From Rhynchopus sp. YZ270_cl-10 (lineage: Eukaryota), in contig OZ037839.1 in assembly GCA_964035575.1 (NCBI GenBank), positions 1,240,001-1,304,000 on the forward strand: DNA of 64,000 bases. The letters are read 5' to 3'. The notes under the pieces were generated by a model. It saw nothing but the letters and a program-made list of their open reading frames with translations, ran no database searches and was not told where the DNA came from. Every line of letters starts with the position of its first letter. Positions within the stretch are counted from its first letter, which is position 1. The position numbers and the translations under genes were made by a program. Positions 1-64,000 of this stretch are shown piece after piece.

Positions 1-1052
1 TGACGGAAATTGGTGGCGACTTTTGTTCGTCCTGCACCTCGTTGGAAATGATTGACTTGACAGCACTGCACAGGGTTGTGAAGGTAGGTCACCGCTTTCT
101 AAGGAGCTGCACCTCGCTGAGAAGTATCGACCTCTCAGCTTTTGGCAATGTCACAGACATTGAGTCAGGGTTTCTTATTCACTGCTCATCATTGAAAGCA
201 GTTGATTTATCAGTGTTGCGCAGCATCACACACATTTATAACCGCTGGATGGAAGACTGCTGTGCGTTGACAACAGCAGACTTATCAGGAATGAGCAATG
301 TTACGCAGATTGATGAAGGTTTCCTGCAAGATTGCACGTCCTTGACAACACTGGACATGTCAGGTTTTGGCAGGGACACAGGGATCCAGCAGCACAACTT
401 CCTGCACAACTGCAACGCACTCACAACAGTCGTCTTGCCAGGCAACATCGACATTGACGAGATGTTGTCTCTCCCGAATGGAGACCCTAGAATGAGCACC
501 TACAAGGAGGCCTTCTATGTACGTGTGCGTGAGATTTACGCAAGGTTTACGGAACAGTTCGAAGATGTGCGGATAGAAGCTTTTGAGGCAGTACGAACAG
601 ACGTGTCTGGAAGTGCAAGACAATGTATTGCATTGAAAGCAGGACAAGAGAGAGAAGGGTTTGGTGCAAGCACACGAGTACGACTACAAATAAAGAGAGA
701 ATTCATAGGGTGGGGTGCAGGACGAACAAGAGCAGGACAAGCAGGAGGGTTTGGGGCAGGGCAAACAGGGGCAGGACAGACAGAAACAGTACAAGCAGGA
801 GGATTTGGAGAGTTTGGGGCAGGACAAGCAGGAACAGGACAAGCAGGAGGGTTTGGGGCAGGGCAAACAGGGGCAGGACAGACAGAAACAGTACAAGCAG
901 GAGGATTTGGAGAGTTTGGGGCAGGACAAGCAGGAGCAGGACAAACAGGAGGATTTGGAGGGTTTGGTGCAGGACAAGCAGGAGGATTTGGTGATTTGTG
1001 TGAAGAACACTTGGGTGAACCTATTGAACTGCATTTTTGGATACACCTGTGA
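1..1052 (+). CDS. UBL-LRR family A protein copy A1 (5' part outside window); 25-aa LRRs plus C-terminal GFGAGQ repeat tail
   Basis: Frame is open from the window start; LRRs and the GNIDIDEMLSLP...CIALKAGQ block match the paralogs at 4538, 6900 and 14514; tail of GFG(A/E)/AGQ repeats ends EEHLGEPIELHFWIHL*. Confidence 0.85.
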   Translation, partial: TEIGGDFCSSCTSLEMIDLTALHRVVKVGHRFLRSCTSLRSIDLSAFGNVTDIESGFLIHCSSLKAVDLSVLRSITHIYNRWMEDCCALTTADLSGMSNVTQIDEGFLQDCTSLTTLDMSGFGRDTGIQQHNFLHNCNALTTVVLPGNIDIDEMLSLPNGDPRMSTYKEAFYVRVREIYARFTEQFEDVRIEAFEAVRTDVSGSARQCIALKAGQEREGFGASTRVRLQIKREFIGWGAGRTRAGQAGGFGAGQTGAGQTETVQAGGFGEFGAGQAGTGQAGGFGAGQTGAGQTETVQAGGFGEFGAGQAGAGQTGGFGGFGAGQAGGFGDLCEEHLGEPIELHFWIHL

Positions 1053-1572
1053 ACACTTGGGAGAATCTTATTGACCCTCTCCGGACGGATGATGACAATA
1101 TAGCCACACGCTTGCCCTGTACGGGCAGTATACATCACGTAGCATGCTTGCCTTTGAAGAGACCTCATCTCGTCACCCTTTCAAAGCTCCCGTAGGCCTT
1201 CCGAATGGAAAGAACGCAGCAAACAAGAGCTGGGAACGTGTGACTGAGTGTGGGGATGCGTTCAAGAATTAAACTCTTCCCCCCAAACCCCCTTTCATCT
1301 CTAGTTTTCTTTATCCAAACGTCGAGTGGACGCGTAATAATTTTATTTTGGGACTTTCATTTTTGAGGTGTGGAAGGCATAGGCGTATCAAGCAAGAAAG
1401 AATAGGGATTTTTTATTGTTTATTATTTGTTTTTGTCACCAGAATGCAAGGCACTGTAAGTGCGTTATATCGGTTTGAAAGTACTCTAAACAAAAAAGGT
1501 GGCCGTCGGGCTGCTATTTCTTTTTACCTCCTCCTTTGGCTGGGGAAAAACAAAGTACCACCATATTCATAG

Positions 1573-1944
1573 ATGGTAGTCGGCCCATCTGCAGGACAAG
1601 CAGGAGCAGGACAAACAGGAACAACACAAGCAGCAGGATTTGGAGCGTTTGGGGCAGGACAAACAGGAGGAGGACAAACAGGAACAGTACAAGCAGTAGG
1701 ATTTGCAGGGTTTGGGGCAGGACAAGCAGGAGCAGGACAAACAGGAACAACACAAGCAGTAGGATTTGCAGGGTTTGGGGCAGGACAAGCAGGAGCAGGA
1801 CAAACAGGAACAACACAAGCAGGAGGATTTGCAGGGTTTGGGGCAGGACAAGCAGCAACAGGACAAACAGCAGGAGGACAAGCAGGAGGATTTGAAGAAC
1901 ACTTTGGTGAACCTATTGAACTGCATTTTTGGATACACCTGTGA
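1573..1944 (+). pseudogene. Orphan duplicate of the family A FG-repeat tail
   Basis: GFGAGQ repeats and the EEHFGEPIELHFWIHL* ending match copy A1, but no LRR coding sequence lies upstream. Confidence 0.65.
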
Positions 1945-3376
1945 ACACTTGGGGAAAACGTTATTTACTCTTTCCCATCGTGTGAATATTCAAGCTGTGG
2001 TGTGGGGAGCTGTTTTGTGTGGTTTTGCTTCATCTTTATCAGATGTTTTGTTGTGTTTTTGTTTTGCGTTGTTTCGCCCCCTTGATCGTAGCGACTCTTT
2101 TCGAGATACAAAGTATCCCCTTCCCTCCTCTCTATTTGTTATTTTTCAGTACTATTCACCCCTCTCGGGTCTTTTAGGTAATCTCAATCTATCTTAGACC
2201 TCCACCTCCCTCCTAACGTGTACTTTGCCACAGCCACAGCGCCTTTCAGAGTTACCCGAGCAGTGTGCGCCCTCGACACACTGCGTCTGCCTTCGCATTA
2301 ATGGTGCCAATGGCAAAAGATTCCTCCCTCTTCTCCTCTCCCCTTTTTTGCTTTTATTTGATTTCTTTTGACCTCTAAGAGTACGATCATAAACCCCACA
2401 GTTAACAGCACTGTAAGGCACTGGCAGTGCGTTATGTGGGGTTTGAGAGTACTCTAAACAAAAAAGGTGGCCGTCGGGCTGCTATTTCTTTTTACCTCCT
2501 GATTTGGCAGGGTAGGATCCGGGGAGGGCTGGGGAAAAACAAAGTACCACCATATTCTGTAGAAAAAAAAATTCATTTTTCACTTTTCCCGTTTTCCCCA
2601 CTCTTGCTCCTCCCCGCACATACTTTTCGCATTATTGGTGCCAATTGCAAAAGATTCCTCCCTCTTCTCCTCTCCCCTTTTATTTGCTTTATTGTGCCCT
2701 CTAAGAGTACGATCATTGGAGCGTTGCTGAGGGTGGGGGCAGTGCTGTGGACAGCATGGGAGGGACACAGCGGGTCTGTGGTGGGTCAAAGCAGAGCTTT
2801 CCACTCGTGATAGCTTGGTGCATTTTTTGTGTCCTGTGGCGATTACGCGGCCCCTCTGCCTGCTGACACCCCGTCAGCAACCTTGGGTAGAGTTCATCTA
2901 CACAGGACGCTTTGGCAGAGTGGGTCTTTGCATTTTGCAATACCTTACAACCTCTTGTTTCCCCGAGTGGAGCAAGCAGTCTTTTTCTGGGTTAAGACCA
3001 GGCAACATGCTTGAGTGCGACACAGGCTTCCCCTTCAGGGAGGACCGAGAAGAGCGTTGGGATCCATGAGAGTGTGATGCGCTATTGCGGTGAGGTGCAA
3101 GGCTGGTTTGGGGAAATGGGGAGTGGTGGTGGGGGGGCGGTGACACCATACACGTAACACATCCTGGGTGGTGTTTGAGTATCGTCAACTGTCAGGTGGG
3201 TGGGGTCATATGCATTGCAGCAAAGTGGCAGCGCACACCACGACTACAAGTTTAGGCAACACTGACTTGTACTGCGGACAACGTGTCTTTGCTATCAAAA
3301 ATACCCACAAGGAGGAGGGGATACAACAGCCTCGTGGGCACACCGCTGACATACCCTGGAAGCGAGCAACTAACAA

Positions 3377-4387
3377 TCTTTATTCGTCTTTTTGCGGAGG
3401 TCACGTACAATTTCTACAGGGGGCAGTGAAATAAGATTGGCATTATTCAACTCACGTGAAATAAAGTTTTGGTCGTAAAATAGCCGTAGCGTGAAAATAA
3501 GATGCCTTTATTCGTTTTTTATTTTCACTCGAGCCTTATTTCACGCAGAGAAATACGTTGGAGTAGCCGCGAAAACGCACTTTATTCACAGTAATATAAA
3601 GCTTTTTTTTGCGTGAAAATAAAGTGAAATAAAATCCTTTTATTTTCACGCACTGTTTCCGCTCAGAATACACCACTATTTCAGGCCATTTTTGGCTTAA
3701 AAAAGTCCAAAAATGAATTATTTTGTGTCAATACAGTGAATACAGCACGTCTGTGACACACAACGCGGATAAGTCGACCTGTGTGGGCACAGGTGCGACC
3801 GGATTCACTGGCGCAAGCTGTGGCGAGTGTGCTGCGGGCTACATCGGTTACCACAGACGACGTGCACTGCAGCTCGCACAGCAGTGCTGTGATACACAAC
3901 GTGAACAAGACGGAGTGCTCGTGCACGTGCAACGCTCGCTTTGCTGGTGCGACGTGCGACGTGAGACGAGTGTGCTGCTGGGTTTGCGGGGTACCCGAAT
4001 TGCACTGAAGCTGCCCAGCACGCACACTCCATTTGTCACCAAAAAAGTGAGATACTATGTGCATAAAAACCACGATTCTGCCTCAGGACTTTTCCAACTT
4101 GCTTTTTGGGCCGTCACAAACACCACCGTAGACAAAACACGTATATTTTTTCATAACACCTACCCTATTTGACTGCCCCCCTGTAGAAATTGTACTTTGA
4201 CCTCCGCAAACGCTGAATAAAATATTGTATTCATGTGAAATAAGATTCATATTTCACGCTCCCTGGCCTGGAGACACGCGTTTCATAATTTTCACTCGCT
4301 ACGCTCGTGAAAATTAACCCACTTGTGACTCCAGTCCGGGAGCGTGAAATAAAGGGAATCTTATTTCACGTGAATAAATAGTTATAG
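3377..4387 (-). mobile_element. Crypton-like non-autonomous element (terminal hairpin plus offset inverted repeat) carrying an EGF-like gene fragment
   Basis: Absent from the paralogous site near 14355-14366; ~55-bp inverted repeat at ~3380-3433 / ~4165-4222; long palindrome ~4230-4385 ending GAATAAATAGTTAT; no clear TSD; boundaries approximate. Confidence 0.6.
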
Positions 4388-4537
4388 TTTTCCTTTTCAC
4401 GTTTTTCAGTCTTTTGAGCAACAGACAAATAGAAACGAGTCTCTCGAGCATGTTATCCCCCCATTTTTTTTGTATCTTGCCTCCCTCCTCCTCCTTCAAC
4501 ACTTACCCCACAACAGAGCAACACGTCACTCGAAACA

Positions 4538-5956
4538 ATGGAACTGTGTGTGCAGGGATATGATGAAAACAAATACGTGATTGAGGTGGGTGAGAAGGAC
4601 ACAACGGAGACGATGCGGGAGAAGGTGGCGTCTGCAACAGGGTTGTGCGAAGACAGCTTCCGCATGGGCTTCGGAGGGAAGGAGGAAGGAGAGGACATCA
4701 CAGAACTGAGTGCTGGAGACACAGTCGTGTTGACGAAGTCGACGAAGTACCAATCTGTTGAGGAACTTCGTGCCTTGGGTGAGACAGACATTTCCGAAGC
4801 GAGGTTGGCGACTGTGAAGGATCCTGAGGTGGCTTCTCTGCTTCTTCAGGCGGAGGTTGCGACTGTTATTCCGGAGCTGTTCTTGAGCGAAGCATCGTTT
4901 ACGAGACTTGATCTCTCTGCTGTGTCTGGTGTGACACGAATTGAGGAAGGCTTCCTCTCCGGGTGTGCGTTTGTGGAAACCGTTGACTTGTCGGGATTGT
5001 GCAAGGTTACGCACATTGAGGATGGCTGTCTCTCTATCTGCCCATCGTTGACAAGGCTTGACGTGTCAGGGTTCACTGGTGTGACGGTGATAGGGGACTC
5101 GTTCCTCGCAGGAAGCGACGTCACAAATCTTGACTTATCCCATATGACGAGTGTGACGAAGGTTGGTGAAGGCTTTCTTGTATCCTGCAGCTCGTTGAAA
5201 AGGATTGACATCTCAGGATGGCGCAGAATCACACACATTGAGGACAGCTTCTTCTCTCACTGCACCTCGTTGGCAACCATTGATTTGTCAGCTTTTTGCA
5301 GTGTCATGAAGATCGACTCCGACTTTCTCTCCAACTGCTCGTCGTTGACCACCATCAGCTTTTCAGGGATGACCAATGTGACGGAAATTGGGAACCAGTT
5401 TTGTAGGGCCTGCACCTCGTTGGAAACGATTGACTTGTCAGCACTGCACAAAGTTGCGAAGGTGGGTGACTACTTTCTCTGGTATTGCACCTCGCTGGGA
5501 AGTATCGACCTTTCAGCTTTTGGCAGCATCACACACATTGAGGACTGCTGGATGGAATACTGCTCCGCGTTGACAACAGCAGACTTATCAGGAATGAGCA
5601 ATGTTACGCAGATTGATACACATTTCCTGCAAGACTGCAAATCCTTGACCACGCTGGACATGTCAGGTTTTGGCACGGACACAGAGATTCAGTGTAACTT
5701 CCTGCTCAACTGCAACGCACTCACAACAGTCGTCTTGCCAGGCAACATCGACATTGACGAGATGTTGTCTCTCCCGAATGGAGACCCTAGAATGAGCACC
5801 TACAAGGAGGCCTTCTATGTACGTGTGCGTGAGATTTACGCAAGGTTTACGGAACAGTTCGAAGATGTGCGGATAGAAGCTTTTGAGGCAGTACGAACAG
5901 ACGTGTCTGGAAGTGCAAGACAATGTATTGCATTGAAAGCAGGACAACATGCATAG
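4538..5956 (+). CDS. UBL-LRR family A protein copy A2 (472 aa; one LRR fewer, FG tail replaced)
   Basis: N-terminus MELCVQGYDENKYVIEVGEKDTTETMREKVASATGL aligns with the ubiquitin fold pattern; xIxxxFLxxCxxLxxxDLS repeats; intronless ORF. Confidence 0.85.
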   Translation: MELCVQGYDENKYVIEVGEKDTTETMREKVASATGLCEDSFRMGFGGKEEGEDITELSAGDTVVLTKSTKYQSVEELRALGETDISEARLATVKDPEVASLLLQAEVATVIPELFLSEASFTRLDLSAVSGVTRIEEGFLSGCAFVETVDLSGLCKVTHIEDGCLSICPSLTRLDVSGFTGVTVIGDSFLAGSDVTNLDLSHMTSVTKVGEGFLVSCSSLKRIDISGWRRITHIEDSFFSHCTSLATIDLSAFCSVMKIDSDFLSNCSSLTTISFSGMTNVTEIGNQFCRACTSLETIDLSALHKVAKVGDYFLWYCTSLGSIDLSAFGSITHIEDCWMEYCSALTTADLSGMSNVTQIDTHFLQDCKSLTTLDMSGFGTDTEIQCNFLLNCNALTTVVLPGNIDIDEMLSLPNGDPRMSTYKEAFYVRVREIYARFTEQFEDVRIEAFEAVRTDVSGSARQCIALKAGQHA

Positions 5957-6289
5957 ACGCGCTGGTGTGCGTTGTTCGTTATGATTTTTGGTAGACTCTT
6001 TCCTGATTTTGTTGCAAGCACAAAGCCGTTGACGACCTTGGCCGATACAGGGCTGTATAGTATAGGGTTCGTGGATCTCAACTTCCCGACACCCATACCA
6101 GATATGTTTTTCGCGTTGCAGACCTTGGTGCTGACGGTGCTGCCGTTGTACGTTCCGCTCATGCTTGGTGTGGACAGTGAGGTGTACTGGAGGATTCTTC
6201 CCGTGGTGGCGGGGTGCTGGGGGGTAGCGTTCGTGACCTTCATCTTGACGCGGGTATTCAAAATGAAACCGAAGGTGGACCAAGACTAA
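5957..6289 (+). other. Hydrophobic (2-3 TM) coding segment in frame with A2, separated from it by one TAG
   Basis: ORF 5972..6289 is in the same frame as 4538..5956 with no other stop between; hydrophobic stretches FFALQTLVLTVLPLYVPLML and ILPVVAGCWGVAFVTFIL followed by a basic tail. Confidence 0.45.
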
Positions 6290-6899
6290 GCAATTATGTT
6301 TCATCGTACAAACTTTTCTTTCCCCCTTATGTTTGAGGCCTCCCCTCAGAGAGCTTTTTTTGCCCTCCGTGAAGAAGGGTTTTTTGAGTGTTTTCCTTGC
6401 ATCGGACAGTGTTTCAAAGCTGTTCTCTTGTGAATACTGTTGCCCGCAGGTTGGCGAGCTACGATACCTGAAACACATTCGGTGTTCCGCTGTTGTTTAT
6501 TCTTTGTCAAAGATAAATCTCAGGAGTGCCTTTTAAACGTCCTGTCTGCCATTTCGGTTGATGCAAATTATCGTGCTTCGGAAAAGTCATTTGGTCCAGA
6601 ATAAATGTGGATCTTGTTCTGGACCAACGCTTTTCAAAGCACAGTACAAAAAGAGAGATCATTAACCGAATGCAACGTACTACTTTGGGGGTTCTCTGGG
6701 GAGTTAGTGTTCAGCCTTTTTCAAGCTTTTGTGCGTCTATTTTCATTTTGGTGAACTTCTCCCCTCTGTATCCCACAGAGTTCTCCTTTGCCAACCCCGA
6801 GTCTCTCGAGCATGTTGTCCCCCCATTTTGTTGTATCTTGCCTCCCTCCTCCTCCTTCTCAACACCACCCCACAACAGAGCAACACTTCACTGGAAACA

Positions 6900-8468
6900 A
6901 TGGAACTGTGTGTGCAGGGATATGATGATGAAACCAAATTCGTGATGGAGGTGGGTGAGAACGACACAACGGAGACGATGCGGCAGAAGGTGGCGTCTGC
7001 AACAGGGTTGTGCGAAGACAGCTTCCGCATGGGCTTCGGAGGGAAGGAGGAAGGAGAGGACATCACAGAACTGAGTGCTGGAGACACAGTCGTGTTGACG
7101 AAGTCGACGAAGTACCAATCCGTTGAGACACTTCGTGCCTTGGGTGAGACAGACATTTCCGAAGCGAGGTTGGCGACTGTGAAGGATCCTGAGGTGGCTT
7201 CTCTGCTTCTTCAGGCGGAGGTTGCGACTGTTACTCCGAACTGGTTCTTGTACCAAGCATCGTTTACGAGACTTGATCTCTCTGCTGTGTCTGGTGTGAC
7301 ACGAATTGCGTACGGCTTCCTCTCCGGGTGTGGGTCGGTGGAAACCGTTGACTTGTCGGGATTGTGCAACGTTACCCACATTGGGGATGGCTGTCTCTCT
7401 GACTGCACATCGTTGACAAGCCTTGACGTGTCCGGGTTCACTGGTGTGACGGTGATAGGGGACTCGTTCCTCCGAGGAAGTGGCGTCACAAATCTTGACT
7501 TATCCGCGATGACGAGTGTGACGGAGATTGGTATAAAATTTCTTATCTCCTGCAAGTCGTTGAAAAGGATTGACATCTCAGGATGGCGCAGAATCACACA
7601 CATTAACAACCTCTTCCTCCAGAGCTGCACCTCGTTGGCAAACATTGATTTGTCAGCTTTTTGCAATGTCACGAAGATCGGCTACCAATTTCTCTTCAAC
7701 TGTTCGTCGTTGACCACCATCAGCTTTTCAGGGATGACGAATGTGACGGAAATGGGTGACGACTTTTGTTCGGGCTGCACCTCGTTGGAAACGATTGACT
7801 TGACAGCACTGCACGGAGTTGTGAAGGTGGGCGCCGAATTTCTTACGAGATGCACCTCGCTGGGAAGTATCGACCTCTCAGCTTTTGGCAATGTCGCAGA
7901 CATCGGGCACAAATTTCTTTTTCAGTGCTCATCATTGAAATCAGTTGATTTATCAAAGTTGCTCAGTATCACACACATTAAGCGCGACTGGTTGCAAGGG
8001 TGCTCCGCGTTGACAACAGCAGACTTATCAGGAATGAGCAATGTGAGGGAAATTGGTGCAGAATTCCTGCAAGATTGCACATCCTTGACCACGCTGGACG
8101 TGTCAGGTATTGACAGGCACACAGGGATCCAGCAGTACTTCCTGCACAACTGCAACGCACTCACAACAGTCGTCTTGCCAGGCAACATCGACATTGACGA
8201 GATGTTGTCTTTGCCGAAAGGAGACCGTGCAAGGAGCAACTACACGCAGTCCTTCTCTGCACGTGTGCGTGAGATTTACGCAAGGTTTATGGAACAGTTC
8301 GAAGATGTGCGGATCGAAGCTTTTGAGGCAGTACGAACAGACGTGTCTGGAAGTGCAAGACAATGTATTGCATTGAAAGCAGGACAAGAGAGAGAGAAGG
8401 GATTGATGCATGGGTTTGGAACAGGACAAACAGGAGGAGGACAAACAGGAACAGTACAAGCAAAATGA
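6900..8468 (+). CDS. UBL-LRR family A protein copy A3; FG tail truncated by an early stop
   Basis: ATG at 6900 in the same context as paralogs (GAAACAATGGAACTG); degenerate FG-repeat DNA continues after the stop to ~8745. Confidence 0.85.
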   Translation: MELCVQGYDDETKFVMEVGENDTTETMRQKVASATGLCEDSFRMGFGGKEEGEDITELSAGDTVVLTKSTKYQSVETLRALGETDISEARLATVKDPEVASLLLQAEVATVTPNWFLYQASFTRLDLSAVSGVTRIAYGFLSGCGSVETVDLSGLCNVTHIGDGCLSDCTSLTSLDVSGFTGVTVIGDSFLRGSGVTNLDLSAMTSVTEIGIKFLISCKSLKRIDISGWRRITHINNLFLQSCTSLANIDLSAFCNVTKIGYQFLFNCSSLTTISFSGMTNVTEMGDDFCSGCTSLETIDLTALHGVVKVGAEFLTRCTSLGSIDLSAFGNVADIGHKFLFQCSSLKSVDLSKLLSITHIKRDWLQGCSALTTADLSGMSNVREIGAEFLQDCTSLTTLDVSGIDRHTGIQQYFLHNCNALTTVVLPGNIDIDEMLSLPKGDRARSNYTQSFSARVREIYARFMEQFEDVRIEAFEAVRTDVSGSARQCIALKAGQEREKGLMHGFGTGQTGGGQTGTVQAK

Positions 8469-9016
8469 TTTGGGTTTGGAGCAGGACAAACAGGAACAAA
8501 ACAAGCAGGAGGATTTGGAAGGTATGGAACAGGACAACAGGAGGAGGACATGCAAAAGGATTTGGGTTTGGGGCAGGACAAAGAGGAGGAGGACAAGCAG
8601 GAGGATTGGGAGGGTTTCGTGCAGGACAAACAGCAGCAGGACAGACAGGAACAGGAAAAGAAGGAGGGTTTGGGGCAGGACAAACAGGAACATAAGCAGG
8701 AGGATTTGAAGGACACTTTGGTGAACCTATTGAACTGCATTTTTAGAATTCATTTTTCGCTTTTTCCGTTTTCCCCACTCTAGCTCCTCCCCGCACATAC
8801 TTTTCGCATTAATGGTGCCAATTGCAAAAGATTCCTCCCTCTTCTCCTCTCCCCTTTTATTTGCTTTATTGTGCCCTCTAAGAGTACGATCATTGGAGCG
8901 TTGCTGAGGGTGGGGGCAGTGCTGTGGACAGCATGGGAGGGACACAGCGGGTCTGTGGTGGGTCAAAGCAGAGCTTTCCACTCGTGATAGCTTGGTGCAT
9001 TTTTTTTGTCCTGTGG

Positions 9017-12000
9017 CAGGGCTTCCCGCAGGATCTGGGGTTTTGGCCTCCCAGGGGGACCAGCCAAAAAAAGGTGAAAATTTTTTTTTTTTCGCGCCTT
9101 GTTGTGTGTGGTATGTAGCATTAACGCTGACTCTACGTTACGTTACGCGCCTTTACGCACTACGGACGCTCCCACTGACTACTTCTCTGAAGAACGTAGT
9201 GGGGGGTTATTTGCAAAAAATTGAAGCTGAAACTTAGTTTCTGGTCTTTTTCAGGCACTATGTCGCCAAAAACGCTGGAAAAAAGAAAGGTAAAAAGAAA
9301 AAGCAGTTTCCTGCTCTGAAGAAAGTAGTGAACGGGGGGGGATCCTTTTCTCAATTTTGTTTACACTGATGGGGTGGGGTGGGGGAACCGCAATGCAACA
9401 TAGCTCGATGACGACACACGAAAAGGGTCAAAGGCTGCACACATAAAACTGATCCATACAATAAAATTCTCTCATGCTACAGTACCAAAATCGCGGCGTC
9501 TTCCTGTCTTTGGTGCCGCTTTGATGAATCGATCGACAACGCTGTTCAAAAACGGAAGAGAAGGCACCTGAGGTCCCTCAATTTTTATCCTCATGAGGGC
9601 ATCTAACGTCGTGATCAGCATGCTGGCCCTGAGACGCGTCAGTACCAGTTTCAAAACTGAAAATGCACGCTCCACCACAGCCGTACTACCAGGCAAGCAT
9701 GCGACACGAAGAAGGAAATCAACTGCTTTGGGCAACGTCAACGAATGGCACGCAACTGCATAACGCACAGCATCTGAGAACGTGTACTTCGCAGAGTTCG
9801 CGCTTGCTTCCCGCTGTTGCCTTATTTTTGTGAGGAGCAAGGTAAGCTGGAACCGTATTGTTTGCTTGTCATGATCGTTGTAAGGGGGGTCGTAGCTCTT
9901 CGTTTCCGGATAACCATCTAGTTTCTGGGACCGCTTGGTGCAGAAGAAGTGAGTAAGGTTGTGTATTAAGGCTTCGTCTTCATCGGGCTTGTCACCGAAG
10001 TCTCGCTGCGGATCCAGTACTGCGATGTTTGTGAATATTGCGGAATCACAAAACCTTGCGGTAAGCTGTGCGATTAGATCTTTCACGTAGCTTCTAGTGG
10101 TGGTTTCGTGAAACCGAAGAAAAGCTTCCGGACAGACCTTCTTCCCCGACAAGCGAGCCACAACAGTGTTGTAGTACGTAGTCCATTGAAGATACTTGTA
10201 CTCTGCACCGTTCTCCACACCTTCCGCGAGTCGCTCGAGTGATTCCTGTGTGGACTTCAGCAGGTCAGGAATCATGACCAATCCAGCACAAGATTCTTGC
10301 AACTTCAGGTTCAGCGGCTTCATCACGATGAAGACGCTGGCGAGGAGGAAGTTTGCCGCAACGAACCTCGGCGACTCCAGCGTTTCCAACAGTCCCCTGG
10401 TGATGGCATCGCCGTCCTGCTGGTGGATCTGGCTGAGGGCGTGGTGGATGGAGGGGAGGGTGTTCAGCAGCGTCGTGCACCCTTTCTCGTTGGTGAGCCA
10501 ACGGGTGTCGGCCCCCTTCTCCAGCTGCAGGTCTGGCAGGTTCAGCCACTCCACTACCTGCTTGAGCTGGTTGCAGGCGTTGGACACGGCCAAGACTCGT
10601 TCACCGGAACTGCGAACGTACCAGTAGATGTCGCGCTGGCTGTTGATCGCACTCATCACGTCAACATGGCTCTGCCCAGCCCACTGCAGAGAGAGGTTCA
10701 GCTGGTGGTTTCTGCACCAGACGTAGATAATATAAATATTTTGAAAATACTTAAACCTCGTCTGCACACCAGAAAACCCACCCGACATCGTGTTGGTTCC
10801 ATCGAACCCAACACCAACAATCTTCTTCCCGCCAATCATCTCGCGGGCGGGTGGCTGCTCGTCCGTCTCCAGCGGTACCCCTCTCGCACGGTGCACGTCC
10901 ATGTAGGACACTCTCTCTGCAATGTCGGTGTACACACCTGCCGCACCCTTCCCATCTGTCAACGGTGCGATACCCCAAAAATGCTCGAAGCTCTCGCCTT
11001 TGCCATCAACGCCACGTATGTACACCGACAATTCAGAGCGACGGCAGATATCTTGCGTCTCATCAGCAAGCACAGTAATGTACTTACTTTGTCGCACGCG
11101 GGACTCGATGCGAAACTGCAGCTCGGTGTTAATCGCGTCCAGAAGCTCCTGCATTGTCCGCCTGCTAGTGTAGGAAGCGTTCTTCGTTTCAATGAAGGCC
11201 TTCAGGTCGGCGTCCCACCTTGCCGAGTGCTGTGCGAGGCTGGCGTAATTGGTGCTGTGGCTCACCCCTCGCTTCACCAACCAGTACAAATTGGCTGTGA
11301 GCTTCAGCAGCTGACGCCGGTTCATGCTCTGATGCGCTTTGGATGTCTTTACAATCATCCCGGTCCCGCTGTTCCGTGTCCTCTCTGCCTCCACAGCTGC
11401 CACGTGGCTCGCAGTTTTCGCGTGTTCAGGACACTTCTTTTTTGTGATTCGTGTCACATCACAACATGGGACTTCGAAAAACGAGCCATCTGCATCAGGA
11501 CGCTTCGCGCTGATAGCCAGCGCAAGATGCTTCTTGCACAACCTGCACCAGTACCCTCTCTTTGATGCGAAGACCCACTCGTACTTATCAGCGGCGTTCA
11601 GGAACCTTTGCTGCTCAGAGAATGCCAACTTATTGGGGGTGTTGTATTCCGTGGGTTCTTCTGAGCTCTCGCTGTCTGCCATGTCGTTCTCGTTCTCGTT
11701 GTTGTCATCCTCCTCGTCGTCATCCTCGTCGTCGTCGTCCTCGTCCTCGTTGGTGTTGGTGTTGTTCTCGTTGTTGTCCTTTACGTTGCCATCCTCGTCG
11801 ACGACCGCAACATCTTCGCACTCCAAGGGGTTCCCTGCTAGGAATGACACCACTCCGTCGCACACGTCTCTGTCATCTGCCTCGGGCTCCACACCCTTTT
11901 TTTTCTCTTCGCAGTTCTTCTGAGGCTTCTTTCTTGGAATGTGGGGGTAGGGGATTTCGAACTTCCAGTCGGCTCCCCCCTCCGGTTCCTCCTGGTTGTC

Positions 12001-13818
12001 CAGCACCCACAAGTCCGCATCCTTCGTACCCCCCTGCTGACGGGATTTTGCCTTCGGAGTGAGAACGGTGTGGTACTTTTTTGCGGCCGGTTTCGGTGCA
12101 GCCTTCGAAGAAGGAGGAGCTGATGAAGGGGGGACGTTGGTATTCGACAAGGCTGCCGTCACTTCCGGAAGAGGTTCAGGTGGGGGTGTTTCCCTTGCCC
12201 TGCGATCGTTCTCGTCTCTTTCCTTTACTCGCTGGATCACTGCGTCCTTCTTCTCGTAGCCCATCCCCGAGATCTTCCACGACATTCCACGAAGTGCCAC
12301 TTGAACCTTAGTCTCTTCCCCAGTCCACGTGTTGTAGTAGCGGTTGAAGTCGTGTTTTTTTATTTCTTGAACAATATCTTCAGCAGTTGCGTTTTCGTCC
12401 AGCACAACCTTCCTCACCGCGGCCTGCTCACGGGCTGCGACCACGTCCCATGTGGCATACTCGTGGTTCTTTGCAACCGTTATTTTCTGCCTCTTCGGGG
12501 CCTGAGACGATATCTGGGACTCCGCCGGTCGCTTTGCAAATTCCATTATGGAAACCTGTCTTGGTCCGGTGGACTTTTTTGGTGCCATCTTTTTTTTCCC
12601 CCTGTTAGTTGCCTGTATTTGGATGCGCGGGGACGGGAGGGTAGGGAAAATTAAAAAAAATGTGGAAAATTCCTAACAGGCAGCCTCGGAACACTCAAGG
12701 GCAGGCTGGTCCCCCCTGGTCCCCCCTGGTCCCAGGGGTGGGCGGGCACCCTGGGGTTTTTTCCATTTTTTTGGATCGGGCACCCGGGTTTTTTCTAAGG
12801 ATTTTTACAGGCAATTTTTGGATTTTTCTGAGAACACGCTTTACGCTGCCCCCCTGCCGAAATATGTTCTCGGTTTTCCCTTTTCGGGGGGGTTTTTTTG
12901 GCCTTTTTCGGGTTTTCCGAGCTTTTACCCTCACTGTCACGGGGTCATTTTGAAAAAATGGGCAAGTTCTTGGCTGATACACGTTTTGGTCATTACCACC
13001 AGCGAGTCGCTTAACGGGGTTAAATTGAACTATGATTCTGGACCCACTGTAACGTGAACCGCCCTCGAAATTCAAGAAGGGGTCCTAAACCCGGGCGCGC
13101 TACGCGCTACGTGCACCCCGAATGTTCGGGAGGAATATAAAACGGCGCCGCAGGCGGAAAAAATAGGGTACAGTATAAAAAATGCAGCTTTACACCACAA
13201 AGCCACTCAGCGAATCCTTTTTTGCAGAGCAAAAAAGGGAAAATGGCGCCGCAGGCAAATTTTTTTATAAGGTGCAGCCCTGGGCGGCGCGGAATTATTT
13301 TCTTTTTCGTTCCTCAGTGCCGTCAGGGCCTGCCCAAGTGCGCCAACGCAATGCACTTTGCTACCACCGTGGTGGCGAGCACTTGCAGCACTGCAAGAAG
13401 CAAGGTTCCCTCGATGTTTGCAGTCACACGCACCATCTGTATTATTATTTATTCTGTTGTGCGGGAGGTGAAAGGGACGAGACCGAAGGAAGCGGGGTGG
13501 AGACTTTTTTTGTTCATTATGGCTTGGTACCGCACTCCCCGGGCAGAGTGCGAGTTATTCTCAGCCACACGGGGCCCGGCCCGACCCCCCAGACTTTTTC
13601 CCCTAAGAAAAACCCTTAGAAAAATAAATTTTCCCCGTATAAAATCCTTAGAAAAAATAATTTTCCCCCCGTGTAAAATCCTTAGAAAAAATAAAATAAA
13701 ATCAAAATCGGGCCCCGGGCACCCACTTTAGGCCCAGGCCTGCCTGGTCCCCCCTTATTTTTTTTTTTCTCCCAGGGGGACCACTGGTCCCCCCTGGTCC
13801 CCCCTGTGGGAAGCCCTG
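9017..13818 (-). mobile_element. Autonomous hAT-superfamily DNA transposon (4802 bp) with 5-bp TSD
   Basis: TIRs CAGGGCTTCCC(G/A)CAGG at 9017-9032 and 13803-13818; TSD TGTGG at 9012-9016 and 13819-13823; empty paralogous site at 2831-2850; subterminal GGTCCCCCCTGG repeats. Confidence 0.95.
9472..12588 (-). CDS. hAT transposase (1038 aa, intact, intronless)
   Basis: Zn-finger-like WCRLC...H...H, ADETQD, FDGTNTMSG, CRNHQLNL (CxxH), TRW and C-terminal dimerisation motif VERAFSVLKLVLTRLRASM...LDALMRIKIEGP. Confidence 0.92.
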   Translation of the reverse strand: MAPKKSTGPRQVSIMEFAKRPAESQISSQAPKRQKITVAKNHEYATWDVVAAREQAAVRKVVLDENATAEDIVQEIKKHDFNRYYNTWTGEETKVQVALRGMSWKISGMGYEKKDAVIQRVKERDENDRRARETPPPEPLPEVTAALSNTNVPPSSAPPSSKAAPKPAAKKYHTVLTPKAKSRQQGGTKDADLWVLDNQEEPEGGADWKFEIPYPHIPRKKPQKNCEEKKKGVEPEADDRDVCDGVVSFLAGNPLECEDVAVVDEDGNVKDNNENNTNTNEDEDDDDEDDDEEDDNNENENDMADSESSEEPTEYNTPNKLAFSEQQRFLNAADKYEWVFASKRGYWCRLCKKHLALAISAKRPDADGSFFEVPCCDVTRITKKKCPEHAKTASHVAAVEAERTRNSGTGMIVKTSKAHQSMNRRQLLKLTANLYWLVKRGVSHSTNYASLAQHSARWDADLKAFIETKNASYTSRRTMQELLDAINTELQFRIESRVRQSKYITVLADETQDICRRSELSVYIRGVDGKGESFEHFWGIAPLTDGKGAAGVYTDIAERVSYMDVHRARGVPLETDEQPPAREMIGGKKIVGVGFDGTNTMSGGFSGVQTRFKYFQNIYIIYVWCRNHQLNLSLQWAGQSHVDVMSAINSQRDIYWYVRSSGERVLAVSNACNQLKQVVEWLNLPDLQLEKGADTRWLTNEKGCTTLLNTLPSIHHALSQIHQQDGDAITRGLLETLESPRFVAANFLLASVFIVMKPLNLKLQESCAGLVMIPDLLKSTQESLERLAEGVENGAEYKYLQWTTYYNTVVARLSGKKVCPEAFLRFHETTTRSYVKDLIAQLTARFCDSAIFTNIAVLDPQRDFGDKPDEDEALIHNLTHFFCTKRSQKLDGYPETKSYDPPYNDHDKQTIRFQLTLLLTKIRQQREASANSAKYTFSDAVRYAVACHSLTLPKAVDFLLRVACLPGSTAVVERAFSVLKLVLTRLRASMLITTLDALMRIKIEGPQVPSLPFLNSVVDRFIKAAPKTGRRRDFGTVA

Positions 13819-14513
13819 TGTGGCGATTACGCGGCCCCTCTGCCTGCTGACACCCCGTCAGCAACCTTGGGTAGAGTTCATCTACACAGGACGCTTTGGC
13901 AGAGTGGGTCTTTGCATTTTGCAATACCTTACAACATCTTGTTTCCCCGAGTGGAGCAAGCAGTCTTTTTCTGGGTTAAGACCAGGCAACATGCTTGAGT
14001 GCGACACAGGCTTCCCCTTCAGGGAGGACCGAGAAGAGCGTTGGGATCCATGAGAGTGTGCGCTATTGCGGTGAGGTGCAAGGCTGGTTTGGGGAAATGG
14101 GGAGTGGTGGTGGGGGGGCGGTGACACCATACACGTAACACATCCTGGGTGGTGTTTGAGTATCGTCAACTGTCAGGTGGGTGGGGTCATATGTATTGCA
14201 GCAAAGTTGCAGCACACACCACGACTACAAGTTTAGGCAACACTGACTTGTACTGCGGACAACGTGTTTTTGCTATCAAAAATACCCACAAGGACGAGGG
14301 GATACAACAGCCTCGTGGGCACACCGCTGACACACCCTGGAAGCAAGCAACTAACAGTCTTAGATCTCCTTTTCACGTTTTTCAGTCTTTTGAGCAACAG
14401 ACAAATAGAAACGAGTCTCTCGAGCATGTTATCCCCCCATTTTGCTGCATCTCGTCTCCCTCCTCCTCCTTCTCAACACCACCCCACAACAGAGCAACAC
14501 GTCACTCGAAACA

Positions 14514-16247
14514 ATGGAACTGTGTGTGCAGGGATATGATGAAAACAAATTCGTGATTGAGGTGGGTGAGAACGACACAACGGAGACGATGCGGCAGAAG
14601 GTGGCGTCTGCAACAGGGTTGTGCGAAGACAGCTTCCGCATGGGCTTCGGAGGGAAGGAGGAAGGAGAGGACATCACAGAACTGAGTGCTGGAGACACAG
14701 TCGTGTTGACGAAGTCGACGAAGTACCAATCTGTTGAGACACTTCGTGCCTTGGGTGAGACAGACATTTCCGAAGCGAGGTTGGCGACTGTGAAGGATCC
14801 TGAAGTGGCTTCTCTGCTTCTTCAGGCGGAGGTTGCGACTGTAATTCCGAACTCGTTTTTGTCGCTAGAATCGTTTACGAGACTTGATCTCTCTGCTGTG
14901 TCTGGTGTGACACGCATCGAGCACTACTTCCTCTACTGTTGTGGTTCAGTGGAAACCGTTGACTTGTCGGGATTGTGCAACGTTACGCACATCGTGGATG
15001 CCTGTCTCTCTTGCTGCACATCGTTGACAAGCCTTGACGTGTCAGGGTTCACTGGTGTGACGGTGATAGGGAACAGGTTCCTCCAAAGAAGTGGCGTCCT
15101 ACATCTTGACTTATCCGCGATGACGAGTGTGACGGAGGTTGGTGCAAACTTTCTCTACCACTGCGAGTCGTTGGAAAGGATTGACATCTCAGGATGGCGC
15201 AGAATCACGCACATTGAGGACGGCTTCCTCCATCACTGCACCTCGTTGGCAACCATTGATTTGTCAGCTTTTTGCAGTGTCACGAAGATCGACTCCTACT
15301 TTCTCTTCAACTGCAAGTCGTTGACCACCATCTGCTTTTCAGGGATGACGAATGTGACGGAAATTAACGACAGCTTTTGTTCGTCCTGCACCTCGTTGGA
15401 AACGATTGACTTGACAGCACTGCACAAAGTTGTGAAGGTAGGACACCGCTTTCTGAGGGGCTGCACCTCGCTGAGAAGTATCGACCTGTCAGCTTTTGGC
15501 AATGTCGCAGCCATTGGGAGAGGGTTTCTTTTTGAGTGCACATCATTGAAAACAGTTGATTTATCGGTGTTGCGCAGCCTAACACACATTGAGCAACACT
15601 GGATGGATGAGTGCTTAGCGTTGACAACAGCAGACTTATCAGGAATGAGCAATGTTACGCAGATTGATGCATATTTCCTGCAAGATTGCACATCCTTGAC
15701 CACGCTGGACGTGTCAGGTTTTGGCAGGGACACAGAGATCCAGCAGTACTTCCTGCTCAACTGCAACGCACTCACAACAGTGGTCTTGCCAGGCAACATC
15801 GACATTGACGAGATGTTGTCTCTGCCGAATGGAGACCCTAGAATGAGCACCTACAAGGAGGCCTTCTATGTACGTGTGCGTGAGATTTACGCAAGGTTTA
15901 CGGAACAGTTCGGAGGTGTGCGGATAGAAGCTTTTGAGGCAGTACGAACAGACGTGTCTGGAAGTGCAAGACAATGTATTGCATTGAAAGCAGGACAAGA
16001 GAGAGAAGGGATTGATGCAAGCACAAGAGGACAAAAAAGAGGAACAAAAATCACAAAAAGGGGACGACAAACAGGAGAAACACAAGCAGAAGTATTTGGA
16101 GTGTTTGGTGCAGGACAAACAGAGAGGAGGAAACGGAGGAGGCTTGGTGCGGGACAAAGAGGAGATTTGCCAACAAGAGCGTTTGGAGGGTTTGGGGCAG
16201 GACAAACAGGGGGATTTGGAGGGTTTAGGCAGGAGAAACAGGAGTAG
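14514..16247 (+). CDS. UBL-LRR family A protein copy A4 with diverged basic/FG tail
   Basis: ATG at 14514 in paralog context; colinear with A3 through the LRR region. Confidence 0.85.
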   Translation: MELCVQGYDENKFVIEVGENDTTETMRQKVASATGLCEDSFRMGFGGKEEGEDITELSAGDTVVLTKSTKYQSVETLRALGETDISEARLATVKDPEVASLLLQAEVATVIPNSFLSLESFTRLDLSAVSGVTRIEHYFLYCCGSVETVDLSGLCNVTHIVDACLSCCTSLTSLDVSGFTGVTVIGNRFLQRSGVLHLDLSAMTSVTEVGANFLYHCESLERIDISGWRRITHIEDGFLHHCTSLATIDLSAFCSVTKIDSYFLFNCKSLTTICFSGMTNVTEINDSFCSSCTSLETIDLTALHKVVKVGHRFLRGCTSLRSIDLSAFGNVAAIGRGFLFECTSLKTVDLSVLRSLTHIEQHWMDECLALTTADLSGMSNVTQIDAYFLQDCTSLTTLDVSGFGRDTEIQQYFLLNCNALTTVVLPGNIDIDEMLSLPNGDPRMSTYKEAFYVRVREIYARFTEQFGGVRIEAFEAVRTDVSGSARQCIALKAGQEREGIDASTRGQKRGTKITKRGRQTGETQAEVFGVFGAGQTERRKRRRLGAGQRGDLPTRAFGGFGAGQTGGFGGFRQEKQE

Positions 16248-16754
16248 GGAAGGCAGGACTATTTGGAGGGTTTGTTGACTTGTGTGAAGAACACTTCGGT
16301 GAAAATATAGAACTTCATTTCCACAAAAATTGTTCAGCCTTTTCGATCGACTTTGTTTATTTCCTTCATGGTGTAGCACGTCGAGTAGGTTGTGGTGTAC
16401 ATTGGCATTAGCAGGAGGGTTTGGAGGGTTAGGAGCAGGACAAACAGGAGGATTTGTGTGAAGAACACTTTGGTGAACCTATTGAACTACATTTTTGGAT
16501 ACACCTGTGAACACTTGGGGAAAACGTTATTTACTCTTTCCCATCGTGTGATGGGAAGAATATTGAAGCTGTGGTGTGGGGAGCTGTTTTGTGTGGTTTT
16601 GCTTCATCTTTATCAGTCGTTTTGTTGTATTTTGTTTTGCGTTGTTTCGCCCCCTTGATCGTAGCGACTCTTTTCGAGATACAAAGTATCCCCTTCCCAC
16701 CCCTCCTTCCACAAAACACAAATGTGTTTTGGCGCGTCTCCCACCGCACCACCA

Positions 16755-18789
16755 ATGGCGGTGTGTGAAAACGATGGATGCGGGGCACCTGCAGAGCTGC
16801 AGTGTGGGCGCTGCAGCGAGATGTACCTCTGCAAGGAGAATGCCTGCTTCAACGCTTTGCACCGTGCACCCGACCGTGCCGTGCACCGCAAGTCTATGAG
16901 CGCTTATGGGACAGCATCGCTGTGTGCACATGAGGCAGATCTGACGAAGCGGCGCACTGCTGCAGAGGAGGAGTGCTGTGTGCTTGAGGGATTGGGTGTC
17001 AGGTGCAAAGACCATCTGCAGCAGACGGTGCAAAGACCATCTGCAGCAGACAGAGCGCGGGTACCTCTTTATGGCGGAGGGCTGGACACGCAGCCACATT
17101 GAGAGCGAGGAGGAGGTGTCGAGGAAGCTCCACACACAGCTGTACAGTATTGCAGGTGATGTGTCTGCACTGAAGGCGTTTAGCGCACATGCGGACGGCG
17201 TGATTGCTACGTGCAAGGATGTGTGCCAGCTTGGGCCTGATGTCGCACAGCACATGGCCGCACAGTCGCAGGAGATCATGCACACCATAGCAAGCATCCC
17301 ACTGAACATCAACCGCCACCGCCTTGCGGGTGTTGTCTCCCCACACGCAGAGCTTTCCGTGACACTGCCTGAGTGTGTTGCAAACCTGCACGACAACCTT
17401 GCCCAGAGTTTGCGAGTTGGTGTGTCTCTGCCTGTGGAGGGCTTTGATGGCGAGATGCACAAGGTTGAGGTGGGTGAGGAGGACACAGCCGCAGACTTGC
17501 ATTGGAAGGTGGCGTCTGCAGTGGGGTTGCCTGAAGAGGTGGTGCACGTGAGCTACAAGGGCGAAGCGATTGTGGAGGGAGAGGACATGTGGCCAGCGCC
17601 GCTGCGTGCAGACAGGATCGTGGTGACGAAGACAACGAAGTACGAAGCCATCATTGCACTGAAGGCATGGGGTGTGTCAGTGCCCACAGAGTCGCTGCAG
17701 CGTGTGGACGATGCAAAGGTGGTCTGCTGGCTTCTGCAGGCGGAGGTTACGACAGCAATTCCCGACAGGGTCCTGTCCGGCGCAATATTCACAACACTCG
17801 ACCTGACCGGCACGGACTTGAGCTTTGTTACGACTGTTGGTGAGAGCTTTCTTTGCAGCTGTCCGAACCTGACAACAGCCAACATCTCAGGCTTGACTGG
17901 CGTGACTGCGATTGGGACGCACTTCCTGAGTACGTGCACGTCTCTGACAGAGCTTGTCGCTGACTTGAGCCACGTCACCGCCATACCAGACTTCTTTCTC
18001 CACCAGTGCACGGCACTGACGAACGTCGACGTCACCAGTTGGAACAGCGTGACTTCGATTGGGAACAAGTTCTGTCGCAGGTGCACATCGTTGGAAAGCT
18101 TCGACCTGACTGGGTTCGTGAATGTCACTGCCATTCAGGATGGTTTCCTGCAGGAGTGTATGTCGCTGAGACGCCTCGACCTCTCTTGCATGAGCCGTCT
18201 CGCCGAGGTTGGTGATGGCTTTCTGATGTACTGCCGGGCACTGACGGACGTGGACGTGTCTGGTCTGCCCAGTCTGGGTGCGATCGGGAACAGCTTCCTC
18301 GATGGCTGTTCGGCACTGAAAACACTCAACCTATGTGGCTTCGAAGGTGTGACCGCAATTGGCGCTCACTTCGCTTATAATTGCACACAGCTGCAAACAG
18401 TGAGCATTTCAGGCTTGAACAGCGTGGCTGCGATTGGGAAGTGCTGCCTTGCCGAGTGCAAGATGCTGAAGACACTTACGATCACTGGCTTGACAGCGCT
18501 GCCTCGTATCGATGACTCCTTCGCTTCAAACTGTGTGTCGTTGAAGTCACTGAACATTGCTGGTTTGCGCAGTGTGGCCGTTCTTGGGGAAGGCTTCCTG
18601 TCCGGGTGCATGCATTTACGAGGACTCGATGTCACAGCCTTATCAGGCGTCACTGCAGTTGGGGCAAACTGCTTTCGGGGGTGTGCGGACTTGGGACCGT
18701 TGAAGCAGCTTCAGAAACAGGAGGCGCAAAAGAAGCAGGAGGAGCTTCAACGTGTACAGGAGGAGGAGGAGGAGGAGGAGGAGGAGTAG
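16755..18789 (+). pseudogene. B-box + coiled-coil + UBL + LRR protein, frameshifted by a 25-nt tandem duplication
   Basis: MAVCENDGCGAPAELQCGRCSEMYLCKENACFNALH...H has B-box-like Cys/His spacing; GGTGCAAAGACCATCTGCAGCAGAC duplicated at 17002-17026 / 17027-17051; removing one copy joins the two ORFs; diverged UBL and 25-aa LRRs follow. Confidence 0.7.
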
Positions 18790-19051
18790 GACGACTTCAG
18801 CGTGTTCAGACCGCCTTGTACGCTGTCTCTGACGCAGGTGGAAGCGCCTCAACTCGACGTCGCCATAACAACGTTTCCCTCATTCCCCCCCTCCCCTTTA
18901 CACACACTGTCCACATGAGACAGTGCCCCGTGTGCACCCAGCAAGATGGCTGGATGAGTACACGTAATAATTGTTAGTTCTTGCCCTGTTTCTATCACTT
19001 CATTTCATCCTGTTTTTAAGAGTGTACAACGCATTCATTGTTTTGTCACGT

Positions 19052-19097
19052 AGCTTCTGAAGCTTCTGAAGCTTCTGAAGCTTCTGAAGCTTGTGAA
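19052..19097. repeat. 9-bp tandem repeat (AGCTTCTGA)n
   Basis: About five copies read directly. Confidence 0.85.
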
Positions 19098-19715
19098 GCG
19101 CGTGTGAGTTACCTCGGTGTGCAACAGCACGCACCCTACCTCTGTGTCTTGCCTTCACTTTCCCTCCCCTCATTCCAACGCAAGGACATCTCCCCTGTCC
19201 GTGCACCGCTTAGTGGTGTCCTTGTCACGTGACTTTCATGCCCCCACCCCATTGCCTTACTTTGCACATGCACACACCCAAAAAGAGAGATTGTTTTTTT
19301 TTTGTTCTCTTTCTTTTCTTTTCACTCAAAACGGAGCAAAAATTACGTACGATTGAGGCGCAGGTGATAAAGTTCAGGGATGTGGAGAAGGAGAAAATTG
19401 CGTTGCAGTCGAGAGGGAATAAATATAAAAGCGAGCAGGCAAAGTTTATACAGGAGCAAGCCGACAAGAAAGTGGCAGAAGAATTAGAGCAAGAAAAACA
19501 ACGGCAAAACTGTGTCAGCCATTTTCCCTTCCCGTGCCCACCACGTCCGTACACTGCACACAACCCACTCTTGAGACCCTTCTTCACAGCTGTCTGTGCT
19601 GCTGGTGGTGCATCACCACACAACCTCTGTTGCTGGGACAGGCATCACCTTTGTTCAAGTTTCTTTGTGTCCACACCACACCACACCACACCACACAGGT
19701 CCCTTCCTTTTCTCC

Positions 19716-19822
19716 CTACCCCTTCCCACCCCTCCTTCCACAAAACACAAATGTGTTTTGGCGCGTCTCCCACCGCACCACCAATGGCGGTGTGTGAAAA
19801 CGATGGATGCGGGGCACCTGCA
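19716..19822 (+). pseudogene. Truncated duplicate of the upstream region and first codons of the B-box-LRR gene
   Basis: Matches ~16690-16793 (MAVCENDGCGAPA) and then breaks into AT-rich repeat DNA shared with ~47200-47340 and ~50540-50745. Confidence 0.75.
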
Positions 19823-20853
19823 AAATTTTGGTGTTTTGACCCTTCGGAAGCACCCAAAAACGTACTTTTGTGTACAAAAACACGCATATTAGTAGGTCAT
19901 AAAATGGCCCAAAGAATCCAAAGAAAACCTCAGAAATAGATGTTCGCGAAAAAAATTCGCAAGTCAAACTTCAGCCACAATACGGTCATTTTGTGCATAC
20001 CCTGTGACTGTGGTGGCTAGAGAACACGCACATGCAGACCCGTTCCTTGCAATTTCCAGTGTTGTGTTTATCAATGCATGCATGCATCCAGAGGACCTCT
20101 GGTTTACGAAATCGTAGGCACTCCTGTGCAAAAATGAAGTCGGTTTTTGACCCAAAATCGGGGTGGGTGGGCCATAATTTGCTCCAAATTTGGCAGAAAA
20201 TTGGGATTTTTCTGAAAATTTCATTGTGCCCAGCAAAAATCCTTGATTTTTTGAAGAATTTTCCAAAAAATATGCTATACCCCCTATGACTGGACCCAAC
20301 TCCCCTCACTATTTTTTCCCTAAAAAAGCCCCCAAAATTCCTACCATTTTTACCATTTTTACCATTTTTACCATTTTTGACCAATTTAGGGTACCTCCAT
20401 ATAATTATTTTTTGACCTTATTTTAGGTGCTCGAAGTTGGAATCTGACCCCCATGTCCAGGTCATAAAAATGCCCTGGACATGGGGGTCCAGGGCCCAGG
20501 ATTTGGACAGGACAAACAGGAGCAGGACAAGGAGGAGGATTTGAAGAACACTTTGGTGAACCTATTGAACTGCATTTTTGGATACACCTGTGAACACTTG
20601 GGGAAAACGTTATTTACTCTTTCCCGTCGTGTGATGGGAAGAATATTGAAGCTGTGGTGTGGGGAGCTGTTTTGTGTGGTTTTGCTTCATCTTTATCAGA
20701 TGTTTTGTTGTGTTTTTGTTTTGCGTTGTTTCGCCCCCTTGATCGTAGCGACTCTTTTCGAGATACAAAGTATCCCCTTCCCTCCTCTCTGTTTGTTATT
20801 TTTCAGTACTATTCACCCCTCTCGGGTCTTTTAGGTGATCTCAATCTATCTTA

Positions 20854-21082
20854 CACGACGGTGATGTAACGGGTGTTACAAGTGGAGTTACAAGTGAGTT
20901 ACATGTAACTTTTGTTACATGTAACTCACTTGTAACTCACTTGTAACCCACCAGTTACAACCTGATTTTGCCTGTAATTCATGTATCCCACTTGTAACTC
21001 ACTTGTAACTCACTTGTAACGGTTTTTCACTTGTAACGTTACATGTAACTTCACTTGTAATGTACTGTACATCACCGTCGTG
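20854..21082. mobile_element. 229-bp MITE with CAC termini and TA TSD
   Basis: TIR CACGACGGTGATGTA; TA on both sides; empty paralogous site CTATCTTAGACCTCC near 2189-2203; internal CACTTGTAAC repeats in both orientations. Confidence 0.9.
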
Positions 21083-21125
21083 TAGACCTCCACCTCCCAC
21101 CTTGCCCACCTACCCACAGAGCATT

Positions 21126-24100
21126 ATGTTAAAAACAACTTGCACCCTTCTCTTAGTACTATGTGTTACAGGCGAGGTGCCACCTCCGTCATCGAACGAG
21201 CCCTTTGAGTACAGCTCCTTTTCTGACACCTTTTCCGATGTTGTGGAAAGCTACAAGGCACGCGCCGTGCACGCCGTCAGCGACGACGTCGCGAAGTACA
21301 TGGACAGCATCGGCGTGACTGCCGTGGTGCACGACGTCCTCGAGTCGCACACTGCGCAGTACCTGAACAAAACGGCAGAAGGCATTGAGGCGATGATCGC
21401 ACACCTCTCCTCGACAGACATGCCACGCCTTGAGTCCAGGATCTCAGGTCTGGAGGAGAGTCTTTCTGGGACGCTGTCTGCTTTGGCGGGGCTGACTGAC
21501 GCTGTGAAGCACGCGGGCACTTTTGTTAATGCGGACCGGAGCGGGGAGGCACAGTCGGGGACGATTGGAGATGTTGTGGTTGTGACTGCGGGGTTGGGGT
21601 TGAAGGCGGCGGGGACGAAGGTGGTGGTTGGCGGGGAGGAGGTGGCGGCTTCTGCTTCGGCGGGGTTTCACTTTCAGTTTGGTGTGGATGTTGCTACGGG
21701 GAAGGATGCTGTGGTTGCGTTGGGTGGAGGGGCCTCTGTGGGGATGGGTGTTGAGGACACAACAACAACAACAAAGACAAAGACAAAGACAAAGACAGAC
21801 ACAGGGCTGCTGGAACGCCTCGACGCAGACCTCGACGCAACGTTGTCGGTCGACTTCACCTCCTCCACTGCGGCAGTGTCCGGGTTTGCATACAAAGTTT
21901 CGATCCGCCTCCCCTCCTTCACACACATCAAGTCAATCCACGTCCACCTCCGCCATCCAAACTGGGGCTGTCTCTCGGTGAACCCGAAAGCAATGTTCGA
22001 ACCGACGATGATCGGATGGGGGATGACGCTGTACGAAGGCGCTCCTTCGGGGCTTCTCTCAGGCGCGAAAGGGTTGTGGGCGGAGTTGAAGCTGGCTGCG
22101 GCAGAGGTGGCTGCGCTGAAGGGTTCTGCATGGGGGAAGGGGACCTATATGATTGGAGACTCACTGACGCTGGGAACAGCGAGCATCCCAAAGTTCGACA
22201 GTGCTGCGTGCTGGGTGGGACACTCCTCGACACACAACGCAGCAGGCGTGGTTGTGCACGATGCCGTGGGAAAGGTAACCGACATGGTGGCGTTTCTTGA
22301 GGCGACGGAGACGATGGTGCTGAAGGCACATTACACAGTACCCTTCTGCCTTGGGTCCTGCAGTGGGAAGGTCAGCACTGCGTCCTCTATCTCTGGAAAC
22401 GCGACCCTGAAGTTCACAGACGACCATGATGGAGGTGAGGTGGATATCTATGTGGACGGTGTGACCTTTGGCGGGACTGCGTCGGTGCTTGCTGCAACCC
22501 TGCCGACAGCGGCAAAGAACGTGTTCCTTGGGATGCTGACCCCCATCAGCCACCTTGGTCTTGGTGCGTCCTCGATCAAAGTGGTTGTGACGAAGGAGAC
22601 AGCGAAGCTTACCGCTGCAGGAAGCCCTGCATTGCCTACGGACACAAAGAGCAGTGCGTTTGAAGCCGTTCTGCGTACAATCTCGGATGCAGAGGTGGAG
22701 ATCAAAGCCAGCAAAAGCAGTGAGGTTGCGACCTTTGAGCTTGACATTGGGACAAAGCCGACGGATGGAAGCAAGATTGCGATTCGGAGCGAGGATGGGA
22801 AGGAAGGGTTCACGCTGTTTGCAAAGGCCGCAACGTCCGGCGAGCTTGATGTGGGTGTGTCGCTTCCGGTGCGCCTCTGTGTCGAGCACTGCGGCACCTC
22901 GTCGGCACGGTTCCTCTACCTCCTTGGCGACCTTGAGGTGTCCTTGAGTGGCGAGGAGCAGGTGGTCGAAGGCGGGCTGGTGATGGACGGCTGGTGGAGC
23001 GAAGCCTTTGGGATCCCCTTTGTCAACATTGCGGACATCAAACTGGGCCTTGCCATGAACCTTGAGACCATGGTGCCCACGAAACTCGACATTGGCGGCA
23101 CGGTCTGCCTGGGCACGTGGTCGGACTGCGAGCACAAAACCGGGACCTACATCGAAGCGCGCGCGTACGTTGGCCTCGACATTGATGCGCCTGAGAAGAG
23201 CTACTACATCACCATGGTCAGCAAGCTCACTGTCGGGGAGATCTTTGGCCTCATCGGTGAATACTCGCCATTTGTCAAAAAGCTTGACATTGCACGTAAC
23301 GCACCTTTCCTCGCCGAGTCAGGGATATATCCCTTCAGCCCCGACGCTGCGTGCTCCACGACAGCCACAGCCACAGACACACCACCAGCATCAGTAGACC
23401 TCTCATGCTATGCGTACATGTCGTTCAACGGCGAAGGCAGTGCGAAAACGATTAGCTTCCGCGACGGCGACGTGGTGATCCCGAACGGCATCGCCTTTTC
23501 GGGTAAGATCGACTTCTTTGGATGGAAATTTGGTGTCCAGGCAAGCGTGTCGGAGTCTGCTTTTGACATCAAGGCGGAGATGGATAAGGTGGACATTAAA
23601 ATCGGGGCGACAAGCATCATTGAGATTGGGAAGTACTTGGACGGGTCGGAGGTGAAGGGTGGTGCGACCTTCCATGTTGCTGCGGACAGCAAGAAGGGGG
23701 ACATCTTGGTCGGCGTCTATGGTGCGTTCTCGATTCCCGTGTTGCGTTCGTATGGGGAGCTGCAGCTGACGCTTGACAAATCGACGTTCCGGTTCGAAAC
23801 TGATATGCACCTGTTTGATGGCGCGCTGACCTCGAAGACCCTTGTCGAATGGAACTGGGACCTGACGTACTTCAAGGCGGAGCTTTCGGACATCAGCTTC
23901 GCGGACATCATTGTTGTGAAGGATGTGCACTTTTCGTACGACGAGAAGGCATCGTCCGTCGACTTTGGAGTGAAGATTTCGGTGCTGCGTCTCATCTCCA
24001 TTGCGGCAGAGCTGCGCATCACCGGGAACACCATCGCCTTCGATGTGTCTGCGGACCTTGCACTCATCGCAATAGATGTGTCAGGGACTGCGCAGATTGC

Positions 24101-26144
24101 GACCCCCTTTTCAGACTCATCGTTCCATCTTCATGTTAAAATCGAGCCCGGCGGCGTGGCGAAGGAGATCGGCAAGGTTGCGAAGGCTGCTGTGGAAGCC
24201 ATTGGGAAGGCGGCGGTCGCGGTCTGGGACGGGCTGAAGAAGGGTGTGGAGGTTGCTGTCGCTGCAGTGAAGCACGTCTTCGCGACTGCGCTGAAGTACC
24301 TGGCGAAGGGGTTTGACGCTATGGTGCACGGTCTTGAGGATGTGGTGCACTTTTTGGAGAAGATCCCGATTTTGGGGGACCTTCTGAAGGACATTGGCCA
24401 TGCGATATCTCAGGTGTGGAACTCTGCCTTTGGGTCAACGTCGTCGTCGCACATTGTGACAGAAAGCCACCGGAATGAGTATGGGTGTCGGTACCAGTAT
24501 GTGCGGACGAAGACGTGCCACCACTTTCTGTTCTTCACAACATCGTGCCACTACCACAACGGTGCGCGCTATGCTGACAAGCTGTGCATGGTGGAGGTGG
24601 GGATCAATGCGCAGAAGGTGCGTCTGCAGTCGCTCAAGGCACAGCTCCTGCAGGGCCACCTGAAGGCGTCGCAGGCACGCAACAAAGGGCTGCACGACTT
24701 TGTGAAGGGTGCAACCCTGCCCGACCCTGTCGTGGAGCCGTACGTGGCAGACTTCCCTATGCACGCGACGATGCCTGTAGAGTTTCCCGCAAAGGTGACG
24801 TTGCCGAAGCTGACCTCGAATGGGATTGAGCATGGGCAAGCGATGCACTCCAGTGTGAAGCTTGATCTCAGCTCCGAGGATTCACTGCACGCAAGCAGCA
24901 CGTCGGGCACAGCAGGGCTCGCCAAGCACGCCGCAACCTTCGTGTCCAACCATGAAGGCAACAGCGGTGAGATGTCCAGCTCCGAACGCTCGCGGATCCA
25001 ACGTGAGATCTCCGAGGCGATGCAAAAGCTGCAGGAATACGTCGGGGAGGAGGTCACGCTTGTCCGTCACCACATCAGCAGCCACAGCGAGGCTGCGCTT
25101 GGACGGGACGCAACCCTTCTGGCGGCGAACGTAACAGATGATGGTGATGGTGATGATGCTGATGCTGATGCTGAAGACTTCTTCCCTGTCCTGACACCAC
25201 CTGTCCTCGCACACACCAACCCCGTTTCCATCAGTGAGTGCACAGATGTTGATGAGGCTTTGGACGCACAGAAGCCACAGTTCGAATACATTGACAAACA
25301 CTGCCGTGGCAAGGACGCCTTTGTGTTTCTTGCGGGGATTGAGATGGCCGACAGCTTCGACACCTGCCGCTATGCTGCGAAGGAGCAGGTCACGTGGCGC
25401 GGTGTGGATGCCTGCGGTGAGGAGGGTGTTCCGCTGACGACGACGCTGTACCGCACGCACACTGCGCCTGTCTTTGTGCAGGTCCCTGGCCTGTACACTG
25501 CGGCGTCTCTTACGGAGGACGTTTCGCCCCGTGTTGCTGGGCAGGCTGGTGCATACTCCCCTTGCGGCAATGATGTGGACATCAGCTACACAGACAGCAC
25601 AGTGCGGCAAGGGGTGGGAGCGTTCTGGGTCTTGGAGAGGACATGGACTGCATCGCTGCGCCTGCCTGGCTGCAGCGAGGTTCCGTCCGTCTCGCAGACA
25701 CAGACGATTGTCATTGGCATGTCCGGGGCCGTGGCCGCCTCTGTACCGCAGCTGCGTCTTGGGGATGCCAGTGCGAACACACCGGTGCGTGTGGCCTTCC
25801 GTTCTGGGGGCTACCTCGAGCTGGAAGACAGCGTGGTGCACGCAGTGTGGTGCATGAAGCAGGGTGGCGATGTGTGGGGTTTCAGCAGTGGTGGCTGTCA
25901 TCTGGGTGTGGGTGACGGTGGGCGTCTTGTTTGTGTGGGTGGTGACGACGCAGGTGCCAAGATAGTGCTGGCAGAGGGAGGGCGCAAAGACATGGGCGGT
26001 GCCACTGCCGAGTTTCTGCACATGCAGGTGGGTGAATGGTGCGTAGGAGTGGACCCTTCAACAGCAGTCGTGGCGCTGATGTCGTGCACCAGCCCGCACA
26101 GCGACCTCTCTCTTGAAGTGCAGGACAAAGTGGGGTCGTGCTGA
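21126..26144 (+). CDS. Large secreted protein of unknown function (1672 aa): beta-rich core, amphipathic helices, HYR-like repeats, possible lectin-like C-terminus
   Basis: 5-kb intronless ORF with coding-like composition; signal-peptide-like MLKTTCTLLLVLCVTG; TWRGVDACG and ERTWTAS...QTQTIVI motifs; domain calls by eye. Confidence 0.8.
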   Translation: MLKTTCTLLLVLCVTGEVPPPSSNEPFEYSSFSDTFSDVVESYKARAVHAVSDDVAKYMDSIGVTAVVHDVLESHTAQYLNKTAEGIEAMIAHLSSTDMPRLESRISGLEESLSGTLSALAGLTDAVKHAGTFVNADRSGEAQSGTIGDVVVVTAGLGLKAAGTKVVVGGEEVAASASAGFHFQFGVDVATGKDAVVALGGGASVGMGVEDTTTTTKTKTKTKTDTGLLERLDADLDATLSVDFTSSTAAVSGFAYKVSIRLPSFTHIKSIHVHLRHPNWGCLSVNPKAMFEPTMIGWGMTLYEGAPSGLLSGAKGLWAELKLAAAEVAALKGSAWGKGTYMIGDSLTLGTASIPKFDSAACWVGHSSTHNAAGVVVHDAVGKVTDMVAFLEATETMVLKAHYTVPFCLGSCSGKVSTASSISGNATLKFTDDHDGGEVDIYVDGVTFGGTASVLAATLPTAAKNVFLGMLTPISHLGLGASSIKVVVTKETAKLTAAGSPALPTDTKSSAFEAVLRTISDAEVEIKASKSSEVATFELDIGTKPTDGSKIAIRSEDGKEGFTLFAKAATSGELDVGVSLPVRLCVEHCGTSSARFLYLLGDLEVSLSGEEQVVEGGLVMDGWWSEAFGIPFVNIADIKLGLAMNLETMVPTKLDIGGTVCLGTWSDCEHKTGTYIEARAYVGLDIDAPEKSYYITMVSKLTVGEIFGLIGEYSPFVKKLDIARNAPFLAESGIYPFSPDAACSTTATATDTPPASVDLSCYAYMSFNGEGSAKTISFRDGDVVIPNGIAFSGKIDFFGWKFGVQASVSESAFDIKAEMDKVDIKIGATSIIEIGKYLDGSEVKGGATFHVAADSKKGDILVGVYGAFSIPVLRSYGELQLTLDKSTFRFETDMHLFDGALTSKTLVEWNWDLTYFKAELSDISFADIIVVKDVHFSYDEKASSVDFGVKISVLRLISIAAELRITGNTIAFDVSADLALIAIDVSGTAQIATPFSDSSFHLHVKIEPGGVAKEIGKVAKAAVEAIGKAAVAVWDGLKKGVEVAVAAVKHVFATALKYLAKGFDAMVHGLEDVVHFLEKIPILGDLLKDIGHAISQVWNSAFGSTSSSHIVTESHRNEYGCRYQYVRTKTCHHFLFFTTSCHYHNGARYADKLCMVEVGINAQKVRLQSLKAQLLQGHLKASQARNKGLHDFVKGATLPDPVVEPYVADFPMHATMPVEFPAKVTLPKLTSNGIEHGQAMHSSVKLDLSSEDSLHASSTSGTAGLAKHAATFVSNHEGNSGEMSSSERSRIQREISEAMQKLQEYVGEEVTLVRHHISSHSEAALGRDATLLAANVTDDGDGDDADADAEDFFPVLTPPVLAHTNPVSISECTDVDEALDAQKPQFEYIDKHCRGKDAFVFLAGIEMADSFDTCRYAAKEQVTWRGVDACGEEGVPLTTTLYRTHTAPVFVQVPGLYTAASLTEDVSPRVAGQAGAYSPCGNDVDISYTDSTVRQGVGAFWVLERTWTASLRLPGCSEVPSVSQTQTIVIGMSGAVAASVPQLRLGDASANTPVRVAFRSGGYLELEDSVVHAVWCMKQGGDVWGFSSGGCHLGVGDGGRLVCVGGDDAGAKIVLAEGGRKDMGGATAEFLHMQVGEWCVGVDPSTAVVALMSCTSPHSDLSLEVQDKVGSC

Positions 26145-26568
26145 TGGAACCATTTACTTTGAAACACATGTCAAATAAATAGAGGTGGGTGAAAATACAT
26201 AAAACGTTGAGTCAAGGATTGCAGACAAGCCTTTGAGTGCAATAGCCTTGGGATGAGATTTGGGTATACATCTCGGTTGTCTCACTAATACAACAATGTT
26301 CTTTTCTTTTCTTTTTTATTTTTTTGCAAAATAAAAGCAACACGCAGCGTTCAATGTACAGAATCTGTTTTAGTTTTAAATAAACAGGTGCTTGTAGACA
26401 TTCAAAACGCGTCTATTTTTTCTTTTCCTTTTTCCTTTTTCAAGAAAGGGGTCGCAAGAAACCGCTTTCTTTGTCTTTTATTTTGCTCCTTTTTTATTTT
26501 TTTTTTTGTGAGTTTGGGTACATTTAGTGCACCCTATTATACCTTCTATTCAGTAGAATAGAAAGTAT

Positions 26569-27036
26569 ATAATAACTATTTATTCGAGTGAAATAAGAAC
26601 CATTTTATTTCACGCGCCACTAAAAAGGTGCCCGAGTGCGTTATTTCCCGAGCGAAGCGAGGGGAATAAGAGTCACGAGGGTGCCTTTTTAGTGGCAAGT
26701 GCAAGAAAATGTTCTTATTTCACTCAATATGTAATTTTATTCCACAAGTGAAAAACGTATTTATGGTCGTAACTGGCCTAAACGTTGAGCCTAGCACCCA
26801 CTTTTCACTTTCACGCTTTTTGGGGTAAAATCACGAACAAAAACAGCGTGAAAAAAAAAATATTTTATTTGCAAAGGCATTTTGCAGGCATTTTTTTTTT
26901 TTTTTCACTCCGTGATATTTTATTTCACTCTCCGGGTTACCCTAGTGCAATTTGCGTGAAATAAAACGAATCTTATTTCACTCACTTTTTAGGCCAGTTA
27001 CGACCATAAAACGTTTTTCACGCGTGGTATAAAATA
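26569..27036 (+). mobile_element. Crypton-like non-autonomous element
   Basis: First ~195 bp are a near-identical reverse complement of 45425-45628; palindrome centred on CGAGCGAAGCGAG; internal inverted repeat ~26735-26780 / ~26990-27036. Confidence 0.65.
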
Positions 27037-27860
27037 ATTTTTTACGTTTTTCCCCCCCTTTTCTTTTCTTTTCTTTTCTTTTAAGGTGACTAAGCATGAG
27101 AGACTTAGGATCATCTTATAAACTTTTCTTTTCTTTTCTTTTCTTTCCCCCCCTTTTTTTTTGATAACGTAGTTGTAAAAGTCATCACACCATTGTCACA
27201 TCAGTGGCGCATAGGTGCATGAGTGGTGTCTTTGCATCGTTCAGATATCCCGCCTCGCAGAGGAAGCGCACCACATCTACCTCATGGCGCTGCATCAGCA
27301 GCCCCAGGTTTGTCCTAGGGGGGTTGGTGCGCGGGATTGTGGGGTTGCTGCATCAGGAGATGATATGGCGGAGCGAAGCCTCGTGGTGCATCGTGGGCAG
27401 TACGCAGTCCTGTCCGGGTGCAGGCACCCCCCCTTTTTTTGAATTTCAGTTTTTTTTTTGCATTTATTGTGTCAGCCTGTACAACAGTTGTATTGAAATC
27501 CCCTGCACACTATTGTTTAAAGGTGACGAAGCAAATATTATGCTTGGGATTATCTTACAATTTTTTTTTTATTGTCTTTTCACCCCCTCATTGGATCAGC
27601 AGCATTCAAAAATAGTTGCTTGCAGGCGCTGTGTGGAGACACATCGCCTCGATCCCCCACCTCTTATATCTCTCCCCTTCCCTTCCTCCCCTTCCTCCCC
27701 CTCCCGGGAAGACACATTACAATTTCTACTTTATCTTTCTTTTCAAATAAACCCCTCCCGGGAAGTTCCTCATTTCTCCTTCTCCCTTTTTCTTTCTTTT
27801 CTTCAGTTTTCTTCAGACCCAATGTTGGACATGCCCTTGCATGCCAATCCTTTTCCCCGC

Positions 27861-27900
<40 letters not shown>

Positions 27901-28019
27901 TTCTGTCGGCCAGAGGCTTTTATCCTAGGAGACCTATTGCGGTTAACGGTAGTGTTGCTGAGTCTTAACGAGCAGTGGTATAAACTACAGTTCGGACTTT
28001 TTGCTGAGATGTAAATCAC

Positions 28020-28110
28020 AAAATGGATTGTAGGACTGCATGGTTGGGGTGTCCACCCCCCTACAGCCGGTCATACCAAGGTACACTGTTCATGAGATGG
28101 CTTTTGTGTT
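28020..28110 (+). repeat. Short dispersed repeat AAATGGATTGTAGGACTGCATGGTTGGG(G)TGTCCA..., also at ~28540-28605 and ~63336-63410
   Basis: Three copies seen in the window with a near-identical ~35-nt core. Confidence 0.8.
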
Positions 28111-28675
28111 TTGACACTACTGTTTGCTCGATTTTTTGGTCTTAGATAGAAGCTTCCTGCGGCTGAGGTAGTCAAAATGGGAGAGTATTGTGAGTAATAC
28201 CGATATTAACCCAGAATATGTATTACACACCTTACGCACATACAAACTAGTGTTTTTTTTTTTTTAACAGGCGGGCTTAATCTTCAACGTTTCTTCCTCA
28301 TTATGTAAAGAGAAAAAAAAATGCCTGCTACAGTAGTCTTTGATTAACGCAAACTTTCGCCCAAATTAGCGACTCAGGGTTTGTACTCCTCCTCTGTTGC
28401 CTCTCACACACTACGAAACGGGCAGAGGATCCTTACCGGACATATTATATGGGATTCATCCTTGGTGTTTGCAATGATCTCCGTTCCTCTGATGAGTGGA
28501 AGCGGGAGTAGCACATTATCAGATGCAAACCCACGGAAAAAATGGATTGTAGGACTGCATGGTTGGGGTGTCCAACACGGTCATTACGAGAAGGCTTTTG
28601 TATTTTAAATCCAACTTTTTTTTTTTCACCTCCCTCTCAGCACCCCCCCTTTCTGCACCTCTCCCTTTGTTACAC

Positions 28676-31600
28676 ATGGCAACACGGCATCGTACTGCCG
28701 ATGTCGTAACGTCCGAGACGAAGAGCACGGGGTTCCGCAGCCTGCCTTTGAGTGATGCAGTGAAGGAGGGGTTGGGGCTGGCGGGGTACACTCACCCGAC
28801 GCCCATCCAACTGAAGGCAATCCCGATAGGTCTCCTTGGCGTGGACATGGTAGTGAAGTCAAAGGCGGGTACGGGGAAGACTCTCATCTTTGCTGTGCTT
28901 GCGTTAGAAGCTGTGGACACAAAGAGCGCGCTCCCGCAGTCTATTACAATAACCTCCACGCGAGAGATCGCACTGCAAATCGCGAGCGTCATCGAGAAGG
29001 TCGGGAGCAACACGCCAGGCCTCGCTTGCCACACCTTCATTGGGGGCACCGCGCTTCGCGAGGACAAAACAAAGCTCAAAAAATGCCACATCGCTGTCGG
29101 CTCTCCAGGGCGCATCAACGGCCTCATTGAGCAGTCTCTGCTCTTCACCAGTATGCACACACACCCTCCCCCTCTCCTTCCTCTACAGGATTTTTTTTTA
29201 TTCCTGGTAGCAATTATTGCACGGAATACTTTACGTATACACGGCAGCCATCAAGACCAAGACTCTTTAGGTTACTCTTCCTCCTGGTGATCAGACATTA
29301 CATCCAGTAAGGACAGAGAAAGGAATAAGAAAAAAGAAAAAAAAAACTTTTGTATTTTGTGTATTCCCGAAACAAAAAACTGAAGTAGAAGGTACCAAAT
29401 GTTCACACGAACATCGGTTTCACGATATTCACCCACCATTTAAAGGGAAATCACTGAAGATGTCCACCCTTTTGAATACAACTGTATGATTCTTAGGACT
29501 GAAACAGGGTTAATATCAGAAACCAATCTACTGAAGTTTCAACTTGTGCACGAAGCATTTTACTTTTCTTTTCTACGTTTTGCAAAACACACACCATAAA
29601 AGGAAAGATGGGACCATTTTTGTTGATCCCTCACCATATACTATCAATTTATTGATTGCATATGATGAAAATACTTTTTATTTACAAGTGCCTCCAGACA
29701 TGCTGTGAAAAACTGAGAGTATGTTGCGGAATGGTCTCTAGTACATTAGCCCTAAAAAGCTAAACACATAGTGCAAACTAGTTTATATTTATAGATATAT
29801 TCTACTGCTGCACTATGCTTTGTTTACTCATAATTACAAAGGAGTTAACAGAAAGTCGAAGCACACAATACAGCTGTCCTGTGAACTTCGCACTACACCC
29901 CACCCCCTCCCTACCTCTTTGAAACAGTCAAAAAAGAAATCAAAAAAAAAAAAAAAAAAAAAAAAAACAGCAGAAAAAGAGACCAGAGCTCGCGCTAAAG
30001 TCCATCCCTCATCCCGGGATTTTTGGGGGTTTTGGTAGGAACGTTTTTTTTTTGCAGTACGGGGATTTCATTAAGAAACCAGAAGTTCTAATATTGTTGA
30101 GTAAGACCACCACATAGTGGACTTGCATATACATGTGACCCCGCCGTGGAACGCAATTGGCTCGGAAAGCCAAAAGAAAGAGGAGAAAAAAAGAAAAGGA
30201 AAAAAAAAAAAAAAAAGTTGGTTACCGTGCGCCTGCGGCGCTGCCTGTTCCCTTCCAGTTTCTACAGGCAAACACTTGCCCCCTTTACCTTACACTGACG
30301 GGTTTTGACCAAAACCAAGAACTTGTCCATTTCGGCAAATTGACCCCACCACAGAACGGACGAATTCCGGAAATGCAAATGCCGGTGTTTTCGCGCATTT
30401 TCATGTTGCAAGACGTCAGGATCAGGGAGAGAAAATCTGGTTGTGGGATTTACATTGGCCCTCTTTACCCACATGGATTTTGACCAAAACCAAAAAATTG
30501 GCCATTTCGGCAAAGTGACCCCACCACAGCGCGGACGGATTCCGGAAATTCCAATCGCGGTATGTTTTGGGGCTGAAAACCCACTGATTTTCAGGAGAAA
30601 AATTGCTTCCAAATCTCGGAATTTTCCGAATTTTCCTGAAAATGACCCTTGTTTATGAGTATGGGTTCATATTTTGCGAAAATTTAAGTCACTAAAATTT
30701 TGTCCATTTTTCCGTATATACCCCACCACAAGCCGGGATTGGCCCGGAAATGCCACAAAACGGGGTTTCCGGGCCTCCCCAGCTAACCTTTTCGAGGAAC
30801 GTTTTTCCGTACCCGAAATCCATTTTTTCCCCATTTTTCCCCATAATTAGCGCGACCACTGAAAGAGACCAAAAAAAAAAATGATATAATAACAGGGAAG
30901 TTCCTAAGTGGGACCGAGAACATGAAATTCTGGATTTTAGTTTTTTTTTCCTTTTTTTTTTTCCTTTTTTTCCTTAGGGGGCTTTCTTGTGGTTTCTGGT
31001 GGGTTTCACTGTAGGTGACACACCACCAGTGTGGTGAAATGGTCGAAACTCTCAAAAGCAAGAGTTTTCAGGGGGCAAGAAAAAAAAATTGACAACAAAA
31101 TCCTTCACTGTCCAGGGCTGTACCCCCAATTTTTTTTTTGCCTGCGGCGCCATTTTTCATTTTTTGCTCTGCAAAAAAGGGTTCGTTGGAAGCTAGATTT
31201 TTACACTGTACTCAAATTTTTTTGCCTGCGGCGCCATTTATATTATTTTTTGCTCCGCAAAAAGAGAAGTGCAACGCCTCACCGTTCATCGGCGGAAGCA
31301 CTGGTTCCACGGGTTATCGAACCCCAGAGAGCACTTCATTGGCATGCACGCGGTTACCGCGAGGGAGCGTGTATGCAGGTACAAAATCACTGCCCCATCC
31401 AAATAATATTCCCAACGTCTTTGGGGATCCCCTTGCATTTTGCAGCCAAAAATGCAACTAGACCAAAGCAAAAAGTTCCGCGCGAGTGTAGCGCGCCCGG
31501 GTTTGGGACCCCTTTTTGAATTTCGAGGGGCGGTTAAAGTGGGCCCAGAATCACAGTTCTGACACTCATTTAGCATTGTGAGCAACTCACTAGTGGTCGT

Positions 31601-34600
31601 AACCAAAATTTGTATCAATCAAGAACTTGTCCATTTTCTCGAAATGACCCCACTACAGTGAGGGTAGAGCTCGGAAAGCCCGAAAAAGGGCAAAAAACCC
31701 CACCCAAAAAAAGGAAAAAAACGGGAACATAAATCCAGAATTTTGCTGTTTTTTCCGAGAACAAGGAACAACCCTGTATAATAACAAGGGAGAGCAAGTA
31801 GGTTATTTAAAGTAGGTTGACGACACCGAAACCCCAATAAAAAAAATGTGTCCGTTTATGGTGTCAACGTTAAAGACTACCAGAAGCAGCTCAGTGCATT
31901 CTGAAAAAAATAAGCGAGCGATTCTAGGCTATATATGTTCATGAAGCCAATGAATCTAGATAAAGGTCCTATTTCAAAGAATTCCCACAAACAAACACCA
32001 CTTTTATTTTTACTTTTTTTCAACAAACCAAATAAAAAGAAAAAAAAACTCTTTTTCACCACTGGAAGGGACTAGACCTCGTACTTGACCCTTTCAGTGA
32101 GACGTCAGACCAATGTATTACATTGCCACACCCTGGGTAAGCTGTGCAGTCTGTAGGCCTACTACAAAAACCGCAAAACTTTGGAAAAAAAAAAGAACGA
32201 AGATAATAGGTATATCGCAGTAGTAATTTGGTCGTGGTTTACCAATGGTAATGTCCACGACGCAGTTTATATGGTTGTACTCAACGCGTACTATGTCACT
32301 AGTGATGAGTATTTTTCTCGCAGGAGCGATTTGGTCTTGGTGGGCATCTTAGCTTTCCCATTTTTAAAGGGACAATAGCCTTGAGACTAAGACTCCAGGA
32401 CACATATTAAATTGTTTGCAATGCACGTTTTGCTATCTCTTTGTACTACTCTAGTCTTTGTGTAGGTGTTTCAATACAATGGACAATGGATGATTAAACT
32501 GGTTTTAATCATTGCTTGGACGGCGAACTACTAAGTCCAGAAAATTCAGTATGTTTTTCACTTTTCTATTTTTTACTTTTATTTTATTTCTCTTTCTTGT
32601 GTGTTTGCTGAGGTTTTCTATCTGATACACAGACAGGATGTGTTGGTATTTGTTTGGATTGGTAGCAATTATTGCACGGAATACTTTACGTATACACGGC
32701 AGCCATCAAGACCAAGACTCTTTAGGTTACTCTTCCTCCTGGTGATCAGACATTACATCCAGTAAGGACAGAGAAAGGAATAAGAAAAAAGAAAAAAAAA
32801 CTTTTGTATTTTGTGTATTCCCGAAACAAAAAACTGAAGTAGAAGGTACCAAATGTTCACACGAACATCGGTTTCACGATATTCACCCACCATTTAAAGG
32901 GAAATCACTGAAGATGTCCACCCTTTTGAATACAACTGTATGATTCTTAGGACTGAAACAGGGTTAATATCAGAAACCAATCTACTGAAGTTTCAACTTG
33001 TGCACGAAGCATTTTACTTTTCTTTTCTACGTTTTGCAAAACACACAACATAAAAAGAAAGATGGGACCATTTTTGTTGATCCCTCACCATATACTGTCA
33101 ATTTATTGATTGCATATGATGAAAATACTTTATTCCTGCGAAGCTTGCTTTAAAGGAATAGTATTACCGGTACGGTCGTCAATCATCCCTCAAACAGGAG
33201 GATTGTGCAATCAACGAAAACAACTTTAGTTACCTACCGATCCTACTATCTTGTTAATTGCACCTTTTTTCAGAAGGTAATCAGGTTCCCTACAAGCTTA
33301 GGGTCGAATTATTAAATTTTCTTTTTATCCTCATGAGCCCAAACCTGCAAATCAATCATAATTACGGTGAGAACAGACGTTTCATCTCTCCCTCCACTCC
33401 ACCTCTGCACCTCTGCACCTCTGCACACCTGAACAGACAAAGTCAAGCAGTTCTTCTTAGACGAGGTCGACGCACTGCTGATGGGGACAGACACTACTGG
33501 TGTGATAAACACGATCTACCGGACACTGCCGGAACGCAAGCAGGTGTGCACGTTTTCGGCGACGTACACACCTGCGCTGATGGAGACCCTGCACACCTAC
33601 ATGCGCACACCACGCACCGTGTCGATCGAGGACCCCAAGGTCTCGCTGCGTGGCGTCTCGGAATACTTCAAGGTCCTGCCGCAACCCGCTGCGCAATGTG
33701 TCGAGGACACTGCAACAGAAGTGCTCCGTGTCCTGAACCACGTGCCGTTCACACAGTGTATCATCTTCTTCAACGACTTCGACGCATGCCAAGCACTGAC
33801 CCGTGCACTCTGTAACAAAGGCATCGCTGCGAGCTGCATCAGCGCCAAGTTAGAGCAAAGAGATCGGTATGATTAGGGTCTAAGGGGGAGGCTGTTTTAC
33901 GGTAAGTGGCACAATGCAATCATTGGTGCACTGCACGCCGTGTTGGCATTGCATTGCCAGCCTCAGCTATTTTGCCTTCTGCAGGGTACTTCTGACTGCA
34001 TCCTGTTGGGTGCATGCATAGACGTTGGCTGCGTTGGCTGCGTTGGCTGCGTTGGCTGCGTTGGCTGCGTTGGCTGCGTTGGCTACGTTGGCTGCGTTGG
34101 CTACGTTTTGTTATCATTAATATTTATTGCCGTCCTAGTGTGGGCTGTATGTCTTCTTTGTGGAGTTTGTGTTGTAAGGTGACAGCGAGGCGTAGTGAGG
34201 ACCATATGTGAGGATGCAACCATACGCAGCATCCCCTGCGAGCATATATGTACACACACACACACCACTCCCCATTCCCACTACAGCACCGATGTTATCA
34301 AAAAGTTTGCAGCGTTCAATTTGCGTGTTTTGGTGTCGTCTGACTTGACGTCGCGGGGTATTGACATGACGAAGGTGAACCTGGTGCTCTCGCTTGATGT
34401 GCCGCAGCAGGGCGAGACGTACATGCACCGTATTGGGCGTACGGGCCGCTACGGGTCGCTTGGTCTCTCCATCGCGCTCGTCACTAAAGCAGAACGTGAT
34501 ATGCTCCGCAAGGTGCGCAAAGACGTCGACGCCGACTCGCCTCTCCAGCACCTCCCCACGGACCTCAGCACACTCGGCAACGCGCATATGTCCGGTGTCC

Positions 34601-35133
34601 TCACGGGCGAGGAGGAAATGGCAAAATTTGACAACTACGAGTCTGCACGGCAAAACGAGCGGGCCACAGTGATACCGAGGAACGCGAAGCGCAGGCGCCA
34701 AGAAGAAGAAGAAGAGGAAGAGGAGGAAGAGGACAGCACAGACGCAGAGCCTTGCAACACGGTGCAGGAGGCCAAGCGACACTGCGTGGGGGTACAGCAG
34801 CCACAGCAGTATCAGCAGCAGGCAGTGGCTGCGACAGTGTCTCCAGGCGTTGGGCACGGTTACGGTGCGCATGCCTCTCAGGGTTATGTTCAGACAGCAC
34901 CCACAGTGCAAACAGCGCCGACACCACAGACGGTCCAACTACCCCTCCACACGGCCCCACCAGCGGCGCACCCAGCACCAGCCCCAGCCTGGGTGCGCAG
35001 TGTCGAACAACAGATCTGCAGCCACTACGACAGGTACTACGCCGCATACCACACAGTCGCTGCAGACTGTGTCCGTCGTGCGCACAACATGCAGCTGAGC
35101 ACACCCCCGCCACGTGCTCCCCACTTCTTCTAA
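28676..35133 (+). CDS. DDX20: DEAD-box RNA helicase DDX20/Gemin3-like; exons 28676-29150, 33437-33866, 34287-35133
   Basis: RTADV N-terminal motif, Q motif, AGTGKT, STREIA, CHTFIGGT...DKTKLKKCHIAVGSPGRI (characteristic of DDX20), DEVD, SAT, SRGID, HRIGRTGRYG; two GTATG...CAG introns join in frame (phases 1 and 2). Confidence 0.9.
29207..33128. mobile_element. Non-coding insertion with ~468-bp direct terminal repeats inside DDX20 intron 1
   Basis: 29207-29674 and 32662-33128 differ at only a few positions; TTTATTCCTG precedes the first repeat (29197-29206) and follows the second (33129-33138). Confidence 0.65.
30893..31776. mobile_element. 884-bp hAT-type non-autonomous element, copy 1
   Basis: TIR CAGGG(AA/TT)GTTCCT; 8-bp TSD TATAATAA; appears identical to 35294-36177. 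Confidence 0.92.
34023..34107. repeat. 9-bp tandem repeat (CGTTGGCTG)n in DDX20 intron 2
   Basis: About nine copies read directly. Confidence 0.9.
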
Positions 35134-35190
35134 ACACCCCTATGGGATCAGGGTAGTGATCGCTTCAAACAACCCAAAAGCCACTCATAG

Positions 35191-35248
35191 CAGGGGCTCC
35201 GCTACCGTATAAAGTTCTGTTGCGGCGCAACAGAAGTCTGAAAATTTT

Positions 35249-35283
<35 letters not shown>

Positions 35284-36580
35284 ATGGTTGAACCAGGGAA
35301 GTTCCTAAGTGGGACCGAGAACATGAAATTCTGGATTTTAGTTTTTTTTTCCTTTTTTTTTTTCCTTTTTTTCCTTAGGGGGCTTTCTTGTGGTTTCTGG
35401 TGGGTTTCACTGTAGGTGACACACCACCAGTGTGGTGAAATGGTCGAAACTCTCAAAAGCAAGAGTTTTCAGGGGGCAAGAAAAAAAAATTGACAACAAA
35501 ATCCTTCACTGTCCAGGGCTGTACCCCCAATTTTTTTTTTGCCTGCGGCGCCATTTTTCATTTTTTGCTCTGCAAAAAAGGGTTCGTTGGAAGCTAGATT
35601 TTTACACTGTACTCAAATTTTTTTGCCTGCGGCGCCATTTATATTATTTTTTGCTCCGCAAAAAGAGAAGTGCAACGCCTCACCGTTCATCGGCGGAAGC
35701 ACTGGTTCCACGGGTTATCGAACCCCAGAGAGCACTTCATTGGCATGCACGCGGTTACCGCGAGGGAGCGTGTATGCAGGTACAAAATCACTGCCCCATC
35801 CAAATAATATTCCCAACGTCTTTGGGGATCCCCTTGCATTTTGCAGCCAAAAATGCAACTAGACCAAAGCAAAAAGTTCCGCGCGAGTGTAGCGCGCCCG
35901 GGTTTGGGACCCCTTTTTGAATTTCGAGGGGCGGTTAAAGTGGGCCCAGAATCACAGTTCTGACACTCATTTAGCATTGTGAGCAACTCACTAGTGGTCG
36001 TAACCAAAATTTGTATCAATCAAGAACTTGTCCATTTTCTCGAAATGACCCCACTACAGTGAGGGTAGAGCTCGGAAAGCCCGAAAAAGGGCAAAAAACC
36101 CCACCCAAAAAAAGGAAAAAAACGGGAACATAAATCCAGAATTTTGCTGTTTTTTCCGAGAACAAGGAACAACCCTGGGTTGAACCACGAGAGTACCATG
36201 GGGAACTGGGTTGCTGACCGCACCACCCAGGCTGTACCTCAATTTTTTTTTTGCCTGCGGCGCCATTTTTCCTTTTTTGCTCCGCAAAAAAGGATTCGAT
36301 GTGTGACTCTGTGCTGTAAAAAGCTAGATTTTTACACTGTACCCTAAATTTTTTTTCGCCTGCGGCGCCATTTGTTTGATTTTTTTTTGCTTCGCAAAAA
36401 AAAATACAGTTCCCTATGTTCCCAATGTCCCTGGTCAGCAGTGCTGAAAAGTTTGGGCACAAAAACAGCTGACCCCCCTATTTTGAAATCTGAATCCCTG
36501 GATAAGACACTGGCGCAGGGTGAAAAAAAAACCCCCGCAACAGAACTCAAAAAAAATCTGAAAACGTAGCGGAGGGGCTG
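35191..36580. mobile_element. hAT-type non-autonomous element hosting the 884-bp element
   Basis: TIR CAG(GGG/CCC)CTCCGCTAC; 8-bp TSD ACTCATAG at 35183-35190 and 36581-36588. Confidence 0.88.
35294..36177. mobile_element. 884-bp hAT-type non-autonomous element, copy 2
   Basis: Same TIRs as copy 1; 8-bp TSD GGTTGAAC at 35286-35293 and 36178-36185. Confidence 0.92.
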
Positions 36581-36929
36581 ACTCATAGTAACCAAAAAAA
36601 AAGAAATAGTGTGCATCCTCGCGTACCAGGAGTTAATTTTTTTTTCCTCCACACGAAGTGTGTTTAGAAACCAGACAAAAAGAAAGCCAACATTTGACTT
36701 GTTAACGACTTATCCATTTCTTTTTTCACATCATTTCGCTTTGCGCCACATCAGGATTTCACCTTTTGGGCTGCGTTCAACGAAAAATAAGTCTTCTTTC
36801 CTTTTATCAAGTTATCAAGATCAGTTGGCGGGTATAATTGTCTGGTTTTGTATGGTTCTAATCCCAGACCCGATCCCCCCCCCCCCCCTCCCCCCTTTTC
36901 AGCACTTCATCAGATAAACAAAAATAATA

Positions 36930-38096
36930 ATGCGCGCGTTGCTTGTGGGGTTGTGTGCAGTGCTGTCTGCTGCGTCGAAGCTGGATGGTGTGCACCGTCT
37001 GAGCTTTGCGGATGTGGAGCGGTTCAACGGGGACTGCCCCTGCAGCGACGCGTCGCTGTGCGCCCCAATCACAGCGACGTACGAGAAGGAGGTGTTTGGC
37101 TTCCTCTCCAGCGAGAAGAAGGGGGCAGACAACAGCAGCTGGGTGAACCTCGACTTCAACCAGATCACCACCGTCGCTTGGGACACTTCCCCTGAACTCA
37201 TCTGCGAGGCGCATAGAAACGGGGTGCGTGTCGTTGCGAACACACCGCGCTATGGGCTTGGTCTTGGGTCAAACAAAACTGCGCTGGATGCGTGGGTGAA
37301 GGACCTCGTGACGATGGTGCAGGGGACGTTCATTGATGGGGTTGTGTTTGACTATGAGTACCCGATCTTCCCATTCTCGGATGGGCAGCAGGAGTTGGTC
37401 AACATTGTCGCGGCTACGACGGGGGCACTTCATGCAGCCATCCCCACCTCGCAGACGTCTGTGTGCGTGCCGTTCGTCCCTGACCACGACAACCGCTACT
37501 ACGACTTCAAAGGCATGGCGGACGCTTCCGACATCTTCTACATTATGTTCTACGACACACAGACCTCCATCTACGGCCAGTGCATTGCAGGCCCCGGTGC
37601 GTCGCTCTCCCTGGCCGCGCATGCTCTTGATGCCTACGCTGCGCTTGGCGTCCCTGCAAACAAGACCGTCCTCGGTGTGCCATGGTATGCTCACGACTAC
37701 GAGTGCATCCCTGGCACCGACCCTAAGGCAGAGTTCTGTAAGATCCCCGACGGTCCTGGATACAGAGGCGCGCAGTGCTCCTACATCGGGCACGCACCGG
37801 AGCGTCATTTCGCGGAGTATATGGACCTGCTCAACACAGGGAACACAACAACAGGGCGCCTGTACAACAACGCAACGGACTCGCCGTACTTTAACTACGT
37901 CGGTGCGAACGGCACCGTCCACCAGGTCTGGATGGAGGACGCGGAGTCGCTCACAAAGAAGTACCAGTACGTCCTCAAACGGAAGATCCGAGGCACCGGG
38001 CCCTTCCAGTTTAGTGACCTCGATTACTCAACCAACCAGACCCGCGAGCAGGCGCAGTCCATGTGGGATGCCCTCAAGGTGTTCACCGGCAAGTAA
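36930..38096 (+). CDS. CTBS: Di-N-acetylchitobiase (GH18), secreted or lysosomal
   Basis: Signal peptide, CPCSDASLCAPI...EVFGF, ITTVAW, LICEAHRNGVRVV, catalytic IDGVVFDYE, VLGVPWY, HQVWMEDAESL, all matching the chitobiase pattern. Confidence 0.88.
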   Translation: MRALLVGLCAVLSAASKLDGVHRLSFADVERFNGDCPCSDASLCAPITATYEKEVFGFLSSEKKGADNSSWVNLDFNQITTVAWDTSPELICEAHRNGVRVVANTPRYGLGLGSNKTALDAWVKDLVTMVQGTFIDGVVFDYEYPIFPFSDGQQELVNIVAATTGALHAAIPTSQTSVCVPFVPDHDNRYYDFKGMADASDIFYIMFYDTQTSIYGQCIAGPGASLSLAAHALDAYAALGVPANKTVLGVPWYAHDYECIPGTDPKAEFCKIPDGPGYRGAQCSYIGHAPERHFAEYMDLLNTGNTTTGRLYNNATDSPYFNYVGANGTVHQVWMEDAESLTKKYQYVLKRKIRGTGPFQFSDLDYSTNQTREQAQSMWDALKVFTGK

Positions 38097-39082
38097 AAAA
38101 AACAAGCATTGCGGACCCGCTTTTTGTATTCCCCCCCCGTTCAGGTAAGGGTAACCATTAGGTTTCTTTACCACCTTCTGTTGTTGGCCGCAGGGCACTT
38201 ATGCTTTCATCCAGATGGCTGGCATTGTATGTGGGTCAGTCGGAAGTGCCTGCATCAACAACTACAATTTTTGTTTCTCTTGAAAATTTGGTTGTCTTAT
38301 TGTACACAACCAAGTTTTTGGTGTTCTTTTTCCCCCTTTTTCCGACGTGTGAAAAGTTGTGCTCATTTTATTCGAACTGAGAGTTCTATTTAGTTATGGA
38401 CAATTTGTTGAAAACGACGCTAAGCAGTATGTTTTCCAGACCCTTATCATCTTTCAGAGGAACACCAAAAATCCCCACATTTTTTGGTGCATGAAATGTT
38501 GAATTTTCAGACAAAATACAGTCACACAACAAACGCAGAAGGGGTAAAAACTAAGCTAAGTTTTGGGATTTACAAACTAGGCAGGTTTTAACCCCACCAA
38601 TGTTTGTTGTGTGATTGTAAATAAAGCAGGTACAAATAGCAAATGGCCAAAACCATAAAATAAAATGTGAGGGGGGGTGAAGTGCTGTCCACACTCATGC
38701 ACCCCCACAAACGTTGTGTACCTTTCCCACCTCCCAGCTTCCCTGTGTGTCTTGATCTCGTTTGCTGCCAGCCCCCCTGAAAAAAAAAAAAAAAAAAAAT
38801 GAAAAATGCACGTCAACAATTCTGCCTTTTTTTTTTTTTTTTTTTTTTTGTGTTTGTTTCAAAACCCCAACAGGGTTGGCCTGTGTGTCATTAGCATTGA
38901 TACGTGCACCATTTTCCTGTCTAAAACCAAATGAAAAGACCCCCCTATCTCCCTCCTTTATGTCCCTATATTCTTTCCCACCCGTCCTAATAGCACTGGA
39001 CTGGCAGGCGTGACACTTCGAGGAGCCGTGCTCTTCCTTACCCAACAACCCACCCACAGAGATACATCAAGAGACACATAAA

Positions 39083-41434
39083 ATGGAACTGACTATCCAG
39101 GTCTTTGGGAAGGACTTCGTGATTGAGGTGGGTGAGAACGACACAACGAAGACGATGCGGCAGAAGGTGGCGTCTGCAACAGGGTTGTGCGATGACAGCT
39201 TCCGCATGGGCTTCGGAGGGAAGGAGGAAGGAGAGGACATCACAGAACTGAGTGCTGGAGACACAGTCGTGTTGACGAAAACGATGAAGTACGAAGCCAT
39301 ATCAGCTCTTCATGCATTGGGTGAGACAGACATCACAGCAGAAAGGTTGCAGCAGGTGGAGGATCCGAAGGTGGCCAGCTTGCTTCTTCAGGCAGAAGTT
39401 GCGACTGAGATTCCAGAAGACTTCTTCTCACGTAGTAACGTAACGCGCATTGGTTTCAGTTGCGTACCCAATGTGGATGACAACTGTGGCATCACACTGC
39501 ACCTGCCTGCATTACCCTGCGTCACCACGATTGGTGACGGGTTTCTCTCCGAGTGCACAACGTTGTCGGAAGTAGACCTGACCGGCCTGCAAGCAGTCAC
39601 CACGATTAGTGACGGGTTTCTCTCCTCCTGCGAAACGTTGTCGAAAGTCGACCTCAGCTGCCTGCATTCAGTCACCACGATTGGTGACAGTTTTCTCTAC
39701 AACTGCACAACGTTGTCGGAAGTCGACCTCACAGGCCTGCAATCAATCACCACGCTTGGTGACAATTTTCTCTCCCGCTGCACATCGTTGTCGAAAGTCG
39801 ATCTCAGCTGCCTGCATTCAGTCACCACGATTGGTGACAGTTTTCTCTACAACTGCCCAATGTTGTCGGAAGTCGACCTCACAGGCCTGCAATCGGTCAC
39901 CACGCTTGGTGACAATTTTCTCCCCCACTGCACATCGTTGTCGAAAGTCGGTCTCAGCTGCCTGCCTTCAGTCACCACGATTGGTGACTATTTTCTCTAC
40001 AACTGCACAACATTGTCGGAAGTAGACCTCACTGGCTTTCAAGCAGTCACCACGATTGGTGACAAGTTTCTCTACAACTGCACAACGTTGTCGGAGGTGG
40101 ACCTCACTGGCTTTCAAGCACTCACCGCGATTGGTAACGAATTTCTCTCCTACTGCACATCGTTGTCGAAAGTCGGCCTCAGCTGCCTGCAAGCAGTCAC
40201 CACGATTGGTGACAATTTTCTCTCCTCCTGCACAACGTTGTCGGAAGTAGACCTGACCGGCCTGCAAGCAGTCACCGCGATTGGTGACAAGTTTCTCTAC
40301 AACTGCACAACATTGTCGCAAGTAGACCTCACTGGCTTTCAAGCACTCACCGCGATTGGTAACGAATTTCTCTCCTACTGCACATCGTTGTCGAAAGTCG
40401 GCCTCAGCTGCCTGCAAGCAGTCACCACGATTGGTGACAATTTTCTCTCCAACTGCACAACGTTGCCGAAAGTAGACCTCACCGGCTTTCAAGCAGTCAC
40501 CACGATTGGTGACAAGTTTCTCTACAACTGCACAACGTTGTCGGAGGTGGACCTCACTGGCTTTCAAGCACTCACCGCGATTGGTAACGAATTTCTCTCC
40601 TACTGCACATCGTTGTCGGAAGTAGACCTGACCTCCCTGCAATCAGTCACCACGATTGGTGACAATTTTCTCTCCGACTGCACAACGTTGTCGGAAGTCG
40701 ACCTGGCCGGCCTGCAAGCAGTCACCACGATTGGTGATGATTTTCTCTCCTACTGCACAACGTTGTCGGAAGTAGACCTGACCTCCCTGCAATCAGTCAC
40801 CACGATTGGTGACAATTTTCTCTCCGACTGCACAACGTTGTCGGAAGTCGACCTGGCCGGCCTGCAAGCAGTCACCACGATTGGTGATGATTTTCTCTCC
40901 TGGTGCGAAACGTTGTCGAAAGTAGACCTCACCGGCCTGCAATCAATCACCACGATTGGTGACGAATTTCTCTCCTGGTGCAAAAAGTTGTCTGAAGTAG
41001 ACCTGACCGGCCTGCAAGCAGTCGCCGCGATTGGTGACAGTTTTCTCTCCTACTGCACATCGTTGTCGGAAGTCGACCTCAGCTTCCTGTATTCAGTCAC
41101 CACGATTGGTGCCAATTTTCTCTCCAACTGCACAATGTTGTCGAAAGTAGACCTGACCGGCCTGCAAGCAGTCACCACGATTGGTGACTGGTTTCTCTGC
41201 AACTGCGAAACGTTGTCGAAAGTCGACTTAAGAGGCCTGCAAGCAGTCTCCACGATTGGTGACAATTTTCTCTGCCACTGCACAACGTTGTCGAAAGTAG
41301 ACCTGACCGGCCTGCAATCAGTCACCACGATTGGTGACAAGTTTCTCTCCGACTGCACATCGTTGTCGAAAGTCGACGGAATGGACAAGTGTAGCAACGT
41401 TGTACGCAGCAGACTAGGTGACGTTGGTTTTTAG
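39083..41434 (+). CDS. UBL-LRR family B protein copy B1 (783 aa, 25 LRR units)
   Basis: UBL-like N-terminus; regular 75-bp repeats VTTIGDxFLxxCTTLSxVDLTGLQx; cap DGMDKCSNVVRSRLGDVGF. Confidence 0.9.
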   Translation: MELTIQVFGKDFVIEVGENDTTKTMRQKVASATGLCDDSFRMGFGGKEEGEDITELSAGDTVVLTKTMKYEAISALHALGETDITAERLQQVEDPKVASLLLQAEVATEIPEDFFSRSNVTRIGFSCVPNVDDNCGITLHLPALPCVTTIGDGFLSECTTLSEVDLTGLQAVTTISDGFLSSCETLSKVDLSCLHSVTTIGDSFLYNCTTLSEVDLTGLQSITTLGDNFLSRCTSLSKVDLSCLHSVTTIGDSFLYNCPMLSEVDLTGLQSVTTLGDNFLPHCTSLSKVGLSCLPSVTTIGDYFLYNCTTLSEVDLTGFQAVTTIGDKFLYNCTTLSEVDLTGFQALTAIGNEFLSYCTSLSKVGLSCLQAVTTIGDNFLSSCTTLSEVDLTGLQAVTAIGDKFLYNCTTLSQVDLTGFQALTAIGNEFLSYCTSLSKVGLSCLQAVTTIGDNFLSNCTTLPKVDLTGFQAVTTIGDKFLYNCTTLSEVDLTGFQALTAIGNEFLSYCTSLSEVDLTSLQSVTTIGDNFLSDCTTLSEVDLAGLQAVTTIGDDFLSYCTTLSEVDLTSLQSVTTIGDNFLSDCTTLSEVDLAGLQAVTTIGDDFLSWCETLSKVDLTGLQSITTIGDEFLSWCKKLSEVDLTGLQAVAAIGDSFLSYCTSLSEVDLSFLYSVTTIGANFLSNCTMLSKVDLTGLQAVTTIGDWFLCNCETLSKVDLRGLQAVSTIGDNFLCHCTTLSKVDLTGLQSVTTIGDKFLSDCTSLSKVDGMDKCSNVVRSRLGDVGF

Positions 41435-41659
41435 GGGCAGTAAAGAAAGCGGGAGTGGGCCAAAAGCCCCAGTTGGGTTTTTTTTTTTTTTTTTTTTTTT
41501 ATAGGTCAAACGCAGTTGACAGGGGAAATGCTACGGTCGCTCTAACTGTTTTCACCCTCATCTGTGCTCCTCCCTTCTCACACACCACTTTCTGTACTTC
41601 AGGACTTTCATTTTCTTACCTTTTCTATTTGGCTCTGTTTTTGCAAACATATCAGTTTT

Positions 41660-41696
<37 letters not shown>

Positions 41697-43514
41697 TAAC
41701 AAAAAGAGCATCACAACAGTCCTGAGTGTGTGTGGAAGGGTGGAAGCGTACAACTAACAAACTCTCCCCCTGTTTCGTTCCCGTTTTTCCTGTGTGGGCG
41801 AAGATAGTTATTGACACCGTAGTATTTTTTTTTTTTTTTTTTTTTTTTCACGGTGCAGTCTGTCCTGGAAATGTCGGACCCTTTTGTCGGAGTCCGAGGG
41901 GGTCCGACAGTCGGACCCCCTGAGTCCGACAGTCGGACTCAGGGGTCCGACTGTCGGACTCACAGTCGGACCCCTGAGTCCGACTGCCGGACCCTGGGGT
42001 CCGACAGGCACACCCAGGTGCCCAGGTACCCAGGTACCCAGGTACACAGGTACCCAGGTACCCAGATACCCAGGTCCAGGTCCAGGAACAGGTACCCAGG
42101 AACAGGAAAAAAGTCGTGAAAGAGCAACCACAGCTCCACATGACAAACACAAAAGTGTCCAGTCACGTGGGGCATTCATGCACTGAGGAGATAATGATCC
42201 AACAATTTACAAGAAAGATTACTTAACCTACTGCTGGAAGTTGCCAGGTCGTAGTAACACACAAAGTGTGCCTCCGTTCGGGAAGACCGGATATTCTAGA
42301 GACCAAAAAGGCCTCAAGAATATCTTCCGGTAGTCAAGGTATAACCGAGTGAACGGCCCAAGACCCCCGTGGAGAAGTTAAATGTTGTAATGCTATCAAG
42401 TAGAAACTGCGAACACTGTCTTACCCTCCTCAATGCATGGTGGGAGATGTCTTTGACAACCAATATCCTGTACCCAGGTACCCAAATTCCCAGACCCACG
42501 CAGTACCACGTCGCAGTACTACGCAAAATTTACCACCAGACCCTGTCTTCGTGCACCTGAAGTGCAACGCCGCAGACAGGCCAAACATGCGTTGGACTCA
42601 GAGGAATGCCCGCTGTGCAGGCATCAAACATGAGAACCAACTCCCAGCAACAAGGGACACCTTTTGGCGGGCGTTGTTGAGGGTGTTTGGGGTGCAAAGT
42701 TTTCCACAATTTTGATGCGCGGGTACAGAAGTGTTGTCTTGTTCTTTCATCTCTAGGAATGTAAATGTCAATCGTGTTTAACTACCACGAGGGCTTGTTT
42801 AGTGAACCCACAAGGGGTCGAAGGGGGTTGGTTATCCCATATCTATCAAAGGTTGTGTCGACCAGGCGAATCCACTATGTTACGCTGTACGTTGTTAAAT
42901 CCGAAGAAATAACGCTTTAGCAGCCGCAGGAAGTTTGTTAAAAAGAGTGCCTCACGCTACACAAACCACCACCCGCGATTGACTTAGATGTTATAACAAA
43001 GAGAATTCAGAACAAAACAACACCCTGCCCCATACACACTAAATTGTCATGCTTCAAGAGCATGCCTGGGCCAAAATTACTGTGACAAAAAGGCAACAAA
43101 ACCACCCACAAGGAGTGTGAAATGTGCACTGGTTTTCTGGGGGAACGCAATATTTTCTTGTGCCTCGTCCTCCGCAAGCAGAGGACAGACTTTCCGGAAG
43201 GTTTCCAAAGTCGAATTTCTTGCACTAGCTATGCTCCCTGGGTTAAATGGCAATAGCAGTGACTGACAAAGTGTACCCATCCCCCTTCCACCCCAGATCT
43301 TAGTCCGCAAACTCAGAATGGATTGATGCGGGTGATACTCTTTGGGTTTTGAGTTGCTGAATGTCGGAGACGCGGCGAGGCTTCTCATCACAATCGCAGA
43401 TGCAGTTCAGATTTCACGATCCTGTGATGAGTGTAAATGTGGAGTGTGATTAATGAATGAAATGTATGGTGTAGAAACGCAGTTATCGGGAAAGGTGAGG
43501 TTAATGTGGTAAAA

Positions 43515-45930
43515 AAAGTGGATAAAACTCGTGTAATTTTGTGAATTCCCACAAAGGTGGGTGATAATGTGCCCTTTTGTCACTCAATTGTAACCGATAA
43601 TGTATGGGAGAATGAAATTTTATTTCCCAACCCAACAACAACGATAAAGCGTGAAGACAATAAATGAAATCAAAGCGGAATAAATTTGAGGTTTTGTGAG
43701 GCACTCAACGAGTGTGCCGGCTCTGTGGCGTCACGGAGCCACCAACACTCCCCAGTCATTTTTCCTGCGCTTCCAGGAAAACTCGCGTTTGCGACCAGGC
43801 CGAAACGAAAAAATTTAATTCACAGCAAACAGGTGTGAGGGAGAAGAAAAGAAAGTGAACAAAAACGAAAAAACAATGTTTTTCTGAAATGTGATGTTGT
43901 TGGGGTGGGGAGAATAAAACAGTTCCAGAAAAGCTCCTGCGTCGGTTTTCTTTTGGTTAAAAAAATCACTCAGTAAAAAAAAGAACTTTTTCATCACTCC
44001 CCTCAAACACCCTCAAACACTGCCAAAACGAAGAAGGACAGGATACATGACACTTACGGATACCAAGTCTCAGCGGGTATGAGAAGCAAGGAGGTGTACA
44101 AGAAGAAATGGGACGAGTTCTTGCGGTTTTCAAACCTCGAGCGACTTGGTCCGCTTTGTATTGACACGGACCTCGACACCCCGACATGTACTGGCTTTTG
44201 AGAAAGGCAGTCGGTTCCTCGGTAGATTGCGTGCAAGTGAGGGAATATCCATCTGCTTGGAAGACGTCAAAACACCAAACATAGTATTTCGCGACATAAA
44301 GGGCAGATCAAATACTCACTGCCTTACATTCTCGGTTACAATTGAGTGACACAAAGGGCATATAATCTGCAAAATTGCACGAGTTTTATTTCACTGAGTT
44401 GGTGCTTCCCGGGGGGTATGCATTTCACAAATTTTCAATTCAATTCACAACTATTCACAACTTTTCACAACTTTTCACTACCCTTTTTTCTCTCGTTCGT
44501 CGCACATCACACAGTACACAGTACACAGGTACACTGGTACACCACATCACGTTCTATCTTGTGAATCCCAGCGTGCCCCTCAATGGGTGGGTCACCACCC
44601 GCCCAAAAAAAAAAAAGCACACACAAAAAAAAAAAAATCAATTCACAACTTTTCACATTTGTTTTTACAACTTTTCACAATTTGTCACCACTTTTCGCCA
44701 GCCTTCACAATTTTGTAGCAGTTTTCGTGTTGTGAAAATTTGTGAAAACTTGTCACATTTTGTGAAAATTTGTGAAATGCACACCCCCCGGGAAGCACCA
44801 TGAGTTAGATAATTATTATCTCATGAAATAAAGTGAACATTATTTCACGAGGTGGTGGGTGACTCAAACTGGGGCTCAACTTCACGAAGCGAGTGGAGTT
44901 CAGCATTTTGATTTCATGAGTGAAGTGAGTGTAATCATAAAAGTGATGTCACGAGCGATAGCGAGTGGGTATCACGTATTCCAGTTTGTGAATCACCCAA
45001 CAGTTAAATAATGTTCACTTTAGTTTTCGATACGTAATTTTATACCACGCGTGAAAAACGTAAACAGGTGAAAAAGTGAGTGAAATAAGATTCGTTTTAT
45101 TTCACGTTTTATTTCACGCAAATCGTGAAGGATTGGGTGGGGGAGTGAAATAAAAGATCACGGAGTGATCTGAAGGACACGACGTGTTCTTCCCTGGGCT
45201 CGTTCGCTCCTGAAAGTCTGTTGAAACGGAGGAAATCGTCCCATGTTTTCCTGTACTGCACACCACTGTTCATGTCGTCGAACAAGTTGTCATATGCATC
45301 CTCCATCTCCGCAAACTTGCGCGTGGGTTTAGGCATGTGTGTAAGAGGCAATAAATAATCTGTAATTTGAAGTGTGGTGGTGTGAGGGGTGGAGCGTGGG
45401 CTCAACGTTCCACTGTTTACACCTATAAATACGTTTTTCACTTGTGGAATAAAATTACATATTGAGTGAAATAAGAACATTTTCTTGCACTTGCCACTAA
45501 AAAGGCACCCTCGTGACTCTCTCACTCTTATTCCCCTCGCTTCGCTCGGGAAATAACGCACTCGGGCACCTTTTTAGTGGCGCGTGAAATAAAATAGTTC
45601 TTATTTCACTCGAATAAATAGTTATTATCTCACGGGCAATAATGTTGTGCTGCGTTTTCGAAATTCCTACAGTATATTTGACAAATGATGTATGACCACC
45701 TAGTACGGGGCGTCAAGGTTGGGTATGGTGAACAGTTCCTCGAAGTCCTATGACTGCAACCCTTTTGGTTGCATGCGCAGATCTCCTCCACATTGCTTTT
45801 GCGCCTACTCTCGGCATGGGTTTTGTTTTGTTCTTTGTGTGCGGAGATAATGTCTACTGTATTTTGTGTAATCTCCAGGAAGGAATTTCGAAAACGCGGC
45901 CAAACATTATTACACAAGTGAGATAAAAAA
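43515..45930. mobile_element. Cluster of nested Crypton-like elements with two decayed recombinase-like N-terminal ORF fragments
   Basis: Inverted-repeat pairs ~43517-43547 / ~44365-44397 and ~45624-45668 / ~45880-45928; hairpins ~44810-45030 and ~45470-45628; related peptides SKEVYKKKWDEFLRF (+, from ATG 44079) and SGVQYRKTWDDFLRF (-, within 45109-45336). Confidence 0.5.
44400..44800. mobile_element. 401-bp MITE with 5-bp TSD
   Basis: ~38-bp TIR TGGTGCTTCCCGGGGGGT(A/G)TGCATTTCACAAATTTTCA; TSD TGAGT at 44395-44399 and 44801-44805; internal TTCACAA repeats. Confidence 0.9.
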
Positions 45931-46335
45931 TTGTTGGCTCTCTCTCTGTTGTTTTGGCTTTTGTTTTTTTGTCTATTTGTGACGAGGCCTGGAACACCTG
46001 AACATAGGCATATCTGGAAAATCTATCTGAGGTGTGGCAAATTAAATATATTCAAGCGTGTGGTTGAGGCGCACCTAAACATAAGTAAGTGCCAAGTCTG
46101 AACATTTATTTTCAGAGGCCTTAGTGAGGCTGTTTCGGCCTCGTTGCATTGTATCATGATGTAATAAGGTTCACATACTTTCGATTCAAAGAAGAGAAAG
46201 CACACAAGAAAATAAAATGCTGCAAACCACTGGGTGTGTTGTTTGCATCTACACAAGTAACTGAAAGTTAAACATTTACATACCTTGTCTTCCCCGTAGC
46301 CTCCGCCTTCGCTGCTGTCAAGCTGCCTTCTCTTG

Positions 46336-47028
46336 GTACCCAGTACCCAGTACCCAGTACCCAGTACCCAGTACCCAGTACCCAGTACCCAGTACCCAGT
46401 ACCCAGTACCCAGTACCCAGTACCCAGTACCCAGTACCCAGTACCCAGTACCCAGTACCCAGTACCCAGTACCCAGTACCCAGTACCCAGTACCCAGTAC
46501 CCAGTACCCAGTACCCAGTACCCAGTACCCAGTACCCAGTACCCAGTACCCAGTACCCAGTACCCAGTACCCAGTACCCAGTACCCAGTACCCAGTACCC
46601 AGTACCCAGTACCCAGTACCCAGTACCCAGTACCCAGTACCCAGTACCCAGTACCCAGTACCCAGTACCCAGTACCCAGTACCCAGTACCCAGTACCCAG
46701 TACCCAGTACCCAGTACCCAGTACCCAGTACCCAGTACCCAGTACCCAGTACCCAGTACCCAGTACCCAGTACCCAGTACCCAGTACCCAGTACCCAGTA
46801 CCCAGTACCCAGTACCCAGTACCCAGTACCCAGTACCCAGTACCCAGTACCCAGTACCCAGTACCCAGTACCCAGTACCCAGTACCCAGTACCCAGTACC
46901 CAGTACCCAGTACCCAGTACCCAGTACCCAGTACCCAGTACCCAGTACCCAGTACCCAGTACCCAGTACCCAGTACCCAGTACCCAGTACCCAGTACCCA
47001 GTACCCAGTACCCAGTACCCAGTACCCA
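46336..47028. repeat. Heptamer tandem array (GTACCCA)99
   Basis: 693 bp with no interruption seen; related GGTACCCA octamer repeats at ~42012-42100. Confidence 0.97.
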
Positions 47029-47686
47029 AATTGGTCGCCCCCTGGTTGGTCGAGAACCTAAAAATGCAAAAAAACGCAAAATTCATGTGTTTTGACCATG
47101 TCTGGGTACACCAAATACACACCTCTGAACAAGCCTATACCCAGTAGTAGGCAACAAGCGCTATTTTTTGACCAAGAAAAAAAAAATCCCCCAAAAATTG
47201 GGTGTAGTAGGTCATAAAATGGCCCAAAAAATCCAAAGAAAACCTCAGATTGACCAAACAATGAAAAAAATTTTCAAGTCAAATTTTCAGCCAAAATACG
47301 GCTATTTTGGTTATACCATGTGTACTGTAGTGGCTATACAAGGCGATTTTCGGCCAAAAAAAATTTTTTTGGCCAAAAAAAAATTTTTTTTTTCGGCCCA
47401 AAAAAAAATTTTTTTTTTTTTTTTGGGTCCGACTGTCGGACCCCAGAGTCCGACAGACGGACTCCAGAGTCCGTCTGTCGGACCCCTGAGTCCGACTGTC
47501 GGACTCAGGGGGTCCGACTGTCGGACTCAGGGGGTAAGTCCGTTATTTACACACTCCAAGCACGACAGACCGCACCGTGTTTGTGCCAGCCAGCCAGGGT
47601 GTTTCCTAATTTGCTTCCGCTTCCGGGGATTTGGAAAAAATTGGCCAGGGAAAAAATTTGCGGGAAAAAATTAGGGACGTATTTAA

Positions 47687-49151
47687 CCCTTAGCCAACCA
47701 AGGCATTTTCAGGTGTGTTTTTTTGCTTTTTGGGGGTCCAGGCTCTCCAAGAGGCAAAATGTGAAGGGCAACGACTTTTTGGCCGATTCTGGTCGCAATT
47801 GAAAGATTTTGAGCAGAACTTTTGATTATTTATGTTTTGGACTTTTTTTGAAAAAAAAAATATCCAACCCAACTGCAAGGCGTGCGGAAAGACGAATGTG
47901 ACGGCGAAACACCTCCTGAAGCAATGCCCCAAGCTTACTGACAAAAGAGCCAACCTGTGCAGCAACACCTCGTGGGGAACACTCCTCACTCAACAACCAG
48001 AAGTGGTCCTAGAATACTTGGTGTCCTCCGGATTGTCTGATGACTCTCTGAGTGACCTTCTGAGACCAGCTGTAACGAATTGAAGGGAACATAACTTTTT
48101 ACTTTTATCTACTTTTACTTTTACTCTTACTAGCAACAAGAGGATACCAAAAACAAAGAAAACATCAAGCGAACACACCGACCAGCATATCAGCTGATCA
48201 CGGGAACCTCTTTTTCAGGCTTCCACCTTTTGACGTCAGGCCAGTGTCCTAAACGATGCTGCCACACCCTGAGGGGGAGGTGTGCTGTCTGTAAACTCTG
48301 TGTGGCAACAACGGGGAGGTGACCTCCGTATATCGGCAACCCGCACGTCCTAGATGTGAAAAACGGCACCAGCCGGGACACGGTCCCGGGTTTACTCTGG
48401 ATAGAACAAAAAAAGAGCAGCCACACTGCTTCGGCAGCGCTAAAGAGACGAGAGTAAATACCAAGTAAAAAAAAAAAAAAAAAAATATTTTGTAAAAATC
48501 CAAAATGCTTGGAAAAAAACACCCAAAAATTCGAGGAAAATAGCTCCCGCAGTCCTCTGACGAAATATATGTGCAAAACCGGAACTCGAAAATGGCGTTA
48601 TTTGAAAGATCGAGAGCAAATGACATCAATAAAAAAAAAATCGGTCAGAAATATGGAGTAGAAGTTGTATGAACAGCTTGAGAGAGGAACAAAAAATAGT
48701 GAAAAACAGTGAAAAAACAGTGAAAACAGTCAAAACCAGTGAAAACCAGTGAAAACCAGTGAAAAGGAGGTGAAAGTCCTGTTGGTGTGAGGGTGGCTGT
48801 GATACGAATGGGAGGTCGTGCGACCCCGCAATTGCTTTATTTTTGCTCATATGTGACAAATACCATATTTTTGACATTTTTTGGGGTCTTGGTTGGGCCT
48901 TGGGCACCAACCCAAAAACCAGACAATAGCATCAACTTTCAGTGTTTGGGGGAGACAATCCCTGACGCTGCCTACCAAATATGTGATTGATTTTCCCCCC
49001 CGAAAACATGTTTTTTGGAACGTTTCGTGACAAATCTTTTCAACATAAAAAAAATCGATCAAAAAGTCCAAAATAAAATTTATTTACTGGTGTTCTTCAT
49101 AAAACGCCCCAAAAAAAACAACCCCTGTACGGGTTGCTGGTTGGCTAAGGG
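47687..49151. mobile_element. piggyBac-like non-autonomous element
   Basis: TIR CCCTTAGCCAACCA; TTAA on both sides. Confidence 0.92.
47865..48485 (+). mobile_element. 5'-truncated non-LTR retrotransposon remnant (C-terminal CCHC knuckle, 3' UTR, poly-A)
   Basis: CKACGKTNVTAKHLLKQCP has the Cx2C...Hx4C spacing of LINE ORF2 C-termini; stop at 48083; A-run at ~48467-48485; A(n)TAT on both sides may be the TSD. Confidence 0.6.
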
Positions 49152-50174
49152 TTAAAGTGCTTATTTTTTGGTATTTTCCCGAAAAAAGTATGTTCGCTGT
49201 TCTGGATCGCTCCAATCATTCAAATAAAGCAGTTTTCGGGAATTTTTATTTTCACCGATGTTGGGTACCGTGCGCCTGCGGCGCTGCCTGTTCCTACCAG
49301 TTTCTACAGGCAAACACTTGGCCCCCTTTACCTTACACTGACGGGTTTTGACCAAAACGAAGGACTTGTCCATTTCGTCAAATTGACCCCACCACAGAAC
49401 GGGTGGATTCCGGAAATGCAAATGCCGGTGTTTTCGGGCATTTTCATGTTTTCAGGATCAGGGAGAGAAAATATGGGTTGTGGGATTTACCTGGTCCCCT
49501 TTTCCTTACACTCATTTTGACCAAAACCAAGAACTTGGCCATTTCGGCAAATTGACCCCACCACAGCGCGGACGGATTCCGGAAATGCCATTCGCGGTGT
49601 GTTTTAGGCCTGAAAACCGACTGTTTCTTCAGGGAAAAAATTTGCTTCCGGATGTCGAAATTTTCGGGAAAAGTTCCGAAATTAGGAAACACCCTGCAGC
49701 CAGCGGATAAGTTAGCTTTTTTATTTTTCGCCAAATCCCGGTTTTTCCGGTTTTTTCCGGTTTTTCCCACCCACACAAAAATAATAATGAAAAGTCACAA
49801 AAAAATGCCAGCGACCCCAAAATTCTACCCAGCCCCAGGTCTAAACCCACCAGCTCTTTGAACGACTTTTTCTGACTTCCATAGCCAGTGTTTGTGCGGC
49901 ACAAAGATCTGCCAGGGGGAGGTAACTGAGGCGTCGCTCTTCGCCAATAAACGCGTTGATATACTCCTCACAGCTGTGATATAAAATCGAACATTTTTAC
50001 AGCCAAACTATGGCATGGTAGGGCTACTGCTCATAAATTTTGGCTGCGCCACAGGCGCAGCCACGGTACGCTACTTTTTTATGATCGCCGATCCCTTATT
50101 CTTGCTCGATATGAGGAGTTGGGCTGCTGGGGGGGGTGGGTGGGAACCGGACTTCCTTCAGGTCCTGGTCCAAA

Positions 50175-51020
50175 AATAGCTATTTATTAACAACAAATAA
50201 TGGGTCATTATTTCACTCGAGAATCGGTGAGTGCTCCTCGAGTGCCCGAAGGGCACGAGAGGGGCACGAACCGATTCGAGAGTGAAAAAATGGCCCATAT
50301 TGGCGTTGATAAGGTAGTTTTATTGCATATGGTGATAATTTTGAGTACTCCTGATTTTTGGAGTTAAATAAAGTGGCTTTATGGGGTGGAATTTTACTTT
50401 ATGGGGTGGATTCTTTCATTTTATGGTCAAAAACAGGGTGTATTGGTTGAAATTTTAACTTGTCGATTTTTTTCAAGTTTTTTTTGCATTTTTTGGGCCC
50501 AAAGACCCACTCAGGGGTCAAAAATTTCACGGGAAAAAATTTGGCAGAAAATTGGGATTTTTCTGAAAATTTTCATTGTGCCCAGCAAAAATCCTTGATT
50601 TTTTGAAGAATTTTCCAAAAAATATGCTATACCCCCTATGACTGGACCCAACTCCCCTCACCCTTTTTTTCCCCTAAAAAAGCCCCCAAAATTCCTACCA
50701 TTTTTACCATTTTTACCATTTTTGACCAATTTAGGGTACCTCCAAAATTCTTGCTTTTTTTGCATTTTTGGGCCCATCTGAGCCCAAAAAAAAATTTTTT
50801 TTTCGGCTGAAAAATGTCTTTGCGAAAAAAAAAATTTTCAACTTTATAGGGTGAAAAAATCACTTTATAGGGTGGGAAAACCACTTTATAGGGTGAAAAA
50901 ACCACTTTATAGGGTGGGAAATCACTTTATAGGGTGGGATAAAGTGCCCAGAGTTGGATAAAGTGGTGGTGGAGGGTACATAAAGGAGTACGATAAATTT
51001 TCACCAATGCAATAAAAATT
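50175..51020 (+). mobile_element. Crypton-like hairpin element
   Basis: Palindrome centred on GTGCCCGAAGGGCAC (~50200-50300), then inverted repeat TTTTATTGCATATGGTG / CACCAATGCAATAAAA; ~22-bp CACTTTATAGGGTG repeats at ~50840-50938. Confidence 0.55.
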
Positions 51021-51041
51021 TTTTTTCAAAAATCCCGAATC

Positions 51042-51077
<36 letters not shown>

Positions 51078-52468
51078 AAAAAACCGGAAACCGGGAAAAC
51101 CCGGTTTTCAAAACCGGAAAACCGGGTCAAACTTAACCCCTGGTGCCAGCAAAGTTAAAGCAAAGGGGTGGGGAAAAGAAAATTTTGGTAATAATTACGT
51201 AAGGACACCACTAAGCGGTGCACGAAAGGGGAGATGGCCTTGAGTACGAACTAGGGAGGAGGTGGGGGTGGAGGGGGTGGAGGGAAGCAAAGACAAGGGG
51301 GTGGGGTGGGGGGGAAAAGGAAAGATCATGGGCGACAGGTGGTTCGCATGCGCTTCACATATCCACTCACTTCGCCACATGGAAGCAATGCGCAGCCCTG
51401 AAGGTTAATCGACCCACCTGTCCGCATTCGCCGATCGATCCAGTTAGTCACTTCAAACAAAAGGGTATGTCTTAGAGAGGAGGTAGGGGGAGGGAGAGAG
51501 AGGGGGTCTAGGGAAGAATCAGTGTACCTGTTGGTTGTTGTTGAGTGAAGTCCTGTGAGGTCGAAAACCTAGAAAACGGTGGGGTAGTAGGGTTGGGTGC
51601 TGTCTTTTACGTACGGGTGGAGTGAGATCGGGGAAACGCAAAAACCAAGAAAAAAAAAATGTGGCAATTCTGCTTTATTTTTGTGTTAGTGTTCTCAATT
51701 CCACTTCCAACCTTACTTGAGTAAGTGGCAAAAGTAATAAAACAACCTCGCTGTCAAGCTCTTTCAAGATTCTGATAGGTCCCTAGATCTGCCTAGACGT
51801 AGCAAAGCCACGCTAGTGACTTTGAAGGGGGAAGGTATAGGGAATAGAGTTGAATGCGAAGAATGGTGTTTTGTTCCCTCCTGTGTCGCGGTGTAGAAGG
51901 GCAGAAAAAAGCAATAACGTTATGGGAGGAAAATAGTCGGGGCTTTTTTCTTATTTAATCCCGCTTGCGGGGGGGTGCTGTGCAGCTTGCAAAGCGTACT
52001 CCTTCTATTTGCTCTCTTTTAAGGATGCTGTGGAGAATATAGTGTGTCCGCTATCTTTGTGATAGTAGTCTATAAGCAAACAAAGTCTTATCCAATCTTG
52101 CGGGAGGAGTGATGTGTAGGGTGTAAGCATTCGGTCATTTGTATTTGTCGACCCTTTGCATGACCTCGACTGAGATGTGTTTTAGGACGTTTCAACTACT
52201 CTTTTCATTTCTCGAGACCTTCCAAGACATAGCTTGCAGACAGAGCTGAACCCCAACAGGGTTGGCCTGTGTGTCATTAGCATTGATACGTGCACCGTTT
52301 TCCTGTCTAAAACCAAATGAAAAGACCCCCCTATCTCCCTCCTTTATGTCCCTATGTTCTTTCCCACCCGTCCTAATAGCACTGGACTGGCAGGCGTGAC
52401 ACTTCGAGGAGCCGTGCTCTTCCTTACCCAACAACCCACCCGCAGAGATACATCAAGAGACACATAAA

Positions 52469-53320
52469 ATGGAACTGACTATCCAGGTCTTTGGGAAGGA
52501 CTTCGTGATTGAGGTGGGTGAGAACGACACAACGAAGACGATGCGGGAGAAGGTGGCGTCTGCAACAGGGTTGTGCGAAGACAGCTTCCGCATGGGCTTC
52601 GGAGGGAAGGAGGAAGGAGAGGACATCACAGAACTGAGTGCTGGAGACACAGTCGTGTTGACGAAAACGATGAAGTACGAAGCCATATCAGCTCTTCATG
52701 CATTGGGTGAGACAAACATCACAGCAGAAAGGTTGCAGCAGGTGGAGGATCCGAAGGTGGCCAGCTTGCTTCTTCAGGCAGAAGTTGCGACTGAGTTTCC
52801 AAACGGCTTCTTCTCAGGTAGTGCCGTAACGCGCATTGGTTTCAGTTGCGTACCCAATGTGGATGACAACTGTGGCATCACACTGCACCTGCCTGCATTA
52901 CCTTGCGTCACCACGATTGGTGACTGGTTTCTCGCCAACTGCGAAACGCTGTCGCAAGTGGACCTGACCGGGCTGCAATCAGTCACCACGATTGATGACA
53001 ATTTTCTCTCCAACTGCACAGTGTTGTCGAAAGTCGACCTCACCGGCTTGCAAGCAGTCACCACGATTGGTGACAATTTTCTCTCCGGCTGCACGTCGGT
53101 GTCGAAAGTCGACATCACCGGCCTGCATTCAGTCACCACGATTGGTCACGGGTTTCTCTCCTCCTGCGAAACGTTGTCGAAAGTGGACCTGGGCGGCCTG
53201 CAATCAGTCACCACGATTGGTGACTGGTTTCTCTACGACTGCACAACGTTGTCGAAAGTCGACGGAATGGACAAGTGTAGCAACGTTGTACGCAGCAGAC
53301 TAGGTGACGTTGGTTTTTAG
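52469..53320 (+). CDS. UBL-LRR family B protein copy B2 (283 aa, 5 LRR units)
   Basis: Near-identical N-terminus and cap to B1; exactly 20 x 25 aa shorter. Confidence 0.88.
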   Translation: MELTIQVFGKDFVIEVGENDTTKTMREKVASATGLCEDSFRMGFGGKEEGEDITELSAGDTVVLTKTMKYEAISALHALGETNITAERLQQVEDPKVASLLLQAEVATEFPNGFFSGSAVTRIGFSCVPNVDDNCGITLHLPALPCVTTIGDWFLANCETLSQVDLTGLQSVTTIDDNFLSNCTVLSKVDLTGLQAVTTIGDNFLSGCTSVSKVDITGLHSVTTIGHGFLSSCETLSKVDLGGLQSVTTIGDWFLYDCTTLSKVDGMDKCSNVVRSRLGDVGF

Positions 53321-53779
53321 GGGCAGTAAAGAAAGCGGGAGTGGGAATTGGGGTGTTGGGATTATTGGGTGTGTTTGGGCGGGTCGAGTAGTACCCCCAC
53401 AGTGGTTATTCAGGAAAAAATAAAAGTGTTTTCTGTCAGGAGAGGGGATGTTTCCATTACATGCCAACTTCTCAAGAGCAGTGCCGCAGGACCATAGTAG
53501 AGCCCTTCGATCCTGAGACGGCGAAAGACCCATAGCACCATCCAGCAGCTGGGTTCTCTCTCCGCAGTTTCCACTCAGGGATAGCTGGATCTCCAAATGA
53601 GGAGTTGCGACGGGACATTGTGTTTTTTTTTTTTTTTACACACACACACTCTCTTTCTCTCTCTGGCTACGGTATCTGAAGTGTTTTATCTCACACCTCC
53701 TTCATTTCCCTGAAATCCATCCTTGACATAATCATTTCAGAATTTACACACTTTTTTATTCTCCTTTTTTATTGCTTCT

Positions 53780-53966
53780 ATGCCGTCATCGATAGATGCA
53801 TTTACACAAGCATGCAAGGAGCGAGGTATGAGGAAGCCCACTGAACCTGACCTCGCAGAAGCTGTACAACGGCGACCTCTCGCCTGACAGCGTCAAGGGC
53901 AACGAAGTTGTGGACCGTGCACATGACAAAGGGATTGCCGTGCAGTTAGTCACTTCAAACAAAAGG
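53780..53966 (+). pseudogene. Internally deleted duplicate of PKAR exon 1 (smaller remnant at ~51441-51465)
   Basis: Matches parts of 56454-56843 with two large deletions and is followed by the same GTATGTC intron-1 start. Confidence 0.85.
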
Positions 53967-54781
53967 GTATGTCTTAGAGAGGAGGTAGGGGGAGGGAGAG
54001 AGAGGGGGTCTAGGGAAGAATCAGTGTACCTGTTGGTTGTTGTTGAGTGAAGTCCTGTGAGGTCGAAAACCTAGAAAACGGTGGGGTAGGGTTGGGTGCT
54101 GTCTTTTACGTACGGGTGGAGTGAGATCGGGGCCCAGAAGGGGGAAGGTCTAGGGAATAGAGTTGAATGCGAAGAATTGTGTTTTGTTCCCTCCTGTGTT
54201 GCGGTGTAGAAGGGCAGAAAAAAGCAATAACGTTATGGGAGGAAAATAGTCGGGGCTTTTTCCTTATTTAATCCCGCTTGCGGGGGGTGATGTGCAGCTT
54301 GCAAAGCGTACTCCTTCTATTTGCTCTCTTTTAAGGGTGCTGTGGAGAATATAGTGTGTCTGCTATCTTTGTGATAGTAGTCTATAAGCAAACAAAGTCT
54401 TATCCAATCTTGCGGGAGGAGTGATGTGTAGGGTGTAAGCATTCGGTCATTTGTATTTGTCGACCCTTTGCATGACCTCGACTGAGATGTGTTTTAGGAC
54501 GTTTCAACTACTCTTTTCATTTCTCGAGACCTTCCAAGACATAGCTTGCAGACAGAGGTGAAACCCCAACAGGGTTGGCCTGTGTGTCATTAGCATTGAT
54601 ACGTGCACCATTTTCCTGTCTAAAACCAAATGAAAAGACCCCCCTATCTCCCTCCTTTATGTCCCTATGTTCTTTCCCACCCGTCCTAATAGCAATGGAC
54701 TGGCAGGCGTGACACTTCGAGGAGCCGTGCTCTTCCTTACCCAACAACCCACCCGCAGAGATACATCAAGAGACACATAAA

Positions 54782-56158
54782 ATGGAACTGAATATCGAGG
54801 GCTTGGGGAAGGACTTCGTGATTGAGGTGGGTGAGAACGACACAACGGAGACGATGCGGCAGAAGGTGGCGTCTGCAACAGGGTTGTGCGAAGACAGCTT
54901 CCGCATGGGCTTCGGAGGGAAGGAGGAAGGAGAGGACATCACAGAACTGAGTGCTGGAGACACAGTCGTGTTGACGAAAACGATGAAGTACGAAGCCATA
55001 TCAGCTCTTCATGCATTGGGTGAGACAGACATCACAGCAGAAAGGTTGCAGCAGGTGGAGGATCCGAAGGTGGCCAGCTTGCTTCTTCAGGCAGAAGTTG
55101 CGACTGAGTTTCCAGAAAACTTCTTCTCAGGTAGTGACGTAACGCGCATTGGTTTCAGTTGCGTACCCAATGTGGATGACAACTGTGGCATCACACTGCA
55201 CCTGCCTGCATTACCCTGCGTCACCACGATTGGTGACGGGTTTCTCTCCTCCTGCGAAACGTTGTCGAAAGTCGACCTCAGCTGCCTGAATTCAGTCACC
55301 ACGATTGGTGACTTTTTTCTCTCCGACTGCACAACGTTGTCGGAAGTAGACCTGACCGGCTTGCAAGCAGTCACCGCGATTGGTCACGGGTTTCTGTCCT
55401 CCTGCGAAACGTTGTCGGAAGTGGACCTCAGCTGCCTGAATTCAGTCACCGCGATTGGTGACTGGTTTTTCCACGGCTGCACAACGTTGTCGAAAGTAGA
55501 CCTGACCGGCCTGCAAGCAGTCACCACGATTGGTGACAGTTTTCTCTCCTCCTGCGAAACGTTGTCGAAAGTGGACCTGACCGGCCTGCAAACAGTCACC
55601 ACGATTGGTGACTGGTTTCTCCACGGCTGCACAACGTTGTCGGAAGTAGACCTGACCGGCCTGCAAGCACTCACCACAATTGGTGACAGGTTTCTCTACA
55701 ACTGCACAACGTTGTCGGAAGTTGACTTCACCGGCCTGCAATCAGTCACCACGATTGGTAACGATTTTCTCTCCTCCTGCACAACGTTGTCGAAAGTTGA
55801 CTTCAGCGACCTGCAAGCAGTCACCACGATTGGTGGCAATTGTCTTTACAGCTGCACAACGTTGTCGAGAGTCAACCTGTCCGGCCTGCAAGCACTCACC
55901 ACGATTGGTGACAGTTTTCTCTACAACTGCACATCGTTGTCGGAAGTAAACTTCACCGGCCTGCATTCAGTCACCACGATTGGTGACGATTTTCTCTCCT
56001 CCTGCACAACGTTGTCGAAAGTGGACCTGACCGGCCTGCAAGCAGTCACCGCGATTGGTGATGATTTTCTGTCCTTCTGCACAAGGTTGTGTATAGTGGA
56101 CGGAAGGGACAAGTGTAGCAACGTTGTACGCAGCAGACTAGATGACGTTGGTTTATAG
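54782..56158 (+). CDS. UBL-LRR family B protein copy B3 (458 aa, 12 LRR units)
   Basis: Same architecture; exactly 7 x 25 aa longer than B2. Confidence 0.88.
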   Translation: MELNIEGLGKDFVIEVGENDTTETMRQKVASATGLCEDSFRMGFGGKEEGEDITELSAGDTVVLTKTMKYEAISALHALGETDITAERLQQVEDPKVASLLLQAEVATEFPENFFSGSDVTRIGFSCVPNVDDNCGITLHLPALPCVTTIGDGFLSSCETLSKVDLSCLNSVTTIGDFFLSDCTTLSEVDLTGLQAVTAIGHGFLSSCETLSEVDLSCLNSVTAIGDWFFHGCTTLSKVDLTGLQAVTTIGDSFLSSCETLSKVDLTGLQTVTTIGDWFLHGCTTLSEVDLTGLQALTTIGDRFLYNCTTLSEVDFTGLQSVTTIGNDFLSSCTTLSKVDFSDLQAVTTIGGNCLYSCTTLSRVNLSGLQALTTIGDSFLYNCTSLSEVNFTGLHSVTTIGDDFLSSCTTLSKVDLTGLQAVTAIGDDFLSFCTRLCIVDGRDKCSNVVRSRLDDVGL

Positions 56159-56453
56159 GGGCAGTAAAGAAAGCGGGAGTGGGAATTGGGGTGTTAGGAT
56201 TATTGGGTGTGTTTGGGCGGGTCGAGTAGTACCCCCACGGTGGTTCTTCAGCAAAAAAAGAAAAGTGTCTTCTGTCACGCGACGGGACATTGTGTTTTTT
56301 TTTACACACACACTCTCTCTCTTTCTCTTTCTCTCTCTGGCTACGGTATCTGAAGTGTTTTATCTCACACCTCCTTCATTTCCCTGAAACCCATCCTTGA
56401 CATAATCATTTCAGAATTTACACACTTTTTTATTCTCCTTTTTTGTTGCTTCT

Positions 56454-57922
56454 ATGCCGTCATCGATAGATGCATTTACACAAGCATGCAAGGAGCGAGG
56501 TATGAGGAAGCCCAGTTCTGCCATTAAGAAGATTCTTGTGGAGGACGAGCTCCTGGCTTTAGAGGAGCTGCCCCTTGACGATGTGTACGTGGGGAACCGC
56601 GGGCTGATGGCGCTGCTCGATGTGATTGAGAAGGCGCCGAATTTCAGAAACCTGAACCTGGCCTCGCAGAAGCTGTACAACGGCGACCTCTCGCCTGACA
56701 GCGTCAAGGGCAACGAAGTTGTGGACCGTGTCGTTGAAGTCGCGACACACCACCCTAAACTCACATCGATAGACCTCTCACGCAACCCGCTGTCAAATTT
56801 TGCGGGCCGAAAGCTGCTCCAGTTGGTCACTTCAAACAAAAGGGTATGTCTTAGAGAGGAGGTAGGGGGAGGGAGAGAGAGGGGGTCTAGGGAATAGAGT
56901 CGAATACGAAGAATGGTGTTTTGTCCCCTCCTGTGTCGCGGTGCAGAAGGAGGGCTGAAAAAAAAAAAAAATACAGTGACGTTAGTGGTGGCTAAATAAA
57001 CCGTTCTCTACTTTTTTTTTTTTTAAAATATGCCACGCACTCACAGATCCTGGGCATCTCGCTCGAAGACACGCGCATTGATAACGACCTCCTAGATCAC
57101 ATCAACATCAGGTGCGACAAGAACCTCAAGGTATTTCCCACAAATTTGGTTTCCAGCTCAAAAGAAGTTGAAAAGAAGTTTGTGTTCTACCGTCTGAAGA
57201 AGAACCCAACCGATTCAGACCCAAAACCTTTGTATTTTAGTGTGATCTGGGTGAGGAAGCGTTCCAACTTTTCAATATCTCACCCATTTTTTCTATTCGC
57301 GATTTTTTCCCCACCTCGTTTTTAGAATCAACAAAGTGTGTACATTAAGATTGTTTTTTTATTTGCTTTATCTTAATCATATTTGTAATATTTGTGTGGA
57401 AGAGTCGACGCATCAAGTCAACTTCAAGAAGGGGTGAGGAAATGACAAGCAACACTTTTCGGTCACAACAGACCTATTGCCCAGGAACCAACGGTACAGC
57501 CTCAGAAAAGTCCGACTCAGAAACCGGTTTTGTGTTCCTAAAAAAAGACCCATATTTCCCCCTACACAACCCATAGGTTTATTGGGAGAAGAAGAACGAC
57601 ACGGAGTGTGGTGAGCCTGATGACGAAGGCGAGTTCGGTACCGCGCAGTTCGTCCACCCGCAGGAGAAGGCGCCGTGCCTGCAGGGAATTGGTGGCGGTG
57701 TGCGGAAGCGTACGGTATCTATCCCCATGCAAAGCTCCCCACCCCCCCACGGTGATATTCAAAAAAAAAAAATTTTTATTTATCAAAAACTCCCCACGGT
57801 GACCATCCCCACCCCCACCCATTTTTTGTATGAGTGGAAGACGGCTGTGGGCATATCAGATGGTATCCTCAAAAAATGGATGTGGGTATAGGGTTCCGGC
57901 CATACTGTTGTATTTCAAGATT

Positions 57923-57958
<36 letters not shown>

Positions 57959-60900
57959 TTTGTAAATCAAGGTACTTGACAATAGGAAATAGAAACGACG
58001 GAAGGTGCGTGCCCGCCAGCTTGTGTTTTCTCTCATTATTTTTTCTCTCTCATACAACGCACACTTCAGCGAAAAAACACAACAAGCTTGCGGAGCGATA
58101 AACGAAAAAGTTGTTTTTCATTGTTTTCTTTTTATTCAGAACCGGAAGTTAGTTTCTATTTTGGCGTGTTTTTTTTTTTTTTTTTTTAACCCTTTAGACC
58201 CCAGATACCCATATATGGGTAGCAGAATGGCGCCATACAATTAGGAATATTCTACTCAAAATGGGAAAAACATTTTTTATATTTTGAAAGATTTTGCGCC
58301 GATCTTTCAAAAGAAGCAAGAATCGAAAAGTTTTATGCATCTAATATTTTTTTGGATGCTGGGGGGAAAGCGGAGCTGCCACGGAAAATCATGTTTTTTG
58401 ACCAACACCCCCTGAAATAACCCTCCTAATACCACTAAGCTATTACTGGGGTTCTACTCAGTTTCAGAAAAACATTTTTTTATATTTTGAAAGATTTTTC
58501 ACCGATCTTTCAAAATACGCCATCTAAGAACACTTTTATGCATCTGGGTTTTCCTTGGATGCCGGGGAGCGTGGAAAAGTACGAAAAAAGGGTCACTTTT
58601 CAGAGCCTCCATGTGATCAAAAATTTTCTACTCGTTTTCGTGAAAACACTTTTTTTGTGTGGAAAGATTTTGTTCAAATCTTTCAAAATACGCAAAAATC
58701 GAAAACTTTTATGCATCGGTGATATCCTCGGATTTTGGTGAGATTTTACCACCAATCACGGGTTTAAACGTTGCTAAGGTCGTAAGGCTAGTAGAGTTGA
58801 TAAGTGGGGTTCTACTCATTTTCGTGAAAAGATTTTTACATATTTGGAAAGATTTGATGTCAAATCTGTCAAAAGAAGCAAGAATCGAAAACTTTTGTGC
58901 ATATGAGTGCACTTTGGAAGTCCGTGAGAACCACCACCAAAATCACTGTTTTTCTGACTATCCTTTGCCTTATTCCCACCCAAAACACACTAGAAGCCGG
59001 GTTTTCACTATTTTTTCGTATTGCAGGGTGCTTTTTTTGTGAATTTTCAGCTCACAGGGTCGTTCTGACCCATTCTGGGGGTGTTTCGGGCCTGTAGATG
59101 CCAAAAAACGTGAAAAAATCGCAGTTTTACGTTGTGTAGTGGTGTTTCAGTGTAAATCGTTAGGGAAATCGATTTTTAGACATGCTGTCAACAGAGCTAC
59201 ACTCATCTAAGTTGGGTTCCACTAGGACTTTTTGCTCGATTTTTTTTTCTTTGGAAAGATTTTGTGGCGAATCTTTCAAATAACGCCATTTTCGGAGAGG
59301 AATAATTTAGGGATATCCCCTCGCTCGGCTGGACGAGTAAAAAATCGAAAGGTGGATTTTGTGCTCACCTCATTTTGGGGATAATATTTTTTTTCGAAAA
59401 AAAACTTAAAAAAATGGAATTGAAAGCCGTGTTCAAAATCTTTCAATTGCGGCCAGGTACGATCAAAAATTTGCATCTGGGGTCCCTTTACCGGTTGGAG
59501 AGCCCCAAAAACCAAAACTCAAAAGTGGGTCCAAAAAACGGCTTGGGGTCTAAAGGGTTAAATTTCTAAAAGTCAGGGGAGTTTAAAAGTTTGGATTTTT
59601 TTCAAAAAAATCGGTTTGAGGTAAAAAATCGGTTTGGTCAAAAAAAAAGCGAATTCCGAGCTTTCTCGCCCCCCCACGGGCCCCACCCCCCACCCTTCAT
59701 CCCTTAACAACTTTTTTCGATTTCTGTTCCTTTTTTAAAACTTTTCTTACTGGGGGGGGGGGCTAATAAAGTATACGGTGCTAATAAAGTATACGGGGGT
59801 AATAAAGTATACGGTGCGGAAACCCATTTTGAGCGTGTAAATCTGTGAAATAAAGTATACGGTTTTTGTGTACATTTTTCTTACTAAAAAATTTTTACAG
59901 CAATTTTTGCACAAAAAATCGGAATTTTCAACTTACCTTCCTTCACCCCCCTGTAAGGGTAACCGTAGGTGAAGTAAGGTATAGTATTGAAATCGATGTG
60001 GGGGGGGAGTAAAGGGTCAATTTTACAAAACCAGATTTTGAGGAAAATTTTAGCCGAAAATGGGCCCCACGTATAAGCAACCGGGCTCATATTTCTCAAA
60101 ATTTAAGTGGTCAAAAAATTGTCCAATTTTCGAGATTGACCCCACCACTGCACGGGCGGAGCCCAAAAATGCAAATAAGTACCCTTTTTAATTTGTTCTC
60201 TTGAAATGTGTAATTTCATGTTTTCGCGAAAAAAATTACAACTGATCCTACAAGGGTTGAAGGAAGGTGGTTGAAAACAACAATAACAACAAGGACAAGT
60301 AATTGCTAAGAAAAAACGGGGTGTGCTGTGGAAAACTCCGCGCGATTTTCGAAACCACCGTAGCATCCTGGCGATTTGCTGGAGGTGCTGATGCGCCTGG
60401 TGTGATCGATGTGTTGTAGTCTGTGCATTCTGTGTTCCTTCCGCACTGCTCCAACGACGACGACAATGTGGGGACCCTGTGGACAAAAACGAGCTGGACC
60501 ACGCCGAGCCTGCCGAGCGGGCGTCCAACAACGCTATCGAGCAGATGGTGCTGGACGAAGAGGACAGCCCCCCTTCTTGAACGTTTCTGCTGGCGTCCCA
60601 GTGGGTCTGGCAGCGTACGAAGAGCGTTAGCATACCTGCAGAAGAGCAGAATGCTGGGCGTGTTGTAGATTATTTCTACAGGATGGAGTTCCACATCACA
60701 CCCCGTTTTTTTTCCGATAGCAATTACTTGTTTTTTTTTGATTTCGGTGGTCCGGATTCTGTGCGTGCTGTGATGGGGTCACTTTGAGCTGAGAAACGAG
60801 TATTTTTGACCTAAAACGCGTGTATCAGTTTTTACACGATTGGTGCTGACGGGGTTCAGATTTGTGAAAATTTAAGTCACCAAAAAATTGTTCATTTTTC

Positions 60901-63900
60901 CACATTGACCCCACCACTGGCTGGGATTGGCCCAAAAATGCCAATGGTGGTGTTTTCGCGAGGTTTCGGCCACTAGAAACCCCAAAATAACAGTGATTTT
61001 TTTTTTTTTTTTTCCTTTTTCGTTTTTTGGCCATTTAAGCAGTAATTCCCGCCGAATAAAGTATACGTATACTTTAATAGCTCCCCCCCAGTACAAAAAG
61101 TGAATTTTTGAGGCGGGTTGTAAATAGCAAGAATTTAGTTTTGCTGATCATTAACGCTCCCTCTTGATGGTGGTTGATGTACGCAAAGATCTGAACAGAA
61201 ACGAACAGGCACCCACGAACAGAACGCAACGAACGCATCCAACACAACTCAACCGATCTGAATGCATCGAACGGAACCCAAGCAACGCAACGAGTGGTTA
61301 CAAACCGCAGCCCACCTTCGGTACCCCGCAAGTGCGTTTCCGGCGCCACATACACGGGTCTGGGCCCAAAAAACCGGGTTTTGGGCTGAAACTCGTGGTT
61401 TTCGGTGAAAAACGCCCGCTTTGCCTTAAGGAACGCACGTTTCTGAAGCGTTTCCCACGTAAACTCGCGACACGAAAATAGGAATTAAAAACAAATCTCT
61501 CAGAAAACTGTATTCTAAATACCTCATTTTTTTGGCCCAATCTTTCCCACCGAAAAAATCTTACACTTTGGTCCTCTGCGTGAAATGTCGATTTTTGGTG
61601 GACCCCGTACGGGGGGTGTAGGTACAGGGTGCGTAGCAAAAGCAACCTTACAAACCTTAACACAGAGTGTTAAGGAATTTTTGAGGGATGGGGTTATCCC
61701 TCAGGGCCTCACTTCCCCCTTCCTCTCTCACTCATGTTTGGCTTCTCCGAGCTCCGTCCGTCAAATGGTGGGGTCACATTATCTGCAAAAACAGGATTTT
61801 TCTGGCCAGAAACCCTGTTACGAGGAAAAAAAATTTTTTCTCAAAAATCCAGATTTTCCATAGCTTTTTTTTTTTTTTTTTTCAAAATCCTCAAACAGAG
61901 ATGGAGATAGATTTGGGATTTTCAAAAAAGACCCGGTTTGACCCGGTCTGAGCTTTTTGGGGTCAAAAAAAAAAAATTTCGCGCTGCGCGCGAAAATGAC
62001 ACTGCACGTGCGACCTGGTTGTTACACTTCTTTGGCGGGGAACTTGCGCAACAGCGTTTGTGCCTTGATGAAGGGGAGTAGGGTCCATGTTCCCCCGTTG
62101 TGCAGCACACCGAACTTCACGCACTCGGCAAAAGTGGATTTCTCGGCGGTCATGGCCCCAAAGGTTCCTGGCGAAGCCACGGTACGCAACATTTCAAAAA
62201 AAAATGCGCTTAAAATTGTACATTTTGGGGTGGGTTGCAAGCTTGCGCCGCAGGCGCACGGTACACTACTTTTATTATTTCGCCATGCTGCATGCTTCCT
62301 TTTGCTTCGGCGTTTGACTAATTGAGTCGCGTTCTGGCTGTGACGGGGTCACTTTGTTCATGAGGCCATTTCTGGTCACTCTCAGAGGCTCGTGTGAGGT
62401 ACCAAAAAAAATCGATTTTCTCCCAAAATTGCAAATCCCATTTTTTTTTTTTTTTTCCAGACCGGGTTTTTCGCCAAAATCCCATTTTTTTTTTTTGACC
62501 CGGTTTTGAAACCGGGTCAATAGACGCACCTCCACCCCTGTCCTCAAACCGAATTTTTCGGTTTTTGAAACCGGTAAACCGATATTTTAAACTCCCCTGC
62601 TAAAAGTGCAAGAAATTAGGAACCTCATTTTATTTTTTACCCTCCCCCAGCAGGTTTGAATGGTGTACTTCAGACTTTGCTTCTTACTCAAATATTCTCT
62701 ATCGCCCCTCACCATACCCAATACCCCTCTTCCACTCTTCAGGTGATGGGCGTCTCTACCGACAAAAACAAAGTCAAAGCGTTCAAAGCGCGGGTCATAC
62801 CAAAGGACGCAGAGGATGTATGTGCATGCTTGTATATATCTACTAGAGTTATTGCCTTTTACTCTTTTCTTCGCCTTTTTTTAAATATACGGATTGATTT
62901 ATCTATCTTTGCATGAGCTTGGCTGAGCTGCATTTGGGCAGGTTTCAACTACTCTTTTTCTTTATATATTTTGCCACCTATGTATTGCTGGCACACTTTG
63001 TTACAACAATCCTAACGTGCAGAGCGACCCCATTCCATCAAAAGCTCTCTCACCAACCTTTTATTTATCTCACTTTCTATTTTATGATGCAATGCTAAAA
63101 GGAAATTGAACACCGTACCCTACTCCCATCCTTTTTCCATTTTTCTAATCCGGGGTGGGTTGGAGTAGAGCCACATTTCACCGACAGGTCGAGGTGTGTG
63201 CGTTTCACCACAACCTCTCCCTTTTGTCTTTATTGTTTTTATTGCTTTATTGTTTTCGGGGGTGGGGGAAAAACATAAAAAGGAAAAGTAGGGTGCGGTT
63301 TCAATTTCCCCGGATTAACTTTAGAGATACCACAAAATGGATTGTAGGACTGCATGGTTGGGTGTCCACCCCCCCGTACCAAAGGTACACTGTTCACGAG
63401 AGCTTTGTATTGCAACTCTACTTTATATTAATTCACTCTATCCGTCCCCTCCCCACTACCCTCAGGAATCACTGATCTGGGACCTGCTGCGAGACAACCT
63501 GCTCTTCAGCCACTTGGACCGCAACACAATGAAGGTCGTTGTCGGTGCATGCATCAAACGTTCCTTCGCTAAGGGCGACAAGCCTATCGAGGAAGGCGAC
63601 GAGGGCAACACACTCTACATCATCGTAAAGGGAACATGCAATGTGCTGAAGCGTGGGATGCTTGTCTGTCAAAAGGCGGAGCGGACTGTCTTTGGGGAGT
63701 TAGAGATTATGTACAGCACACCCTGCGTGGCGACGATCCAGGTGGACAGCGAGGAGTTGGTGGTGTTTTGTCTGGACCGTGATACCTATGCGAATTTGGT
63801 GGTCGGATACAGCATCAAAAAGCGTGAGGAGTATGAGGAATACCTCGGCCGCGTGGAGTTCCTTTCGACGCTGTCGACATACGAGAAGCTGCAGCTCTCA

Positions 63901-64000
63901 GACGCAATGACCACAGACGAATACGAAGAAGGTGAGTACATCATCAGACACGGTGACATCGGGGAGTGGATGTTCCTTGTTGTCTCAGGCGTCGTCGAAG
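56454..64000 (+). CDS. PKAR: Euglenozoan-type PKA regulatory subunit (N-terminal LRR, inhibitor site, CNB-A, start of CNB-B); exons 56454-56843, 57047-57130, 57577-57714, 62743-62817, 63466->64000
   Basis: YVGNRGLMALLDVI...QKLYNGDL...DSVKGN...LSRNPLSNFAGRKLL, DTRID and IGGGVRKRTV resemble trypanosomatid PKAR as I recall it; CNB motifs LYII.KG, FGELEIMYSTPCVAT, LDRDTY, YEKLQLSDA; four phase-0 GT-AG introns join in frame. Confidence 0.92.
58190..59557. mobile_element. piggyBac-like non-autonomous element in PKAR intron 3
   Basis: TIR CCCTTTAGACCCCA; TTAA on both sides. Confidence 0.92.
59750..61091. mobile_element. TA-targeting (Tc1/mariner/pogo-like) non-autonomous element
   Basis: TIR CTGGGGGGG..GCTA(A/T)TAAAGTATACG; TA flanks; repeated AATAAAGTATACG subterminal motif. 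Confidence 0.8.
61896..62540. mobile_element. hAT-type MITE nested in 59574-62599
   Basis: TIR CAG(A/G)G(A/G)TGGAG; 8-bp TSD TCCTCAAA. Confidence 0.82.

What the first reader, a model, noticed from the sequence alone, without database searches (positions are those of the whole stretch)
1..56158. Diversifying UBL-LRR gene family: candidate intracellular variable-receptor system
Seen: eight intronless genes. The seven with a visible N-terminal region pair a ubiquitin-like domain lacking a terminal Gly-Gly and a short helical linker with 25-aa LRRs, and none has a signal peptide. Known: integral UBL domains (Rad23/Dsk2, Elongin B) couple cargo to the proteasome or E3 ligases, and LRR solenoids bind targets via exposed residues. 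Inference: a constant effector module joined to a fast-changing recognition module resembles an innate-immune repertoire, e.g. against viruses or endosymbionts. I do not recognise this architecture as a described family.
Basis: partly seen in the sequence, partly recalled or inferred. Interest (0 to 1): 0.88.

Follow-up and report, generated by a model that had tools for sequence, protein, structure and literature searches.

The report
Hypervariable ubiquitin-like–LRR family in a protist
A protist, likely a diplonemid, has eight genes here, and likely over 250 in its genome, that join a swappable ubiquitin-fold domain to leucine-rich repeats with one fast-changing stripe of residues, likely a kit of binding proteins that recognise invaders inside the cell.

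Summary
Eight uninterrupted + strand reading frames carry BspA/TpLRR-class 25-aa repeats (5 to 25 per gene); seven show an N-terminal domain that models as ubiquitin without a terminal Gly-Gly. One correction: gene 5 is the frameshifted remnant of a longer B-box/coiled-coil/UBL/LRR gene. New here: (1) at least 225 plus about 40 related proteins, all from unnamed long contigs that look like one assembly; (2) strong positive selection (omega about 11, 2dlnL 96-99) on repeat positions 5-7, 10, 11, a loop stripe, not the main strand, repeated in 46 paralogue pairs from other loci; (3) the UBL is swapped or converted as a unit, with a sharp junction at its last strand; (4) relatives end in NLS-like, CaaX-like or hydrophobic tails; (5) the Ile44 patch is absent and the UBL is acidic, so the Rad23/Dsk2 proteasome-shuttle reading is not supported. 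Best reading: intracellular variable binding proteins in an arms race with foreign proteins (0.5). No target, partner or expression is shown. A new variant of a known kind.

The parts
3..1052 (+). Gene 1 (subfamily A), 5' part off the window: LRRs, C-terminal helical segment, Gly/Phe-rich tail
1573..1944 (+). Orphan 3' remnant: Gly/Phe-rich tail like that of gene 1, no LRR or UBL in front
4538..5956 (+). Gene 2 (subfamily A), 472 aa: UBL (4538-4738), three-helix cap, 11 LRR units (one 75-bp unit fewer than genes 3 and 4), short tail
6900..8468 (+). Gene 3 (subfamily A), 522 aa: UBL, cap, 12 LRR units, tail; further Gly/Phe repeats follow in another frame to about 8695
9017..13818 (-). hAT-family DNA transposon inserted in the spacer of the tandem array (16-bp terminal inverted repeats, 5-bp duplication, transposase ORF 9472-12588)
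14514..16247 (+). Gene 4 (subfamily A), 577 aa: UBL (14514-14714), cap, 12 LRR units, Gly/Phe-rich tail with a basic cluster
16722..17026 (+). B-box 1 frame of gene 5; about 51 codons holding B-box 2 are missing relative to P0144
   Evidence: contigs of runs X1 and X3 match 16690-16983 and 16690-16996 with no difference
17002..17051 (+). Perfect 25-bp tandem duplication that shifts the frame between the B-box and the rest of gene 5
   Evidence: not covered by the laid contigs
17071..18789 (+). Gene 5 (long form, likely pseudogene or shortened): coiled coil, internal UBL (from 17422), cap, 12 LRR units, poly-Glu end; about 90% identical to P0144 downstream of the break
19751..19822 (+). Second, truncated copy of the start of the B-box frame
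39083..41434 (+). Gene 6 (subfamily B), 783 aa: UBL, cap, 25 LRR units; three pairs of units are identical at DNA level (8=14, 9=12, 16=18)
52469..53320 (+). Gene 7 (subfamily B), 283 aa: UBL (aa 1-66), helices 68-103, 5 LRR units, C-terminal helix; the modelled protein
54782..56158 (+). Gene 8 (subfamily B), 458 aa: UBL, cap, 12 LRR units; UBL codons 12-65 identical to gene 4 of subfamily A

Best explanation
This is a tandemly expanded family of proteins that join a ubiquitin-fold domain to BspA-type leucine-rich repeats with one positively selected stripe of residues, and they likely work inside the cell as variable binding proteins that would recognise fast-changing foreign proteins. Shown: the layout [optional B-box, B-box, coiled coil]-UBL-three-helix cap-25-aa solenoid-variable tail; three routes of diversification (amino-acid change at repeat positions 5-7, 10, 11; change in repeat number; exchange of the UBL at the end of its last strand). 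Inferred: the varied stripe is the binding face; the tails send subfamilies to nucleus, membranes or cytosol; the acidic UBL is a shared docking handle for one host partner (an E3, deubiquitinase, p97 cofactor or scaffold) reached by a surface other than the Ile44 patch; binding alone may block the target, since some members have lost the UBL. The likely targets are effectors of bacterial endosymbionts or proteins of viruses and mobile elements. None of the inferred steps was tested.
For: Codon models on genes 1-4 (323 codons): M2a beats M1a by 2dlnL 96-99 on all three trees, omega2 about 11 on 18-19% of sites; 19 of 25 sites with posterior over 0.95 lie at repeat positions 5-7, 10, 11. Core positions are conserved (pN 0.024 against pS 0.14), so the genes are not drifting. 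In 46 disjoint close pairs from other loci, N-terminal mismatch is 228 of 5150 while positions 6, 7, 10, 11 differ in 84, 111, 99, 100 of 158. With these four positions fixed, pN exceeds LRR-wide pS in 6 of 6 window pairs. Subfamily B varies at 7, 10, 11 with almost no synonymous change. Family size: 225 proteins plus 42 long forms. No signal-peptide-like stretch; of 150 relatives 25 have a bipartite-NLS pattern, 29 end in Cxxx (21 CSVS), 15 have a hydrophobic tail: all point inside the cell. B-box/coiled-coil forms resemble RING-less TRIM proteins. Diplonemids carry secretion-system-bearing endosymbionts (10.1101/719211, passages).
Against: No target, partner, location or expression is shown. 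Positive selection on a binding stripe fits offence or adhesion as well as defence. The codon test is my own implementation, uses four recombining paralogues and naive posteriors; against synonymous change at the same codons only 4 of 6 pairs are significant, and pairs are not independent. The UBL lacks the Ile44 patch, shows pN about equal to pS among close copies and is missing or cut in 9 of 42 long forms, so a conserved effector role for it is unproven. 81 of 150 relatives have no tail tag, and genes 6-8 have none. Many copies are broken (32 cut after the N-terminal part; gene 5).
Confidence: 0.5

Rival explanations
1. Offensive effectors: the UBL is a Crinkler-type header that carries variable LRR binders into prey or host cells, many to the nucleus.
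For: [quoted passage not shown] Here 15 of 32 cut modules end at profile positions 67-72, the A/B junction is at codon 66, and the UBL sits on an unrelated P-loop protein in 2 of 12 members of that family. D. papillatum is described as predatory (PMC10161547, passages).
Against: No nuclease, kinase or other toxin domain in the window genes; the P-loop fusions show no nuclease family; no Crinkler Pfam family was hit. CaaX-like ends, hydrophobic tails and an internal UBL behind B-boxes fit a resident protein better.
Confidence: 0.18
2. Surface adhesins or sensors like the BspA-like proteins of Trichomonas and Entamoeba, exported without a signal peptide, that tell prey or substrates apart.
For: Same LRR class. 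T. vaginalis has 911 such genes, 193 with transmembrane tails; some Entamoeba members have CAAX boxes and one was found at the surface (PMC2843621, passages); an Entamoeba member without a signal peptide is a surface receptor (PMC5349171, passages). 21 relatives end in CSVS and 15 have hydrophobic tails.
Against: UBL and B-box domains are intracellular modules (established knowledge); 25 of 150 have an NLS pattern; prenyl and tail anchors normally face the cytosol; 'ubiquitin' occurs 0 times in PMC2843621.
Confidence: 0.12
3. Substrate adaptors of the cell's own ubiquitin system with routine regulatory jobs.
For: Adaptor-plus-LRR layout; ubiquitin fold; B-box/coiled-coil forms.
Against: Omega about 11 and repeat scrambling are not expected for binders of conserved self proteins; Ile44 patch absent; no relative outside the one set of contigs.
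Confidence: 0.1
4. A neutral or transposon-driven expansion, largely pseudogenes; variation comes from conversion and slippage alone.
For: Broken copies and remnants, a hAT insertion in the array, identical repeat units and an identical UBL tract; synonymous change is somewhat raised at the variable codons (dS 0.23 against 0.13).
Against: Strong purifying selection at core positions next to pN far above pS at a fixed stripe, in two subfamilies and 46 outside pairs; 7 of 8 frames in the window show no break.
Confidence: 0.1

Closest known systems
BspA-like (TpLRR, Pfam LRR_5) families of Trichomonas vaginalis and Entamoeba histolytica
   Same: Same repeat class and fold (TpLRR 6mlx, 4gt6, 4fs7, 4h09 top the Foldseek list); large lineage-specific expansion; many without signal peptide; CAAX ends, transmembrane tails and glycine-rich domains occur (PMC2843621, PMC5349171, passages).
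   Different: No ubiquitin-like or B-box N-terminus is mentioned in the passages seen; read there as surface proteins of parasites; here NLS patterns and a measured selected stripe.
Crinkler (CRN/CR) effectors with ubiquitin-like header
   Same: [quoted passage not shown]
   Different: C-terminal part is a repeat binder, not NTPase/nuclease toxin; no sequence family hit; UBL can be internal or lost.
TRIM proteins (RING-B-box-coiled coil plus variable binding domain) and nematode/plant F-box and BTB adaptor expansions (recalled, paper not held)
   Same: Constant adaptor joined to a positively selected binding domain; the long form has B-box, B-box, coiled coil.
   Different: No RING, F-box or BTB; binding domain is a TpLRR solenoid; adaptor is an atypical UBL.
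Tetrahymena 90-bp-exon LRR genes
   Same: Huge, young, recombining LRR repertoire in a free-living protist, proposed to resemble innate immunity (PMC6564038, passages).
   Different: Those use exon arrays and show mostly purifying selection; these are unbroken frames of 75-bp units with site-specific positive selection and a UBL.
Rad23/Dsk2-type UBL shuttles
   Same: Integral N-terminal ubiquitin fold without Gly-Gly (Dsk2 UBL Z 10.2, tied with other ubiquitin folds).
   Different: Ile44 patch absent, acidic surface, no UBA domain, multicopy and fast-evolving.
Unnamed ubiquitin + DUF285 clusters of the ESM Atlas
   Same: Ubiquitin-like domain joined to a bacterial-type repeat.
   Different: Scores 0.76-0.86 are leads only; different repeat family; no alignment.

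Membership tests
TpLRR/BspA-like LRR class | LRR_5 profile above the curated cut-off | tested here: met
   8 of 8 genes, 55-312 bits against 27.7
TpLRR/BspA-like LRR class | TpLRR-type solenoid fold | tested here: met
   All 7 Foldseek hits at E<=0.001 are TpLRR/BspA-type chains
BspA-like surface proteins | Cell-surface location | not testable with these tools
   No signal-peptide-like stretch; 15 of 150 relatives have a hydrophobic tail
Integral ubiquitin-like domains | Ubiquitin-type beta-grasp fold | tested here: met
   rmsd 2.1 A over 71 residues; Z 10.3, rmsd 1.8 A over 66
Conjugatable ubiquitin-like modifiers | Gly-Gly at the end of the domain | tested here: not met
   0 of 167
Rad23/Dsk2 proteasome shuttles | Hydrophobic Ile44 patch | tested here: not met
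   G105, S33, T22, E17, C8 of 197; median net charge -9
Rad23/Dsk2 proteasome shuttles | UBA domain | tested here: not met
   No UBA hit in the window genes or the 69 relatives scanned
Crinkler/CR effectors | N-terminal UBL header with recombination at its end | tested here: met
   analogy only, no homology to CRN headers shown
Crinkler/CR effectors | C-terminal NTPase/nuclease or other toxin domain | tested here: not met
   LRRs only in 8 of 8 window genes; two outside P-loop fusions without a nuclease hit
Crinkler/CR effectors | Delivery into another cell | not testable with these tools
   needs experiment
TRIM proteins | B-box(es) followed by coiled coil | tested here: met
   zf-B_box hits in P0144, P0184, P0272, P0273; B-box pattern in 39 of 42; coiled coil judged by eye
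TRIM proteins | N-terminal RING | tested here: not met
   No RING hit in the long forms scanned
Variable immune receptor repertoires | Many paralogues with positive selection on one binding surface | tested here: met
Variable immune receptor repertoires | Recognition of invader molecules and protection | not testable with these tools
   no data
Diversity-generating retroelements | Adenine-specific change with template repeat and reverse transcriptase | tested here: not met
   Variable codons change at non-A positions too; no reverse transcriptase among the 16 window ORFs scanned

The most novel reading that the evidence does not exclude
A single-celled euglenozoan has built its own intracellular immune-receptor repertoire: several hundred TpLRR binders with a selected binding stripe, routed to nucleus, membranes and cytosol by different tails, plugged by recombination into a shared ubiquitin-fold handle or a TRIM-like B-box/coiled-coil platform that passes bound symbiont or virus proteins to destruction.
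Probability: 0.33. Interest if true: 0.86.

Novelty: new variant of a known kind. Interest (0 to 1): 0.66.

Why it matters
How free-living protists detect viruses and intracellular bacteria is largely open. Big LRR families are common in protists, but this one comes with a measured arms-race signature on a defined stripe, small proteins that model well, and a modular adaptor, so the question becomes testable: what binds the stripe, and what binds the UBL. It also points to the binding face of TpLRR solenoids being the loop stripe around the Phe-Leu motif, not the main strand, which is useful for BspA-like proteins of parasites and for binder scaffolds.

Tried and rejected
Whole-genome count: no genome is held for this window, so family size rests on protein searches. 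Expression: no RNA holder listed; the five runs behave as DNA (cover of spacers, no spliced joints); this says nothing on expression. The laid contigs do not cover 16998-17150, so the 25-bp duplication could not be checked independently. Range: no relative in metagenome contigs (0 of 264 pattern matches), viral contigs (0 of 128) or genome contigs (0 of 179); these scans need exact short patterns and the collections hold few protist genomes. Viral structure library: only separate LRR or ubiquitin matches, none clearly spanning both. ESM Atlas: no hit at 0.9 or more. The three-helix cap was not folded alone; rows span residues 1-72, so its fold is untested. The tails after the break points were not found in the window, so insertion versus intron was not settled. 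Diversity-generating retroelement rejected. P0208's P-loop part belongs to a separate 12-member family without nuclease: not a Crinkler toxin. Papers not held: Zhang et al. 2016 and the F-box/BTB paper; I cite the first only through the review PMC5289972. PMC10747355 and PMC11437800 (passages) and PMC12957317 (abstract) added only that LRR or Crinkler-like families also occur in other euglenozoans and free-living eukaryotes. Earlier findings of this scan: none. No complex prediction was run, as no candidate partner from this organism was in hand.
Full report
Host. The window is from an intron-bearing eukaryote: a DEAD-box helicase lies in pieces over 28559-35133 and a PKA regulatory subunit over 56454-64000. 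The latter's best solved relatives are 6ftf, 6flo and 6h4g (156-167 bits), above the Euglena chain (112 bits); I recall these three as trypanosomatid. A euglenozoan with long repeat-filled introns is likely a diplonemid (inference; PMC10161547, passages, describes such a genome). No whole genome is held.

Observation. Eight + strand frames carry BspA-type LRRs and seven a weak ubiquitin match. They form subfamily A (genes 1-4, 81-85% identical), subfamily B (genes 6-8) and a divergent gene 5. Repeats are 25 aa, VTxIGxxFLxxCxxLxxVDLSGLxx, 5 to 25 per gene. The model of gene 7 from a 79-sequence alignment (pLDDT 90.3) shows strands and helix of a beta-grasp at 1-66, helices at 68-78, 86-91, 95-103, then a solenoid with the main strand at repeat positions 17-19 and a short second strand at 3-4. 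Foldseek returns TpLRR/BspA chains for the repeats and ubiquitin (rmsd 2.1 A, 71 residues) for the N-terminus; VIA-align gives Z 10.3, tied among many ubiquitin folds. No Gly-Gly follows the domain in 0 of 167 modules.

Correction on gene 5. A B-box frame starts at 16722 and is cut by a perfect 25-bp duplication. Read through with X it aligns to P0144 in three blocks (39 of 58, 193 of 212, 315 of 350 identical), lacking about 51 residues that hold the second B-box. Contigs of two other runs match across that deletion with no difference; none covers the duplication. So gene 5 is a damaged member of a long form: B-box, B-box, coiled coil, UBL, cap, LRRs.

Family size and range. The N-terminal 115 residues find 225 proteins among 643 candidates (259-826 aa only); the 120 listed are all unnamed, 119 from ENA and one the window's own, on long contigs whose lengths recur. 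The long form finds 42 among 7991 candidates, all ENA; 39 of 42 show a B-box pattern. The profile search of 1.84 billion representatives gave 418 hits at E<=0.001; of the best 150, the multi-stretch hits I checked (2) are polyubiquitin-like and the 10 single-stretch hits I looked up are all ENA long-contig proteins. One assembly, or very close kin, is inferred, not shown. Nothing was found in the metagenome, viral or prokaryote collections.

Selection. Between genes 1-4, at homologous repeats, positions 5, 6, 7, 10, 11 differ in 144 of 210 comparisons (dN 0.66, dS 0.23); the other 20 positions in 97 of 840 (dN 0.06, dS 0.13); core positions have pN 0.024 against pS 0.14. Among 39 repeats of subfamily B, positions 7 and 11 each take 10 residues with almost one codon per residue. 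My own codon-model fit over 323 codons gives M2a over M1a by 2dlnL 96-99 on all three trees, omega2 about 11 on 18-19% of sites, and 19 of 25 high-posterior sites at positions 5-7, 10, 11; one of the 19 (codon 411) sits at an alignment indel. An outside check on 46 disjoint close pairs from other loci, chosen on N-terminal identity, gives 4.4% N-terminal mismatch but 84, 111, 99 and 100 of 158 at positions 6, 7, 10, 11, 68 of 158 at position 13, and 16, 45, 21, 20 of 158 at strand-face positions 16, 17, 19, 21. With positions 6, 7, 10, 11 fixed, pN (0.36-0.56) exceeds LRR-wide pS (0.09-0.21) in 6 of 6 window pairs, and same-codon pS in 4 of 6. Recombination can inflate the likelihood test, and pairs share genes. 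The stripe lies in the loop after the short strand, not on the main strand that most LRRs use; whether it is concave or convex was not determined.

Shuffling. Gene 6 has three pairs of identical 75-bp units, and some units are nearest to units in gene 8; gene 2 lacks exactly one unit. Genes 4 and 8 are identical over codons 12-65 and differ at about a third of bases from codon 66 on; laid contigs leave gene 4 at the same place into other caps. Across 197 modules, 117 of 697 pairs with near-identical UBL have a cap at most 75% identical, against 7 of 345 the other way. 15 of 32 cut modules end at profile positions 67-72 and 7 at 90-92; 5 of 42 long forms begin the match at 67-70, having lost the UBL, and 4 more lack part; 2 of 12 members of an unrelated P-loop family carry the UBL. 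The UBL is thus a mobile unit and the helices belong to the LRRs. Its constancy among close copies shows pN about equal to pS, so it reflects recent exchange.

The UBL surface and the tails. The Ile44 column holds Gly 105, Ser 33, Thr 22, Glu 17, Cys 8 of 197; median net charge is -9 against 0 for ubiquitin. Of 150 relatives with at least three repeats, 25 have a bipartite-NLS pattern, 29 end in Cxxx (21 CSVS), 15 have a hydrophobic tail, 1 a Gly/Phe tail, 81 none (pattern matches only; start codons of outside proteins are machine calls).

Mechanism. Shown: architecture, expansion, selected stripe, shuffling. Inferred: intracellular binders of fast-changing foreign proteins, addressed by their tails, with the UBL as a handle for a common partner (0.5). 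Rivals: Crinkler-like offensive effectors (0.18), surface adhesins (0.12), routine ubiquitin adaptors (0.10), neutral expansion (0.10). Diplonemid endosymbionts with secretion systems and effectors are known (10.1101/719211, passages), which gives a plausible opponent but no link.

What is known. BspA-like expansions are described in Trichomonas and Entamoeba (PMC2843621, PMC5349171, passages), LRR repertoires in Tetrahymena, mostly under purifying selection (PMC6564038, passages), giant-virus FNIP repeats with variable loop positions beside the strand (PMC9525666, passages), and UBL headers in Crinklers (PMC5289972, passages). The family is a member of the TpLRR class and has an integral UBL; it fails the tests for shuttles, Crinkler toxins and full TRIM proteins. 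No description of this architecture appeared in the listings of searches 13 (0 papers), 18, 57, 77, 86 and 95, nor in the main text or 7 supplementary files of the D. papillatum genome paper for the terms tried; subscription papers, Zhang et al. 2016 among them, were not searchable, and it may list similar UBL-repeat fusions.

Verdict. Real, larger and better supported than first seen on the diversification side, weaker on the proteasome side, untested on function. New variant of a known kind; interest 0.66.

Noticed in passing
window 9017-13818: Apparently intact hAT-family transposon (1038-aa transposase, 16-bp inverted ends) with a 5-bp target duplication, shorter than the 8 bp I recall as usual for hAT.
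   Followed up: partly
P0123, P0171, P0173 and P0165, P0166: Diverged paralogues are cut at the same codon (profile position 91) and continue with the same foreign tail, two tails in all: likely young mobile elements or introns with a preferred site in this family.
   Followed up: partly
P0158, P0187: UBL fused at its end to an OTU-bearing and to a reverse-transcriptase frame, likely retroelement insertions at the junction.
   Followed up: partly
P0208, P0313-P0323: A 12-member family of P-loop NTPases with an N-terminal hydrophobic segment, found only on the same kind of contigs; two carry the UBL.
   Followed up: partly
window 21060-26144: 1694-aa single-frame protein with a hydrophobic N-terminal stretch and no convincing Pfam family.
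   Followed up: no
window 36930-38096: Glycoside hydrolase family 18 gene, one frame, with a signal-peptide-like start.
   Followed up: no
window 46336-47028: Perfect 7-bp tandem repeat, 99 copies.
   Followed up: no
window 30871-31776 and 35272-36177; 29205-29677 and 32660-33131: Two pairs of 99% identical repeats in and beside the DEAD-box helicase gene, likely recent mobile elements in introns.
   Followed up: no
window 56454-64000: PKA regulatory subunit with an N-terminal LRR region, of the kinetoplastid type, split by several kb of repeat-rich intron.
   Followed up: partly
window 16431-16705 and 20507-20856: Further copies of the 3' end of subfamily A genes without coding part in front.
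   Followed up: no

Follow-up and report, generated by a model that had tools for sequence, protein, structure and literature searches.

The RHS family of T. brucei and T. cruzi combines a LINE hot spot at a single position with split pseudogenes and mosaics made by gene conversion (PMC7563717, in the part dealing with these genes). In Caenorhabditis, the unstable F-box genes form a birth-death family for which recognition of foreign proteins has been proposed (PMC8665587, in part). In tandem arrays of T. brucei, homogenisation and divergence occur at one locus, and different regions of an array yield conflicting trees, as is the case here (PMC1855330, in the section on such arrays). Unlike in those arrays, exchange at the locus described below spans subfamilies with approximately 50% synonymous divergence in the linker and is limited to a block of 164 nt.

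We analysed a window of 64 kb, the whole stretch of DNA under study, that contains genes of two UBL-LRR subfamilies, A and B. The genes in the window were analysed as DNA; other members of the family and the LINE associated with it were read from predicted proteins. The host is likely a diplonemid protist.

The UBL-LRR family

Members of the family consist of a UBL, a linker and BspA-type LRRs, for which Pfam assigns ubiquitin and LRR_5 only. All genes considered in the window lie on the forward strand. A4 (14514–16247; 577 aa) encodes a UBL, a helical linker, BspA-type LRRs and a low-complexity tail, and B3 (54782–56158; 458 aa) a UBL, a linker, a 16-residue insertion and 25-aa BspA-type LRRs. 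The other full copies are A2 (4538–5956; 472 aa), A3 (6900–8468; 522 aa), B1 (39083–41434; 783 aa) and B2 (52469–53320; 283 aa), the last of which is identical with database protein P0121 (on a contig of 1,487,168 nt) and was used for modelling. A1 (1–1052) is the 3′ part of an A-type gene clipped by the window edge, and gene C (17071–18789) is a divergent member whose UBL has not been homogenised and which serves as an internal control.

The AlphaFold model of the B2 protein has a beta-grasp fold (pLDDT 90), and Foldseek superimposes the UBL on ubiquitin with an rmsd of 2.2 Å over 71 residues (E about 0.005). The score against PF00240 is 25.2 bits, slightly below the cut-off of 25.4. Modelling the N-terminal 110 residues from a single sequence reached a pLDDT of only 54, and this model was set aside as poor. 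Ile44, the hydrophobic-patch residue of ubiquitin, aligns with a glycine, and there is no di-glycine after the last UBL strand. With both features missing from the modelled module, a role as a conjugated modifier or as a standard handle for the proteasome is improbable.

The LRRs belong to the BspA/TpLRR class by Pfam (PF13306, above cut-off) and by their TpLRR fold in Foldseek (PDB 6mlx and 4fs7); unlike in that class, an N-terminal UBL stands in place of the surface-protein context. At the variable LRR columns, defined from 11 proteins from outside the window, pairs of window genes have a pN of 0.42–0.60 versus a pS of 0.06–0.12, showing that surface positions of the LRRs are under positive selection.

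Our literature searches found no paper describing the UBL-LRR family or the LINE associated with it, and the main text of the D. papillatum genome paper mentions none of LRR, BspA, ubiquitin, gene conversion or RHS. For the UBL-LRR arrangement, the ESM Atlas gave only leads below 0.9 (ubiquitin + DUF285 clusters). A scan of metagenomes with a DNA pattern, which represents the majority allele of the family and would miss the window allele, found nothing, and of 310 pattern matches in a second metagenome scan, which used the protein alignment, none was confirmed.

A 164-nt block shared by A and B genes

Positions 14550–14713 of A4 and 54815–54978 of B3 are identical over 164 nt, silent positions included, as the sequence-only reading had noted, and the identity does not extend by a single nucleotide on either side. 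Within approximately 2 kb around the block, the longest other exact match between A4 and B3 is 17 nt. The first 11–12 codons, the 5′ flank, the linker and the LRRs all differ, also in agreement with that reading; in the linker, 39 of 132 nt differ and pS is 0.55, so that a low dS over the whole gene can be dismissed. At the linker rate, a block free of synonymous change would arise with a probability of 2e-9 (Fisher p 3e-5). The identity is thus sharply bounded and includes synonymous sites, the mark of a gene conversion tract.

The block is not peculiar to A4 and B3 but common to all six full A and B copies in the window, with starts at 4574, 6939, 14550, 39116, 52502 and 54815. The A2 block (4574–4737) differs from that of A4 by three non-synonymous changes, one of which (Q>E) also occurs in B2; one non-synonymous difference is found in A3 (6939–7102) and two each in B1 (39116–39279) and B2 (52502–52665). 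All 15 pairs of these six copies are free of synonymous differences and have 0–5 non-synonymous ones, A4 and B3 being the two copies that retain the commonest block allele. Directly beside the block, in the linker, approximately half of the synonymous sites differ between A and B copies (pS 0.47–0.55). None of the 34 synonymous sites of the block segregates within the window, versus 21 of 147 in the remainder of the A genes (Poisson p 0.004), and the B genes are young, with 1 of 59 synonymous sites segregating. Gene C differs from A4 within the block by a pS of 0.35 and a pN of 0.39.

In the AlphaFold model of the B2 protein, the block sets in halfway through strand 2 and runs to the end of the last strand, which is also where the UBL fold ends. 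It thus does not comprise the whole UBL domain. On this model, the coincidence with the fold end could explain both the end of the tract and the choice of target by the LINE (see below) without a causal link between them.

Probable conversion across the family

To compare the history of the block with that of the rest of the protein, we built separate trees for the block and for linker plus LRRs from 52 chosen proteins, as had been suggested, and found them to conflict in AU tests. The linker-plus-LRR data reject a clade of A and B (p-AU 3.8e-7), and with the block two groupings are rejected, namely the clade whose members carry the 16-residue insertion (p-AU 0.001) and that of P0024 with its true sisters (p-AU 0.013). 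A grouping of B with P0124 withstands the test (p 0.07). On its own, the block, with 54 columns, does not resolve whether the local carriers form a clade, which is not rejected (p 0.33), and no donor was identified in the unresolved block tree. When 14 A proteins are compared with 13 B proteins, there are no fixed amino acid differences in the block and eight at the 44 linker positions.

The local block allele is present in 28 of 160 family proteins on four contigs, with 26 of the 28 carriers on two of them, and is joined to four LRR types (A, B, P0014 and P0024). A patch bounded on both sides by recipient sequence is seen in the A4/B3 comparison and, at the protein level, in P0181, whose UBL is that of a distant subfamily: all five diagnostic sites in codons 22–44 match the local allele, and all seven outside are unswitched. 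P0012 and P0013 have an A-type start joined to a B-type body; in these two, in P0015 and in P0181 with its internal patch, the exchange lies upstream of the insertion site described below. The reciprocal product, a B-type start on an A-type body, was not seen among the family proteins. In P0013, P0016 and P0017, the A-type leader extends into a pyrimidine tract that is probably upstream of the trans-splice acceptor, as judged from the predicted position of the latter. On another contig, P0154 and P0094 form a second, independent pair with a block distance of 0.06 versus 0.57 for the body.

A and B share six of their 11 and 15 block alleles (weighted p 0.006); when five 5′ chimeras are left out, the number falls to two and is not significant (p 0.11–0.39). 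Across the whole family, the block evolves slowly (median 0.24 vs 0.46), and constraint therefore accounts for part of the similarity. Of the recent gene conversion proposed earlier, the conversion itself is borne out by the conflicting trees, the silent identity and P0181; a recent event between A4 and B3 is not, the allele being spread over the local cluster.

Two break sites and a young LINE

Of the 56 family proteins that end early, 24 are cut off directly behind the block and a further 22 at another fixed site, which lies in the linker. This second site is empty in A4 (14798/14799) and B3 (55063/55064) and filled by an insert in 22 relatives. At site 1, 14 of the 24 tails run on into ORFs of what is probably one LINE, in a single orientation and from eight distinct start points; such variable 5′ truncation is typical of APE-type elements. 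As seen in predicted proteins, ORF1 carries an OTU domain and ORF2 has the order 2A-APE-RT, with APE endonuclease and RT in one ORF in P0186 and P0187. The LINE is young: its ORF1 copies differ at 0–1 of 705 residues. No Pfam match to RNase H was obtained, and in the ESM Atlas ORF2 falls into generic APE-RT clusters. OTU domains are known from Ginger1 and Helitron DNA transposons (PMC2836005, in the part on these elements); PMC6875170 was discarded as a source because OTU has another meaning there. No part of either the LINE or the site-2 insert is present in the 64-kb window itself.

Four downstream halves restart approximately six codons before the break, and only P0282 and P0324 resemble halves of one gene, all read from predicted proteins. 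These interrupted relatives point to a target-site duplication of about six codons at site 1, whose empty counterparts would be 14706–14723 in A4 and 54971–54988 in B3. The block ends at 14713, which places its 3′ end within this putative duplication, 8 nt from the left edge.

The OTU and RT fusions of the local block are LINE insertions read in frame, and we mostly reject true domain shuffling of this block. The shuffling of effector-domain cassettes suggested by the sequence-only reading is at best weakly supported, also because the block is not a whole domain and its effector role is putative. P0175 and P0177, in which more distant UBLs are fused, from the same point on, to long stretches of unrelated sequence not derived from the LINE, leave room for real shuffling.

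Origin of the silent identity

We consider it probable that the silent identity of the block results from repeated gene conversion and crossover at the DNA level among neighbouring genes, with the block ending inside the putative LINE target site. Neighbours would copy the block from each other again and again, and exchange would be confined to the UBL because only this stretch is still similar enough between subfamilies to recombine. Such exchange would keep the UBLs alike while linkers and LRRs diverge.

It is improbable that a single old transfer into the ancestor of A or of B, with later duplications inheriting the block and no further exchange, accounts for the data. The youth of the B genes and the loss of significant allele sharing without the chimeras fit such a history. 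So does run X6, where both the A-type and the B-type junction occur and 86 nt match the block exactly; as this run has a different organism label, the sharing may predate that split. Against it, at least four LRR types bear the block, P0181 has a separate, doubly bounded patch, and variation of the block within A falls short of what inheritance would predict (the p of 0.004 given above).

Templating by RNA, in which the LINE reverse transcriptase would use a family mRNA at the nick and overwrite sequence upstream of the target, is quite improbable. The tract is one-sided, with its 3′ end at 14713, in the region of the putative duplication where target-primed synthesis would begin (mechanism as outlined in part of PMC5814959), and the LINE is young. 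In P0181, however, the two codons immediately upstream of the putative duplication still encode the protein's original residues, so that the patch stops short of the nick, and the leaders of P0013, P0016 and P0017 run beyond the predicted acceptor, which argues against mature mRNA as the template in these three.

Selection on the nucleotide sequence through RNA structure, an antisense gene or codon bias is very unlikely to hold the synonymous sites. In its favour, even gene C is only modestly diverged at synonymous sites, GC3 reaches 0.70 in the block versus 0.52–0.55 in the linkers (a difference given without a significance test), and short antisense ORFs overlap the A copies; but RNA structure is absent from the block (z +0.63), in each of the six copies all antisense frames run into a stop no more than 150 nt from the block, synonymous block variants occur family-wide in short-read contigs, and constraint explains neither the bounded patch nor the clustering on contigs. 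Assembly collapse or a polishing error is scarcely credible: no short-read contig spans the block, but the six window copies each have their own small differences, the block occurs in 28 proteins on four contigs, and the B-type 5′ junction and the A- and B-type 3′ junctions are found in independent short-read contigs from other studies' runs, which also argues against an assembly chimera.

Returning to DNA-level conversion among neighbours, it is conceivable, if doubtful, that nicks by the LINE endonuclease initiate it; alternatively, the LINE may merely exploit a conserved multi-copy target. More broadly, we tentatively envisage a coupled system of a young, site-specific LINE and its host genes, a picture we hold as possible and not as likely. 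Nicks after the UBL would be repaired in a way that homogenises the UBL of neighbouring genes and swaps 5′ modules across subfamilies, full-length LINE copies would borrow the host start to give in-frame UBL-OTU fusions, and site 1 would occasionally take up other sequence to create new UBL fusions such as P0175 and P0177. If true, this would be an independently arisen, RHS-like diversification system in a putative protist immune family.

Comparison with known systems

That paralogues convert a conserved block is nothing out of the ordinary; the setting is. The family numbers hundreds of UBL-LRR genes shaped by arms-race selection, its host is a euglenozoan that probably lives freely, and there are two fixed insertion sites as well as a LINE that was active recently. 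With tracts, nick site and young insertions mappable in one genome, it becomes directly testable whether retrotransposon endonucleases drive exchange in the gene families they target.

The proteins may be intracellular binders in which a variable LRR face is combined with a common N-terminal docking module, and by analogy this binding probably serves defence. The Caenorhabditis F-box proteins likewise have a conserved N-terminal module of the ubiquitin system and a positively selected C-terminal binding region (PMC8665587, in part); in contrast, the present proteins have no F-box, and the putative function is assigned by analogy only. They would be candidates for an intracellular defence role, and we found no such family described in this lineage.

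Like L1Tc and other APE-type LINEs with a 2A motif, the element has this motif upstream of APE and RT in ORF2 (PMC3894237 and PMC5814959, sections on 2A). It differs from them in the lack of a Pfam match to RNase H and in an OTU-bearing ORF1 that occupies the same site; a separate ORF1 of this kind also sets it apart from ingi and L1Tc (PMC3894237, as far as its description of these elements goes).

The closest parallel is the RHS family. Both families have a conserved N-terminus and subfamilies that vary C-terminally, and in both exchange or crossing-over occurs upstream of the insertion site (PMC7563717, same part); a LINE at one fixed position in many members is a further likeness, known here from predicted proteins. 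Unlike RHS, the protein is an unrelated one, made of UBL and BspA LRRs and devoid in Pfam of the RHS domain with its ATP/GTP-binding motif upstream of the site, there are two hot spots, and the host is probably not a trypanosome. Judged by sequence, the UBL-LRR family thus works like the RHS family but is not a member of it, and provides another case of the RHS arrangement in an unrelated protein.

Identity of the shared block

Genes A4 and B3 belong to subfamilies A and B of a family that joins a ubiquitin-like domain (UBL) to BspA-type leucine-rich repeats (LRRs). As the sequence-only reading had claimed, segments 14550–14713 (A4) and 54815–54978 (B3) are identical, synonymous sites included. 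The match is exact over 164 nt and no more; the longest other exact match between the genes is 17 nt. The window contains six full genes (A2, A3, A4, B1, B2 and B3), together with A1, which is cut off at the window edge, and the divergent gene C. The block is common to all six full genes, with zero synonymous differences in 15/15 pairs and 0–5 non-synonymous ones. The linker divergence claimed earlier is also found, with an A versus B pS of 0.47–0.55 over the 44 codons directly after the block. Gene C differs from the block at a pS of 0.35 and from the A and B linkers at 0.46–0.56; the A–B linker distance is thus about that of either to C. Within the window, synonymous sites segregate at 0/34 positions in the block versus 21/147 elsewhere in the A genes, and simple inheritance would predict 5.5 segregating block sites where none is seen (p = 0.004).

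An assembly artefact was considered: short-read contigs from four runs and one further run contain the B-type 5′ junction and both types of 3′ junction, and none of them bridges the entire block. The observation made from sequence is real, and its interpretation as recent conversion or cassette shuffling of an effector domain is partly recast below.

Distribution and trees

Relatives were the best 120 of 149, of 339 and of 122 in the respective searches, and all of these are ENA entries on long contigs. A profile search contributed 150 of 412 representatives, many of which are polyubiquitins. B2 is recorded on one of 1,487,168 nt. Among 160 aligned proteins, 28 carry blocks within 7.5% of A4 (20 on the B2 contig, six on a 418,955-nt contig and two elsewhere), combined with four LRR types. 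Fixed differences between A and B number 0 in the block and 8/44 in the linker.

Tree tests used 52 proteins, hand-picked to span the tree. In this set, the linker plus LRRs (insertion columns removed) reject an A+B clade (p-AU = 3.8e-7). The block rejects both an insertion clade containing B (p-AU = 0.001) and a grouping of P0024, a database relative, with its sisters (p-AU = 0.013), and gives no rejection of B with P0124 (p-AU = 0.07). In a comparison that omits C and two fragments, 197 of 8636 pairs with distant bodies have near-same blocks. All except one involve the four carrier contigs; the remaining pair, P0154/P0094, lies on a single contig independent of these four.

Probable repeated exchange between neighbours

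We consider it likely that the block reflects repeated DNA-level conversion and crossover between paralogues close on the chromosome, where pairing would be possible only in the one stretch with enough remaining similarity. Relatives P0012 and P0013 have a B body with an A start. At sites that distinguish the local block allele from a distant-subfamily UBL, P0181 has the local allele at 5/5 in codons 22–44 and its own residues at 7/7 outside. Counting against repeated exchange, the sharing of alleles by A and B loses significance once chimeras are excluded. Strictly RNA-templated conversion is weakened by the P0181 patch and by the chimeric leaders, which take in the pyrimidine tract.

A probable LINE insertion site at the block end

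A search with the block alone retrieves nearly identical copies that lead into an OTU domain, as well as a remoter block that leads into a reverse transcriptase (RT). Among 334 compiled proteins, 270 are family-like. Of these, the N-terminal region is complete in 206; another 56 stop early, and the last 8 begin late. By our assignment, 24 of the 56 early-ending proteins break within two codons of a lysine just past the block (site 1); 22 break at one linker position (site 2) and 10 at others. Of the site 1 tails, 14 match ORF1 or ORF2 of one element in one or another forward frame; the others are either too short (4) or do not fit (6). The matching tails have eight start points, and five, including the reference, share the same full 5′ end. 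ORF1 contains the OTU domain and ORF2 a 2A motif, APE and RT; element copies differ at 0–1 of 705 residues (ORF1) and 0–7 of 460 (ORF2). Two of three ORF1 cluster members, retrieved by clustering and not by a UBL query, are likewise fused at site 1. The common site, orientation and truncation series suggest that the two ORFs form one element.

In four downstream halves, the family sequence resumes some six codons upstream of the break; at the protein level, this would imply an approximately 18-nt duplication (14706–14723 in A4). The block end, 14713, falls within this putative duplication. The plain explanation is a coincidence of a conserved domain end with a conserved multi-copy target, without causal link. 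A causal link, in which nicks at the target start repair from a neighbouring copy, seems to us less likely than not.

Both sites are empty in every window gene (site 2 lies at 14798/14799 in A4 and at 55063/55064 in B3). Site 2 is occupied in 22 relatives of several subfamilies (P0155, P0156, P0158, P0162, P0165–P0168, P0188–P0195, P0197, P0199, P0240, P0241, P0245 and P0246); the insert has a few recurring starts and does not match ORF1 or ORF2. In P0175 and P0177, family UBLs are joined at site 1 to long unrelated non-LINE sequence with weak KOW-like and DUF3876-like matches, possibly as retrocopies or true domain shuffling.

Protein architecture and selection

Pfam matches of the window proteins are borderline for ubiquitin and strong for BspA-type LRRs. 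A B2 model built from 71 sequences (pLDDT 90) predicts a beta-grasp at residues 2–66, then three helices and the LRRs; its Foldseek matches include TpLRR proteins and ubiquitin. The block runs from residue 12, in the middle of strand 2, up to where the last strand ends, and thus represents less than a whole domain. A glycine occupies the position of ubiquitin Ile44. At variable LRR columns, defined from 11 A proteins outside the window, three window pairs show pN of 0.42–0.60 versus pS of 0.06–0.12 (Fisher p = 1e-6 to 2e-10; the pairs are not independent). This selection pattern and the architecture point to a putative role in variable intracellular recognition with a common docking module, and the B-box upstream of the UBL in some relatives is consistent with such a role.

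In B1, some 25 LRR units, each 75 nt long, occupy 39500–41377 (80–88% identical), and repeat number varies widely between B1, B2 and B3. ESM Atlas clusters of ubiquitin and DUF285 repeats have a similar layout (scores 0.82–0.85) and serve as leads only.

Other features of the window

The window genes appear to be split by introns. In the gene C region (16722–18789, + strand), a B-box-like ORF (16722–17102) precedes C in another frame. Since its close relative P0217 encodes all three, B-box, UBL and LRR, in a single frame, it seems that C is either frameshifted or spliced. Segment 16690–16793 is repeated exactly at 19719–19822. A-type 3′ tails and flanks lacking the gene body (1445–3380 and 20499–20856) were likely left behind by unequal crossover. 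A 1038-aa ORF with a hAT dimerisation domain (9472–12588, − strand), located between A3 and A4, is likely a DNA transposon.

A DEAD-box helicase gene lies in pieces at 28559–36177, with duplicated segments that are 99% identical (29205–29677/32660–33131 and 30871–31776/35272–36177). The window also contains a 1694-aa ORF (21060–26144), a GH18 glycoside hydrolase (36930–38096, + strand) and a short-period tandem repeat, probably of 7 nt, that translates as a 7-residue repeat (46268–47086). Pieces of a PKA regulatory subunit (56454–56897 and 63337–63999, + strand) score best against 6ftf, 6flo and 6h4g, which are trypanosomatid structures, and lower against a Euglena structure; the N-terminal piece has weak LRR matches. 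These scores, together with the apparent introns, make a diplonemid the probable host.

Comparison with known systems

We found no description of the family in the literature searched or in the main text of PMC10161547. Earlier work already describes conversion within euglenozoan arrays (PMC1855330), LINEs bearing 2A (PMC3894237), OTU domains in DNA transposons (PMC2836005) and families with a conserved adaptor and a selected binder (PMC8665587). According to PMC7563717, the RHS of trypanosomes likewise combine a conserved N-terminus, an insertion hot spot and crossing-over upstream. However, the proteins are unrelated, and the window family therefore resembles RHS in how it works without belonging to it.
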